Assembly: GCA_002269645.1 (NCBI GenBank)
Contig: NIVC01000137.1
Location: 625,177 to 689,176, forward strand
Source: Macrostomum lignano
Lineage: Eukaryota
Reading direction: 5' to 3'
DNA: 64,000 nt
Shown piece by piece: positions 1 through 64,000 of the stretch. A model generated the notes under the pieces. It was not told the DNA's origin and did no database searches. It saw only the letters and a program-made list of their open reading frames with translations. A program made the translations under genes and the position numbers. Each line of letters starts with the position of its first letter. Positions within the stretch are counted from its first letter, which is position 1.

Positions 1-904
1 TTTGACGTCGTTCATCGGGGAGCGTTCAGTTTTGCAAAGGTTCGATTTGCTTCGAGCTCCGACGCCCGAGTTTGTGCAAGCGCCTCGCACAGACAACAAT
101 ATAGTAAGTAGGCTTACTGGCAAGGAGAGAGTCAGTTTTTTTCTAGCTTTCATAGAAAAGTTGATTACGTCACAACTAGGGGATTCGAGATCTCGAAGGG
201 ATGAGAATGGCATGAGGGTGGATTGAAGGCACGGCGAGAGATGATGGAGTCGAGGATGCGCGATGAGGACTGTTGGTTAGCAGAGAAGGTGTAGCCAACT
301 AGCTGGATTGGAATAGGCTGAGGATTTCGCTAGAAATTGATTCAACTGGGAGAGGAGAGAGTGGAGACAGCGAGGGAGACGGTCGGGGGTCTCCCCTGGA
401 AGACTGCCAAATCAATGCACGGCCTACGCATGAAAGGTCTGGCTCATCTACTCTCTCTTCTGCTTTTAAGCAAAAATATATATACAGATATGAAAGCGAT
501 GATGGCTGCCCGAAAGAAAATATACGCTTCTTTTTCCTGCTTGCTTATTATTGAGTAGCGAAAGAAGACTCTCTGGAGGGCGGGCGTGAATCGATGAGTT
601 TCTTGGCGGCCGCTCGAGGATGGGGGGTAGGAGAAAATGGGATATTGGCTAGCGGTGGTAATTACTGGGGAGTGATAGTGAGAGGGGGGTTGCCAATCTA
701 TAGAAGAGAATGAGAGATTGAAGAAATGCTAATGAGAAGGTGGGCAGGCGATATAGAGGTGTATGAGACAATAGTAAGTTGGTAACTCCACGCGCTTTTT
801 TTGATTCAAGCCCAAGGCATAGCAGATATTTGTCACGTTTCTAAAATTGTTTCGCACTATGTATTGCTTGCTTCAGCAAAGGTTGTAAAAAATTTTTTGG
901 GAGA

Positions 905-1925
905 AAGTAGTAGAAAGAGAGGAAAAGTAGAGAAGTAGCTCGGAAGGTAGGTAGAGAAGTAGCTAGCTAGGGAGATGAAGAGGTAGCCAGGAAGGTAGGT
1001 AGATCAAGTAGCTAGGAAAGGTAGGTAGAGAAGTAGCTAGGGAAGTTAGAGAAGTAGCTAGGAAAGGTAGGTAGAGAAGTAGCCAGCTAGGGAGATGAAG
1101 AGGTAGCTAGGAATGGTAGGTAGAGAAGTAGCTAGGGAAGTTAGAGAAGTAGCTAGGAAAGGTAGGTAGAGAAGTAGTTAGGGAAGTTAGAGAAATAGCT
1201 AGGAAGGTAGGTAGAGAAGTAGCTAGGAAAGGTAGTTAGAGAAGTAGTTAGGGAAGTTAGAGAAGTAGCTAGGAAGGTAGGTAGAGAAGTAGCTAAGTAG
1301 GTAGGTAGAGAAGTAGCTAGCTAGGGAGATGAAGAGGTAGCTAGGAAGGTAGGTAGATCAAGTAGCTAGGAAAGGTAGGTAGAGAAGTAGCTAGCTAGGG
1401 AGATGAAGAGGTAGCTAGGAATGGTAGGTAGAGAAGTAGCTAGGAAAGGTAGGTAGAGAAGTAGCTAGGGAAGTTAGAGAAGTAGCTAGGAAAGGTAGGT
1501 AGAGAAGTAGTTAGGGAAGTTAGAGAAATAGCTAGGAAGGTAGGTAGAGAAGTAGCTAGGAAAGGTAGTTAGAGAAGTATTTTGGAAGTTAGAGAAGTAG
1601 CTAGGAAGGTAGGTAGAGAAGTAGCTAAGTAGGTAGGTAGAGAAGTAGCTAGCTAGGGAGATGAAGAGGTAGCTAGGAAGGTAGGTAGATCAAGTAGCTA
1701 GGAAAGGTAAGTAGAGAAGTAGCTAGGAAAGGTAGGTAGAGAAGTAGCTAGGGAAGTTAGAGAAGTAGCTAGGATAGGTAGGTAGAGAAGTAGCTAGGGA
1801 GATGAAGAGGTAGCTAGGAATGGTAGGTAGAGAAGTAGCTAGGAAAGGTAGTTAGAGAAGTAGTTAGGGAAGTTAGAAAAGTAGCTAGGGAAGGTAGGTA
1901 GAGAAGTAGCTAGGGAAGGGAGATA
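905..1925. repeat. Purine-rich degenerate satellite (variants of GAAGGTAGGTAGAGAAGTAGCTAG, about 24-bp units)
   Basis: About 1 kb of tandem variants; the + strand is almost all A/G apart from the TAGCT/GGTA cores. Confidence 0.95.
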
Positions 1926-3616
1926 GACTAAGAATTCAGAAGGTAGACAGAGGGAGATGCAGAAGACAGTGAGGTTATTAATAGGGTAGAGAATGAGACT
2001 AGTGGGAACACGGAAGTAGAGACGTGCGGAGACTAACCATTTAAATTGGCTTTGTAGCAACTGAGCATAAAAGACTTATTCGGAAGAGCACACAGCGTAA
2101 ATAGAGTGACTGCGGCTCTAAGGTTTGACGCTATTCAGCACACAAGCACTTAGTCAGGCGAGCGCTGGGTGCTCAGGTTAGAGTAGACCCTGGCGCATGC
2201 AGAGTCGGAAGCTCCTCTCCAAAGGATGGGAGGCAAAACTTCCGCTTGAGAAACGCTGCAGAAAAGGCATTGTTGGGAGGTTTTTTAGGAGGGTCAACTT
2301 AAAAAAATCGACCAACCCCGACCGCAGGCTTAGAAATGGTCTTTCACGGTCAAGTAGCTCAGGGACCGTCTTTCTCTCCGGCGCACGGCATGCCCCAGCT
2401 GTTCAACGTTTCAAAGATGTACCGGCATTCTCAGGGAGGGGTCTGGGAGCATTCAGAACCCGGTGCACCAACGGACGACCGCCTCGGAGAGTCCTCAAAC
2501 GCTCCCCCCCCCCACCCGAGTCCCGGCTTCACCCGAAACTGAGGTTACAATTTTGAGTCAGGTGAACCGTAAAGGACTGGCAAGTATACAGAGGAGGGAA
2601 ATGGTTTTTTCAATACGGCAGCAAAAAATCGCACAATTTTTGAAGGACACACATCAGCCTCCGCTGCGCGCGATGCAGTAAGGGAAGAAAAGAATAATCG
2701 AGACTGGGAGAAAAAAACTACCTCCAGAACCAGATTTAGGCGGCAGTAGAGCCCAGCTCAAATGAGACGCCGCGTCCATCAGGACCCCCCACTCCCCCAC
2801 AGAAAAAGAAGTTGCTCCCCTCAACCGCTCCAAGTCAGCGGGGGGGGGGTCGCTCGCTTCCTGCCTGCACAGCTTGATGGACTGAATTAGCTGTCCTTCA
2901 ATCACGAAAAACTTCCAGTTGCATTTCATTGTTCAATAATTCTTTATTCTGAATTTCTTTGGGGGTCTTAATTAATTAATCAGAGGGTACTTTATTAGAG
3001 CTTTAAAAATTATGAGTAGTTAGATGCGGTTGATCTACTTTTTTGGACTGTCCTTTCCATGATCTCACCTGACCTGTTCTCAAACTTTGAGTCGTTTATT
3101 TGATTTCACATTAACTCCCGAAAAACTTTCAAAACTTTGCAGCATCTGTACAGGCCCTACCCAGAGATGTCGCAGCATCACAGGTCGGACTACCTGGCCA
3201 TGGAGCACGTCACCCTCACCTGCGGCAGAGGTGGAATCGGCGGTCACAATACTTTCATGCGAGGCCCAGCGGTGCAGACTCCAATGAAGATGACCTGTCA
3301 AACGTCTCCGAGGGTGAGACTTTAATAGATATCCTGTGCAGTCCTCTAGAGCTAATGCTTCACCCGTAATAGTACCTCAGATAATAGCTCTTAGCTCCGT
3401 GCACGCTCATCCCTTGAGTCGATCCCCCAAACCCCAGGGCAGCGGCCAACTCCTGAAAAAATCAATTTCGATCTTTTTTCCGCGCCGACTCCCAGGGATT
3501 CTTCTTTCTTCTTCGAAAGCAGGGATGGTGAACTTAAAGAAGAATCTTTGGCAGTTAAAGGCCGACTAATGGGACGAATCGGGATGCATGAAAGCAGGCA
3601 GGCAATGCGAGAGAAA

Positions 3617-3619
<3 letters not shown>

Positions 3620-3655
<36 letters not shown>
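3620..3655. repeat. (CT)n microsatellite
   Basis: About 18 CT units read directly. Confidence 0.95.
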
Positions 3656-3658
<3 letters not shown>

Positions 3659-6600
3659 GTTAATGACAGGAAAAAAAGTTTTGAAAATTGCTTCAGGCCA
3701 TGAGCGAATCGCAATTTTTACTTTCCTTCATTTAATTTCACCGAGGCGAAAGCAGCCGAGGAAACGACAGAGACTAGCTGCCAGATAAGCCCCATTGATT
3801 TATGGGCGAAGTTGCTTCAGTTCTGTGCTAAGATACCGTTAAAAACTTTCCACTCCTTAAAGAAGAGTTCACCCTACTCGCAGGAATTGAATTTGATAGC
3901 ATTGAAGTGGTTTTGAGTCCCGCTTGGGAACTTGCGACTTTCTCTGCTCTCAATTTTCTGTTAGTTAATAGTTAAAAATAAATAAGGGTGGAGCAGATCA
4001 AAGTTGGCATTGGCCTGCCTTCTCAAGGGGGCTAACGATCAATGACTCATTCGGGTCTCAGTCTTGCAGCGAAAGAGAGACCTGCTGGAAGGAATACTTT
4101 AATTCCACTCTAGTGTGTTTTTCTTTACTCTCTTGAGCTTTAGTGGGATGCTGACGCTGCTTCCATGAGCATTAGTAGAGGCCGCCCTCCAGCCAAAACA
4201 CACAGAGAACAAGTTCTCATTGTTGAGATTGCCTTAAGCATCCTTGCACAAGATTGTGAGTCTTCCTCAACCCTCCACCTATACCGTGTGGCAACGGAGA
4301 GACTGAGAGACTTTTTGTTTCTCAACTAACCGGACAGCGATTCAAGTTCTGCCGGAAGACCGAGGCCTTTTACCCCAAATAATGGCATATAACAGGACTC
4401 ATTTTAAGTATGTTTAAACACCCCAGGGGGGTGGGTCGGGTTACCAAGTCTGGGTTTGGCATGTATATCGCTGAGTGTGGGCGGTGCCGACTCAGCACTC
4501 ACAAGTGGATTATTAGTCGCTAAGTCAGTCAGAAACCGCTTTACTTTGCGGGCAGGGGGGCTCTCTACAACAGTTTCTATTCAATTTCACTTACTACTAT
4601 GAGCGTATGAGTCGGCGTGACTCGTGCTCCAAGAAGCTCGACACAAAACTCTCTCGCCAGCCCTTATCAGCCGCATTGATCCGTCTCGCATAGGAGATTT
4701 TAATTGGACAGAAGGTCAAAAGACTGAAACTGAAACGGTTCTGAGCCGACAGAACGATGGCTGAATGGGCAGACAGAAATGGATGAAGGGAGCGATTGCA
4801 AGAGCTCGAGAAAGAGAATTTGCTTTTCGCGTTTTTCTGGTGGTTAAGCTGGTCGGATCAGGGCCCGGGTGGGGGTCCCTTGGCTAATTGTGGATGACGC
4901 AATCAGTGAGGGGGAGTTGCAGCTCTCGCTTTGTCTGTGTGCGTGAGCCAAGATTTCGTCGCCTCCAGCATGCAGGCCGGACTGTGATTGCTGTGTGTGC
5001 AGCTGCTTCGTTGAGAAACCGCCTTTTCTAGTTTCTTCCTTTTTCCCTTCTTCTTTCCACTAATTTCCTCTTTCTCAAGACGGTTGGAACGTTCGGTTCA
5101 GTTGGTTTTGACTCCCTCCCCTCAGTAGCGTGCTGAAAGTTAAATTCGGGTGGGATTTATCTCTGGTTATTGCGAAATCTGCTTTAGTCACACTGCATAT
5201 GCACGAAGTTGCAATCAAGCTCGGGATTGAGAAGACATTGGTTATTAGCTGGCAAATTGCATTGGAGGATTATAAAGTGGCTGGTTAGGGTTGATACTAT
5301 TTTAGATACTCGCTTACTTACTAAGAACAATTCGTGGTAAGAGTGACGCAGTCCAAAATCCCTATTAATTTATGCTGACTCGCATTGTAAACTATGCGAA
5401 TCCGCCTTTCACTCAGCAATGGCACCCTTCCCCCCCCGCGCTATATCGATCACCACTGCAGTGCTTTGGCCCGCATTTGGTCAATCGGAAATTGATACAG
5501 GAGGGTCACCGTATAGAGGCGTCCTCTGCTGGCATTTCCCGCACCCTGTCTATCAATTCTGCGAGGCACAGGGGATCGGGGGGGGTGGCAATTCCCGACT
5601 TTTTGCAATTCAATCTGGCAACTACGCCCGACTCAGTGTATCCCTAAGCTGCACCCAGCAAGGGAATGTGAAACCCTACAGCTGGATGCAGTGCTCACCC
5701 CATGGCATTGATGACTTTCGATTGGCTTATTTTTTGTCTATCGCTGCTAAAATGGGAATGGCGCCGCCCAGATTTATCGCACCAACACTGAGGCGCCGGC
5801 AGTCTACGCAACTGACCAAATTAGAGCCATTGTTCCGCTGAAAGCGGCCAAATTAATTCGATTAGTGATAGAATTTCCCGAACCGCCAACTATTTTGCTC
5901 GGCATTTTTCGAAACGACAGGTGGCGCAAATTTGTCGCGATTGAAGCATTGAAGCACTCGCCTTCAATTTGCCTATTTGGAAGCTGCGCCTGATTAGGGG
6001 GATCCCACTGAGTTTGGCATCGTAGCAAAATGGGAGGCTGTGCTAATAGGTAGGCGTGGCTGCTCGTGTGGTTACGTGCGCGTGTGTACATGTAGTGATT
6101 GCAACAACTTTCTTCAATCTCGATTCGTCCTCATCCCCCGGGGGCAATTTCTAGATGTTTCTATAAGCTTCCTATCGCGAGGAACCCCCTGGGCCAACAC
6201 ATACCCCTCTATTCTTACTTACTATTGTATACAGCACAACCCCTGAAGGCTTTTCGGGCTTTCGCATATAAGAGAAGCAGATTTTAAGTGGTTGGTTTTC
6301 ATAGGTGAAGAAGAGAGAGGCTCCCCGTATAACAAAATTCTCCACAGCCTAAATGCAGAAGCAAAAGACAAAGGATGAAATTGTTGAGCGACAACATTTA
6401 CTTAGCGGGGATAAAAATCCATCACTTTCTTCTTAGTCTGAGTGGCGAAGGAAGGAAGAGTCTGATCATTGCTGGATCTGTTCCCACAAAAAAAACGCCA
6501 CCTGGAGGGAAGGCAAATAATATATGGGAGTGAAATTGGCACACACACTGCAGCAGGTAGGCAGCCTCTAAGCTTTCCATAGCACCTGCGCCGCTCGAGG

Positions 6601-7247
6601 CAATTAATCCCCGCGCAAGGATTGGAAAAACAGACACGGATGGAGGGGAGAGGCTGGGTGATGCTTCTCGCTTAGTCTCGACTTTTTTCCCATCAGTCAT
6701 GCCGCTTTCACCAAGACAAAAATTTATGAATGATTTTTTCTTTCCAATATTTCTAGCGGCAATTGTCAGAGAGGGAGAGGGAGAGGCCTTTAAGCTTTCT
6801 GCTTTCATCCTTTTAAAATTGATGCAGGCATTTCACCTCTGATCCCACATGTGGTAAGTCTGACTCTTTATCAGCTGAAAATTGCAATGAAAAACCTTGA
6901 AAAAAATTATTGATTTCAACAGCTACAGCTGCCCGGGGATTACTGGTTATGCTGGTTGACAAAAAACCTAGCAAAAATAAATTTAAACTCTGTTAAGCCC
7001 GGCTACGCAGTCACGGAATAGTCCAGGGCTAGCGCACCTCCTGTCAACAAAGCATATTTTTATCAAGATTTTTGCCTGTGGCCTGTGGGTGATAAATAAA
7101 CTGACCAAAACTTTTCTCAAATGTTTATCTAGTGAGGAAAGGCGGCAGGAAGTTTCATAGTGTGTGAATGAAAATTAAAAACTATATAGTCAACTTTAAC
7201 ACTCAAATGAGGCAGAAATAGGCTGGTCGTTTTGTTTAATTACTCCC

Positions 7248-7377
7248 TGACTCAGAGAGCTTCGAGCCCGGATCCGGTGAGCAGGGGAGGAGACATCATA
7301 GCCAGATGACAGTCCCAGGAAGGAAGTTCCGTGGCCAACTGACGTCAGAGCGCCCCAAAGGGTGGGGGACTTTCCCC
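7248..7377. promoter_or_regulatory. Cluster of consensus TF motifs (AP-1, ETS-like, CRE, kB-like)
   Basis: TGACTCA 7248-7254, GGAAGGAAGTTCC around 7318-7330, TGACGTCA 7340-7347, GGGGACTTTCCCC 7365-7377; motif match only, no functional evidence. Confidence 0.3.
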
Positions 7378-10300
7378 TAGGGGTGTTATTCTCGAGTCAA
7401 CACATAATCCTGTGTATCATGGCTAGTCATAACTGCGCAAATAGCCGATCTGTCAGGATCGATCTATTGGCTATTTGCTTAACCAACATTGGGGAGAATT
7501 TTCTATGATTTTTCCTTACTTAATCTTCCCTCAATTTTAATCAAATTTTGGTAGAAAGATTTTTTATACCAGGTGAAATGGCGATATGATACATATTTTT
7601 AACTGATTTTCGAGTCCAGCAAGTCTCATGATGGTCAAGAGAAGTATAGCCTAAGACCTAAGATTTCAATCAACCGCTGGGAATCAAGCCAGCACAATCA
7701 GTAGCTCAGTTTCCTCACAATATTAATTGACCTGATAAGGTCAAGATGACACCTAAGAGATAAGAACTAAACGGAGCTTGGCGGAGATGAAAGTCGAGAA
7801 GCAATTAGCAGCTGAGCTAGTAAGCGAAACACTTAATGAGTAAAGAGGCACCATTGAAACGCGAGGGTCCTTGTGCATGTAGTTTCTCTCATTGCCATGC
7901 AACACAATTGGCAACAATTATAAGTAAAAACTGTCAATCACTGCAGCCTTTGTTGCGAAGCGAGCTTTTTTTGCTTAATTTAGTCCGTTGTTGCTTCTTG
8001 TCTGCTTTTTTGAATTTCCTATCCATTTTCTTGTGTTCTTAGTAATTCTAAAGACGGCCGAACAACATCTGCTTAGAGGCCTGTTTGAAATTTAAAGCAT
8101 CTCTAGGCGCAGTGCCCAGTGAGCTCAATCTCAGCTGTCTCATAATTTGCACAGGGCATGCTGAGCCCCGCCTTGTATGCAGCAACGAAGGTTTTTTCTT
8201 TGCCTTCGCGAACAAAATTGCGGGGTATTGAGCCGCGTTAGTCGTTCGTTCGCATGTTGTGGGAAAGTATAATTTCTTCTAGAAGAGCTCGCCGAAAAAT
8301 TGCGTCCAAGGGTCTTGTAATGCAATGTAATAGTTAGAGCTTGAGAAAATTACAACTGCATTTGGTCATCAAAGGCTTTGTATCGAGACAACCAGTTCAA
8401 AATGCTCCACGGCTCGTCTCTACTGTGTTTGTTGAATTTTGGGGGGGGGGGCAGAGTCGGTCTTTTATGGCCCGTAATTTCTTGCAGTGCTCTATGCAGA
8501 AATTATCCGATATTGAGAGACTCGCTTCCGACCAAGGTTCTAAGATCTGGCGGTATTATGGCTGATAGGAGGAGTAAGAGAGACAGAGACAAAACAAATT
8601 CTCAATTGAATTTGTCACCAACAGGCTCAATTGCCCACTTGAAAATGTGTTTACCCTGTGGCTGCATGACAAGCTTTTTCTCTGCCCTGCGAGTATATGC
8701 AGTTTGTTTAATTATTGAGAAAGCTGCACTGGAAGGTTGAAGCTGTAGACGGTTTTATAATTCTTAAAAAATGGAAATAATGTTGTTTATAATTTATTTT
8801 GATGCCCGTGTACGAGTACCTTTACGCTGGTAACCTAGAAAATTTAATGGGCGAATAGCAAATAACTTTACCAGACTCAAACTATCTCGAACTTTTTTTC
8901 ATTTCCTCATACTTCCCGACTTGGTTATAGTCAGTCCACATTAGCGTAGTGAACTGTTCACTATTTGTGATATCAGCCATCTGCTCCTGGCTTCTGTGTG
9001 AATCCGCAGCAATAACATAACATACGAGGTTTGAACGCATATTTTCCTAGCATTCTTTTCAATCCTGCACTGCTGCGATTCGGTATTTTGGTGCGCGCAG
9101 CATTTTTGCACGCCGCTAAGATGGACAATCAAGTGTCGCTGGGAGAACTAGAAAACCTGGGAACGGACAACTAACAGGAGTAGCAATCAGCAAGCCGCTT
9201 CAATTCCATTGCCTCTTTCACCTGAGGCTGCTGATGCCCGTTCCCCAAACCAACTTAGCAATTTACAGTTGTCAAAATGTTTGTCGGCAATTAACTGCTA
9301 AGACTGCCACGCGGCTGTTGTTGCATAATAAGCTCGTTGACTGTGGGGTGCCGCGACGGTCTTCTGTCTTCGCCATCCGACTTTCCACTTCCAGCAGGCA
9401 GTCTCTCTCTCGTTCGCAAAAATAAATCTTTCAAAAGGAGACCAGAGCCGGAGACCAGGGGAGAGTGCCAAGGGTGCAGATAGTGATCTCTGATTTGTCT
9501 GGCTGTGCCTGCTAACGGGTCAGTCCGTCTGCCTGGGGTCCCCAAACCCGAAAGCATCGTAAATTCTTTCCAAGCAAACGTGATACGGGCTGGTAGATCT
9601 TCGAGAAAATGGAGAAAATTGAACGGCCAGAGACGGAGACAGAAAGAGGGAAAGCGACAGTTGACCTAGCGACCAAACTTTGGGGTTTGTTAAAACAAAG
9701 GCTGGGCCCGACTTCCCATCACACCTCCTTGCGGATGGGAAGGCCCGAAACCCTTTCACCGCACGGGGGAGTTTTGAAACGCTTTGATGAATCTGGCCAG
9801 AATGCATTTGGGAAGAGTCGCGGGTCAACCATTCGAGACTGCATATTATTTGAAGTGTGAACTGGAATGGGGTTGTAATAGAGCGTCATGCCGTCATCGA
9901 AGGTGTGAATTTTTTCGGGGTCTCAGCTCTTCCCTTGGGAGTTGACTTTTCTGTGCGCAGTAGGCGGGCGGTGGCGGCGGCACCATTAATGTTTTTTCTC
10001 ATTCACTCCGACCGATGGGGGGTCGCGCTCTTCACCTTCCTCTATAGTGTTAGCTAGCGCTGGTCTTTGTTGCAGCCGCATTTGGGCATCTTCCGTAAAA
10101 AGTGTCTGAAATTCCGAAATGGGTTGCATTGTGCCCGAAATTAGTGACAAGGGCGCGAACAGACAGTGTATAAGGGCTATCCTCTAGTTGCCATGGAGGT
10201 TAAATTTGCCCCCACCTCACTGCAGTTCTATAGGAACCTTGCGTGCGAAGTTAATCGAAATTAAATTTTGGCTGACGGTAGCAATCCAGTTTAGAAAAAA

Positions 10301-10399
10301 CACGTTAACTTAGTTATTTTAATTAACCGCCATACGAGCTACAATGAAGTTTATAATTATGGACCGAATCAAAGCCGTGAAACTGCCACAAAATTGCAG

Positions 10400-10699
10400 A
10401 TTCACATGCAGACATCCTCATCATTGGGCGGTGGCGCCTCCAGCGGCGGCGGCGGCGGTGGCTCCGAAGTGACGGCAATCACCACAACCGGTGGCAGTTC
10501 CATTGCTGGTGGCGGCGCCGGCGCCACCCTCTGCCTGCACGAGCGCCGACACTCCGAGGAAGATGCCAGCGTTGACGATTCTGGACGCGGCGGCTCCATG
10601 GAGGATCTGCGACAGCAAAAACAACAACAGCAGCAGCAGCAGCATGCGGTGTTCAAACCAAAGCCCGCAGAATCCGCCGTTGGTGGGACAATGATCTAA
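10400..10699 (+). CDS. Candidate coding exon, low-complexity Gly/Ser-rich with polyQ; partner exons not identified
   Basis: Acceptor TTGCAG|ATT at 10399/10400; GC-rich island in AT-richer DNA; GGC and CAG codon runs; stop TAA at 10697-10699. Confidence 0.5.
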   Translation: MHMQTSSSLGGGASSGGGGGGSEVTAITTTGGSSIAGGGAGATLCLHERRHSEEDASVDDSGRGGSMEDLRQQKQQQQQQQHAVFKPKPAESAVGGTMI

Positions 10700-13280
10700 G
10701 CAAAGAACTGCACTTTGAAAACACATTACAGCTTCGACGGTGCATTTGCCGTAGTCTTGTCCGTTGCTTGTCGAAGATAGTACACTAAGATCTTGTGCTC
10801 AGAAGTTCATATAAACAGGCCAGTTTGTAAGCATTCGAGTTCTACCGAGTAAATGCGAGTCGATGACTCTTTCTGCGCCCTGTACATGTAAAAGTAACGT
10901 TTAAAGTCGTATTGTTGCATGTCCATATTTATACGCAAATCACTTACTGGATAGTACAGGTTACATTGGTTAGGAAATTACAATTATTATTGCCGTTTCT
11001 TTCCAACATTGTTCGTCCCCTAATTGACCCAATTTTTCAATTATGCGGTTATTGATTATTGTTCATAAAGTTATGTATAAAAAACAACAGACACTCAATC
11101 TCTGAACGGTGTATATAGAATTTGTAGTTGAGCGCGAACTTCGGCTTGATTTTATAGCAATAATTGTTTAGATGCTTTCTTGTTGTCAATGCTGCTGTTA
11201 GAGCGAAATTCAATGCACTGTTACAGGAAAATGAAATATTTTTTAAATTATGTTTTGCTAATAATTAATTGTTATCTCTAGTCAGTGCGCAGACACTGGA
11301 TCGAATAACGGAAAGTTTACCTTTATCAACGAATTTTAGTCATAATTGATTGATTAGTGCGTTAAATGCTAGCCTACAGAAACTCTGAGTGCAATATTAT
11401 TAATATACGGGTAACTTGCTGACTCACTATTGTTTCTTTTAGAAGAATACGTGACTCTGACAATTGCACTTGACAATTTAAATTTACTGTTAGATATTTT
11501 GTATAGCCTGTGTATAATTGTAACATACAGATGAATACAATTTTTATATTTGCAACATGCCGCATATGGCACAGCCGCTCTTATATATTGGTAGAAATAA
11601 AGCAAAGCACAACTGAAAGACACTTTCAAGGGAAAGTACATTTGTAGAATCCGCGTCGTTTTAAAAAAAGTAAAACTCTTCTATTCTCTGATTGTTTGAT
11701 TAAAAGGCGAGAAGAGCCATTGTGCCACAATATAGAAAGGATCTTATAGAAGACATTACACGGGCAAAGTTGCGCATGACACATACTTCAGTTTAATGCA
11801 GTGCAAGCCCCAATTCTAAATGGACTCAACAGGTTAAATAAAGTGATTGAGTGACGCCTGTCACAACTCAGTCACGCTATCGTGTCGACCACTTGACCGC
11901 ACTGTGAGCGCAAAAAAATCAGCAGCCTGCACCAACTGAGTAAACTGCGTGTTTCACGGAGCCAGCTTGAGACCTACAGCCACGAAAATAATCAGAGGAA
12001 TGCTGATGGCACGGGGGACCTTGTTGGGGTTTTTTTGACAAAGCAGAGCTCTCCGCTCAAACAACTGCACTTAAGCGCATTTGTAAAGAGATGTCTCAGC
12101 TAGTTAGGCACTACGTGATTCACAATGTTCCTTTGTAGAGTTACTGCAATATGTCATTAGTACGTTAAGTTTGTTCAGCAGATTTTTTTACAAATGAAAA
12201 TATGAGGTCGTTTTCATGTATGCACCTGGTGGGAAAACATATTTTAGACGAAGCTTTGAGAACACTGATCGAGATTAGAGGACGGAGTATTCTTGACCAG
12301 AGCATGGGATAGATATCCCCATGACAGCGGCCCGCACTAAAAGCATGTACAGCTGGGTCAATGAGACGACGGGAAAGTTTTTTGTTGATTTTCCTAATGC
12401 ATTTTGCCGGGTGAGCAACTCGCTTAGGACAGATTTTTTATAGTCAAGTGTTCCTCTCTATGTCCCTAAATTCCATTTTTTATATTTGCATCTGTACGCT
12501 TGTTAGCTTACTGACAAGTAGCGAGATAGCTCGTACGAATGAAACGATACTTAGCGCCAATATGGGGAAACTTATAAAAGAAGTTTCTCGAAGTAATGAC
12601 GTCTTTTGCAACCTTTAATCAGTCGCCCGCCGACCAACAAATTTTAAGAAGCTCCAAAGGTTCTATGATTATATATATGTCGTGCGTATGACTGTTAGGG
12701 TAGCTACACGCATCGCGAAATTGGCTACTTGCATCAGGATAAATAGAGTTTAGTCGAATATTTAGCTTACAACGAAAAACTAACAACTTACTAGTATAAG
12801 ACACTTGGATGTTATCGCGTGTAAAGCAAGAAGATGCTGAACAGGGCATAAAGTGCTTCCTTCGGGACGTTCTATACAAGCGATTCACATTTTCTGAACT
12901 CATATAATAGCCATAGTGTGTTCACCCTTAAGTAGGAAAAAGCTAGTTCGAAACCACCGTCGACGTGGCCTCCTGACTGGCATGACGCTCTCTCTCTCTT
13001 CTGGGATAGGCTAGCTCGCGAATTACACACAGCTACACAAAATTTTTTTTGCTATTTTTGTAGTTGAAAATTATAGTTAAAAATTATATTTCGATTACCG
13101 TCAATAGTAGACGGCTGAAAAGCTTATGTAAATCCAAGCCAATAGTAAGCTGACACTGTAAGAGACACGGTTTCAGATTGCAGAGATAAGCGGTATAATA
13201 TCAACTGAAATATAAGGCTGGTCGCTGGTAGGCCCACGGTAAGCCATTTGTTCAAGGCAGCTATTGAATATAATTCTAAA

Positions 13281-16526
<3,246 letters not shown>

Positions 16527-17359
16527 GCAGAATCGAAGCTCTTTCATGCGACTAAACAATAGCAATGAGTACTGTATGACTTTCCCTTGTTTGAATGCTA
16601 AAACGAATTCCAGCGATACTACTTATAGTAAAGTGTACCATACTTGGAATTTTTCTCACGAATCTGCGTAGTTTAGGTGCAGTGCTGTAAGAAGTAAATA
16701 TTTTCTAGACAACTTTTCCGCAATCCCGGGGGCATACTAATTAACTTTTTAACCTTGAGTGCATGGTAAGGTTAAGTTTTCAGAATAAAAATAAACAATA
16801 GAAATGTTTGACAACCAGGTACGAATTATTGGTTTGTAAAAGTAGCTCGTGCATAAATTTTCAAATTGTTTCAAGTGAAAAGTTGACTGGTCGATCAAAC
16901 ATGCGCGCTTATGCCAGTGTGCGGTTAAAGCACTGATGGTAGATTCAAATGCGCAGTTATTCAGGCAGCCATCCTTCCTCATAAAAAATTCTCAGAATTG
17001 GCAGCAATGATGAAGGAAATATGGAAGACATCCTCGTCAGTCGAAAACAGTTAGACCAACAGTGTCGGCTGCTGAAAGCAGGAGTAAGACGGAAATAATG
17101 AGCAAAAGCTTTTTTCGCAGCCAACAAGAATAGCTAATTAGAGCTGCAAACAATGGCCACCTGTTGCTGGGCCGCTTGTCTGTCTATTGGGAAGTTTGTA
17201 AAATTTTAATTGGGTAACAGTGACAGAGTCTTAGCTTTCACAATGCGCTAACGGTTTCCCAAGTCTTTTTAAAAAGCAAGTTTTCTGCCTGCAAGAGATT
17301 CTGCTAGCTTGATAGAACGTCGTGCCCCGAGAAGCGTCAACTAAAGCCAAACCAAGCCG

Positions 17360-18103
17360 ATGGGATCTGAACTGAGGTTAATTTTGTTTATTAGCACCTT
17401 GAGCGCCCAGCTGCTGTCGGTGTGGGCCCAGTGCCCAGCCCCGTTCAACCTCGAGGCCGGCAAGTGCGTGTTCGTTAACACCGCTCAGAGCTTCAGCTGG
17501 TGCGAGGCCAACCGGCAGTGCGCCATGATCGGAGGCGAGCTGCGCAACTCGTACAGCTCTCTGCACCTGCTTGGAAGCATGCCGAGCATGAACTGCGACT
17601 GCCGCCTGTGGCTTGGAGTGACCGACTTGGCCGATGAGAGAGGCTCGAGCAGATCCGGCTGGCAGAGAATCAACAGCAATGACATTGTTCCGCTGAATGA
17701 CTCCATCTGGGAAGCACTCACTGAGCCGAATATGGGAGTTTTTGAGAACTGCATGCTTCAGACTGCTGGGAGTGGCGCAGGCAAGCTGGGAAACAACCCG
17801 TGCTCAATTCCCCGTGGCTTCGTCTGTGAGTTCAGTTCAAGTGCTGTCTCGTCGCCAATTAAGTGGAAGCAGATTCCGTTCAAGCGAACCAGCTACCATG
17901 CCAGCACTGAGTACTGCTACTCTGACCTGACCAATGTTCACTCCGAGCTGGCTTGTGTCATGTCAGCTTTCAATTCTGGCAACTGCAGACACGTGCTGTA
18001 CAACAGCAAGCTGAGAGCCTGCCGCCTGCTGCTGTTCACCGACGCTCAGGTGGAGGCCGAGATCGAGACGAGCGCCGACTGGGTCAAGTTCAGCGTGTTT
18101 TGA
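17360..18103 (+). CDS. Secreted C-type lectin domain + PAN/apple-like domain protein, copy 1 (247 aa)
   Basis: Signal peptide; CTLD motifs W-C-EA-C..GG.L, WLGVTD, EPN..ENC, C..GFVCE; C-terminal C..C..CRHVLY..C.L PAN-like pattern; apparently intronless. Confidence 0.9.
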   Translation: MGSELRLILFISTLSAQLLSVWAQCPAPFNLEAGKCVFVNTAQSFSWCEANRQCAMIGGELRNSYSSLHLLGSMPSMNCDCRLWLGVTDLADERGSSRSGWQRINSNDIVPLNDSIWEALTEPNMGVFENCMLQTAGSGAGKLGNNPCSIPRGFVCEFSSSAVSSPIKWKQIPFKRTSYHASTEYCYSDLTNVHSELACVMSAFNSGNCRHVLYNSKLRACRLLLFTDAQVEAEIETSADWVKFSVF

Positions 18104-18715
18104 GCAATTTTAGATGGTGAAGTCACTTAACCAATAAGTAGTGTACGGAGGTTTAGCAAACTTTTGAATTTTTTTTGTAAAGAAGCAGCCTATTTTGTTA
18201 AATTCATAGTTAACGTATTAATGACAGAATAGAAACGAAAAAAAGTAAAAGTTGATGAATTCATATTATCGAAATGTACACTTTTTTCCACGAACCGCTT
18301 TGACTGAGCAATAATTAAAATCCTTAGGGTCCTACTGATTTTCATTAGGTCGATTTTTGGTACAACGCTTGTTTATTCCTCATTTAGAGTTGGAATCAAA
18401 ATTTCTAAATCTATTTATAAGTTTTAGAAAGCTGAAAATGAGCTCGTGATTAATAAAACCAACCGAATATGAAATAAAATTGGTCGACATGATATTTCGT
18501 GTTTGATGCAAATTAATTTTCTGAACTTCAGCTTTGGTTTCTTTTGAGTTTCCCTCCAAATTTGGTGTTCTAAGCTATGACTGGCATTTCACGCTGTGCT
18601 TTTGACCAGGGGCGTTGCCATGTGTTTTATTGTGGGGGACGAAGCCAAGGATTCCACATGTACATTACTGAATTCCTACATGTACATTGGGAATCAGTGT
18701 TGTTACCACTCATTC

Positions 18716-19731
18716 TAGCGCCGCAGGCACTCATTTTGGCACAACAGGCGCTCATTTTGGCACAACAAGCACTCATTTTGGCACAACAGGCACTCATTTT
18801 GGCACAACAGGCACTTATTTTGGCACAACAGGCACTTATTTTGGCACTACAGGCACTCATTTTGGCACTACAGGCACTCATTTTGGCGCTGCAGGCACTC
18901 ATGTTAGCGCCGCATTCACTCATTTTGACGCCGCAGGTACTAATTTTGGCGCCGCAGGCACTCATTTTGGCGCCGCAGACACTCATTTTGGCGCCGCAGG
19001 CACTCATTTTGGCACAACAGGCGCTCATTTTGGCACAACAAGCACTCATTTTGGCACAACAGGCACTCATTTTGGCACAGCAGGCGCTCATTTTGGCACA
19101 ACAAGCACTCATTTTGGCACAACAGGCACTCATTTTGGCACAACAGGCACTTATTTTGGCACAACAGGCACTTATTTTGGCACTACAGGCACTCATTTTG
19201 GCGCTGCAGGCACTCATGTTAGCGCCGCATTCACTCATTTTGACGCCGCAGGTACTAATTTTGGCGCCGCAGGCACTCATTTTGGCGCCGCAGGCACTCA
19301 TTTTGGCGCCGCAGGCACTCATTTTGGCGCCGCAGGCACTCATTTTGACGCCGCAGGTACTAATTTTGGCGCCGCAGGCACTCATTTTGGCGCCGCAGGC
19401 ACTCATTTTGACGCCGCAGGTACTAATTTTGGCGCCGCAGGCACTCATTTTGGCGCCGCAGGCACTCATTTTGGCGCCGCAGGCACTCATTTTGGCGCTG
19501 CAGGCACTCATTTTGGCGCCGCAGGCACTCATTTTGGCGCCGCAGGCACTCATTTTGGCGCTGCAGGCACTCATTTTGGCGCTGCAGGCACTCATTTTGG
19601 CGCCGCAGGCACTCATTTTGGCGCTGCAGGCACTCATTTTGGCGCCGCAGGCACTCATTTTGGCGCTGCAGGCACTCATTTTGGCGCCGCAGGCACTCAT
19701 TTTGGCGCTGCAGGCACTCATTTTGGCACCG
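18716..19731. repeat. 21-bp minisatellite (GGCACTCATTTTGGCGCCGCA / GGCACAACA variants)
   Basis: About 48 tandem units; explains the long repeat ORFs on both strands. Confidence 0.95.
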
Positions 19732-21041
19732 CAGACCTCGAACCTAGGGCCAGGAAGAGGAAGACCTCAAAGAACAGGAGCGCATTCTTCTGACCCCGAA
19801 TCTCTGAATCAGTGCACTTGCTCACTTATTCACCATGACAGTTTTATGTATAAAATTTGGCTTATAAAATCTGGGGGTTACCTATGTGGGCGGCCATAGG
19901 AATCCAATTGGATTTTGGCGCCCGGAATTAAAATTTTTGATTTACACTACGGGACACAAGGACGAAACTAAAATAGAAAAAGCAATGTTTGGTTGAACTC
20001 TATACTTTCGAATTTAAGTTTGGACTATATCGAGACTAGCTAGTGACTTGTTCTTACAAAATCTCCCACTCGAGTATGATGATCGAATTATGACTGTATC
20101 GGTCGGTATGAGAGGATTGGTACCTCTGGTGTTTAAATAACCAGGTAACCCACAAACAATTTATTTAGCTAATCACACGCACATTTAATGTCTATCCGAT
20201 AGTCAAACAGTTTTGATAGAAATGCAACCTTTTCGATTCCAGATCTTGAACTGAGACCCCACCGAACTTCATTTCGAACAATCTTAATGGTGTTACAGCA
20301 GCTTACCGTACATAAGGATAAACTACAAAGATTCCGTGCTGCAAGTTGACAACAGAACCAAAATAAACTGGATTTTACAACCCAGCTAGCTAGCAACGAA
20401 AAAATATCAAACTGCTAACGCTGCAAAAGTCAATAAGTTATTACGCTTGCCCTCTGAAATCAGTGAATTGGAAGCGTCGAACCGATTCAGAAACAGATAG
20501 CAGACTACCCGTCTATCTGATGGATTGAAGTTTTCCACAGTTTAAAACAAATTCATATTATTAATCTTCAACATGACACTAATAACTGATTCCTTTAATT
20601 TTTTCATTCAATGAAAAGAGAGAATGTTTTTCTTCAAGGTCTCATATTACGCCATAGATTGATTACCAGAACTGGTGGGCGGTGAGTCGGTCGTTATTTC
20701 GTAGTTGAGAAGCCTATTAGCTGAAATCCGATTTAGAAAATCTCTATAACTCATTGGGATAGCAACTAAGCGGTAACTCGTAAAAACTTCAGCCCAAAAG
20801 GTTACCAAAAGTCTGAGCCATCCCTTTGTAGATTCAGCTCAATCCTTCATACTTGCCTTTTGACCAATGGGAGCACGACACGGCTCACAGCGAACTACTG
20901 GTTGCTGAAACATATATAGGATTTTTTGCGGAGGAAACATGATCAGAAATTTCGGCATTGTTCGAAATTAAATCTAAGATACTATTAACCTTGAGTCTGA
21001 GAGTAATACTCACAAAAACAAACAATAATTCTGTTAAAATC

Positions 21042-21779
21042 ATGAAATTTAATTTCGTGCTCCTTCTTCAAGGAATTATCAGCCACCAGTTGCTGCCAGC
21101 CCTGGCCCAGCTGTGCCCCGCGCCGTTCAGCCTTGAGGCGGGAAAATGCATATTCGTGAACAAGGTGAACAGAGTCAGCTGGTGCGAGGCCAACCGGCAG
21201 TGCGCCATGATCGGAGGCGAGCTGCTCAACTCGTACAGCTCTCTGCAGCTGCTCAGCAGCATGCCGAGTTTCGCCTGCAGCAGCTGCCACATCTGGTTTG
21301 GAGTGACCGACTTGGCTGATGAGAGGTCTTCGAGCCGATCGGGCTGGCTGATGGTCAAAGACAACGGCGTCATGCCGCTAGATAACTCACTGTGGGGTGC
21401 TTCAACTGAGCCAAACGGAGGCACCGGCGAAAACTGCGTAATACATTTGTCGCATGGAAAAATCGGAAACTACTTTTGTCCTCGCTCACTCGGATTTGCT
21501 TGCGAGTGGAAGCCGAGGACTTCTCAGACGCATCTGAATTTTGAACTGACTCCGTTCAAGCGGACCAGCTACCATGCCAGCACTGAGTACTGCTACTCTG
21601 ACCTGACCAATGTTCATTCCGAGCTGGCTTGTGTCATGTCAGCTTTCAATTCTGGCAACTGCAGACACGTGCTGTACAACAGCAAGCTGAGAGCCTGCCG
21701 CCTGCTGCTGTTCACCGACGCTCAGGTGGAGGCGGAGATCGAGACGAGCGCCGACTGGGTCAAGTTCAGCGTGTATTGA
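21042..21779 (+). CDS. Secreted CTLD + PAN-like protein, copy 2 (245 aa from ATG 21042)
   Basis: MKFNFVLLLQGIISHQLLPALAQ signal; EPN motif; paralog of copy 1; the ORF-track start at 20958 is a TTG. Confidence 0.9.
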   Translation: MKFNFVLLLQGIISHQLLPALAQLCPAPFSLEAGKCIFVNKVNRVSWCEANRQCAMIGGELLNSYSSLQLLSSMPSFACSSCHIWFGVTDLADERSSSRSGWLMVKDNGVMPLDNSLWGASTEPNGGTGENCVIHLSHGKIGNYFCPRSLGFACEWKPRTSQTHLNFELTPFKRTSYHASTEYCYSDLTNVHSELACVMSAFNSGNCRHVLYNSKLRACRLLLFTDAQVEAEIETSADWVKFSVY

Positions 21780-23177
21780 GAATTGCGTGATGTCAGTTGA
21801 TGCCGATATCATATCGAAGAAATATTACTTTAATCCTGAGAAACGATAAAAACTAAAAACGCAAACTTGTTATCTGTAATACAACCTTCGAATCCTAAGC
21901 TATATACACGGAAAAACTATTCAAAAGTATACTCGTTTTCTTCTTTTTTTGCTTTTTTCTTCGAGCAATATACAAAGGTGATTTTCTATCATTCATCTAT
22001 CATTGAGACCCGAGCGCCGCTTTTTGCTTTTTCTTAAGAATTACTTAAAATGACAGACCGTGATAACCAGGGTCGCATCGATGTGGAGGAAATTATACCT
22101 TTAATAGACTGTCAGTCATTAAAATACTTGCGCTGCATTCAAACGTTTACAAGTGTCTTCCATGCATTCTAAACTATATTCGTTTTATTTTATCTGCAGA
22201 ATCATTGGTTCACTCAGCAAAAGTTTCAGCATACATCAGTAAACGATCCTAAGCTTTAAGAACGTCAGTTCTCAACTTTCCTTTCTCTGTTCTTGCAACG
22301 CCCACACGTCCAGGATGCTTTTCGGCTTTAGTTAACGGCCTTCAATTATTCCTTTACAATGTACTAAAACTCCTTTTAGTAAAAAGTCTATGCAGTTGGC
22401 AAGAAGGCAAGAAAATTCCCGGCGACGGACAACAATGGCGAAGTTTTTAATTGCCTTTAGATCCTTAGACTTTAAACAAGAGTTTTCTCAAACAGGCTGG
22501 TTTCCGTGTGATCTCAATGATTTATTAATGCTTTAGCCGAAGCTGCCAGTGAAGTGGCTTTAGTAAACAATAGTGCTGTCAGCTTATGCACTGGAGTCTA
22601 GTGAGAACAATGGCAGTAGGAAGTAGTTCCTTGTAGGCAAGCTTGTTGTCCGTAGAAGTGCAGCAGAGAATAATGAGAAAAAGAGAGCCTCACTGGCCCA
22701 AATCTCGCAAGCGCGCACTGAGATTCAATGCATATGCGCAGGATACTGAAAAGTTGAAGAAGATAAAGAACTCTGCTGCGTTTGAAAATTCGCTCCACGG
22801 GACAGAAATCCCTCACAATTCAAGTGTAAAATTCACAGTAGGGTTGGCATCTGCAGAGAGCATCCCGATCCCATAACCAGTGCTACGTCAATTCTTCCCA
22901 TTCCGCTGACTCCTGAGCTCAAACAAGCGCGCGGATGTACAGCCGCCCTGACTGACTATCGGCAGAAAGCTCCATCTGATCTTTGAATGAGGTTTGATCA
23001 ACCTACTAAAGATTACGGTAGAAACTCAGTAGGAAAAAATGAGAAAGATCTTCGAGTAGTTCGGACTGGTCTAGAGGTTTATGACAGTGGCAAAAGGCTT
23101 GTGTGAATGAGACAAGCACAGGAGTCAATTAAAATGTTTTATCAAATACCTGCGTTCTTGTTAGCAAACACAAGTAA

Positions 23178-23485
23178 GGGGTTGTAGCCTAGTGGTTAGA
23201 GCGTCTGACTCACGACTTAAAGGTCGGGTTTTCGATTCCTGATCCCACTGGAACAATTTGTTTCCTTGAGCAAGACACTCAACTCTGAATTGCTTCAGTT
23301 CACCCAGCTGTAAAATGGGTGCCAGCATTAGCTGGGGTAATTGAGGCTGCGTGTGGCGACCCCCTCCAGTCCTTGGACTGAACAGCCGTACGCAGCCTTC
23401 AGATGCGCCGCGAAAATAGCTGCGGCTGAGCTGTCGGTTGCACATCTGGCCCAATTAGGTCAGGTGTAATCAATTATGATTATTA
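23178..23485 (+). mobile_element. tRNA-derived CORE-type SINE (copy 3) with target-site duplication
   Basis: tRNA-like head, CORE-like block, ATT tail; 14-bp direct repeat TTAGCAAACACAAG at 23161-23174 and 23486-23499. Confidence 0.9.
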
Positions 23486-23634
23486 TTAGCAAACACAAGC
23501 AATCTGCGGCCCCTGTTTGGACGACAACAGAAAAAGACTTTATTAATTAACTACATGTACGTTTTGATCTTGTACAGTCCCTATTGTTTATTTCTCAAGA
23601 CAAATATGATGTTTAACGCAAAAAAGCAAAAGCC

Positions 23635-23855
23635 CAAAAAGCCTAAGATATCAGCATCCCTTTGAGCTTTAGAACTAAAGCCTCCCTTTAAGTTATAGCT
23701 TAACCCTAACTCTCTATTAGATGCTTGGCCAACACCAACAGCTTCCATCTCAGTATCTGGCATCTCAGCAACCCCCCTTATGAGCCACAGCATTTCAGCA
23801 ATCCCCTCATGAGTCTTGACGTCTCAGCCACCCCCCCATGAGCCACAGCATTTTG
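23635..23855. repeat. Degenerate CATCTCAGC-unit array, inverted relative to 24340-25035
   Basis: Units such as GACGTCTCAGCCACCCCCC and CATCTCAGCAACCCCC resemble the reverse complement of the downstream GCTGAGATG array. Confidence 0.6.
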
Positions 23856-24339
23856 CTAGGTACCAGTGCAGTTCAGGAAACGAATCCATGTAACTATTGA
23901 AGACGTCGATTTAGTTAGAAAACAGGACTATACGAAATATCAGAGAACTTAGCAGAATATCAAGCCCTTAAAGGATGAAGAGTGAATAATCAATTAATAG
24001 GCCGATTTAACAAACTAATTTGTTGCATAAATTTCAATATAAGACAGATCCTTCTATTTTTAAGCGTCCCACCGGTGCCGGAGGCAAACTCTTGCAAATA
24101 CTAACTGCTACATATAGATATCTTATTTGAGTTTCACAACCGGATCTGAATATTGCTCAAACACTGAAACGTAACCTAAGTTCAGATGGGAAAAATGAAT
24201 CTTACAGAAATTTGCACACATTTTTCTACATTTCTGTATAAATCTGCGTGGGTGTCAACTGCTGGTATACAGACCAGGCCACGTATGGCTTGTGGAGAAT
24301 ACAAAAATTTATATTGGGTATACTTTTTTTCCAGGAAGT

Positions 24340-25035
24340 CAAGATGCTGGGATGTCAAGGCTTTTGTTGGGGGAAATTGCTGAGATGTCAAGTCTTTGGT
24401 TGGGGGAAATTGCTGAGATGTCAAGTCTTTGGTTGGGGGAAATTGCTGAGATGTCAAGTCTTTGGTTGGGGGAAATTGCTGAGATGTCAAGTCTTTGGTT
24501 GGGGGAAATTGCTGAGATGTCAAGTCTTTGGTTGGGGGAAATTGCTGAGATGTCAAGGCTTTTGTTGGGGGAAATTGCTGAGATGTCAAGGCTTTGGTTG
24601 GGGGAAATTGCTGAGATGTCAAGTCTTTTGTTGGGGGAAATTGCTGAGATGTCAAGGCTTTTGTTGGGGGAAATTGCTGAGATGTCAAGGCTTTTGTTGG
24701 GGGAAATTGCTGAGATGTCAATGCTTTTGTTGGGGGAAATTGCTGAGATGTCAAGTCTTTGGTTGGGGGAAATTGCTGAGATGTCAAGGCTTTTGTTGGG
24801 GGAAATTGCTGAGATGTCAAGTCTTTGGTTGGGGGAAATTGCTGAGATGTCAAGGCTTTTGTTGGGGGAAATTGCTGAGATGTCAAGGCTTTTGGGGGGT
24901 ATTGCTGTGATGTCAAGTCTTACGGGGGAATGCTGAGATGTCAAGGCTCACGGGGGAATGCTGTGATGTCAAGGCTTACGGGGGAATGCTGAAATGACAA
25001 GGCTCACGGGGGAATGCTGAGATGGCAAGGCTAAT
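24340..25035. repeat. 33-bp minisatellite (GGGGGAAATTGCTGAGATGTCAAGGCTTTTGTT), changing to shorter units at the right end
   Basis: About 17 units of 33 bp plus several shorter variants. Confidence 0.95.
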
Positions 25036-26401
25036 TGTAGGAGAGGGCCTAATTATAGGAGGAGCTACATGTAGTTTATTAAAAAAATTATTGATTCTAT
25101 GCTGCCTCTTACTTGCCTCTTGCCTCTTAGATCATTCGAATCTACATGTATTAATTGAGTTATGAGTAACCTTATTTTACACATGTAAAATCGTATATTT
25201 GTGTATAGTAAAAGCAAGCGCCTAAAGAAGCCTTTGTTTTTTACCTATGGGTGAGCTGAGCCAACGTTTACCTTTTAATATTCGTAAATCTCACAGAAAA
25301 GCTCTCTTCAATAAAGCAATCTAAGATCGTAGCTGTATCTGCGATGCAAATTCACAAAGAAAAGAAAAGAATAGCCGAAGACTTCCTCAATATACGCTCG
25401 TAGAATAATGAGAAAGCTTTTCATTGTCTTTGCGGATGTTTTTTCATCAAACATTCTCCCAAAAAAGCAGATTCCTTAGTTAGTGCAATGACTGTTTCAG
25501 GTAGACCGCCACTGCAGTAGCATGCCTGCAGCCACTAGGCAATTCCTCATTAATTAAGAAGTACAATGACAATACGCTCCTAGAGCCATACCATACCCAT
25601 GAAAACACTTCTTTATGCGACGTACTACTTTTACTCGTTAGTAGATTAACTCGCATAGCAGCTTATTTTGAGTCACGATAGATAAATTCCCTAGCATAAA
25701 GACTGATTCATTTTCAAATGCCTGTATCCATGTTTCTAAATTTCCATCCTTAGTTGAAAAGTTAACACTCCCGTGACCATTGAATGCATTCAACTTGGGA
25801 AAATGTTCAGAGAAAACGTCGAGGGCAAGTTCACCACATCGCTATGATTTGTCGTTGCTCAGGCATGCAAAGTTGAAACAATAATTAAAAGTTGCATAGT
25901 TGCTTTACGTCCGAATGCTTAAGTTATAAGTTTCATGAAAACGTACGAGCATAACTAGATTAGCTTTATTTAATCAAAAATAATGTTGTTCAAACCGCAG
26001 ATAGAACAGCTAATTAGTTCACATAAAAAAATTGCACCTACCTCATTTGGCAAAAGTTTAAGCCAGCCTTAAAATTGGCATGATGGAATCTTTCAAATTT
26101 CTTCTTTTGGATGTACAATAATACGAGCAGATGACGAAAGTTGTGAGTTCCCAGAATATTTTAGCTCCATGTTTCATTCTGAAGCTGGCCATTTAAAAAT
26201 AAGATTTTGCATACCTAATAGACTTCTATTACCCAGAAGTAGCGCTTGATGTTGCTTTAGCATTATTGACCAATAGGAAGCAGAAGCAGCAACCCAGAAG
26301 TTAATGATTTCATGGCGCTGCAAAAAAGGTATAAAATAGTTGAATCCTTTAAACACCTTTAAAATAAAAATCGAATCAGTCACGCTCACAGCATCGACAC
26401 A

Positions 26402-27148
26402 ATGTTGTTGAATTATCTGCTGATTTTTCAGGGCTTTCTTAACAGCCAGCTGCTGCGAGCCCTGGCCCAGCTGTGCCCCTCGCCGTTCAGCCTTGAGGCC
26501 GGGAAGTGCATATTCGTGAACAAGGTGAACAGAGTCAGCTGGTGCGAGGCCAACCGGCAGTGCGCCATGATCGGAGGCGAGCTGCTCAACTCGTACAGCT
26601 CTCTGCAGCTGCTCAGCAACATGCCGAGTTTCGCCTGCAGCAGCTGCCGAATTTGGTTTGGAGTGACCGACTTGGCTGACGAGAGATTCTCGAGCAAGTC
26701 TGGCTGGCAGATGATCAACGGCAACGGCATCATGCCGCTAGATAACTCACTGTGGGCTTTTTCATCTGAGCCAAACAGAGACACCATTGAGAACTGCATA
26801 GTGCATTTGTCCTATGGGAAATTTGGCAATAGTCAATGCGCGGCTAAGTATGGATTCGCTTGCGAGTGGATTGCTACGTCCCCTGAGTCACAATCTGATT
26901 TCGCCTCGTGGAAGCGAACTCCGTTCATGCGTACCAGCTACCATGCCAGCACTGAGTACTGCTACTCTGACCTGCTGCAGGTTGGCAACGCAATGAAGTG
27001 CGTAGCGGCTGGCATGAGATCGGGCAACTGCAGACACGTGCTGTACAACAGCAAGCTGAGAGCCTGCCGCCTGCTGCTGTTCACCGACGCTCAGGTGGAA
27101 GAGGAGATCGAGACGAGCGCCGACTGGGTCAAGTTCAGCTTGTTTTGA
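26402..27148 (+). CDS. Secreted CTLD + PAN-like protein, copy 3 (248 aa)
   Basis: Signal MLLNYLLIFQGFLNSQLLRALAQ; EPN motif; paralogy to the other copies. Confidence 0.9.
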   Translation: MLLNYLLIFQGFLNSQLLRALAQLCPSPFSLEAGKCIFVNKVNRVSWCEANRQCAMIGGELLNSYSSLQLLSNMPSFACSSCRIWFGVTDLADERFSSKSGWQMINGNGIMPLDNSLWAFSSEPNRDTIENCIVHLSYGKFGNSQCAAKYGFACEWIATSPESQSDFASWKRTPFMRTSYHASTEYCYSDLLQVGNAMKCVAAGMRSGNCRHVLYNSKLRACRLLLFTDAQVEEEIETSADWVKFSLF

Positions 27149-27814
27149 GCAAGACGAAATCTTGCAGTACATCTCAATGTAGCAAATAACATTGCTACAA
27201 TTTTAATAAGTAAATTTTAAGTGTTCGAAGACAAACAGATCCAAACATACTTTGGTCTCCTGAATTTCAACTATACAAAACTAACATAATATCGAGAATT
27301 TCTGTACGATCTAGTCTATTAAAGTATACTGAATATATGAATTTGTATATGCATATTGTAGTAGGGCATATAGCTTAAGAAGGGGTAACGCAGATTTTAT
27401 TTGACGCTACTGACAGCAGGTTTCGTTGCCGAAATGTCAATATAAACGTATAGAAAGCACATCATTTGATATTCGAAGCTTTTTACTTTTGTTGATTTCT
27501 GTTATGGTCGTACCTGCAGTTAAAAAAGTCATCGTATTCACGTAATTCCAACGCATCAAAACATTGAATCACGCCTCCAATTCTGCTTTATTCAAAAAGT
27601 CTTGCTTAGGACTTTACAGGGAAAAGGTAGTTATGAAACACAATACTTGAAACGCAAAAGAACACTGATATCTTGGGCCTTATTGCAAATATTATAAGTT
27701 ATTTGTAGCAGCTAACAACAAATCATTCGATACCTCTTGAAAGTTCCAGTGTACGTCAGCGGCATTCTCATTTTTTACAGCCTGGACACCCATAGGATTT
27801 AAGCCGTACGCTTT

Positions 27815-30613
27815 TAGCCATCGTCAGTGAAGTCGTGTTTGAGCTACTTCTCTCAAAACCTTGTAGAAGTCAGTTAGAAGCCAAGAAAACAAGGCAAGGC
27901 GCTCAAAGTCTCCGCGACGGAGAACAATGACGATGGTTTTTCATTGTCTTGCTTGCAGAATTGTTTCACGGTTTAGCGCAGAGAAAAATGGGAAAAAGTT
28001 TTTTTGTCACGAAGGTGGAATTTTGCATGAGCGAAATGATTTATTCATCATAAAAGGTTTTAATTGTGGTAGCTCTCTTCCGTGAATAGCAATACTTAAG
28101 ATCTAATATGCTTGTGCATTTTTTACTTCTCAACTTTGGGCAGAAAAAAGTGTACTGTGTACTAATTGGCTATTGGCTAAGCACGGTGATGCTTAGCCGA
28201 CTGCAGAGACCGACTGCTAAGTGCGTGGGCTGCAAAAATGTAGCACAGAGTAGAGAGGGAATCGGGCTAAGTCAAGTCACATTACAAAACTCTGTCGTCT
28301 CACAGTCCCTTACTGTACAGTTGGCCCTGTGTGCTTATATTGAAATCACGTGCCCGGGGATCCCCTTGCCTTCTTAAAGCCAAGCATTGATGTCAGTTGC
28401 TAAAAAAAGATACCGTGTCACGCGAGATCTTTCCTGCTCTGGTGCAATGGAGTTCACTAGGCTATAAGTGCCATTCCTCTAAGTTCCTAGCGAGTGCATG
28501 AATTTTCAAATCTAAAAATGTCTGGATCAAGTGATCATCTTCAACCCAGACTCCCAGAGGATAACACTGCCCTCCCAAACCACCCACTGAGTCCAGCAGG
28601 ATCTGCTGACTATTAGTCTGAAATCGCAAATCCGCCTGAAGTAAGGCTTCCGATCGAAGAGATGAAGCACAAATTAGGTGCAAATACGTTCGTACTTCAC
28701 GGACGAAGACTAAACCCCCAAAAACCCTAAATAGTTCAGTATTAAGATTATGAGGATGAAGTACACGGCTAGATTTTGCTCACAAAATAAAGAGCTCATT
28801 CACGATTCGAGTAGTGCTCTTTTTATGAAGGAACCTCCTCATTTTATGGAGGTTCACTGAAGAGTTTAAGAGTGGTGATCAGTCCCTCGAAAACTCCCAC
28901 TTCTAGACACTGGAGAACAATTGTGCCTGGGTATATCAAATAACTCTTACTGCAGCGGATCCTTGAGTAGCTTTTAGACCCCTTGGTTTGACTTAGGTGA
29001 CTCGTTACTTCCGGGAATCCTTGACTTTTATCTGTGGGTCCGACCAAAACAAGAGCGAATCAGAAGTCTGGACGGTCCTCGAGCTCGGAATTAACGATAG
29101 AACGTGCGCCCTAATAAACAAGTGAATTTTCTGAGTTCTGCTATAGGTCCTCCTGAAGGGCGTCTTCGTTATGTCCGAAACGTAACGGAAAACTCAAATT
29201 AATCAGCAAATAATCTAGGATATATATCCTAGGAAACAAGGAGGCCTTTCTCAGATTCATCGACCATAAACCGCTCTCGTTAATCAACTTATTAATGCTA
29301 GCAACAAAGAACTAAATCCTGTAAACGCTAACCAATTGGACAAGTATCGTCTCTCAGAGATTGGTCTCCTTTCTTCTTCCCCAGAGTCTTCTTTGAGACC
29401 GCTCTAAGTCAGAATTTTTTACTCGGATTTTCACTTATATTTATAGCAAAATTTTGGGGATAGCCGGTTTGGATCGGATATTTACTGGTCATACATGTTT
29501 GATTAAGCGGTCATGCATGTTTGAGCATTACCTTATATGGAATTGAGCAAATACAGCTGCTAGAATTCTGTTCCTCGATCAAACAAACATTGGTCCTACG
29601 TGGTATTCTGAGTAACTATTTGCGCGCGACTCTAGGTTGCAGATTAAAATATACTTTCCTAGAGTATTACTTTAAGTAGCTCATTACGGCATGGTTTTAA
29701 TAATTCTCTACATTAAGTTAAAGATAATTTCTACCTCTCTCTACCCGAAGCCTACAGAAAATACCGCTTAATTTCTACTGGTTAGTAGACACAAACTGGT
29801 TATTGTGTCTACTTCATGGTTGTAAAGAACTCTATTAGACTCAAAGATCTGTGATAACTGTTGGACGACTAACAGTTCCTAACACAGCTCTGTAACAAAA
29901 CGCTTCGCAAACTGTGCTACGCAGCCAAAAAGACGTTTCTAGTCAATAGTTACTCCATCCAGTACTAAATCCGGCTCTTTAGCAGTCATAATCCAAATCT
30001 GCTTATTCTGTTAACAAAATTCTCTCATTCTTGTGCTGTTTGTCAGGTCAAAATTTGACAGATCGAGTTTGTCACTTTAGTTACTAAGCAGCCAACTAAC
30101 TAATACTCGAAAATTTCGTGGGCAACACTCAGCCGGCTGTTCAACTCTTTTCTTCGCTTTTTTTCATTCTCAATGCATTTTTACGATCGGCTTATCCCGG
30201 AAAGATTCCAAGTCTATAGAGAGGTTTTCCAATAAATTAGAAAGTGCATTCTTCCGTGATCCCAGCGACTTACTTGTCGCTGAAGTTGTCTTCAGAAATG
30301 CTTGAATAGACAGGGGCCCAGCAGATGGAAAATTTTCCCTGGGAGACTTCAAGTCCCTGTTATCTGGTAGCCCAAAGCGAGATACTATATTCACTCTTAC
30401 TAGAATAACAGCACAAAACTCATGCAAAAATATAGCTCCTAGAAAAACCTGCTCGGGTCTTGATGCAAGAGTCGCATGACATTCTTGGTGTTTCGACCAA
30501 TGAGAGAGCAAGTAGTAAGTCATTTCTAAATTCAGACTTGAAAATTTGCGTCAGAAATGTGAAATGCAGGATGCAAATAAGAAAGAGCGTAGTATCTTCC
30601 ACCAGGTCTTGGC
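27815..30613 (+). repeat. Segmental duplication unit A (lectin upstream region) with no lectin CDS following
   Basis: Colinear homology with 32085-33963 and 37075-38229 (e.g. CTTCTCTCAAAACCTTGTAGAAGTC; GCATTTTTACGATCGGCTTATCCCGG); homology stops at ACCAGGTCTTGGC. Confidence 0.8.
29153..29184 (+). ncRNA. Possible degenerate Penelope-type minimal hammerhead ribozyme
   Basis: CTGAAGG-stem/loop-GAAACGTA with palindromic ACGT; core deviates from CUGANGA; lies in an insertion private to unit A. Confidence 0.25.
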
Positions 30614-30885
30614 CCCCAGTTACACCCAAGTGGCCTAGCTGCATGAGCTGGCGGCCATGCCCATGATGGCCAATAGGATCCGCGCCCTGGGCGTAGGCTG
30701 GCTCCCTAGAGCTGCCCGCAATCGCCCTCCAGTGCTGAACCTCCTGTGGGACAGCCTGAAAAGGCGACAAGTCAATGGACAACCAACAACCCACAACCCG
30801 CCCTAGACTAGCTAAGTTAACGACCCCAAAATTTTGGTGTTAGCACAACCAGCGACTTATTCCCTCCTCTCTCTCTCTCTATCAT
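30614..30885 (+). mobile_element. Probable 3' fragment of a non-LTR retroelement at the breakpoint of unit A
   Basis: GC-rich frame ..MANRIRALGVGWLPRAAR.. resembling a LINE ORF2 C-terminus, followed by a (CT)n tail; begins where homology to unit B stops. Confidence 0.3.
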
Positions 30886-31239
30886 TATAAAAGTTCTTTC
30901 TTCCTCTGCTTTTTCGACTCCCTCTCCCCTTGTTCTTCCTATCAGCCGTCTGTTATTAGCGCACTATTCAAACAAATTGCTAGACTAAACAAAACTATAC
31001 GAGCGTACTAACGAATACACTAATAGCGGCGAGGGCTGGATACGGCAGGGGTGCCCAGGACCCAGCAGTTTTTCATGCAGTACAGGCAGTATTTAAGAAT
31101 GCAGTGCAGTGTGTTTTTCACTTGTGATTGGCTTCTGTCTTGATGATTCGCTGTTTTTATATATCTTCTGTTACAATCCAATTTTTATACACTTGCTTTT
31201 TTACATCTGCTTTTTATCTCTATTTTTGCTTCCGAGATT

Positions 31240-34000
31240 TCGTTTATGCAACACAAATGCTGCTTTTATTTATGCTTTTACCTCACCAATGTTTTTATTT
31301 CTATACCTAATTAGGCTGTCTGTGGAATGTAAATGCCCCTATTTCAACTGTCTGTAAGTAGTCTAGTGTAATCGATTCAGGAAATCGTTTCCCAAAACAT
31401 AAAAAGAGCTTTCTAAAATTACCACTACAAGACTTCTCTAACTGGCCTAACTACCTGATTAGCAGACACTGATATCCTGGCATTTCTTGGTTTGTCAAAA
31501 TTACACATTCGGCGTATTCACAAAGTTTTGCTTCGGACTTCAGAACAAAAAATATTTTACAATGTCGTATAGCGGTTTATTTAAATAGTTCGCGTTCAGA
31601 CGGCTAATTATACTCGTATATTTATTTTTACTTCACGATTCGAAACCTTGACAATCTATATAATTAAACTTGGCATTAACTAAGGAATAACAAAGACTAT
31701 TACTAATAGAAATACATGCACCAATCAGGAGGCGGTGCAAAACGACGGGAAAAACAGGAGAGAGAAGAGAAGTACACAATTAAATTCTACCCGCGGTTTA
31801 AATACCATACAAATTTTTGGAACCATACAGTAAAACAAAGGTAATCATCAAGGTAATAATCAAAATTTAATACAAATAAAAAATAGATAATAACAAATAC
31901 ACTATATATAAATATAATTAAATCTACATCGTTACAGTCGAAAGTAAAAAGCGAAAAATTTACTGCCATATTCTTGGAGCAACCACCCAATCATTCGTTT
32001 AGCTCACAAAAGTTTTAGTATCGTCTGCTGCATTCTCATTCCTTATAATTCGACATTATAAATCGAAACGTTAAATTCTTGCTTCTGCTACTTCTCTCAA
32101 AACCTTGTAGAAGTCAGCTAGAAGCCAAAAAAACAAGGCGCAGAGAACCATAGGCGTAGGAGGGGGGGCAGTGGGGCCATAAAGTGGGGGGGGCAGTAAT
32201 GGTATCTGGCCCCTCCACATTTTAAATGCAAAATGTAGTCTTTTCACTTAGTTTTTACTCTTTTTTTGGGTTTTGGCTACTTCGCATGAACTTTAAAAAT
32301 GTCATTGACATCATAAGCGACATGTCTTCCAAAAAACCCTCCCCAGGGATTAGGGAATTTTTTGGGGTAATTGGATTCCCTAGTCCTTTGCTAAAAGATG
32401 GCCCCTGCCCCCCCCCCCACTTTTTGAAACGTTCCTACGCCTATGAAACAATGGAGAATAAATGGAGAACAATGACGAAGGATTTTCATTGTCTTGCTTG
32501 CAGCATTGTCTCACCGTCACGGTTTAGCGAGCAGCGCAGAAAAAAAAAATTTTTTTTTCAAAAGTGGATTTTTGCGTGAGTGAAATGACTTTTTCGTCAT
32601 GAAAAGTTTCTATGTGGTAGCGATCTCTCTAGCCCGTACTATGAACAGCAGTACCACAGTCTAATATGATTGTGCATCTTATCCTTCTAAGCTTTGGCCA
32701 TAAGAAAGTCTTCTAATTGGCTCAGCACTATGCTGACAAAGGGCCGACTGCTTGCGCACGTGGTCCGCAAAAATTCAGTAAAGAGTAGGGAAGCAAGCGG
32801 AAAGCAAAAGAGGAGGATAAAACCTTGATCGTGCGCCAAACAGTAAGTTGAAAAAGATGAAGTACACAACAACATTTTGCTCAAAAGAAGAGTTTGCACA
32901 CGATTTTCGAGTGATGCACTTTTTATGGAGGTGCAGATTAAATGCGGCGACGACGTAAAAAATGCACTGGACAAGCAGCATTGCCAAAAGTCCATTTCAG
33001 TCCATCTCAGCCAGAAGCCAACAGAAAATACTATACTTACCTTCTACTCGTTTGTAGGCAAACTCACATGGCATGGTTGCCATGAACTCTTCTTCTAAAC
33101 TTTGAGATCCATGATAACTCTTGACTAACTGAGTTCCAAACACTTCAGCTCAATAGAAAAACGCTTCCAAAACTTTGTTACACAGTCAAAAAGTCATTTC
33201 GAGTCAATACAGTTACTCCAGCACTAAACACGGCTCTGTAGCGGAGTTACAAGCCAAAGCTGCTAATTCTGTTTAAAAAATTCTCTCATGCTATTTGTCA
33301 GATCGAAAAGCTGGCAGATCAAGTTCGTATCTCAGTTACTAAGCAGCCAACTAACTAATGCTCGAAAACTTATTTGGGACGACTGCGGATTGCTGAGCCA
33401 GCAGTTCAACTTTTTTCCTCGCTTTTTTTCATACGCAATGCATTTTTACGATCGGCTTATCCCGGAAAGATTCCAAGTCTATAGAGAGGTTTTCCAATAA
33501 ATTAGAAAGCGCATTCTTCCGTGATCCCAACAACTTACTTGTCGCTAAAATCGTCTTCAGAAATGTTTGAATAGTCAGGAGCCCAACAGACGGAAAATTT
33601 CCCCTGGGAGAGTTCAAGTCCCTGTCAGCTGGTTACTCCCAGCAGCCCAAAGCAGGATGCTATATTTTCTACAAAAGTGACTCAGTTTCAAATTTTGATG
33701 GGATTTTTCTCTAACCTTGGTTGGTGCCCATGCTGAATTTAACTGCATGAATGAAGTCTTCATGCCTATAGCTGGAGTTAAAGCTCATAACTCATGCAAA
33801 AATAGCGATAGACAAACCATGCAGGAGTGTATACCATTCTCAGTGTTTTCGACCAATGAGGGAGAAAGCCGTAAGTCATTACTAAATTCAGACTTTAAAT
33901 TTTCGTCAAAAATGTGAAATGCAGGATGCAAATAAGAAAGAGCGCATCTGACCAGGTCTTGGCAAAACCTGAAAATTTTACAACCATATTGACTGTATTA
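31240..34000 (+). repeat. Segmental duplication unit B (upstream region of lectin copy 4)
   Basis: Homologous to 36620-38229 and 27815-30613. Confidence 0.8.
32149..32445. mobile_element. MITE (297 bp) with 13-bp terminal inverted repeats
   Basis: CATAGGCGTAGGA ... TCCTACGCCTATG; absent from homologous units A and C; TSD not clear. Confidence 0.75.
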
Positions 34001-34023
34001 CACTTTTGAAAATTTTAGCAGAT

Positions 34024-34773
34024 ATGAATTACGGCTCGTATAAGTTTGTTTTTCTGAACACATTTACCAACCAGCTGCTGTCAGCCCTGGCCCAGCTGTG
34101 CCCCTCGCCGTTCAGCCTTGAGGCCGGGAAGTGCATATTCGTGAACAAGGTGAACAGCATCAATTGGTGCGAGGCCAACCGGCAGTGCGCCATGATCGGA
34201 GGCGAGCTGCTCAACTCGTACAGCTCTCTGCAGCTGCTCAGCAGCATGCCGAGTTTCGCCAGCTGTAGCTGCCGAATTTGGTTTGGAGTGACCGACTTGG
34301 CTGACGAGAGGTCTTCGAGCAAATCGGGCTGGCAGTTGGTCAACGGCAACGGCGAAATGCCGCTAAACAACTCACTGTGGGGTGTTTCACATGAGCCAAA
34401 CGGAGGCACGGAGGAAAACTGCCTAATACATTGGTCGTATGGAAAAATCGGAAATCACTTTTGCTCTCGTTCACTTGGATACGCTTGCGAGTGGACTCCG
34501 AGTGCCGCTCAGCCATTGCCAAAGTCTGCCTCGTGGAAGCGAACTCCGTTCAAGCGGACCAGCTACCATGCCAGCTCTGAGTACTGCTACTCTGACCTGC
34601 TGCAGGTTGATAACGCAATGAACTGTGCAGCGGCTGCCATGAGATCGGGCAGCTGCAGACACGTGCTGTACAACAGCAAGCTGAGAGCCTGCCGCCTGCT
34701 GCTGTTCACCGACGCTCAGGTGGAGGAGGAGATCGAGACGAGCGTCGACTGGGTCAAGTTCAGCGTGTACTGA
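34024..34773 (+). CDS. Secreted CTLD + PAN-like protein, copy 4 (249 aa from ATG 34024)
   Basis: Paralog; EPN motif; first ATG at 34024. Confidence 0.9.
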   Translation: MNYGSYKFVFLNTFTNQLLSALAQLCPSPFSLEAGKCIFVNKVNSINWCEANRQCAMIGGELLNSYSSLQLLSSMPSFASCSCRIWFGVTDLADERSSSKSGWQLVNGNGEMPLNNSLWGVSHEPNGGTEENCLIHWSYGKIGNHFCSRSLGYACEWTPSAAQPLPKSASWKRTPFKRTSYHASSEYCYSDLLQVDNAMNCAAAAMRSGSCRHVLYNSKLRACRLLLFTDAQVEEEIETSVDWVKFSVY

Positions 34774-34804
34774 GCTTTTCGAGACGCCACTGTTTTATCG
34801 GAAA

Positions 34805-34910
34805 GGAAATTTCGGCAAAGATCAATGCGCAGATGAGAAAGGAATTGCTTGCTAGTGAAATGCTACGCCCCCTGAGTTACAATCTGATTTTGCTTCTTCT
34901 AAGCGGACTC
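34805..34910 (+). pseudogene. About 105-bp relic of the copy-3-type variable segment of the lectin gene
   Basis: GGAAATTTCGGCAAAGATCAATGCGCAG...CCCCTGAGTTACAATCTGATTTTGC aligns to 26817-26921 (GKFGNSQC..CEWIATSPESQSDFA); contains an in-frame stop. Confidence 0.75.
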
Positions 34911-35640
34911 AGCGTTTTTGAGACGGAGTTTTTTATGCAAAGTGAATTGTGAACAGATTCTGTGGTAAAATTTTAAACTATCTATTCGAGCAAAAAAACG
35001 TTACTTTTTTCTGTATCTTCTGACGTATTCAGCAGCCTTAAAGGTGTGCGCTTTAAAAGGCTTATATCATTTTTCCTAATTATCGTTATAAAGCGTCTCT
35101 CCAATTGGTATATTGTCTCGAAATTTCAATATTTATATATTTTTTCGAACTTATGAACTCTGTATTTTTCTATGTTTATGCACCGATTCGAGATATACGC
35201 TCGTACGCAATTGACAATTTTAATCAATGCAAGAGCTATTCACAATTAATTTCTATCTGTCGCTTTTCTAGCTTGAAATCTTCTTACTTCGTTGCGTAGT
35301 AACGAGCTATAGTTTCCTGAGCGATTTTTCCTTTATAGGATAGGAGTGCGAGTAAACTTTCGGACGGTCATCCCTTGCTAGCTTATTACGGGTTCTTTTA
35401 ATATTACTATTACTACTACTAATACTTTTATTATTACTATTGCTACTATTACTATTTCTGTTATGACGTGTGCACTTGGAATATCATAGAATAGAATAGA
35501 GTAATTTGTTCGAGAAAGTTGTCCTCTTATTTTGCTTTGTTTACTTTACGAGCTTTACCACTAGCGCTTATGGTTATATCTCCTCTGGAATTGAGTAGGT
35601 GATTTAGCGGTTATGAAGTTTCGCCTTTGTAAAAGCAACC

Positions 35641-36193
35641 CGTGACCGGTAGAGTGACCGGTAGGGTGACCAGTAGGATGACCGGTAGGGTCACCGGTAG
35701 GGTGACCAGTAGGATGACCGGTAGGGTCACCGGTAGGGTTGACCGGTAGGGTCACCGGTAGGGTCACCGGTAGGGTCACCGGTAGGGTCACCGGTAGGGT
35801 CACCGGTAGGGTCACCGGTAGGGTCACCGGTAGGGTCACCGGTAGGGTCACCGGTAGGGTCACCGGTAGGGTCACCGGTAGGGTCACCAGTAGGGTCACC
35901 AGTAGGGTCACCGGTAGGGTCACCGGTAGGGTCACCGGTAGGGTCACCGGTAGGGTCACCGGTAGGGTCACCGGTAGGGTCACCGGTAGGGTCACCGGTA
36001 GGGTCACCGGTCGGGTCACCGGTAGGGTCACCGGTAGGGTCACCGGTAGGGTCACCGGTCGGGTCACCGGTCGGGTCACCGGTAGGGTCACCGGTAGGGT
36101 CACCGGTCGGGTCACCGGTCGGGTCACCGGTAGGGTCACCGGTAGGGTCACCGGTCGGGTCACCGGTAGGGTCACCGGTAGGGTCACCGGTAG
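35641..36193. repeat. 12-bp minisatellite (GGTAGGGTCACC)
   Basis: About 45 tandem units, degenerate at the left end. Confidence 0.97.
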
Positions 36194-36290
36194 GTGTTCG
36201 ACATTTTCAACTCGAGGTGAGCCGGTATATTAAACCTAAATAGCATAAAGACGCGCAATCATGGCTTTTAAATTTGCATCCGTTTTTTGC

Positions 36291-36612
36291 AGGACTCCGT
36301 CGGCGTCAGACTGGAAAGGTCCCATTTGGAAGTCGCAAGCAAACCTTTCGACCAAATTCGCGTTTCTCGATGAGGCGCGCGACTAGATTCGCCTTGAGGA
36401 AGATTCCTTGGGGAGATTCGTCACAGAGGTGGTTTTAATGAAAATCCGAACGTTCAGCAGTTCAGGTACGCTTATCGGTCGATGTTGGCGCACAGGACTG
36501 GATCTCACCTCCGCCTGGACTCTCCACCTCTGCTTCTGGCAGTGTACAAGATGAAATCGAGTATCCACCGCAACTGGCACTCAGCCTTATTAGCCAGAAA
36601 GGACATCAGTTG
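36291..36612 (+). pseudogene. P-element/THAP9-like transposase relic
   Basis: WKGPIWKSQANLSTKFAFLDEARD* then (frameshift) LE..FLGEIRHRGGFNENPNVQQFRYAYRSML, matching the P-type transposase C-terminal motif LE.FFG.IR..GG.N.NP...QF..AY. Confidence 0.65.
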
Positions 36613-36619
36613 AAATTCT

Positions 36620-38229
36620 AAGCTGCATCTGCTTTTTAATTTTATTTTTTGTATACATTCCCCTCTGGTAAACTTAACTTAGGCTTTCTGTGTAATGTAA
36701 ATTCCCCTCTTTTAGACTGTCTGTAAGTGATCTAGTGCAAACGCTTTGTTTCCCAAAACATAAAAAGAGCTTTTTAAAATAAACATAGCAAGCCTTCTCT
36801 AACAGGCCTAACTACCTGATTAGCTGACACTGCTATTAAATTGGTCTGGAATGTTTTGGCATTGTCGCAATTAAAAATTCGGCGAATTCACAAAGTCTTG
36901 TCTCGAACTTCATTTAGCAAAAATATTTTACAATGACGAACGTAAACAGCGAAAATTTACTGCCTTATTCTTGCAGCAACCACCAAATCATTCGTTTAGC
37001 TCCCCTAAGTTTTAGTATCGTCAGCTGCATTCTCATTCCTTCTACAGACTAAAAGCCAATATGATTTTCGCTTTTAGCCATCGACGTTGAATTCGTGTCT
37101 TAGCTGCTTCTCTCAAAGCCTTGTAGAAGTCGGCTAGAAGCCGAGAAACAATGTTCAAAGTCTCCGCGACGGAGAACAATGACGAGGGAATTTCCTTGTC
37201 TTGCTTGCAGCATTGTTTCACGGTTTAGCGCAGAAAAAAAGAAAAATTTCTTTGTCACGAATGTGGATTTTTGCGTGGGCGAAATGACTTCTTCGTCATG
37301 GAAAGTTTCTATTGTGGGAGCTCTCTACTGTGAACAGCAGTTACAGTCTAATATGCTCGTGCATTTTTTCCTTCTCAGCTTTGGGCATAAGAAAGTGTAC
37401 AAATTGGCTCAACATGGTGATGACAGAGGGCTAGGTGCGTGGGCCCTAAAAATTCAGTAAAGAGTAGGGAAGGAAGCGGGCTCGGTTGAGAGGAATCAAG
37501 AAGGAAGAGGAAATCAAAAGAGGGGGATAAATCTTTGGTCATGCGCCAAGCAGCAGTAAGATGACAAAGATGAAGTACAGGACTAGATTTTGCTCACAAA
37601 ATAAAGAGTTCGCTCGCGATCCGATCTATTCGATTAATTACAGCGACGCCGTAACAAATACACTGGAGAAGCGGCATTGCCTGCAGGTGAAAATATGACG
37701 TCCCTGTGGTTGTCACGCACTCTACTGGACTCTGAGATCCATGAATGGCTGTTTCTAGTCAATAGTTACTCCATCCAGTACTAAGCTCGTACATACGGCT
37801 CTATAGGAGAGTTATAAGTCTAATCTGCTTATTCTGTTAACAAAATTCTATCATGCTTGTGTTATTTGTCTGGTCGAACAACAGTTCACGGATCAAGTTT
37901 CTCTCTGTTACTAATTATAAGCAGCCAACTAGCGAATGTTCGAATGTCGCTATTGCTCGGGCAATTGCTGCTTGCTGAGCCAGCATTCAACTCTTTTCTT
38001 CGCTTTTTTTAAATTCGCAATGCATTTTTACGATCGGCTTATGCCGGGAATATTCCAACTCTATAGAGAAGTTTTCCAAAAGGCGCATTCTACCGTGATA
38101 CCAGCGACTTACTTGTCGCTGAAGTCGTCTTCAGCAATGCTTGAATAGTCAGGAGCTCAGCAGATGGAAAATTTTCTCTGGGAGAGTTCAAGTCCCTGAC
38201 AGCTGGTTGGTCCTAGCAGCCCAAAGCCC
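36620..38229 (+). repeat. Segmental duplication unit C (upstream region), fused directly to truncated lectin copy 5
   Basis: Homologous to 31240-33650; junction at AGCAGCCCAAAGCCC|GGTGCTTC. Confidence 0.8.
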
Positions 38230-38613
38230 GGTGCTTCAACTGAGCTAAATGGAGGCACCGGTGAAAACTGCATAATACATTTGTCGCATGGAAAAATCGG
38301 AAACTACTTCTGTCCTCGCTCACTCGGATTTGCTTGCGAGTCGAAGCCGAGGACTTCTCAGACGCATCTGAATTTTGAACTGACTCCGTTCAAGCGGACC
38401 AGCTACCATGCCAGCACTGAGTACTGCTACTCTGACCTGACCAATGTTCACTCCGAGCTGGCTTGTGTCATGTCAGCTTTCAATTCCGGCAACTGCAGAC
38501 ACGTGCTGTACAACAGCAAGCTGAGAGCCTGCCGCCTGCTGCTGTTCACCGACGCTCAGGTGGAGGCGGAGATCGAGACGAGCGCCGACTGGGTCAAGTT
38601 CAGCGTGTATTGA
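38230..38613 (+). pseudogene. 5'-truncated lectin copy 5 (3' half of copy 2), no start codon or signal peptide
   Basis: 384 nt colinear with 21396-21779 with about 8 substitutions, including EPN->ELN and W->S. Confidence 0.85.
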
Positions 38614-41194
38614 GATTTTTGATATGTTTTTTATTACAAAGTGAATTGTGAACAGATTCTGTGGTAAACATTTTAAACCACGTATTCGAGTAAAATTTAA
38701 ATTGTCTGGTTCTTCTTACCTACTCAGTGTCCTCATCATTAAATTTCAAGACACGGTTATTCTCTCTCTAAGCGTCTCTCTAATTGGTGTATTGTCGCGA
38801 AAGTTTGATAGTGAATTTTTTTTTACTTTCTGTATTCTGTTACTTTTCTGTATCTCTTTCTGTACCGATTTGAGCAATGCGCAATCACAAATTTTATTCA
38901 ATGCCAGATCTGATCATCACTAATTTGTTCTTCGTAGAAGTACTCGTAAAATTTCGAACGCTCATCGATCGATCGCCAGCTTTTTTCTGTTAATACTTGA
39001 GCGCTCGGAATTTCGTACAAGGTGTGTTTTGCTCGAGGAATTTTTGTTCCCTTGTTTTGGTTTGCTACCCTCGCGAGCTTTGGCTGTCACAAGCGCATAT
39101 GATTATCTCCTCTGGATTTGAGGCATGTATATTGACTTTCAAGTAATGCTCTATAACTGAGCACAGCTATTTATGACTTTTCCTATGCTATTTACTCTGA
39201 AAAAATACACTTCTAATTAGTGGAGTATATTTGCAATTGGTTATCGAATAAAATTCTTGATTACTGATTTGTGCTTGAGGCTGTTGGCGGAATGGAAAAC
39301 TCTGTGACTATCGACGCTCCATAGATTGAAATTGGAGAGACTGGGAAGTAACATTTGCTATATCTTATGTGTATGATTATGCAAATGCAACATTGAATGA
39401 ACCTTTTCGGTTATGCTAAGTGACTGGAATGAATTCTGTATATTGAATCTACAAATTACTTTTAGAACTGTGTTCCCGAAGGTCTTGATGACTTGATGAC
39501 TGATTTTCATTCATAGCTTACAAATTGTCGTAGCAAGGATGCTGAACTTCATTGTGGAACGGTATAGCGGGCCTTGACTGGTCAACTTCCTCAATGAGCA
39601 GCGTACGTTACGCCTCAGCGATAAAATATATCCCTTAACTTGATATTTTAAAGAATTTTCGATAACAGAAGACAAAAAATAAAAAAATAGGCTGTCCAAT
39701 AGGTTCTTTAGTTTTAATAAATAATTATAGCATTGTCACAGTGCACGTCCTTAAGACGAGTCCATTGTCCTTATAGTTTCTGACAATGAAAAACATCGCT
39801 TGGATGAAAATAATATTTTCAAAGTAGACCCTTTTTAATAACAGCTTGAGGCTGACCCCCGACATAATTGTCTGACATACTCGATTATAAGTCCCGAAAC
39901 AGGGAAAAAACACTTGAAAATTACCAACTTTTATCAATTAGAGTACCAAAGCCTCACTGAGAATACTTAAAATTCTTCTTGTAGTATATTTTTCTAGTAT
40001 TTGACGTCATTTTCATTACATTTAGTTATTATCCTAGTTCTTTTTGCTTTTGTGCTGACTAGATTCCAACTAGCAGTCATTTATATTGTCATTATTTTAA
40101 ACGTTTTTTTCAAGTGACAGACCAATTTAACATGAAAAAATCGATTAATACGTCGTTAGAGCAGCATGTGAGGCACAAAATAGTGTGATTAGAACTTTCT
40201 CTGACACTGTTAAGAGACCCAATCACTGTTTTAGTGTTGAAAATCGTGAAATTTCCTATCTCCGTAGTGTATTTTTTCCGGTGAAACCTGCCCTTAAAAC
40301 TATTTCTGAACGAAAAGCTTTATGAATATCGATAGAGCAATAAGAAAGGCACAACATATCAAAAGATGAACACTGGATCTGCCTCCTATCAAAAGCAATA
40401 ACAATTTTTGTGCTGAAAAAATTAAAACCTCCTATCTCTGTAGTGTATTTTTCGGCGAAAAGTTGCCTTCAAAACATTTACCGTAGATTTCGAGTGTTGC
40501 GTCCTTCTACTTAAGTTGTCCTAGCTTTTGCTCTGCTTTTGCGGGCTAGCGAAAATGCGTTCAACTCCTTTTATCCTTTTTAGACATCTATCATCTAACT
40601 TATCTGACTTGGCAAAATTGTCTTTACTAAAGCAGACGAGTCTGGAAACTCCCGAAAGCAAGAGAAAGAAAGCCCCTGGTTCACGATGGAGAAAAACGCT
40701 TTGTCTTGCTTTCAACATTTGACTTTGAAGATTTGTTATGATGCTACTTTCGAAATTTGTGGAAGTAGCATCAGTAGCACATTAAAAACTTTAAACATCA
40801 TAACTTATACAATTTTATTAGGGTTCTTTCAACATTTTAATTGTATATATTTAGTACCGTTGTAATATTGAAGTCGAATCATATTCATCTCCAAGCGGAG
40901 AAATTCGTTGAAAAGTATTTTAAAGCAAATAAAACAAGATTTTACGATCCATTTAAATCGTAAATAGCATTTCTTTGATCTCCGAATTGCGACCGACAAA
41001 GCCCAAGATAAAGCGCACAGAAATGCTAAGCTATTTGCTTTCCTATAGATTATGGGGTAGGACTGAACTAAAAAATTGCATTTAAAACATAAAAAGTTTG
41101 TCAACAGACTTGAAGCAAATCTTTCCAAAAACAGTCCTCATGCAGTCTTCACAGCTAGTTTTCATTTTTTCCTTTTTCAACAATAAAATTCTCA

Positions 41195-41448
41195 GACTAG
41201 CATTCTCTGGCTATCATTCTCTGGCTAGCATCATTCTCTGCATGGCTAGCATTCTCTGGCTAGCATCATTCTCTGCATGGCTAGCATTCTCTGGCTAGCA
41301 TCATTCTCTGCATGGCTAGCATTCTCTGGCTAGCATCATTCTCTGCATGGCTAGCACTCTCTGGCTAGCACTCTCTGGCTAGCACTCTCTGGCTAGCACT
41401 CTCTGACTAGCACTCTCTGGCTAGCACTCTCTGGCTAGCACTCTCTGT
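41195..41448. repeat. Minisatellite based on CTCTGGCTAGCA(T/C)T
   Basis: Tandem 14-bp core and longer composite units. Confidence 0.9.
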
Positions 41449-41764
41449 TCGACCAGATCTAAGTTTACAAAAAAGCGATACGAGCTATGCAAGTAGCTAC
41501 TATATTAGCGACACAAATTCAGATGTCAGTCAAACCAAATCAGACCACACCGCTAACTTCGAGTTAAACACATCACAGTCACTACAGGCGAGATAGTTAT
41601 TCGAGTTTGACAGCTCGACATGGGGAGGGGGGTTTCACGAAATCGAAATTTTTCACTACGTCGATGGCACCTTCCTTCACAAGCTCGAAATTTCTTTAGT
41701 AGCTTAATTTAAGTTTTCGACATTTCAAATTTTTACCTAGTGAAATAATTTGCTTTTCGATGTT

Positions 41765-42072
41765 GTGAAAGCTTGTGAAAGCTTGTGAAGGCTTATGAAA
41801 GCTTGTGAAAGCTTGTGAAGGCATATGAAAGCTTGTGAAAGCTTGTGAAGGCTTATGAAAGCTTGTGAAAGCTTGTGAAAGCTCGTGAAAGCTTGTGAAA
41901 GCTTGTGAAGGCTTATGAAAGCTTGTGAAAGCTTGTGAAAGCTCGTGAAAGCTTTTGAAAGCTTGTGAAAGCTTGTGAAAGCTTGTGAAGGCTTATGAAA
42001 GCTTGTGAAAGCTTGTGAAGGCTTGTGAAAGCTTGTGAAAGCTTGTGAAAGCTTGTGAAAGCTTGTGAAAGC
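41765..42072. repeat. 10-bp minisatellite (GAAAGCTTGT)
   Basis: About 30 tandem units. Confidence 0.95.
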
Positions 42073-42239
42073 ATCCCCTCGACATTCGATCATCTTGCGC
42101 CATTGGCCTCGCACCAGGCCAGGTAGAACTTCCCTCTTTTTCCTTTGCTTTTTGTTGAAATTATAACATTTTATGCCAAACGTGAAAAGTCTGAAAGTAA
42201 GCTTTATAATTATACTTGTAACAAATGTTGGTAAGACTA

Positions 42240-42556
42240 TAGGGGCGTCATAATACACAATAGAGGGGCGCCATAATACACAATAGAGGGGCGCCATAAT
42301 ACACAATAGAGGGGCGCCATAATACACAATAGAGGGGCGTCATAATACACAATAGAGGGGCGCCATAATACACAATAGAGGGGCGCCATACCAGTAATAC
42401 ATAATAGAGGGGCGCCATAATACACAATTGAGGGGCACCATAATACACAATTGAGGGGCGCCATAATACACAATAGAGGGGCGCCATAATACACAATAGA
42501 GGGGCGCCATAATACACAATAGAGGGGCGCCATAATACGCAACAGAGGGGCGCCAT
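42240..42556. repeat. 23-bp minisatellite (ATAGAGGGGCGCCATAATACACA)
   Basis: About 13 tandem units. Confidence 0.95.
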
Positions 42557-42777
42557 TCTGAGCAAATCGAGGGCGTGAGAACCTCTATTGGCTTTATTCA
42601 GGGGCGTCATCACCGCCAGCCACAATGGGTCGGGGGGTGGGCGGCAGTCCCCCGCCCCCGCCGCCTAAATCCCGCCCCTGTGCAGCGTTGCTAAGATTTC
42701 AAATCCTAGCAGGTCTAATGAGAGTAGAGTTAAGACAATACCATCAAAAACCTTTTATAACAAAGCTCATACACACG

Positions 42778-42786
42778 TATAAAAAG
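42778..42786 (+). promoter_or_regulatory. Candidate TATA box of lectin copy 6
   Basis: TATAAAAAG about 45 bp upstream of ATG 42828; a similar TATAAAA lies upstream of copy 3 (about 26330). Confidence 0.4.
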
Positions 42787-42827
42787 CCGACTGCGAATTA
42801 AAGATCTGGCTACAGCCTGTGATTATT

Positions 42828-43589
42828 ATGCGTGGGCTTGTCATGGAGTCCAAGCCCCTCATGGTGTTCCTTCTCGCCTTTCTGGACAGCCAGCAGCAGC
42901 CAGCCCTGGCCCAGCTGTGCCCCTCGCCATTCAGCCTTGAAGCCGGAAAATGCATATTCGTGAACAAGGTGAGGAGCTTCAGCTGGTGCGAGGCCAACCG
43001 GCAGTGCGCCATGATCGGAGGCGAGCTGCTCAACTCGTACAGCTCTCTGCAGCTGCTCAGCAGCATGCCCAGTTTCGCCTGCAGCAGCTGCCACATCTGG
43101 TTTGGAGTGACCGACTTGGCTGACGAGAGATCTTCGAGCCGATCGGGCTGGCAGTTGGTCAACGGCAACGGCGTCATGCCGCTGAATGACTCACTGTGGG
43201 GTGCTTCAACTGAGCCAAACGGAGGAACCGGAGAAAACTGCGTACTGCATTTATCCTATGGAAAAATGGGAAATTTCTATTGTTCTCGCTCACTCGGATT
43301 CACTTGCGAGTGGACTCCGAGTGCCGCTCAGCCGCTGCCAACTGCTGCCTCGTGGAAGCTGACTCGGTTTAAGCAGACCAGCTACCACGCCAGCACTGAG
43401 TACTGCTACTCTGACCTGCAGCCGGTGGCCAACTCGCTGCAGTGCATGGCGGCTGCCATCAACTCAGGCAACTGCAGACACGTGCTGTACAACAGCAAGC
43501 TGAGAGCCTGCCGCCTGCTGCTGTTCACCGACGCTCAGGTGGAGGCGGAGATCGAGACGAGCGCCGACTGGGTCAAGTTTAGCGTGTAG
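42828..43589 (+). CDS. Secreted CTLD + PAN-like protein, copy 6 (start at ATG 42828, 42843 or 42861)
   Basis: Paralog; EPN motif; hydrophobic MVFLLAFL..ALAQ leader. Confidence 0.9.
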   Translation: MRGLVMESKPLMVFLLAFLDSQQQPALAQLCPSPFSLEAGKCIFVNKVRSFSWCEANRQCAMIGGELLNSYSSLQLLSSMPSFACSSCHIWFGVTDLADERSSSRSGWQLVNGNGVMPLNDSLWGASTEPNGGTGENCVLHLSYGKMGNFYCSRSLGFTCEWTPSAAQPLPTAASWKLTRFKQTSYHASTEYCYSDLQPVANSLQCMAAAINSGNCRHVLYNSKLRACRLLLFTDAQVEAEIETSADWVKFSV

Positions 43590-46500
43590 CTATTTGAGCT
43601 TTTTGAAACGCTACATTTTTTATCGCAAAGTGATTTGCGAAAATATCTATTTAGCGTCCTAGTTATGCCCTCTAAAAGCCAGTCATTTTTCTTGATGGTC
43701 GTTATAGGCGTCTCTTTAATTGACATATGGGCGCAGAGCTGTAATCTTACTAATTTCTATCTTAAATGAAATTTATTATACAATTATTGACTTTTCTGTA
43801 TTCCGTTATATACCAAAATGTTTATTCTAAACTATTTATTGAGGCTAGCTCTGTCTGCGAATGTAGGAATTTCCTTATTAAGTCTTAGCTGTCTTTTCTA
43901 ATAGATATTCACTTCCAATAGTGCTTGACGTTATTGTGGCGCCTGACGATTTTTTTCAAAGTCAGTAATTTCCCATGGCTACCTATTTTATAGTTAAAAA
44001 GTTGATCTTGAAGAGACAGGAAAATCATCTGTGGAAGCTATGACCTTCACATTCTCACCTGTTGCCAGTTTTTAATTCAAATAAATTCAAAAGGGACATA
44101 CAGTAACTGTTGAAATCTAATCAAGCATTACTGATACATGTAAATTTGTATTCTGTTTCCATACACTTCAATAACGTGAAATGAAATCGATTTTCCACAG
44201 AAACTTTTAGCAAAGGAAAGAAGTTCACAATTACAACCTGCTCGATCGGATAACAGTACATTTTTAATTTTCTACTGCTCAATCTTCTGCTTTTCGCTTT
44301 ACGCCCAAGCACTCAACTGAAAAAAACAGAACGACAGCAGCTTTCGAAAAGCTTTTTTTACCTTTTACTGGCTATTGACACACTCTTTGGGTTTAGTTCT
44401 TGCTAAATTTAAACCACATACAACGCACGCATCCATTAAAGCAACTGTCACTAAAGAAACATAACTCTCGCTTTGGAGGTTTTTTAAGTTTTAGGCCTGT
44501 CTTGTAGGCAACACGGTTGGAGTAGAAACGAAAACTATTGTTAGAGCTGTGGTTTCAAACAAAAGCTCACTCTCGCTCTGATATTTAAACAACGGTTTGG
44601 CTTTCATGCAGCTGAGGAAAAATCCTAACAAACTTTCTGTTGATCTGTCAATCATCAGCTACGCTCTCTGGCTCTCGTACTCGACAAGCGGTGGTTGGGT
44701 GGTTGTCAATTTCTTCTTTTTTGAGAAAGCTTCCGTGAATAAAAGGTGAATTTTCCACCAAAGTGTCTTGCAAACACTTTTTCGGTAGCAGAGATATTCA
44801 CCAGAGTAATCTATTGATGAGTTTCGGCCTTTTCGGCCCCTTTCGGAAAGCCTTCGGGCCTGAGGTCTCAGAAATAAATTAATTAGAGACCTGGCCCCCC
44901 ACTCCTGTCAGATGGTCAGCCCCATGGTAGCTTGATCGTGTGGCGAGCAGTCTAGGTCCTATAGCTAAGAGAGGGACAGCGAGAGACAAGCAGGGAGAAT
45001 TTTGAAGGTAGAGATCAGCTAATCCGCAGATTAACTAACCCGCTGCCACCAGCCCGTGTGTCCTGGCTCACCACACCGGGACTCTCGAAATCGGGCTTCC
45101 AACTAGAAGGGGCTTTGCACTTACCTGCCAACGGCAACTAGTGTCTTTTGCTGTCAATCTCGAAGTCATAGCCGATGTTAAGGGACACTGCTGGGACTTG
45201 ATCGCATTGGCCATGCAGGTACAGAGGGGACTTGTGCAGGGGATTCTTGCGGTGGCGAGACTATGGGGTAGCTACATGTACTATTACATTGCTAAATACG
45301 AAGAATTGTACTTTTGGCCTTCAACGCGCCAACTAGCCTCTCATAGCGCTGATGATAGACTAACTCGAACTTCAGAGACCGCATGATTCATTACCCGAGC
45401 CGCTTGGCTAACCTAGAGTGCACAGAGTACATCTCTGGCGCCGATTTTGCACTATTGGCAATTTTGCTCACTGATTTGATAGATTGGTCGACTGAGAACC
45501 GCCTTGCCATTGGTCCACTGTAACCGGCGCCTACTAGCTTAGCTACTCATCTGAGCCATCGGCGAACAAAGAAATAAAACCGATAAAAATAACTGTTAGA
45601 TTTAACCTTCTCCTCAGATCACTTCACACTTCAGATTGAATTGGAGTCTTAGACTACTAACAGTATTATTGAATGACTTCTGCCTCAATAACAGCACTAT
45701 TGAACAAAATGAGCAAAAGTGTGCGCCTAATCCAGCTACCGAAATAGGGGACAGGTAAGGAATCACCCAATCAAGCAAGTCTAGGTAGCCTCTCACCCAA
45801 CCAATCAGAAACTCAACAGCCGGAGACCAGGTAATCCACAGTGACCGAATCGGCTTAGTGCTTTCTCAGCTGTAGGCCTGGGATGATGCTGATGTCACAA
45901 TCTTTGCAGATAGCTAGCAGGTGATGTTCTTAATCTTGATGTTCGCTGCTGACGACCGGGGGGATTCGTCCGTGATGATGATGGGGGAGTCGCGATCCGG
46001 GGATCAAGAGACGACGGTCGAGCTCCGGGAGGTCTAAGTTAGGCCAAAGTCCCAGGAGGCGGAGCAGGAGGTTGAGTCCAAGCGGGCCAAAAACACCTGT
46101 TTAAATAGCCGCCAACTGGACCGCAATTTGTTATAATGGAACACCTTGACGCTGATTGGCTGAGCCGATTTGTTATAACGCACGTCAAATTTTCTAATTG
46201 GCTGAGCTTCTTGTCACCCAAACTCACGTGACCAGAAGATCCTATCAGTTCCCTCGGGGCCATAAAAATACGACAGGTGCGGTCATAAATCACTCAAAAT
46301 CGCTACATAATGATTTATAACCTTTCGCGTAGGAATGACAAAAATTAATGAAAAAATATACATTAGAAAGCTCTTATTAGGCAGAAAGTGAAGATAATGA
46401 AGAGAAATCGCTAATCGCTAATCCCAGCGTACTTTTAAGGGTAAAACGCATAGCTGTCAAAGCTGTCACACGCTTGAGTAAACACGAACAATAGGCTCTG

Positions 46501-46899
46501 ACCTCATAAATCTTGATGGCCTGTCAAAATGATGAGAAAAAAGCTACCGCCCGCATCCTCTCAGACCATCTGGCGCCAGTCTCAGCATTGAGTGAGGCGC
46601 AGGTGGCTGTCAGACCAGCTCGAAAGCAATGATTTTTGACCCAAAAGCAGCACCTACTGTATGTTATGATAACTACAAGTCATCTAGGGCAAAATCTAGG
46701 CAATCCCGCTTTAATCTTACAACTTAAAATCTTAAGAATCTTACATAATCTAGGCAAAATCATATAACTAGTATGAATTCTAGGAAAATTACATAAAGGG
46801 AAGAAAAAATGCCCATAGCCTGTTGTTAGTAGGCTAGTAAGTTTGGAGCCCATGTGCATGAGCGTGAAGTTTGGAAAAAAGTGCGTCCTCATCATTCAC

Positions 46900-47232
46900 A
46901 GACAAGCAATAGATTCACCAGACAATCACAGACTTGCCTTAGATTCACCAGACAATCACAGACTAGCCTTAGATTCACCAGCCAATCAAAGACTCGCCTT
47001 AGATTCACCAGCCAATCACAGACTCGCCTTAGATTCACCAGCCAATCACAGACTCGCCTTAGATTCACCAGCCAATCACAGACTAGCCTTAGATTCACCA
47101 TCCAATCACAGACTAGCCTTAGATTCACCAGACAATCACAGTCTAGCCCTAGATTCACCAGACAATCACAGACTAGCCTTAGATTCACCAGACAATCACA
47201 GACTTGCCCAAATAGATTCACCAGCCAATCAC
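46900..47232. repeat. 30-bp minisatellite (TAGATTCACCAGCCAATCACAGACTCGCCT)
   Basis: About 10 tandem units. Confidence 0.95.
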
Positions 47233-47279
47233 ACAATATATACGCTCGTTTTAGAACGCAGAGAGCCGGAGACCCCTGC

Positions 47280-47760
47280 ATGCGTGCACGTGCTTGCAGA
47301 ACAGGTGGGGGGGACAGACAGCAGCAACCTGAGGGGTTAGTGCAAGCGCCTGAAAGTCAGCGATGAGGCAGTCAGTCAGAGAGTTGCAGTGCGGGCTTGC
47401 GGTGGCGCAATCGCTCGGTTGGCCGGTGCAGCAGGGCCAGGGCCAGTGGGACGGGCGCACCACGGCCCAGGGTCCCTGGACAGTGGCGGCCAGCAGCACC
47501 TGACGGCGCCGGCGCAGGGTAGCACTCAGAGGCGGAGCTCTAGCGCGGGCCATTGAGCGTTGCTCGGCAGGTGCACCGGGGTGGTGCATACGGCCATTAG
47601 CGCAGCAGCGATCGCGGCTTATAGAGCGCGTGTAGGGCCTCACTCTCGCGACTCGGTCAGCGGCACAGCCTCCAATCCGTACATGAGAATCGGGTCTACG
47701 GCCGCGCGAAACAGGCGCACCTTCAGGTTTTCTCTGGCAACTGAATTGAAGATGTTAGGA
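47280..47760 (-). mobile_element. Degenerate 3' fragment of an RTE-clade non-LTR retrotransposon ORF
   Basis: LKVRLFRAAVDPILMYGLEAVPLT and PLSATLRRRRQVLLA match C-terminal motifs of RTE-type RT ORFs; frameshifted. Confidence 0.75.
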
Positions 47761-49516
47761 GTTTTTAAATACGTAATTCTTACTATTGTTTTGTTATTTA
47801 AAAAATCCCTCAATTGCAAAATCCGCATTGTCTTTCGTACTGCTAAAGCAGGAAACATTGTTGGTTGTTTAAAGTCAAGTTGGTTGGTTGGTTGTCGCTG
47901 TGTTTTACGTGCTGGTGTCATTTACCAATTCAACTGCTCAAATGATCAGAGCATCCATCCTACATGTGGTGAAAGGCACCCTGCACACTATCTAGAACCA
48001 GAAAGCACAGGCTCAAATGGTTAGCAATCCAAACCACCTCTTATAGAATGCAATAATTGCTTCTAATTGTAAACATGGAGAACACTTCAAAAGTCATTGA
48101 CCATTGCTCATTTTGACTCGATCTAAACCTTAGATTCTATAGATCGAAGCGCTGACATTAAATCTGTCCCGGCCAGCCTTAACATTTAACTTCAACAGTG
48201 GCGCTGATCACGTTCTCCGTGTGTTCTAAGAGGGGGCACAGGCTGCAAATTCTGTGCAGTTGGCTGCAACCCCAACCGCTCGTCCCTGGACGACCTGCCT
48301 ATCGGTTACGCGGACTATAAATTTATGTACATTGTAATTACAATATTATTGCATGATTCAATTTTACACTAATATCATTATTTATTCATTCGCAACCTAT
48401 TCAGTTGTTCAAATAAACCTAAAGATGCACATTTTTTTGTGAAAAATGCGTCCTTCCATTCAACCTATGTTGATTTCGGTTTCCTTTTAAATATTTATAT
48501 GGACAGTCAACGGTCCGGACTCTCCGCATTGTAAAAGAAAAATTTAAATTAATTGCGAAATACTTTAGTATAAAAAACATTTGCAGCGTTTTGCTTACTG
48601 CGTATACGTAGCAAACAAAATAAAAGACAAAGCTGAGCAGTAAAGAATAGAAAATTAGATAGTTAGTTAGAAAAGTTTTTCTAATATTTGTGTACAATAA
48701 AATAATTTAAAATCATTCCAAATCTGAAATATGATTCATGTCCTGTTACCTGTATTTAGTGTATTACCTGTATTGCACTGTACTGTACGGCTCTACTGGG
48801 GTCACTGTTACAAAATTATAGCTGAATTTTATCCTCTGTGTAGCTTCACTTGCATTCTTGTACTTATTTTTAAAACATCATTATGTTTACTGCACCATAA
48901 AAGCAGAAACATATAGGCATAGCCTAGCTGCGGGCTGCCTAGGTGATATTTTTAGTCTTGATCTGCGATGCTATAATATAACACTAGGCCTAACTAAAAA
49001 TAAAATGAGCTGAAATTTTAAAGGAAGTGTAGTGCTTATTCCAAATATTTGGTAAGAAAGCAACTTCACGGTACACAATTTTAAGTGCACTATATTTTTA
49101 TGTAGCAGTTTGTCTGTTACACTCATTTATACATTTATAAAATTATAGGCAACTTCGCATTAGGCCCTACTAAAGGCCTACTATTTTACAGTAGGCTAGA
49201 ATTAAGACACAAAAGCTTATGAACAGTCATTTATCTATACATTTTGCATTTAAAAAGCAAAGTAGACATAATATAGTATGCAATGCCCAATGCAATAGGC
49301 AATACTCTAAAATTAAAAAAGCATTAAAAATAATAAATATGATAATTTTAATCATAACCAACCAAACAAATTGTAAAAAAAACAAGCAATAAAAACAAAA
49401 TAGCAAAAAACAAGTAAAAACAAACAGTTTTGAAATATGCCATAAAGTTTTGATAATAATATATTTATAAACCTAGTTAATGTAAAAGCTAAAAAGTATA
49501 TATAAATTAGGTGTAA

Positions 49517-50105
49517 GACCAAGATGGCCACACACCAAGATGGCCATAGCCACAACATTAAATCTCTATTATATCTGCTTTCTCTCTAACAATAATTAGC
49601 AACTTAATAGCTATTGTTTTATTATCATAGTTTGATAGTCATGCAATATTTTGTTTTAATCAATCATATTTATAAATATTGATACAATAAATAGATTTGA
49701 AACCAATTAATCATAATATAAAAATATGAATCTTTTTAGTTTCTGTGCCAATTTATTCCCATAAGGCCATATATATTAAATATATTATTAGTTTATTAAG
49801 AAACCATTGCTAATAATAATGCTATGCAAAAATGAGATAAAAATGCAACTAGGTATTTATTTTATGCTTGGCTACTTGCTTTATTTAGTAAATAAACATA
49901 TATAGGTCAAGCCAAAATAAAAGCTAGGCCTAAAAACAAAGGGAATGATTATAATGTAATATAATTCTATTTTAGCATCTATCTTTCTAATTATTACCAA
50001 TAGGAAAATGGAAATGAATGAAATATATAGACCTATACTTATTATTATTTTATTTAATTTAGATATTTAGATCTGTGGCCATCTTGGTGTATGGCTATCT
50101 TGGTC
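49517..50105. repeat. 30-bp inverted repeats flanking about 530 bp of AT-rich DNA (MITE-like)
   Basis: GACCAAGATGGCCACACACCAAGATGGCCA (49517-49546) vs the reverse complement of 50076-50105, 28/30 identical. Confidence 0.6.
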
Positions 50106-51592
50106 ATGTGCCATAAATTATGCTTTTGCATTTGCATTGCAAATGCTTTTGCATTATGCAAGTCACTATTGGATGGAATAGTAGTCATGTGACTACTCTC
50201 AGCCAATAGCAACTTACATGTGTGTGTTGCCAATAGAAGTGGCCAAGTGATTCCCAAGGTTGTGCATGTATGATTGAAATAATTTTTTTAAATGCATAGA
50301 TGCTCATTAAGGGTCTAGCAAAAATTACCAAGGGGTCACCCTCCAAGGTACAGGTCCAAGATATACCTGCTATAATATTAAATGCCATTTTATTATATAC
50401 CTTTTAACAATTTATTGCTTCTCTATAAAACAATTCTTGTGCTTTTGAACAGTGTATATTTGATTTTTGTGTTTTTAGGTAGACAAGCAAAAAGCAATAT
50501 TTGTTTCTATCTATTTTTTAGTTTTTTTAAATTGATTTAATAGATACCTTAACAATGCCCTGTGCATTTGGTTTCTAGAGTAGGATATAATTTTTGTATA
50601 AAATCCTAGATATATTATATGTATGCTTACAAATACTTGATGTGCACTTAATGTGTGCATTTCTAGTAAAAATTTAAATGTATAGAATCAGTGACCATAA
50701 CATAAGACAAATTTGTGTCAAATATAAAAATGATACATTAAGGCAAAATTTTTAAACCTAATACAAAATGAATTTCAAGACTCCAAAAATGCAAAAACAA
50801 GCAAACCATTGATTCTTTGAATTCAACTATATTGTTTTGCTTGCAGCATTTTTGCATTTGTTGCTCATGATAAAAGCAGACATTGCTTAATAAAACATTT
50901 TTACATGCCCAAATCTCACTCAATCAGATATAATGTGACAGTTTGTGAGGATTTTAAAGTCCAACTAACATGTATTGTAAATGAAAATTAGACAAGTAAG
51001 TAGAAAAGAAGTGGCCAGTTATAAGTAGACTATGAGTGAACAAAAGTGTATAACATTCTGCCACTAGTAGATACTTTTTTGGCCATTTACCTGTCCACTT
51101 ACAACCAGCCATTTTTGTCTACAGTGGTACAGACCAGACAATTTTCTTTTGCAATGCAATGCCATGGTCATTGACTCATTGTATGTAATGTGTATGCAGG
51201 ATTTTTGTGCTATTTAAACTTGTGCACATAATTTCTAGTACCAAGTATTCAAATATTTTCTGAAAGTTTAATGCTTATAAGTACATTGCACCAGAATGCA
51301 CAGATTCCTTTGCCTCTAAAAACTGTATCTAGTAAGTAAATCTATGTGTATCTCATTTAGCATGTTAGTTTGGTATGTCAATTTGACTTAATATCTTTTT
51401 TGTTACAGTAGCCATTAATTAATTTGCTATCCGGAAAATTTGGGCCTATAATGTTTTTTAGGCAATGCAAAACTTAACTAATAATATTTATATTTTCATT
51501 TCAGACTCTTGAAGAGAATCAACAAAACAATACAAATTTCTTAAATCCATATACTTACTGATCTAAATTAGAAGAATCTTCATAAGAAAACA

Positions 51593-54500
51593 ATGGGCTG
51601 CTGCATCAGTGCCATTGCTTGCTGCTTCTGCAGTTCAGCTGCTTCTCTTTGCTGCACTTGTTTGCCTTCGTGCAAAAGCAGCACCTCAAGTAGAATTATG
51701 TACTCCTTGATTTTTCTATTAGGAGCCGCTCTGTGCTGCATCATGCTTATTCCTGACCTAGACAAAACGCTGCAAAAAATACCAGCTTTATGCGACAACT
51801 ACAAAATTGACACTCAGATTGGGCAGATTGACACCAAAATCTATTCGGGATTCAAATGCTACCTGGTCATTGGCTATGGAGCCGTGTACAGGGTGGCCTT
51901 TGGCATGACCTGCTTCTTTGTGCTCTTTGCACTCCTGATGATAAAGGTCAGTTGTTGAATTTTGCATCTTTTTATAGTTTACTATTTTAGTTTTAACTTA
52001 AGCTTCCTTTGCCTTAAAGCTGAAGAAATTCCTGTGGGATTTCCCTTTCCTGCGGGATTTTCCTTTCCTGTGAGATTTCCCTTTCCTGCGTGATTTCCCT
52101 TTCCTGCGTGATTTCCCTTTCCTGTGAGATTTCCCTTTCCTGTGGGATTTCCCTTTTTGTAGGATTCCCCTTTCCTGTGGGATTTCCCTTGTAGGATTTC
52201 CCTTTCCTGTGAGATTTACCTTTCTTGTGGGATTTCCCTTTCCTGTGGGATTTCTCTTATCTCTGGAATTTCCTTTACCTGTGGGATTTACCTTTCCTGT
52301 GGGATTTCCCTTACGTTTGGGATTTCCCTTTCCTGCGGGATTTATTTTTATTATCGTATTTCCTTATCCTACATGGGATTTTTCTTATGGGATTTCCTTT
52401 ATGGTATTTCTCTTTCCTGTGGAATTTTTCATTTTATTGATTAACCTGTTGTGGTGGGATTTACCTTTTTTAGGATTACTTTTGGGATATCCTTTAAATA
52501 TGATTTTCTTACTTGTTGTAACATATCATGCTACCTTTTAGGTGGAAAGCTCGAAAGATCCTCGATCTAAAATTCAAAACGGCTTCTGGTTTTTTAAGCT
52601 TCTAATTCTAATTGGCCTGTGGGTTGGGGCGTTTTTTATCCCAGCGGAATCGGCTTTCATCAGCGTCTGGATGGTGATCGGCATGATTGGCGGCTTTCTG
52701 TTCATCCTGATCCAGCTAGTGCTGCTTATTGATTTCGCGCACTGCTGGAACGAGGCCTGGACCAAGTCGTACGAGGAGAGCGAGAATCGTTGCTACTATA
52801 TTGGCTTGCTGATCTTCAGCATTCTGTTCTTTGTGCTGGCTCTGGCTCTCACCATTCTGCTGTACGTGTTTTATGCTAGCGATGCCAGCTGCCACATGAG
52901 CAAAGCGTTCGTGTCTGTTAATTTGATTTTGTGCATCTTGGTTACCGGCCTGTCTGTGCTGCCTAAAGTTCAGGTAAGAGTTTTATTATTGTTCATTTTT
53001 TAACTCAAAGGACTCATAGCAACCGTGATGTACTTCTAGGACTCCTATAGCAACCGTGATGTACTTCTAGGACTCCTATAGCAACCGTGATGTGCTTCTA
53101 GGACTACTATAGCAACCGTAATATACTTCTAGGACTCCCATAGCAACCGTGATGTACGTCTATAACTCCCATAGCAACAGTCATATACCTCTAGGATTTC
53201 CATAGCAACAGTCATGTACTCTAGGACTCCCATAGCAACCGTGATGTACCTCTAGGATTTCCATAGCAACAGTCATGTACCCCTAGGATTTCCATAGCAA
53301 CAGTCATGTACCTCTAGGATTTCCATGGCAACAGTCCCCTATTGGAATAAGTTTTCAGACACTGTGGACAGTGCATCTAGTGCGCCATGGCAATCATAAA
53401 GTGGCCTGGACGGTGCGTCATGACAATCTTCAAATCCTAAGGTGGTATGGACGCCATAGTCAGGAAGGTGGCAGAGTGTGCGCCGGAACAAATTTTGGCC
53501 TCTCCCAAAATTGTGCGCCGTGCGCCGACACAAAAACCCTCGTGTGCGCCGTTGTGCGCCTGCCACTACCTGCCTTGCGACAATAAAAGACCTTTTTTTA
53601 CAACATAGCAACAATTTTTGTGCGCCAATATACGGGACGGTTACGGGCTATCTATATTATATTATGAGAAATTGAGATCGTTAAACCGAAAATAGAAATT
53701 TAAAAAATTTTTAATTAAATTTCTTATTTTTAAAACAAAACAAACATAAAAAGTAAGCAAATGGCAAAAACAAAGGTAAAAAGGAAAAGGAAAATATTTT
53801 ATTTTATTTTTTATTTTTTGGTAGAATGCAGTGTTACATTAGATAGAACAGTGAATAGTGTACTGTAACAAGTAATGACTTACATCGTTACATGGGATCG
53901 CCACAAGGGTAACGCTGCATGTGGCGCGGCGCCCGCCGCGCCGCGCCGCCATGCGCCGGTGTCCTCTGGTATGCGCCGTTGTGCGCCACTGTGCGCCAGT
54001 GCGCGTTTACAAGTTTACAAGTTTTACTTACAGTTTGCTGAATTTCCACCGTGCTGCTGACTTTCTCCTGTGCATGCTTCTCATCCTTGTTCAGCAGCGC
54101 TGTATGTAGCGCGTGATGTCCTCCTTGCATCTTACCTGTGAGCTGCTGTGCGTCATGGCGCATGGCGCGCGTAGCGCGCCATGCGCCATGACTATGAGGA
54201 AAAAGAAAAAGTGCGCCGGACGCTGTCCGCGAAAATACCACTTATTCCAATAGGGCAACAGTCATGTACCTCTAGGATTTCCATAGCAACAATCATGTAC
54301 CTCTAGGATTTCCATAGCAACAGTCATGTACCTCTAGGATTTCCATAGCAACAATCATGTACATGTACCTCTAGGATTTACATAGCAACAGTCATGTACC
54401 TCTAGGATTTCCTTAGCAACAATCATGTACCTCTAGGGTTTCCATAGCAACAGTCATGTACCTCTAGGATTTCCTTAGCAACAATCATGTACCTCTAGGG

Positions 54501-54934
54501 TTTCCATAGCAACAGTTATGTACCTCTAGGATTTACATAGCAACCCTCATGATTATATAAAAATAATTTTAAGAAGCTTAACTACAATTTAGCTTTTCTT
54601 TCATTGACGTCACCGTCCGCAGGACCACCAGCGATCGGGCATCCTGCAGAGCGGCCTAATCAGCCTGTACGTGATGTACCTGACCTGGTCCGCCGTCACC
54701 TCTGTGCCTGAGAAAGCCTGCAATCCCACTCTGGAGATGGTTAACTACACGATGGTTCCTCCAACCTCGTCTAGTGGTTCAACAACTACGGCCGCTCCGC
54801 CCGTTACCGGGGACTCTGTGGTTGCCCAATTTAACTGGGAGACAGGTGTCAGTCTGGCAATCTTCCTTATCTTGGTGATCTATTCTTCGATCCGGACTGC
54901 TGCCCATAGCAATGTTGGCAAACTCGGTCTCCAG
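51593..54934 (+). CDS. SERINC: Serine incorporator (SERINC/TDE family), partial; join(51593-51946,52542-52973,54623-54934), remaining exons downstream
   Basis: MGCCISAIACCFCSSAASLCC.CLPSCKSSTSSR, AVYRVAFG, SKDPRSKIQNGFWFFK, LVLLIDFAHCWNE, RSGILQSGLISLYVMYLTWSA..CNP are family hallmarks; phase-0 GT-AG introns; the C-terminal YSYSFFH-type region was not found in the window. Confidence 0.95.
52028..52495. repeat. 19-20-bp minisatellite (CCTGTGGGATTTCCCTTT) in SERINC intron
   Basis: Tandem units that decay toward the 3' end. Confidence 0.9.
53010..54545. repeat. About 31-bp minisatellite (CTCTAGGATTTCCATAGCAACAGTCATGTAC) split by a MITE
   Basis: Arrays at 53010-53336 and 54256-54545. Confidence 0.9.
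53337..54255. mobile_element. Non-autonomous DNA transposon, 919 bp, 15-bp perfect TIR, 8-bp TSD
   Basis: TIR CCCTATTGGAATAAG / CTTATTCCAATAGGG; TSD CAACAGTC at 53329-53336 and 54256-54263; many subterminal TGCGCC motifs. Confidence 0.92.
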
Positions 54935-55039
54935 GTGAGTGTTGGTGTCTTTGTGACATGTTTTTCTGTTTTATGATCTAACCATTGATGTTATTTTAAA
55001 AATACGCTATTATGATCCAGTGTCATATAATAGGCGAAG

Positions 55040-56185
55040 TGCCATTTTGGTAGTTAAAAGCCATTTGGATAGTCAAAGTGCCGTTTTGAAAGTCAAAGTG
55101 CCATTTTGATAGTCAGAGCGGCATTTTGATAGTCAAAGTGCCATTTTGATAGTCAAAGTGCCATTTTGATTGTCAAAGCGCCATTTTTATCGTTAAAGCG
55201 CCATTTTGATAGTCAAAGTGCCATTTTGATAGTCAGAGCGCCATTTTAATAGTCAGAGCGCCATTTTGATAGTCAAAGTGCCATTTTGATAGTCAAAGCG
55301 CCATTTTGATAGTCAGAGCGCCATTTTGATAGTCAAAGCGCCATTTTGATAGTCAAAGTGCCGTTTTGATAGTCAAAGTGCCCCTTTGAATGTCAAAGTG
55401 CCATTTTGATAGTCAAAGTACCATTTTAATAGTGAAAATGCCATTTTGATAGTCAAAGTGCCATTTTAATGGTGAAACTGCCATTTTGATAGTCAGAGCG
55501 CCATTTTGATAGTCAAAGTGCCATTTTGATAGTAAAAGTGCCATTTTGATAGTCAGAGCGCCATTTTGATAGTCAGAGCGCCATTTTGATAGTCAAAGTT
55601 CCATTTTGATAGTCAAAGTTCCATTTTGATAGTCAAAGTGCCATTTTGATAGTCAAAGCGCCATTTTGATAGTCAGAGCGCCATTTTGATAGTCAAAGCG
55701 CCATTTTGATAGTCAAAGTGCCGTTTTGATAGTCAAAGTGCCCCTTTGAATGTCAAAGTTCCATTTTGATAGTCCGAGCGCCATTTTGATAGTCAAAGTG
55801 CCATTTTATTAGTGAAAATGCCATTTTGATAGTCAAAGTGCCATTTTGATAGTCAAAGTTCCATTTTAATAGTGAAAATGCCATTTTGATAGTCAGAGCG
55901 CCATTTTGATAGTCAGAGCGCCATTTTGATAGTCAAAGTGCCATTTTGACAGTCAAAGCGCCATTTTGATAGTCCAAGTGCCGTTTTGAATGTCAAAGTG
56001 CCATTTTGATAGTCAAAGTGCCATTTTGATAGTCAAAGTGCCATTTTGATAGTCAGCGCCATTTTGATAGTCAAAGTGCCATTTTGATAGTAAAAGTGCC
56101 ATTTTGATAGTCAGAGCGCCATTTTGATAGTCAAAGTGCCATTTTAATAGTGAAAATGCCATTTTGATAGGCAAAGTGCCATTTA
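55040..56185. repeat. 20-bp minisatellite (GCCATTTTGATAGTCAAAGT)
   Basis: About 55 tandem units in a SERINC intron. Confidence 0.97.
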
Positions 56186-56324
56186 ATTGGTAGAGTTATG
56201 TTGGTTTAACATTACTTTTAACCTCCATTACCATTATAATTAGAAGAGCCATTTTAGTCAACAGTATCATATTTAATTTAAGAAACGCCATTCCATAACG
56301 TATTTAATTACTTTTGCCTTGCAG

Positions 56325-56339
56325 ACAAGAAGTGAACAG
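56325..56339 (+). CDS. Candidate 15-nt SERINC microexon (TRSEQ)
   Basis: TTTTGCCTTGCAG|ACAAGAAGTGAACAG|GTAAAC; phase 0-0, compatible with the preceding exon. Confidence 0.45.
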
Positions 56340-57569
56340 GTAAACTTAGCGTCGAAGGATGTTTTTCAAAAAATCAAATTTTGCTTCTTCTGTACTTGCA
56401 CCTGTCACATTTCAAAAGCTGCAGCATTTCTATGCCTTTGATATGCTGTTTTCTCTCTGTCACTTAATGAATTTTCTGTCTGAGTAAATTAAATTTTTTA
56501 AAAATTATTCTTCCGTATAACAAACAGAGCACATCGATAATAAAAAATGAAATAATACTTAGAGAAAGTAGTGCTTCGTTTTAATAACAATGTAGAATTA
56601 AAAAAATGTTAACAAATTTTAACGGAAAACTTTATGAAACTGTGTAAAATAAGTGTTAATGTATGATCTAATTTGTACTGGTAGGAGTATTTTTAACTGT
56701 CGCCTTTAAAAAAACTTTAGAAGATTTCTAAATGCACATTTTATAACCAGTAGAACAAGCTAACAGAGTCTTGAGTGTGTAAAATAAAGTTTCAAGCATT
56801 TTTCGATAGAAGCATAGTGTTTAAAAAGAAAAGCAACCCTAAATGTATTAGGAGTAGTACTTTTTAATAACCTAATAACCAGTGGTAAAAAATCACTGGT
56901 AGCCTATCAGTTACCAGTGCTGATAAGTTCGATTTTACGAAGCACTGATAAAAGATTTTGCTTGGTTGATATATAAGTAGCTCGCTTGCTACCAAATTTG
57001 GAAGTTGGCCCATAGACAAATAAAACGAAAGTCGCGACAAGTAGAAAGGGACAAGGAATTGTCTCTTAAAATTTGCTTCGTATTTCTCCATTTCTGAGTG
57101 GAAAGAGCTCACTAGCTTTCTTGGTTCGCCACTGTGACTCAATAGTCAATACTCAATAGTTCTTAAACTGTGACTCCACAGTTGAAGAAGGCCCATAATT
57201 TTGATATTTATCCTGTTTCGAGGGTGGATTAAAATTTGCTTGATTTTATCTACGATTTCTTACCAGTGGTAGACTGATAAGAGCTTCGTAAAATTGGATT
57301 CAGCACCTCTGCCACACAAAATTGTCTATATGGTTATCGATGGTTGATGAGTGGTAAAAAAACAGTGCTTTGTAAAATGGAGATAGAAAAATACCACTGG
57401 TTCCCTGGTAATTACCAGTGGTAAGTGCTTCGTAAAATTGGCCATTGAGATAACATATTCATCAACTAAAACTCTATAGATCATAGACAAAATCTTTATT
57501 TTTAATCTCTCGAGGGGGGAGGCCCAGGGGTGGATTTCATGATTTCAAACTTCATGAAATTTGTCCCCG

Positions 57570-58145
57570 CCTGGCTGTCGTAATCCGGTTTTCATCCGGA
57601 GCGACATCCGGAATTTCATCCGGTACGTAATACAAATGTCCCATTTAAAAACCGGATGAGAGCCGGATGAAAAGTTTACAAACAGGATGAAAACATGCAT
57701 ATTTGACCTTTCATCCGGGTGTTCAACCAACATTAGTCCGGAAATTCATCCGGGAAGCTATCCGGAAAGCCGCGGAGAACAGGGCGGAGCAAATTCCGGA
57801 GCGAATCCGGACGAAATGTATGCACGCCTCCACCGGATGAGAAACCGGACGAAGTTCCGGATGAATGCCGGATCAAATGTATGCACGCCTCCACCGGATG
57901 AGAAACCGGACGAAATTCCGGATGAATGCCGGATCAAATGTATGCACGCCTCCACCGGATGAGAAACCGGACGAAATTCCGGATGAATGCCGGATCAAAT
58001 GTATGCACGCCTCCACCGGATGAGAAACCGGACGAAATTCCGGATGAATGCCGGATCAAATGTATGCACGCCTCCACCGGATGAGAAACCGGACGAAATT
58101 CCGGATGAATGCCAGATCAAATATATGCACATGTCTACCGGATGG
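57570..58145. repeat. CCGG-rich repeat block with 61-bp tandem units (57818-58145) and inverted ATCCGG motifs on the left
   Basis: Unit GTATGCACGCCTCCACCGGATGAGAAACCGGACGAAATTCCGGATGAATGCCGGATCAAAT starts at 57818, 57879, 57940, 58001, 58062. Confidence 0.9.
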
Positions 58146-59034
58146 TAAAGCAGATGACATGTTAAAGAACTAAGTAAGGTTGACAACAAGACGAAATCTT
58201 TTGAAAACGTAAGAAAACAAATTGCTGGAAACACCTCAAAGAAAGCAAGGTATATTGCACTTGCACAGAGGGTGGCCAACCTCTAATTCACTGTGCTGGA
58301 TAGAGTAGTGGAAGCTGAATATATTGAAACCGAAGATAACTTTTAAAGTTGCGTGTCGCTAAAAATGCAAATACACAAGACATGCTTGAGTCAAAAATAG
58401 AATGGCAAAACCTCACATTGGGTGGACAAATCAGGAGAAATGGAGAATGAGACGACACACTGTCTTTTGGGCGGCTACAAATTAGTACCAGGCAGAAAAA
58501 CTAGAAATTTCACAGAAGAAAAACTTCAAGCTACACGAAGAAACAGGCGCAGAAAAAAAAACTCACTTATAAAATTGGGGACAACAGAAAAAATAGCGAC
58601 ATATACATTTTCCATACTGGGAGTGAAACAGAAAGTGTCAACAGAAAACCAGAAACGCAGACCCGAGGGCGATATTACCTATCTGCAGAACAGTGATTAC
58701 TGTACACGTTAGTAACGTTAAGTAACGTTACTGTTCTAAAACACCCACCATGATGTACAGATTGCAGGCGATGGGTACATCGTGCACTTTACATACTGCA
58801 GAATTTTTGAGGAATTTTTGTCCTAATGATATGCAACTGTCTAATCGAGCACATGCTCTTAAGACCCCTAGGCGCTACATATTTGATTCGTGACCAATAG
58901 CTAAGTTGCAGTCGCAGAAGCAGTAGTGTCATGAGCATATTCGCGCCACGCCGCGGCCACTGGCAATGGCACACGGCTCCCTCTTATATCCTATAGTCTG
59001 CGACAAAACGACTGGCCCACGACTATATAGCCTA

Positions 59035-61194
59035 CTATCCCATCAGGGAAAGTAGCATATCTTCCGCATTGTCCACATCGCCGGCCGGACGCTGACTTGT
59101 GGGCCCAACCTCTGCGAAGACAGCTCTGGCCTGGTCAAAGATCGCGCTAGCGGGGGCATTGTCCGAGTCAGCGGCGACTTCTTCCGCCTCACTCGTCGGT
59201 CCGATTATGCGCACAATCGTACCCACGTCTTCGTGTCTGCCTGTCCCCCGTTTAGCCGAGCTGCCTGGCCCTGATTGGGCAGAGCCGCCTCGCCGTGGCT
59301 TGGCAGTCTTTGTACCAGGCCGACCGTTTAGTGTGCCACGGGTGCGCTTTGGCATCCCCAGTCTTTCCCGTGCAGTTTCACCGCAGCGCGTAAACGCGCG
59401 CTGCAGCTCTGCAGAAGTGTACTGCACGGCAGCATTGGCAAGCCACTGCTTGGCGGCGGCTAGCTTTCCGGGATTTGCCGGCACTGAGATGTAGCCGCAA
59501 GCCTTGCGACCTGACAGGCTACTGTTCGCCAGCTCGGTGTCAGTAAAAATGGCCCTGAAAAGGGCCCTGATCGTCGCCAGTCGGGCCGATCGGCGCGCTA
59601 AAAGAAGCTCAGTCTCGTCGCGCTCATCGAGATCGACGCCTTCCATCATCGCCTTTTGCAGGTCGGCTAGGCGGCTGTCCAGTTCGGATCGGAGCTGCAC
59701 CGACGTTTTTAGATACGGTTGCTTGTCGGACAGTGACACTGTGCCACCTGACAGCAGACTAGCCGACGATGGACCCGCCTTGTTACAGGTGAGCAGTAAC
59801 TGGCGAGTCTGGGACGCCGACAGCTCGCAATTAGCATCAAAGGCGCCACCTCCGGGGTCCGCCAGCGCGTCATCGCCAGCGTCAGAAGCCGTGCTGTCCG
59901 ACTCCACTGGACCTGGCTGGCAGCCAGAAGCTGGGATCGCTGCTGCGTCTGCAGACTGTGGCACCATACACTGTGAGGCCCGAACGATTAGCGCGTTAGC
60001 AGTCTTTACATTCCGTTCCAGGTTGGTGAACTTCGTACGTTCCTGATCTAATTGTCGCAAGAGCTTTGCTTCCATCTTCTGTGCCACGACTGCCTTCTGC
60101 TGCAGAACTTTTATCTCTTCTCGCAATTGGGCTTCAGTGACGCGGGCTGCCCGAACCTCGGAACCTGAAATATTGGTTTATTCAATACCCTAGACTACCA
60201 ATGACCGGATGTACGTATATGTATACAAACAAAACATGTATGTATGTATGTATGTATGCTAACATGTACACATGCACTACGGCAGAACCTCTGTATACTC
60301 ACCTTGTGCATTAGTGAGTGTCTTGGCCCTTTGCAACTCGAGAAGGAGTCCTTTGCAGGACACGCAAGCTCGGGGGAGCTCCGTCGGCTGAGCGTGGACG
60401 TTAGTCAAGCTTGCGGCTCCAGAGGCTTCGGCTTTATTAGAAAATGGTCCCCGTACAAGCCTCCCTGGGTATCGCTTTGCGGTCTTTCGGTTGGTCTTCG
60501 CCGTGACAATGCAGACGCGACAGCCTACTTGTACGGGAATAGCCGATTCCCGCGCAACGGCAACAATAAGCGGTGCTGCCGTGGATCCATCAGTGCCGAC
60601 AACTTGGGTCTTGTCAAGATAGTCGTCATATTGAAAAAGGAAGTACCGCTGCGTCCTCTCTGCTTTGTACGGCACCATATCAGGCGACGGATTGCAACCT
60701 GCAGCTGTTGCGCCAGCCTGCAGAGCAGTAGTCGCAGCATCCGGCGGTTGGGAGTCACCTGCAGTCGTCACCTCAGCCTGCAGTGCAGTAGTCGCAGCAT
60801 CCGGCGGTTGGGTGTCACCTGCAGTCGTCACCTCAGCCTGCAGTGCAGTAGCTGTAGCACCTGGCGGTTGGGTGTCACCTGCAGTCGTCACCTCAGCCTG
60901 CAGTGCAGTAGCTGTAGCACCTGGCGGTTGGTTGTCACCTGCAGTCGTCACCTCAGCCTGCAGTGCAGTAGCTGTAGCATCTGGCGGTTGGGTGTCACCT
61001 GTAGCCGTCAAGCCAGCCTGCAGAACAGTAGCCGCAGAATCTGGCGGTTGGGTCTCCCTTGCAGCCGTCCCTTTCTTGCAAGCCACCAAAGAGACCTTGG
61101 CCGCCACCTTTTTTACACTTGGGCGGTGTCGTTTGACCGGCATGTCGGCTTTCTGTTTTGCTGCGGTGCGTTTACGTGCGGTGGCTTCATGCAT
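59035..61194 (-). CDS. Coiled-coil + BEN-domain protein, about 673 aa; complement(join(59035-60164,60303-61194))
   Basis: Donor CAAG|GTGAGT and acceptor TTTCAG|GT join the 305-aa and 363-aa ORFs in frame (phase 1, 138-bp intron); BEN-like TIRALFRAIFTDTELANSSLSGR..NPGKLAAAKQWL..LQRAFTRCGETAR; coiled coil LREEIKVLQQK..LERNVK; basic NLS-like segments. Confidence 0.75.
60700..61050 (-). repeat. 60-bp coding tandem repeat (TAGDTQPPDATATALQAEVT) in the BEN gene
   Basis: About 5-6 in-frame 20-aa units. Confidence 0.9.
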
Positions 61195-61661
61195 AGTCGC
61201 TCTGGAAAGACGTTTAGATAACCAAAGTTGCTTTGGGGCAGAACAGCATCAGAAATTTCTTAATGAGGTGACGTTAATCTTTTCATTAATGAGGTTAATG
61301 AGGTGACGTTTAGTTAGCGTACTAAACTTTTTACACAGACGAGATAGGAGTTAAGAGCATTCTTAAAACTAAAAGGTTTTGTACTACAACCCCATAGACC
61401 ACAAGCGTTAAAGATCGTAGGACGCAATGTTATGAAAGAAAGTAATGAAACAAATGTCTGGAAACATCTTAGAGAACAAAATTGACACACGTTGCATTAC
61501 ACATGCACAGAGGGCCAACCTCTAATGTATTTTGCATAAAAGTTCGATAAAGTTTCGATATAAGTTCTGCAGCAGAAGGCAGTCGTGGCACAAAAGATGG
61601 AAGCAGAGCTCTTGCGACAATTAGATCGGGAACATTCGAAGTTCACTATTACTTCATTACT

Positions 61662-62408
61662 TCATAACTTCACGAAACATACTTCTTTAGTTTTAAAATA
61701 GAAAAGCCTGTCCCCGCTTAGCAGTCCATTGTAACTACAGATCTCACGGCTTCTTCTGGGGGCCTCTTTCGGTAAGACGGATATGTCGCGCAGAGGGCGC
61801 CGTCGACGCTTGCCGACCTTCATGTGCTCCAGGGGAGCAGGCGGCGGGCTGGGTGGCATGTCAATGGCAAAGAAGTTCGGGGCCTGCAGGATTGTACGAT
61901 GCCGGTGACGACCATGACTCTGCAACCGCCTGTCCCGTTCTTCTGGGGGCAGAGCCCCATACCAATCCGCACAGTCTGGACAGCACTGGGCAGGTAGGCG
62001 TCTTCTTTCGTCTCGGCGGCGCGACTCATAAGATGGGGGGGCCTCGTCAGGCAGTCTGTTATAGTCTTCTAGGGTGTACCGACCTGCGCCGGGCTGTTGA
62101 AGGCTTGCGCTAGAGCTAGGCAGACATGGCGACGATGGCAGGACGGAGTAGCCAGGACCTTCTTTGCATGCAGCTTGCGTGCTGCATGCGACAGGGGACG
62201 ACGGACCCAGCAATGACGGTGACATAACGTCGCCGTCGGGTGAGACCTCAGGAGTCCACTTTGGCGGCGGCGACCCAGCCACCGTGGTCTCGTCGCCACT
62301 GGAGCGGTCATCGAGGTCACCAAGCACGGAATCTGGAATGACAGTATCGAGCAGCTTGGACCAGTCGATGACGGCCTGCTCGCTCGCTCGCTTGGATTTG
62401 CTCGACAT
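61662..62408 (-). CDS. CtIP/Sae2/Ctp1-like C-terminal domain protein (248 aa), no N-terminal coiled coil
   Basis: RRRDERRRLPAQCCPDCADWYGALPPEERDRRLQSHGRHRHR..PNFFAIDMP follows the CtIP C-terminal pattern R..ER..L....C..C..YY..P.EER...L...SRHR....P.NFW...FP (reference recalled from memory, not searched); acceptor-like CTGCAG just upstream of the ATG. Confidence 0.75.
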   Translation of the reverse strand: MSSKSKRASEQAVIDWSKLLDTVIPDSVLGDLDDRSSGDETTVAGSPPPKWTPEVSPDGDVMSPSLLGPSSPVACSTQAACKEGPGYSVLPSSPCLPSSSASLQQPGAGRYTLEDYNRLPDEAPPSYESRRRDERRRLPAQCCPDCADWYGALPPEERDRRLQSHGRHRHRTILQAPNFFAIDMPPSPPPAPLEHMKVGKRRRRPLRDISVLPKEAPRRSREICSYNGLLSGDRLFYFKTKEVCFVKL

Positions 62409-62458
62409 TCACTGCAGTTGGGTTAAGGAGCAAAATTTTTTTAATTGACATAAATGTA

Positions 62459-63764
62459 CGAGGGGCACTAGATGGGTTTCTAGCTGCGGTCAACATGTAA
62501 CAGTTATAAAGATGAAACTTTCAGAGCTTTTCAAAGTACTCTCCATCAGCTTGGATACACCGCCTCATCCGCTCAAACCAAGTTTCAAAGCAGTGGCGCC
62601 ACTCTGAGTGGGATACCCCCTCAACGGCCGATCTATAGGCATCAACAGCCTCTTCGGCGGAGGAAAATCGGCACCCTCGCATGGAATTCTTGATGAATGG
62701 AAATAAAAAAAAGTCACACGGTTCCAGGTCAGGTGAATATGGTGGATGACTGAGCTGCTGGAAGCCCACCGTCTGTAGAAACTCTCGAGTTCGATTCGCC
62801 GTGTGCGCACTGGCGTTGTCCTGGTGCAGCCAGAGACCTCGAACGCCGCACTTTGGCCGCGCCTCTTTAAGGCTGCTGATGACACGCGGCAGGCAGACGG
62901 TGCAGTACCAATCTGCAGTCACTGTGCGCTGGCTCTCGAGTGCTACAGTCGCAATGTGGCCAGTCTTTCGGAAGAAAGTTGCCACCATTTGCTTGCCAGT
63001 GCTCCGACCCCTGACAACCTTGGTCGGCGGGGCTTCATCTTCAAAAGCCCACACACGCGACTGGCATTTCCGCTCGGGTTCGTAGCAATACACCCACGTT
63101 TCGTCACATGTGACAATGTCTGTGACAGACTTCGACGTCCCTCCGCCAAACCTGTCCAGCATTTCCTGGCACCAGCTCATGCGGGCCTGCTTCTGCTCGG
63201 TGGTGAGCAAATGCGGCACCCAGCGACTGGTCAGCTTGCGGACAGCGAGGTGATCACGAAGGATAGAAGCGACTGTCGGCGATGAGATTCCAAGACATGC
63301 CTCAATCGTTTGATACGTCACTCGCCGATCAGCCTCAATCATGCGCCGCACGCGGTCGATAGTTTCAGGTGTCGTCACTGAAACAGGTCGGCCGGTTCGA
63401 CCTTCGTCTTCCAAGCTGTCTCGGCCACGCTTGAACTCCCGGAACCAGGCGGTGACGGTGGCGATGGATGGCGCAAGGTTAGGAAAGGCAGCAGACAGCC
63501 GCTCGTGGCACTGGTGAAATGTCAAGCCGCTCTTAAAATCGTAGAAAATCATGGCACGAAAGTGTTCACGATTGAGCTCCATTACAGTGCTGAAAGAGTC
63601 ACAGACCTTGTTGAGACAAAATGCGACAGTGAGAGAATGGTGACAATTAGGTGCATGAAACTTTGGGGACCATGATAAAACTTCTTATTCAATATGCTCA
63701 GAAAATATGGCCTAATTTGAATAAACGGTTTGACCGCAGCTAAAAACTTATCTAGTGCCCCTCG
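62459..63764 (-). mobile_element. Full-length mariner (Tc1/mariner DD34D) transposon, 1306 bp
   Basis: About 35-bp imperfect TIRs CGAGGGGCACTAGA..TTT.TAGCTGCGGTCAA; TA TSD at 62457-62458 and 63765-63766. Confidence 0.97.
62521..63582 (-). CDS. Mariner transposase, 353 aa, uninterrupted ORF
   Basis: HTH region, GRP, WVPHLL, TCDETW, HQDNA and HPPYSPDLEPCD; 34 residues counted between the second and third catalytic Asp. Confidence 0.97.
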   Translation of the reverse strand: MELNREHFRAMIFYDFKSGLTFHQCHERLSAAFPNLAPSIATVTAWFREFKRGRDSLEDEGRTGRPVSVTTPETIDRVRRMIEADRRVTYQTIEACLGISSPTVASILRDHLAVRKLTSRWVPHLLTTEQKQARMSWCQEMLDRFGGGTSKSVTDIVTCDETWVYCYEPERKCQSRVWAFEDEAPPTKVVRGRSTGKQMVATFFRKTGHIATVALESQRTVTADWYCTVCLPRVISSLKEARPKCGVRGLWLHQDNASAHTANRTREFLQTVGFQQLSHPPYSPDLEPCDFFLFPFIKNSMRGCRFSSAEEAVDAYRSAVEGVSHSEWRHCFETWFERMRRCIQADGEYFEKL

Positions 63765-64000
63765 TACCAGTGCCTATTATACTCGTATGTCTCTATAATA
63801 CCTTAATAATTCGTTTTGCTAGTGCCTATGGTAGACTGTTGGTTCTATAATTATTGAGTTAGTTATTTCAAGGAGAGAGAGTAATAGTGCTCAGAAACTT
63901 ACTAAGAGAATGGAGTGGGATAATATACAAAGAGGATTCAGAGAGAGTTGTACCGTGACCCTCTAATCTTGGCGAACGCCCGATTAAGACTGCAAACTAA

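Follow-up and report, generated by a model that had tools for sequence, protein, structure and literature searches.

A window of 64,000 nucleotides, the whole stretch of DNA analysed, contains a tandem array of lectin-like genes in which nearly invariant blocks alternate with variable ones. This raises the question of whether the array is a diversifying recognition system, as the preliminary description proposed, or a set of old duplicates that exchange sequence in a more familiar way. The evidence speaks strongly for the latter. The array is very probably a tandem birth-and-death family of small secreted two-domain proteins, composed of a C-type lectin-like domain (CTLD) and a PAN/apple-like domain, that has become mosaic via interlocus gene conversion.

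Architecture of the array

The array consists of five intact intronless ORFs (245–249 codons), together with a sixth copy that is truncated at its 5' end and the small relic of a seventh. Copies c1 to c6 all lie on the + strand, at coordinates that agree with the preliminary description. The intact genes, delineated by ORF and alignment, are c1 (17360..18103, 247 codons), c2 (21042..21779, 245 codons), c3 (26402..27148, 248 codons), c4 (34024..34773 from its ATG, 249 codons), and c6 (42843..43589 from its ATG, 248 codons). For c2, the true start is the ATG at 21042, in place of which the ORF listing had an upstream TTG. Copy c5 (38230..38613) is only a 5'-truncated fragment and no full gene; it runs from codon ~120 to the stop, begins with the residues GASTELNGGTGENC, and carries the substitutions EPN→ELN and W→S. 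The seventh copy is a decayed, c3-like CDS relic on the + strand (34802..34912, alignment columns 415–525) that is located ~30 nt 3' of the c4 stop and contains stop codons. It was detected by nhmmer with E = 2e-10 and is 63% identical to c3 and 43–47% to the other copies.

Copies are homologous over the CDS only, with the similarity fading 5–50 nt beyond the stop codon. Most flanks are unalignable and mid-gene synonymous sites are 23–64% different, both being signs of the age of these paralogs. Length variation among the blocks amounts to one 9-nt linker indel; otherwise, they differ by substitution. The five intact, intronless secreted genes of the preliminary description are borne out by the ORFs, the alignment, and the encoded signal peptide, and every block and sharing pattern that it quoted is present in the alignment.

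Domains of the encoded proteins

The architecture encoded by all copies is a signal peptide, a CTLD, and a PAN/apple-like domain. Pfam Lectin_C gives borderline matches in 5/6 copies (E 7e-5 to 2e-3), the truncated c5 being the exception. A family profile finds solved CTLDs in the PDB, namely MRC2 (1.6e-8) and DC-SIGN (1.7e-7), and the CTLD assignment extends to 22/25 members of the wider family. PAN_1 stays below threshold in the copies of the window, yet across the wider family it matches 15/25 members (best E 4.8e-7). In a fold search, the top matches are all PAN/apple modules, though weak. Both domain calls of the preliminary description hold on these grounds, namely the borderline Lectin_C matches, the CTLD structure profile, and PAN_1 in the wider family. 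According to the family alignment and the alignment to solved CTLDs, the canonical Ca2+/sugar site lacks a conserved WND part. The variable residues lie within that half of the CTLD where the EPN motif and ligand-binding loops are found. The products would be secreted binding proteins, in which different combinations of CTLD loop, linker, and PAN helix may confer different ligand preferences.

The host is an invertebrate, probably a flatworm, and the CTLD-PAN family appears to be uncharacterised. Its closest named relatives are Macrostomum lignano proteins: P0001, a UniRef entry (A0A1I8...) named 'C-type lectin domain-containing protein', and the lectin portions of three fused gene models, P0003, P0008, and P0027. 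They have the same CTLD-PAN architecture and about 50% identity to the array copies, but derive from a separate species or locus and were compared as proteins.

Constant blocks

Three blocks are nearly invariant within the array. In c2 coordinates (+ strand), block A spans 21174..21272 and encodes WCEANRQCAMIGGELxNSYSSLQLL, block B spans 21555..21605 (FKRTSYHASTEYCYSDL), and block C spans 21660..21776 (CRHVLYNSKLRACRLLLFTDAQVEAEIETSADWVKFSVY). Block A is the same DNA in c2, c3, c4, and c6. Block C (CRHVLYNSKLRACRLLLFTDAQVEAEIETSADWVKF) is amino-acid-identical in P0001 of M. lignano, has one change in P0003, and is far more diverged in P0008 and P0027.

The invariance includes synonymous sites. 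Among amino-acid-invariant codons, 4/67 vary synonymously in the constant blocks versus 28/51 elsewhere (p = 2e-9). In block A, none of the 19 degenerate codons of this kind varies (0/19; GC3 0.91), and in block C, 2/34 amino-acid-invariant codons do. GC3 is ~0.9 in the constant blocks versus ~0.62 elsewhere. L001, a relative from outside the array, was used as comparison sequence; it may be a pseudogene because the ATG is missing and a Cys is changed to Ser. In the constant blocks, pS is 0–0.04 within the array versus 0.24–0.40 to L001 (block A, 0 versus 0.38; block C, 0.04 versus 0.24–0.28). Hence, the constant blocks are recently homogenised, with dS near 0. Because they are invariant at synonymous sites too, where L001 differs, the contrast between constant and variable blocks is read as mostly region-limited gene conversion over old divergence and not as hypervariability.

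Protein constraint is certainly part of the explanation, since the constant blocks are conserved as protein even in the M. lignano paralogs that are ~50% identical overall. Ordinary divergence of old duplicates under very uneven constraint along the protein, with no recombination at all, is nevertheless the least credible account, as constraint on the protein cannot erase the synonymous differences (4/67 versus 28/51) and leaves both the topology switch in c1 and the discordance between c5 CDS and flanks, described below, unexplained.

Constraint on the nucleotide sequence itself, whether through RNA structure, as a small-RNA target, or as a regulatory element, is a further alternative. It would agree with the pS between L001 and the array, which drops from 0.73–0.81 in the middle region to 0.24–0.40 in the constant blocks, and with the likewise high GC3 of the L001 constant blocks. 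However, L001 has 5.5–7 synonymous differences per block compared with 0–2 among array copies, the RNA folding predicted for the blocks does not stand out (z from -0.07 to -1.45), and neither the CDS/flank discordance nor the c1 chimera is accounted for. Such a function in place of conversion is therefore very improbable, while codon usage or constraint at the nucleotide level may make the blocks somewhat more homogeneous.

Mosaic structure of the copies

Across the copies, recombination is significant by PHI (p = 0.0002) and by triplet tests (p <= 0.0002), 11 triplet tests surviving Bonferroni correction. A GENECONV-like test gives global p values of 0.0014 for c1–c2 and 0.0068 for c3–c4, and pairwise p values of 0.006 for c2–c6 and 0.029 for c4–c6. 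Of the checks suggested in the preliminary description, PHI and a GENECONV-like test return a positive signal.

The clearest case is c1. In the quartet of c1, L001, c2, and c6, c1 groups with L001 over columns 67–540 and with c2 over columns 541–759, each in 1000/1000 bootstraps. Judged by this switch, c1 is a chimera with 5' two thirds of an 'L001-type' lineage and a 3' third of c2/c5 type. The putative converted tract (17872..18115, + strand) covers block B, the 'TNVHSELACVMSAFNSG' cassette, block C, and ~12 nt of 3' flank. Differences between c1 and c2 drop from 92/192 sites in columns 331–540 to 4/222 in columns 541–762, and c1 likewise differs from c5 at 4/222 sites in the tract, which by self-blastn is 96.7% identical to 38382–38623 in c5. 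Synonymous differences between c1 and c2 follow the same course, with 51.5/97 sites 5' of column 540 versus 3/49 3' of it (p = 6e-9).

Copy c4 is probably a mosaic that resembles c3 at its 5' end and in its PAN variable block, and c2/c6 across the loops and linker: outgroup quartets join c3 and c4 in columns 67–330 (86%) and c4 with c2/c6 in columns 331–473 (95–99%), and the triplet test gives p <= 0.0002. By segment distances, c6 is c2-like in columns 241–473 and c4-like in the linker (triplet test, p <= 0.0002). An exchange between c4 and c6 is suggestive only (GENECONV-like pairwise p 0.029 and global p 0.056; triplets p <= 0.003; outgroup quartets 81–95%). When PHI is limited to c2, c3, c4, and c6, it is not significant (p = 0.84), and four-point quartets of these copies without outgroup show no well-supported topology switch. 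For these reasons, the apparent exchanges among them could partly represent lineage-specific rate acceleration, chiefly a long c3 branch in the loops.

The claim that no single tree fits the copies, and that gene conversion or unequal crossover is the cause, was right in view of three independent lines of evidence: the tree incongruence, the synonymous contrast, and the discordance of c5. The conflicting sharings listed in its favour stand in part: the sharing of c1, c2, and c5 in the 3' third and that of c4 and c6 in loop and linker do conflict, while those of c2 with c6 and of c3 with c4 represent the same split.

Remodelling of the array

The c5 CDS is 97.7% identical to that of c2 (9 differing sites), whose flanks are unrelated, and its own flanks are of c4 type (78% and 67% identity). 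Three upstream-type modules, all on the + strand, were located by self-blastn. U_b (31302..33963) is directly 5' of c4. U_c (36669..38235) lies 5' of c5, is c4-flank-like (78% identity), and joins the c5 CDS fragment at 4–5 nt of microhomology in the junction alignment. U_a (27708..30613) shares homology with the flanking sequence upstream of both c4 and c5 (75–79% identity), and no gene comes after it; no CDS relic is detectable in 30600–31310. As a c4/c5-type upstream flank without a following gene, U_a marks a lost array unit.

Chimeric copies or falsely homogenised blocks could also arise from assembly or polishing if reads of paralogs were mis-assigned, and exact stretches of 74–126 nt common to copies could mislead short-read graph assembly or polishing. 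The window is, however, without Ns and crosses many minisatellites of 0.3–1 kb, therefore implying a long-read assembly. Moreover, each copy is surrounded by unique flanks, the converted tracts are 97–98% and not 100% identical, as for distinct loci (4 sites for c1–c2, 9 for c2–c5), and a 55-nt cassette with 28 differing positions is beyond what polishing could swap. Such an artefact is highly unlikely.

Interlocus gene conversion thus remains the preferred explanation. Old paralogs would still swap short tracts through non-allelic conversion, efficiently so in the three strongly protein-constrained blocks, which would become near-identical in DNA and rich in GC3. Occasional tracts would extend from a constant block across the adjoining divergent block, whereby a whole 'cassette' is moved between copies: from c2/c5 into c1, between c2 and c5, and probably among c3, c4, and c6. 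The conversion would presumably be meiotic or germline, and GC-biased. The array is also reshaped by deletion and unequal exchange, as shown by the unit loss, the microhomology-mediated truncation of c5, and the CDS relic.

Selection and diversification

The rival proposal is one of dedicated diversifying immune recognition, in which the constant blocks serve as recombination anchors and cassettes are reassorted under diversifying selection, possibly somatically, as in FREPs or Sp185/333. Several observations agree with it: the mosaic is real (PHI, triplets, quartets, GENECONV-like test), the variable residues fall in the EPN and ligand-binding-loop half of the CTLD, inferred breakpoints lie at or beside constant blocks, and the truncated copy and the relic are possible donors in principle. 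The breakpoint positions, however, arise partly by construction because the constant blocks hold no informative sites.

Regional pairwise dN/dS is 0.19–0.54 in the CTLD binding-loop region, 0.5–0.9 in the linker, and 0.35–1.03 in the PAN variable block, the maximum of 1.03 coming from one short PAN-block comparison. None of these comparisons of variable blocks is clearly >1, and no positive selection is shown; the binding loops are no higher than the scaffold segment (columns 241–354, 0.24–0.55). In the variable blocks, dS is high or saturated, and their diversity is old, neither newly generated nor due to fast amino-acid evolution. The array has a mere five or six genes, alignment and flank comparison reveal neither presence/absence element patterns nor shared bounding repeats, and minisatellite density is no greater inside the array than outside. 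A diversifying recognition system is thus not borne out by dN/dS and dS, and it is a very unlikely reading.

Comparison with known systems

Invertebrate lectins offer one comparison. Rlecs of the prawn Macrobrachium nipponense are hypervariable C-type lectins with variable numbers of coding tandem repeats (PMC7536079), and the diversity of Biomphalaria FREPs is reported as somatic in the summary given in PMC1988830. The array is likewise an invertebrate multigene lectin family with members diverse in sequence, but it differs from both in its CTLD + PAN architecture and from Rlecs in that no variable numbers of coding tandem repeats are seen.

Gene conversion, recombination, and mispairing have been put forward to explain the diversity of Sp185/333 (SpTransformer) in the purple sea urchin (PMC1988830, PMC5103432); its mosaics differ in which 'elements' are present or absent, and short repeats common to the genes delimit them (PMC1988830). 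Closely linked genes for small secreted proteins, mosaic sequence, and repeats in the locus are common to both. The hallmarks of the Sp185/333 type are nonetheless absent: the array copies differ by substitutions and the one linker indel, their flanks share no repeats, minisatellites are equally common outside, and there is no sequence homology.

Plant disease-resistance (R-gene) and NK-complex clusters are tandem paralogs that evolve by exchanging sequence. They consist of closely linked genes in the same orientation, with mosaics produced by unequal crossover or interlocus gene conversion, homogenised segments beside old divergent types, and truncated copies and relics. The former include tomato Cf-4/9 (as cited in PMC1988830), and the latter the vertebrate C-type lectin-like receptors Ly49/KLR (PMC2910302, PMC5350243). 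The array differs in encoding small secreted invertebrate CTLD-PAN proteins and not receptors, in its small size (5 intact genes), in homology that does not reach beyond an intronless CDS, and in that no positive selection is demonstrated. It shares with these clusters the linked one-orientation paralogs, the mosaics, the homogenised segments beside old ones, and the truncated copy and relic, and with the NK complex also the CTLD itself. Rather than evidence for a new immune diversification system, the array clearly illustrates a familiar mode of gene-family evolution.

Architecture of the Lectin Array

The array comprises six related reading frames on the + strand, located between 17.3 and 43.6 kb of the window. 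Five of these are complete ORFs of 245–249 codons, namely c1 (17360–18103), c2 (21042–21779, from an ATG), c3 (26402–27148), c4 (34024–34773, from an ATG), and c6 (42843–43589, from an ATG); c5 (38230–38613) consists of the 3' half of a gene only. In each of the five intact copies, an in-frame stop lies 18–102 nt 5' of the ATG, and the moderately hydrophobic N terminus ends in ALAQ or VWAQ. The preliminary description of these genes as intact, intronless, and secreted is, therefore, a fair one, with secretion being predicted from the N termini. A profile search of the window revealed no further family copies on either strand.

Outside the CDS, most flanks of the copies are not alignable. Only those of c4 and c5 align, no promoter or 3' motifs common to the copies were found, and TATA-like and polyA-like signals are inconsistent from copy to copy. 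An upstream module of ~2.6–3 kb is present three times (27708–30613, 31302–33963, and 36669–38235), the copies being 75–79% identical. The first of these has no gene behind it, and no decayed gene was found between 30600 and 31310, where alignment scores are no better than those of shuffled sequence. Hence, at least one array unit appears to have lost its gene. In c5, a c4-type upstream flank runs directly into a c2-type CDS, which it enters at codon ~120. This truncation junction (38225–38235) carries a microhomology of 4–5 nt (TGCT-like), and its flank side corresponds to a point 363 nt 5' of the ATG of c4. A third trace of rearrangement is found 3' of c4, where a decayed, c3-like CDS relic (34802–34912, + strand, alignment columns 415–525, with two stop codons) begins ~30 nt past the stop codon and is followed by 3'-UTR–like sequence common to c5 and c6. 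The relic, which was detected by the profile search, resembles what an unequal exchange or the partial deletion of a gene would leave behind. Taken together, the lost unit, the truncation of c5, and the c3-like relic characterize a birth-and-death array that has also undergone deletion and unequal exchange.

The window is exceptionally rich in long minisatellites, which have unrelated units of 4–61 nt and lengths of up to 1.1 kb and are found, for example, at 927–1947, 13631–14177, 18707–19734, 24345–25032, 35645–36194, and 55037–56184. Each intergenic region of the array contains its own minisatellite, differing between regions. A role as array-specific recombination promoters was rejected, since the rest of the window contains minisatellites at the same frequency; they characterize the genome and not the lectin locus. 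A repeated element of ~300 nt, probably a dispersed repeat or transposon fragment, is found 5' of c1 (15043–15354 and 15948–16201) and, inverted and with 89–91% identity, between c2 and c3 (23172–23488). Just 5' of c1 lies an ORF (15930–16526, + strand) that encodes two runs of polyglutamine and an acidic tail; it gave no match in Pfam. Further neighbors are a SERINC (serine incorporator) exon (52542–53003, + strand, Pfam E = 7e-56), whose best database relatives are ~55% identical and stem from an annelid and a mite, and an intact mariner/Mos1-type transposase ORF of 353 codons (62521–63582, − strand) with the Pfam domains HTH_48, DDE_3, and Transposase_1. For the SERINC exon, the protein collection contains neither a close relative nor a Macrostomum lignano hit, and exact searches for the transposase and for c3 in public assemblies gave no hits.

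Domains and Protein Family

The N-terminal domain matches Lectin_C of Pfam with 19.4–24.0 bits, placing three of five copies above the cut-off of 22.6 bits. Within the wider family, 22 of 25 members match Lectin_C (best E 1.1e-11), and the family profile retrieves MRC2/Endo180 (1.6e-8), DC-SIGN (1.7e-7), and tetranectin (3e-6) from the PDB. The framework expected of a CTLD—the N-terminal hairpin cysteines in CPxxF/W...C, the WxGLTD motif, and the C1–C4 and C2–C3 cysteines—is present as LCPxPF...GKC, W(F/L)GVTDL, RQC, ENC, xxC, and GFxCE, and is kept across the 25 aligned family members. On these sequence matches, the family is assigned to the CTLD superfamily, and the assignment of the fold is sound. 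Functional CRDs complete their Ca2+ site 2 with EPN or QPD, an additional E, and WND. In the alignment to MRC2, EPN and the following E (in ENC) are conserved, and the WND position reads [ILFM]-G-N, with the canonical Asn replaced by Gly and the canonical Asp by Asn. The family hence lacks the complete ligand set, and canonical sugar binding is not assured.

The C-terminal domain is a candidate PAN/apple domain. PAN_1 scores are 11–16 bits in the window copies (E 0.008–0.4), below the cut-off of 21.4 bits; in the wider family, E values of ≤ 0.01 are reached by 15 of 25 members (best 4.8e-7). Two AlphaFold (AF2) models are poor, with a pLDDT of 42.6 and 50.6 overall and of 65–79 for the C-terminal domain. 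Because of this, Foldseek gave weak hits only (E ≥ 0.057, none at E ≤ 0.001); those at the top are PAN/apple modules throughout.

An exhaustive HMMER search yielded 134 cluster representatives at E ≤ 1e-10, many of them ~240-residue proteins aligned to the profile end to end. The putatively secreted CTLD-PAN proteins belong to an uncharacterized family found in Macrostomum and many other organisms. Its sole named relatives are Macrostomum lignano proteins of ~50% identity. Some of these are fused gene models, whose non-lectin parts (a symporter and a globin) have no tblastn match in the window and hence give no synteny clue. Searched with a profile of alignment A2, an indexed protein collection yielded four proteins only, too few for a deep alignment, and of 165 matches to family patterns in a metagenome scan, none was a relative. 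The closest outside relative, L001, is a 62%-identical gene on the 967-nt ENA metagenome contig k141_2599464, and serves herein as outside reference. On this contig (1–967), the stretch from an upstream in-frame stop to CPAPF, the conserved beginning of the mature protein, contains no ATG, and a Ser replaces a conserved PAN cysteine. L001 is possibly a pseudogene; alternatively, it may acquire its start codon by another route.

Homogenization of the Constant Blocks

Three constant blocks (A, B, and C) alternate with the variable CTLD loop region, linker, and PAN variable block. In the alignment of the copies, the constant blocks are constant in their DNA and not only in their protein. Among degenerate codons encoding an amino acid that never changes between the five intact copies, synonymous variation affects 4 of 67 in the three constant blocks versus 28 of 51 in the remainder of the gene (Fisher p = 2e-9). 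Overall, within-array pS of the constant blocks is 0–0.04, as compared with 0.24–0.40 to L001. Block A exhibits a mean within-array pS of 0.00 and a pS of 0.38 between L001 and the array (GC3 ~0.9); for block B, the latter is 0.39 (GC3 ~0.8), and for block C the two values are 0.04 and 0.24–0.28 (GC3 ~0.9). The middle region has a mean within-array pS of 0.44, saturated for pairs with c1, a pS of 0.73–0.81 to L001, and a GC3 of ~0.62. Within one gene pair, synonymous divergence rises from ~0.04 to saturation within a few dozen bases.

Since L001 differs synonymously in the very same blocks, their identity is explained by homogenization within the array and not by a fixed nucleotide-level function. 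RNA structure was considered as well and rejected, as the predicted folds of the constant blocks are no more stable than shuffles. The high GC3 of the constant blocks would be expected under GC-biased conversion, with codon-usage selection as an alternative source. Constraint on the protein is strong as well. A 36-residue segment of block C, CRHVLYNSKLRACRLLLFTDAQVEAEIETSADWVKF (e.g., 21660–21776), recurs without any amino-acid change in P0001 of Macrostomum lignano and with a single change in P0003; elsewhere, identity is only ~50% for either protein. This points to unusually strong constraint on this half of the PAN-like domain.

Long antisense ORFs of 118–136 aa are found on the − strand at 21068–21424, 26428–26799, 34029–34409, and 42767–43177, spanning the 5' halves of c2, c3, c4, and c6. 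They are probably a by-product of the GC3-rich codons.

Mosaic Structure and Gene Conversion

A chimeric assembly is unlikely to underlie the mosaic, given that the window contains zero Ns, that every copy has unique flanks, and that the converted tracts are 97–98% and not 100% identical; the longest exact stretches common to copies measure 74–126 nt. Short-read polishing could in principle have over-homogenized the constant blocks.

Distances between the copies vary strongly from segment to segment. Compared with c2, c1 has 92 differing sites out of 192 in alignment columns 331–540 and 4 out of 222 in columns 541–762. In the quartet of c1, L001, c2, and c6, c1 clusters with L001 over columns 67–540 in 1000 of 1000 bootstraps, and with c2 over columns 541–759, again in 1000 of 1000. 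This switch in topology at column 540 identifies c1 as a chimera. It derives from an L001-type gene whose 3' third, including the "TNVHSELACVMSAFNSG" cassette, was overwritten by c2/c5-type sequence. Formal tests agree with the claim that no single tree fits the array, which had been attributed to gene conversion or unequal crossover. PHI is significant on the five intact copies (p = 0.0002), and of 60 triplets in a 3SEQ-like test, 11 reach p = 0.0002 and one more 0.0004 (Bonferroni threshold 0.0008), c4 and c6 being among the mosaic "children". A GENECONV-like run test gives global p values of 0.0014 for c1–c2, 0.0068 for c3–c4, and 0.056 for each of c2–c3, c2–c6, and c4–c6; herein, the c2–c6 and c4–c6 runs coincide with shared blocks already named in the preliminary description. 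Independent evidence for the mosaic is the discordance between CDS and flanks of c5. Its flanks match those of c4 (78% upstream and 67% downstream), and its CDS matches that of c2 with 97.7% identity, the flanks of c2 being unrelated.

Evidence for exchange among c2, c3, c4, and c6 is weaker. Restricted to these four copies, PHI loses its significance (p = 0.84), and quartets among them show no topology switch without an outgroup. When L001 is used as the outgroup, c4 joins c3 in columns 67–330 (86%), c2/c6 in columns 331–473 (95–99%), and c3 once more in columns 541–645 (71–76%); a long branch of c3 could mimic part of this pattern. Of the conflicting combinations in which variable blocks had been reported to be shared, c1 + c2 + c5 and c4 + c6 do conflict, while c2 + c6 and c3 + c4 represent the same split, for which one tree suffices. 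Segment incongruence, array-specific synonymous homogenization, and CDS/flank discordance—the features that define interlocus gene conversion—are all present in the array, which supports the gene-conversion part of the first interpretation.

Old Divergence of the Variable Blocks

Regional dN/dS is 0.19–0.54 in the EPN-to-ACE binding-loop region, 0.24–0.55 in the preceding scaffold segment (columns 241–354), 0.5–0.9 in the linker, and 0.35–1.03 in the PAN variable block. The pairwise values over the variable parts (0.19–1.03) are thus nowhere clearly >1, six recombining sequences being too few for site-wise tests, and fast evolution of these blocks at the protein level is not demonstrable from them. 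Between the two types of PAN cassette, 28 of 55 nucleotides are different. As the c3/c4 type resembles L001 and Macrostomum lignano proteins, the cassette types are ancient. The visual contrast between constant and variable blocks is, therefore, mainly one of old divergence beside recent homogenization, a combination that looks like hypervariability to the eye.

The proposed diversifying immune recognition system is accordingly not favored by dN/dS, the only test of it available here, and should be read as a suggestion only. Its most elaborate form would be a germline cassette-exchange repertoire. DNA-identical blocks would serve as recombination anchors by which modules of the CTLD loop, the linker, and the PAN helix are reassorted, with c5 and the relic as silent donors, and the lectins would vary by individual, even somatically, for non-self recognition in a flatworm; this scenario is very improbable. 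Gene conversion together with old divergence makes the locus a compact, very clean, textbook-quality case in an uncharacterized flatworm-type lectin family. The array could offer a tractable model for the evolution of lectin repertoires in flatworms, provided that it turns out to differ between individuals or to respond to microbes.

Comparison with Known Systems

In mechanism, the array is akin to the R-gene clusters of plants and the CTLD receptors of the NK complex. Somatic diversification is reported for FREPs, and DGR systems also use the CTLD fold. A DGR-like mechanism was dropped, since the array is eukaryotic and tandem, and neither a reverse transcriptase nor a template repeat lies close to it. 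Sp185/333 genes are mosaics of elements that are present or absent, and are bounded by shared short repeats (PMC1988830, PMC5103432). The blocks of the lectin array, in contrast, differ by substitution, with one 9-nt linker indel only, and a comparison of the gene flanks revealed no shared repeats; the array thus has neither the presence/absence elements nor the bounding repeats of Sp185/333. Prawn Rlecs vary by coding tandem repeats (PMC7536079), a type of variation that the array does not have. The likeness lies in exchange between paralogs, which builds mosaic genes in the array as it does in tandem receptor and resistance-gene clusters. Examples of such clusters are those of plant R genes (cited in PMC1988830) and of the NK-complex CTLD receptors (PMC2910302, PMC5350243).
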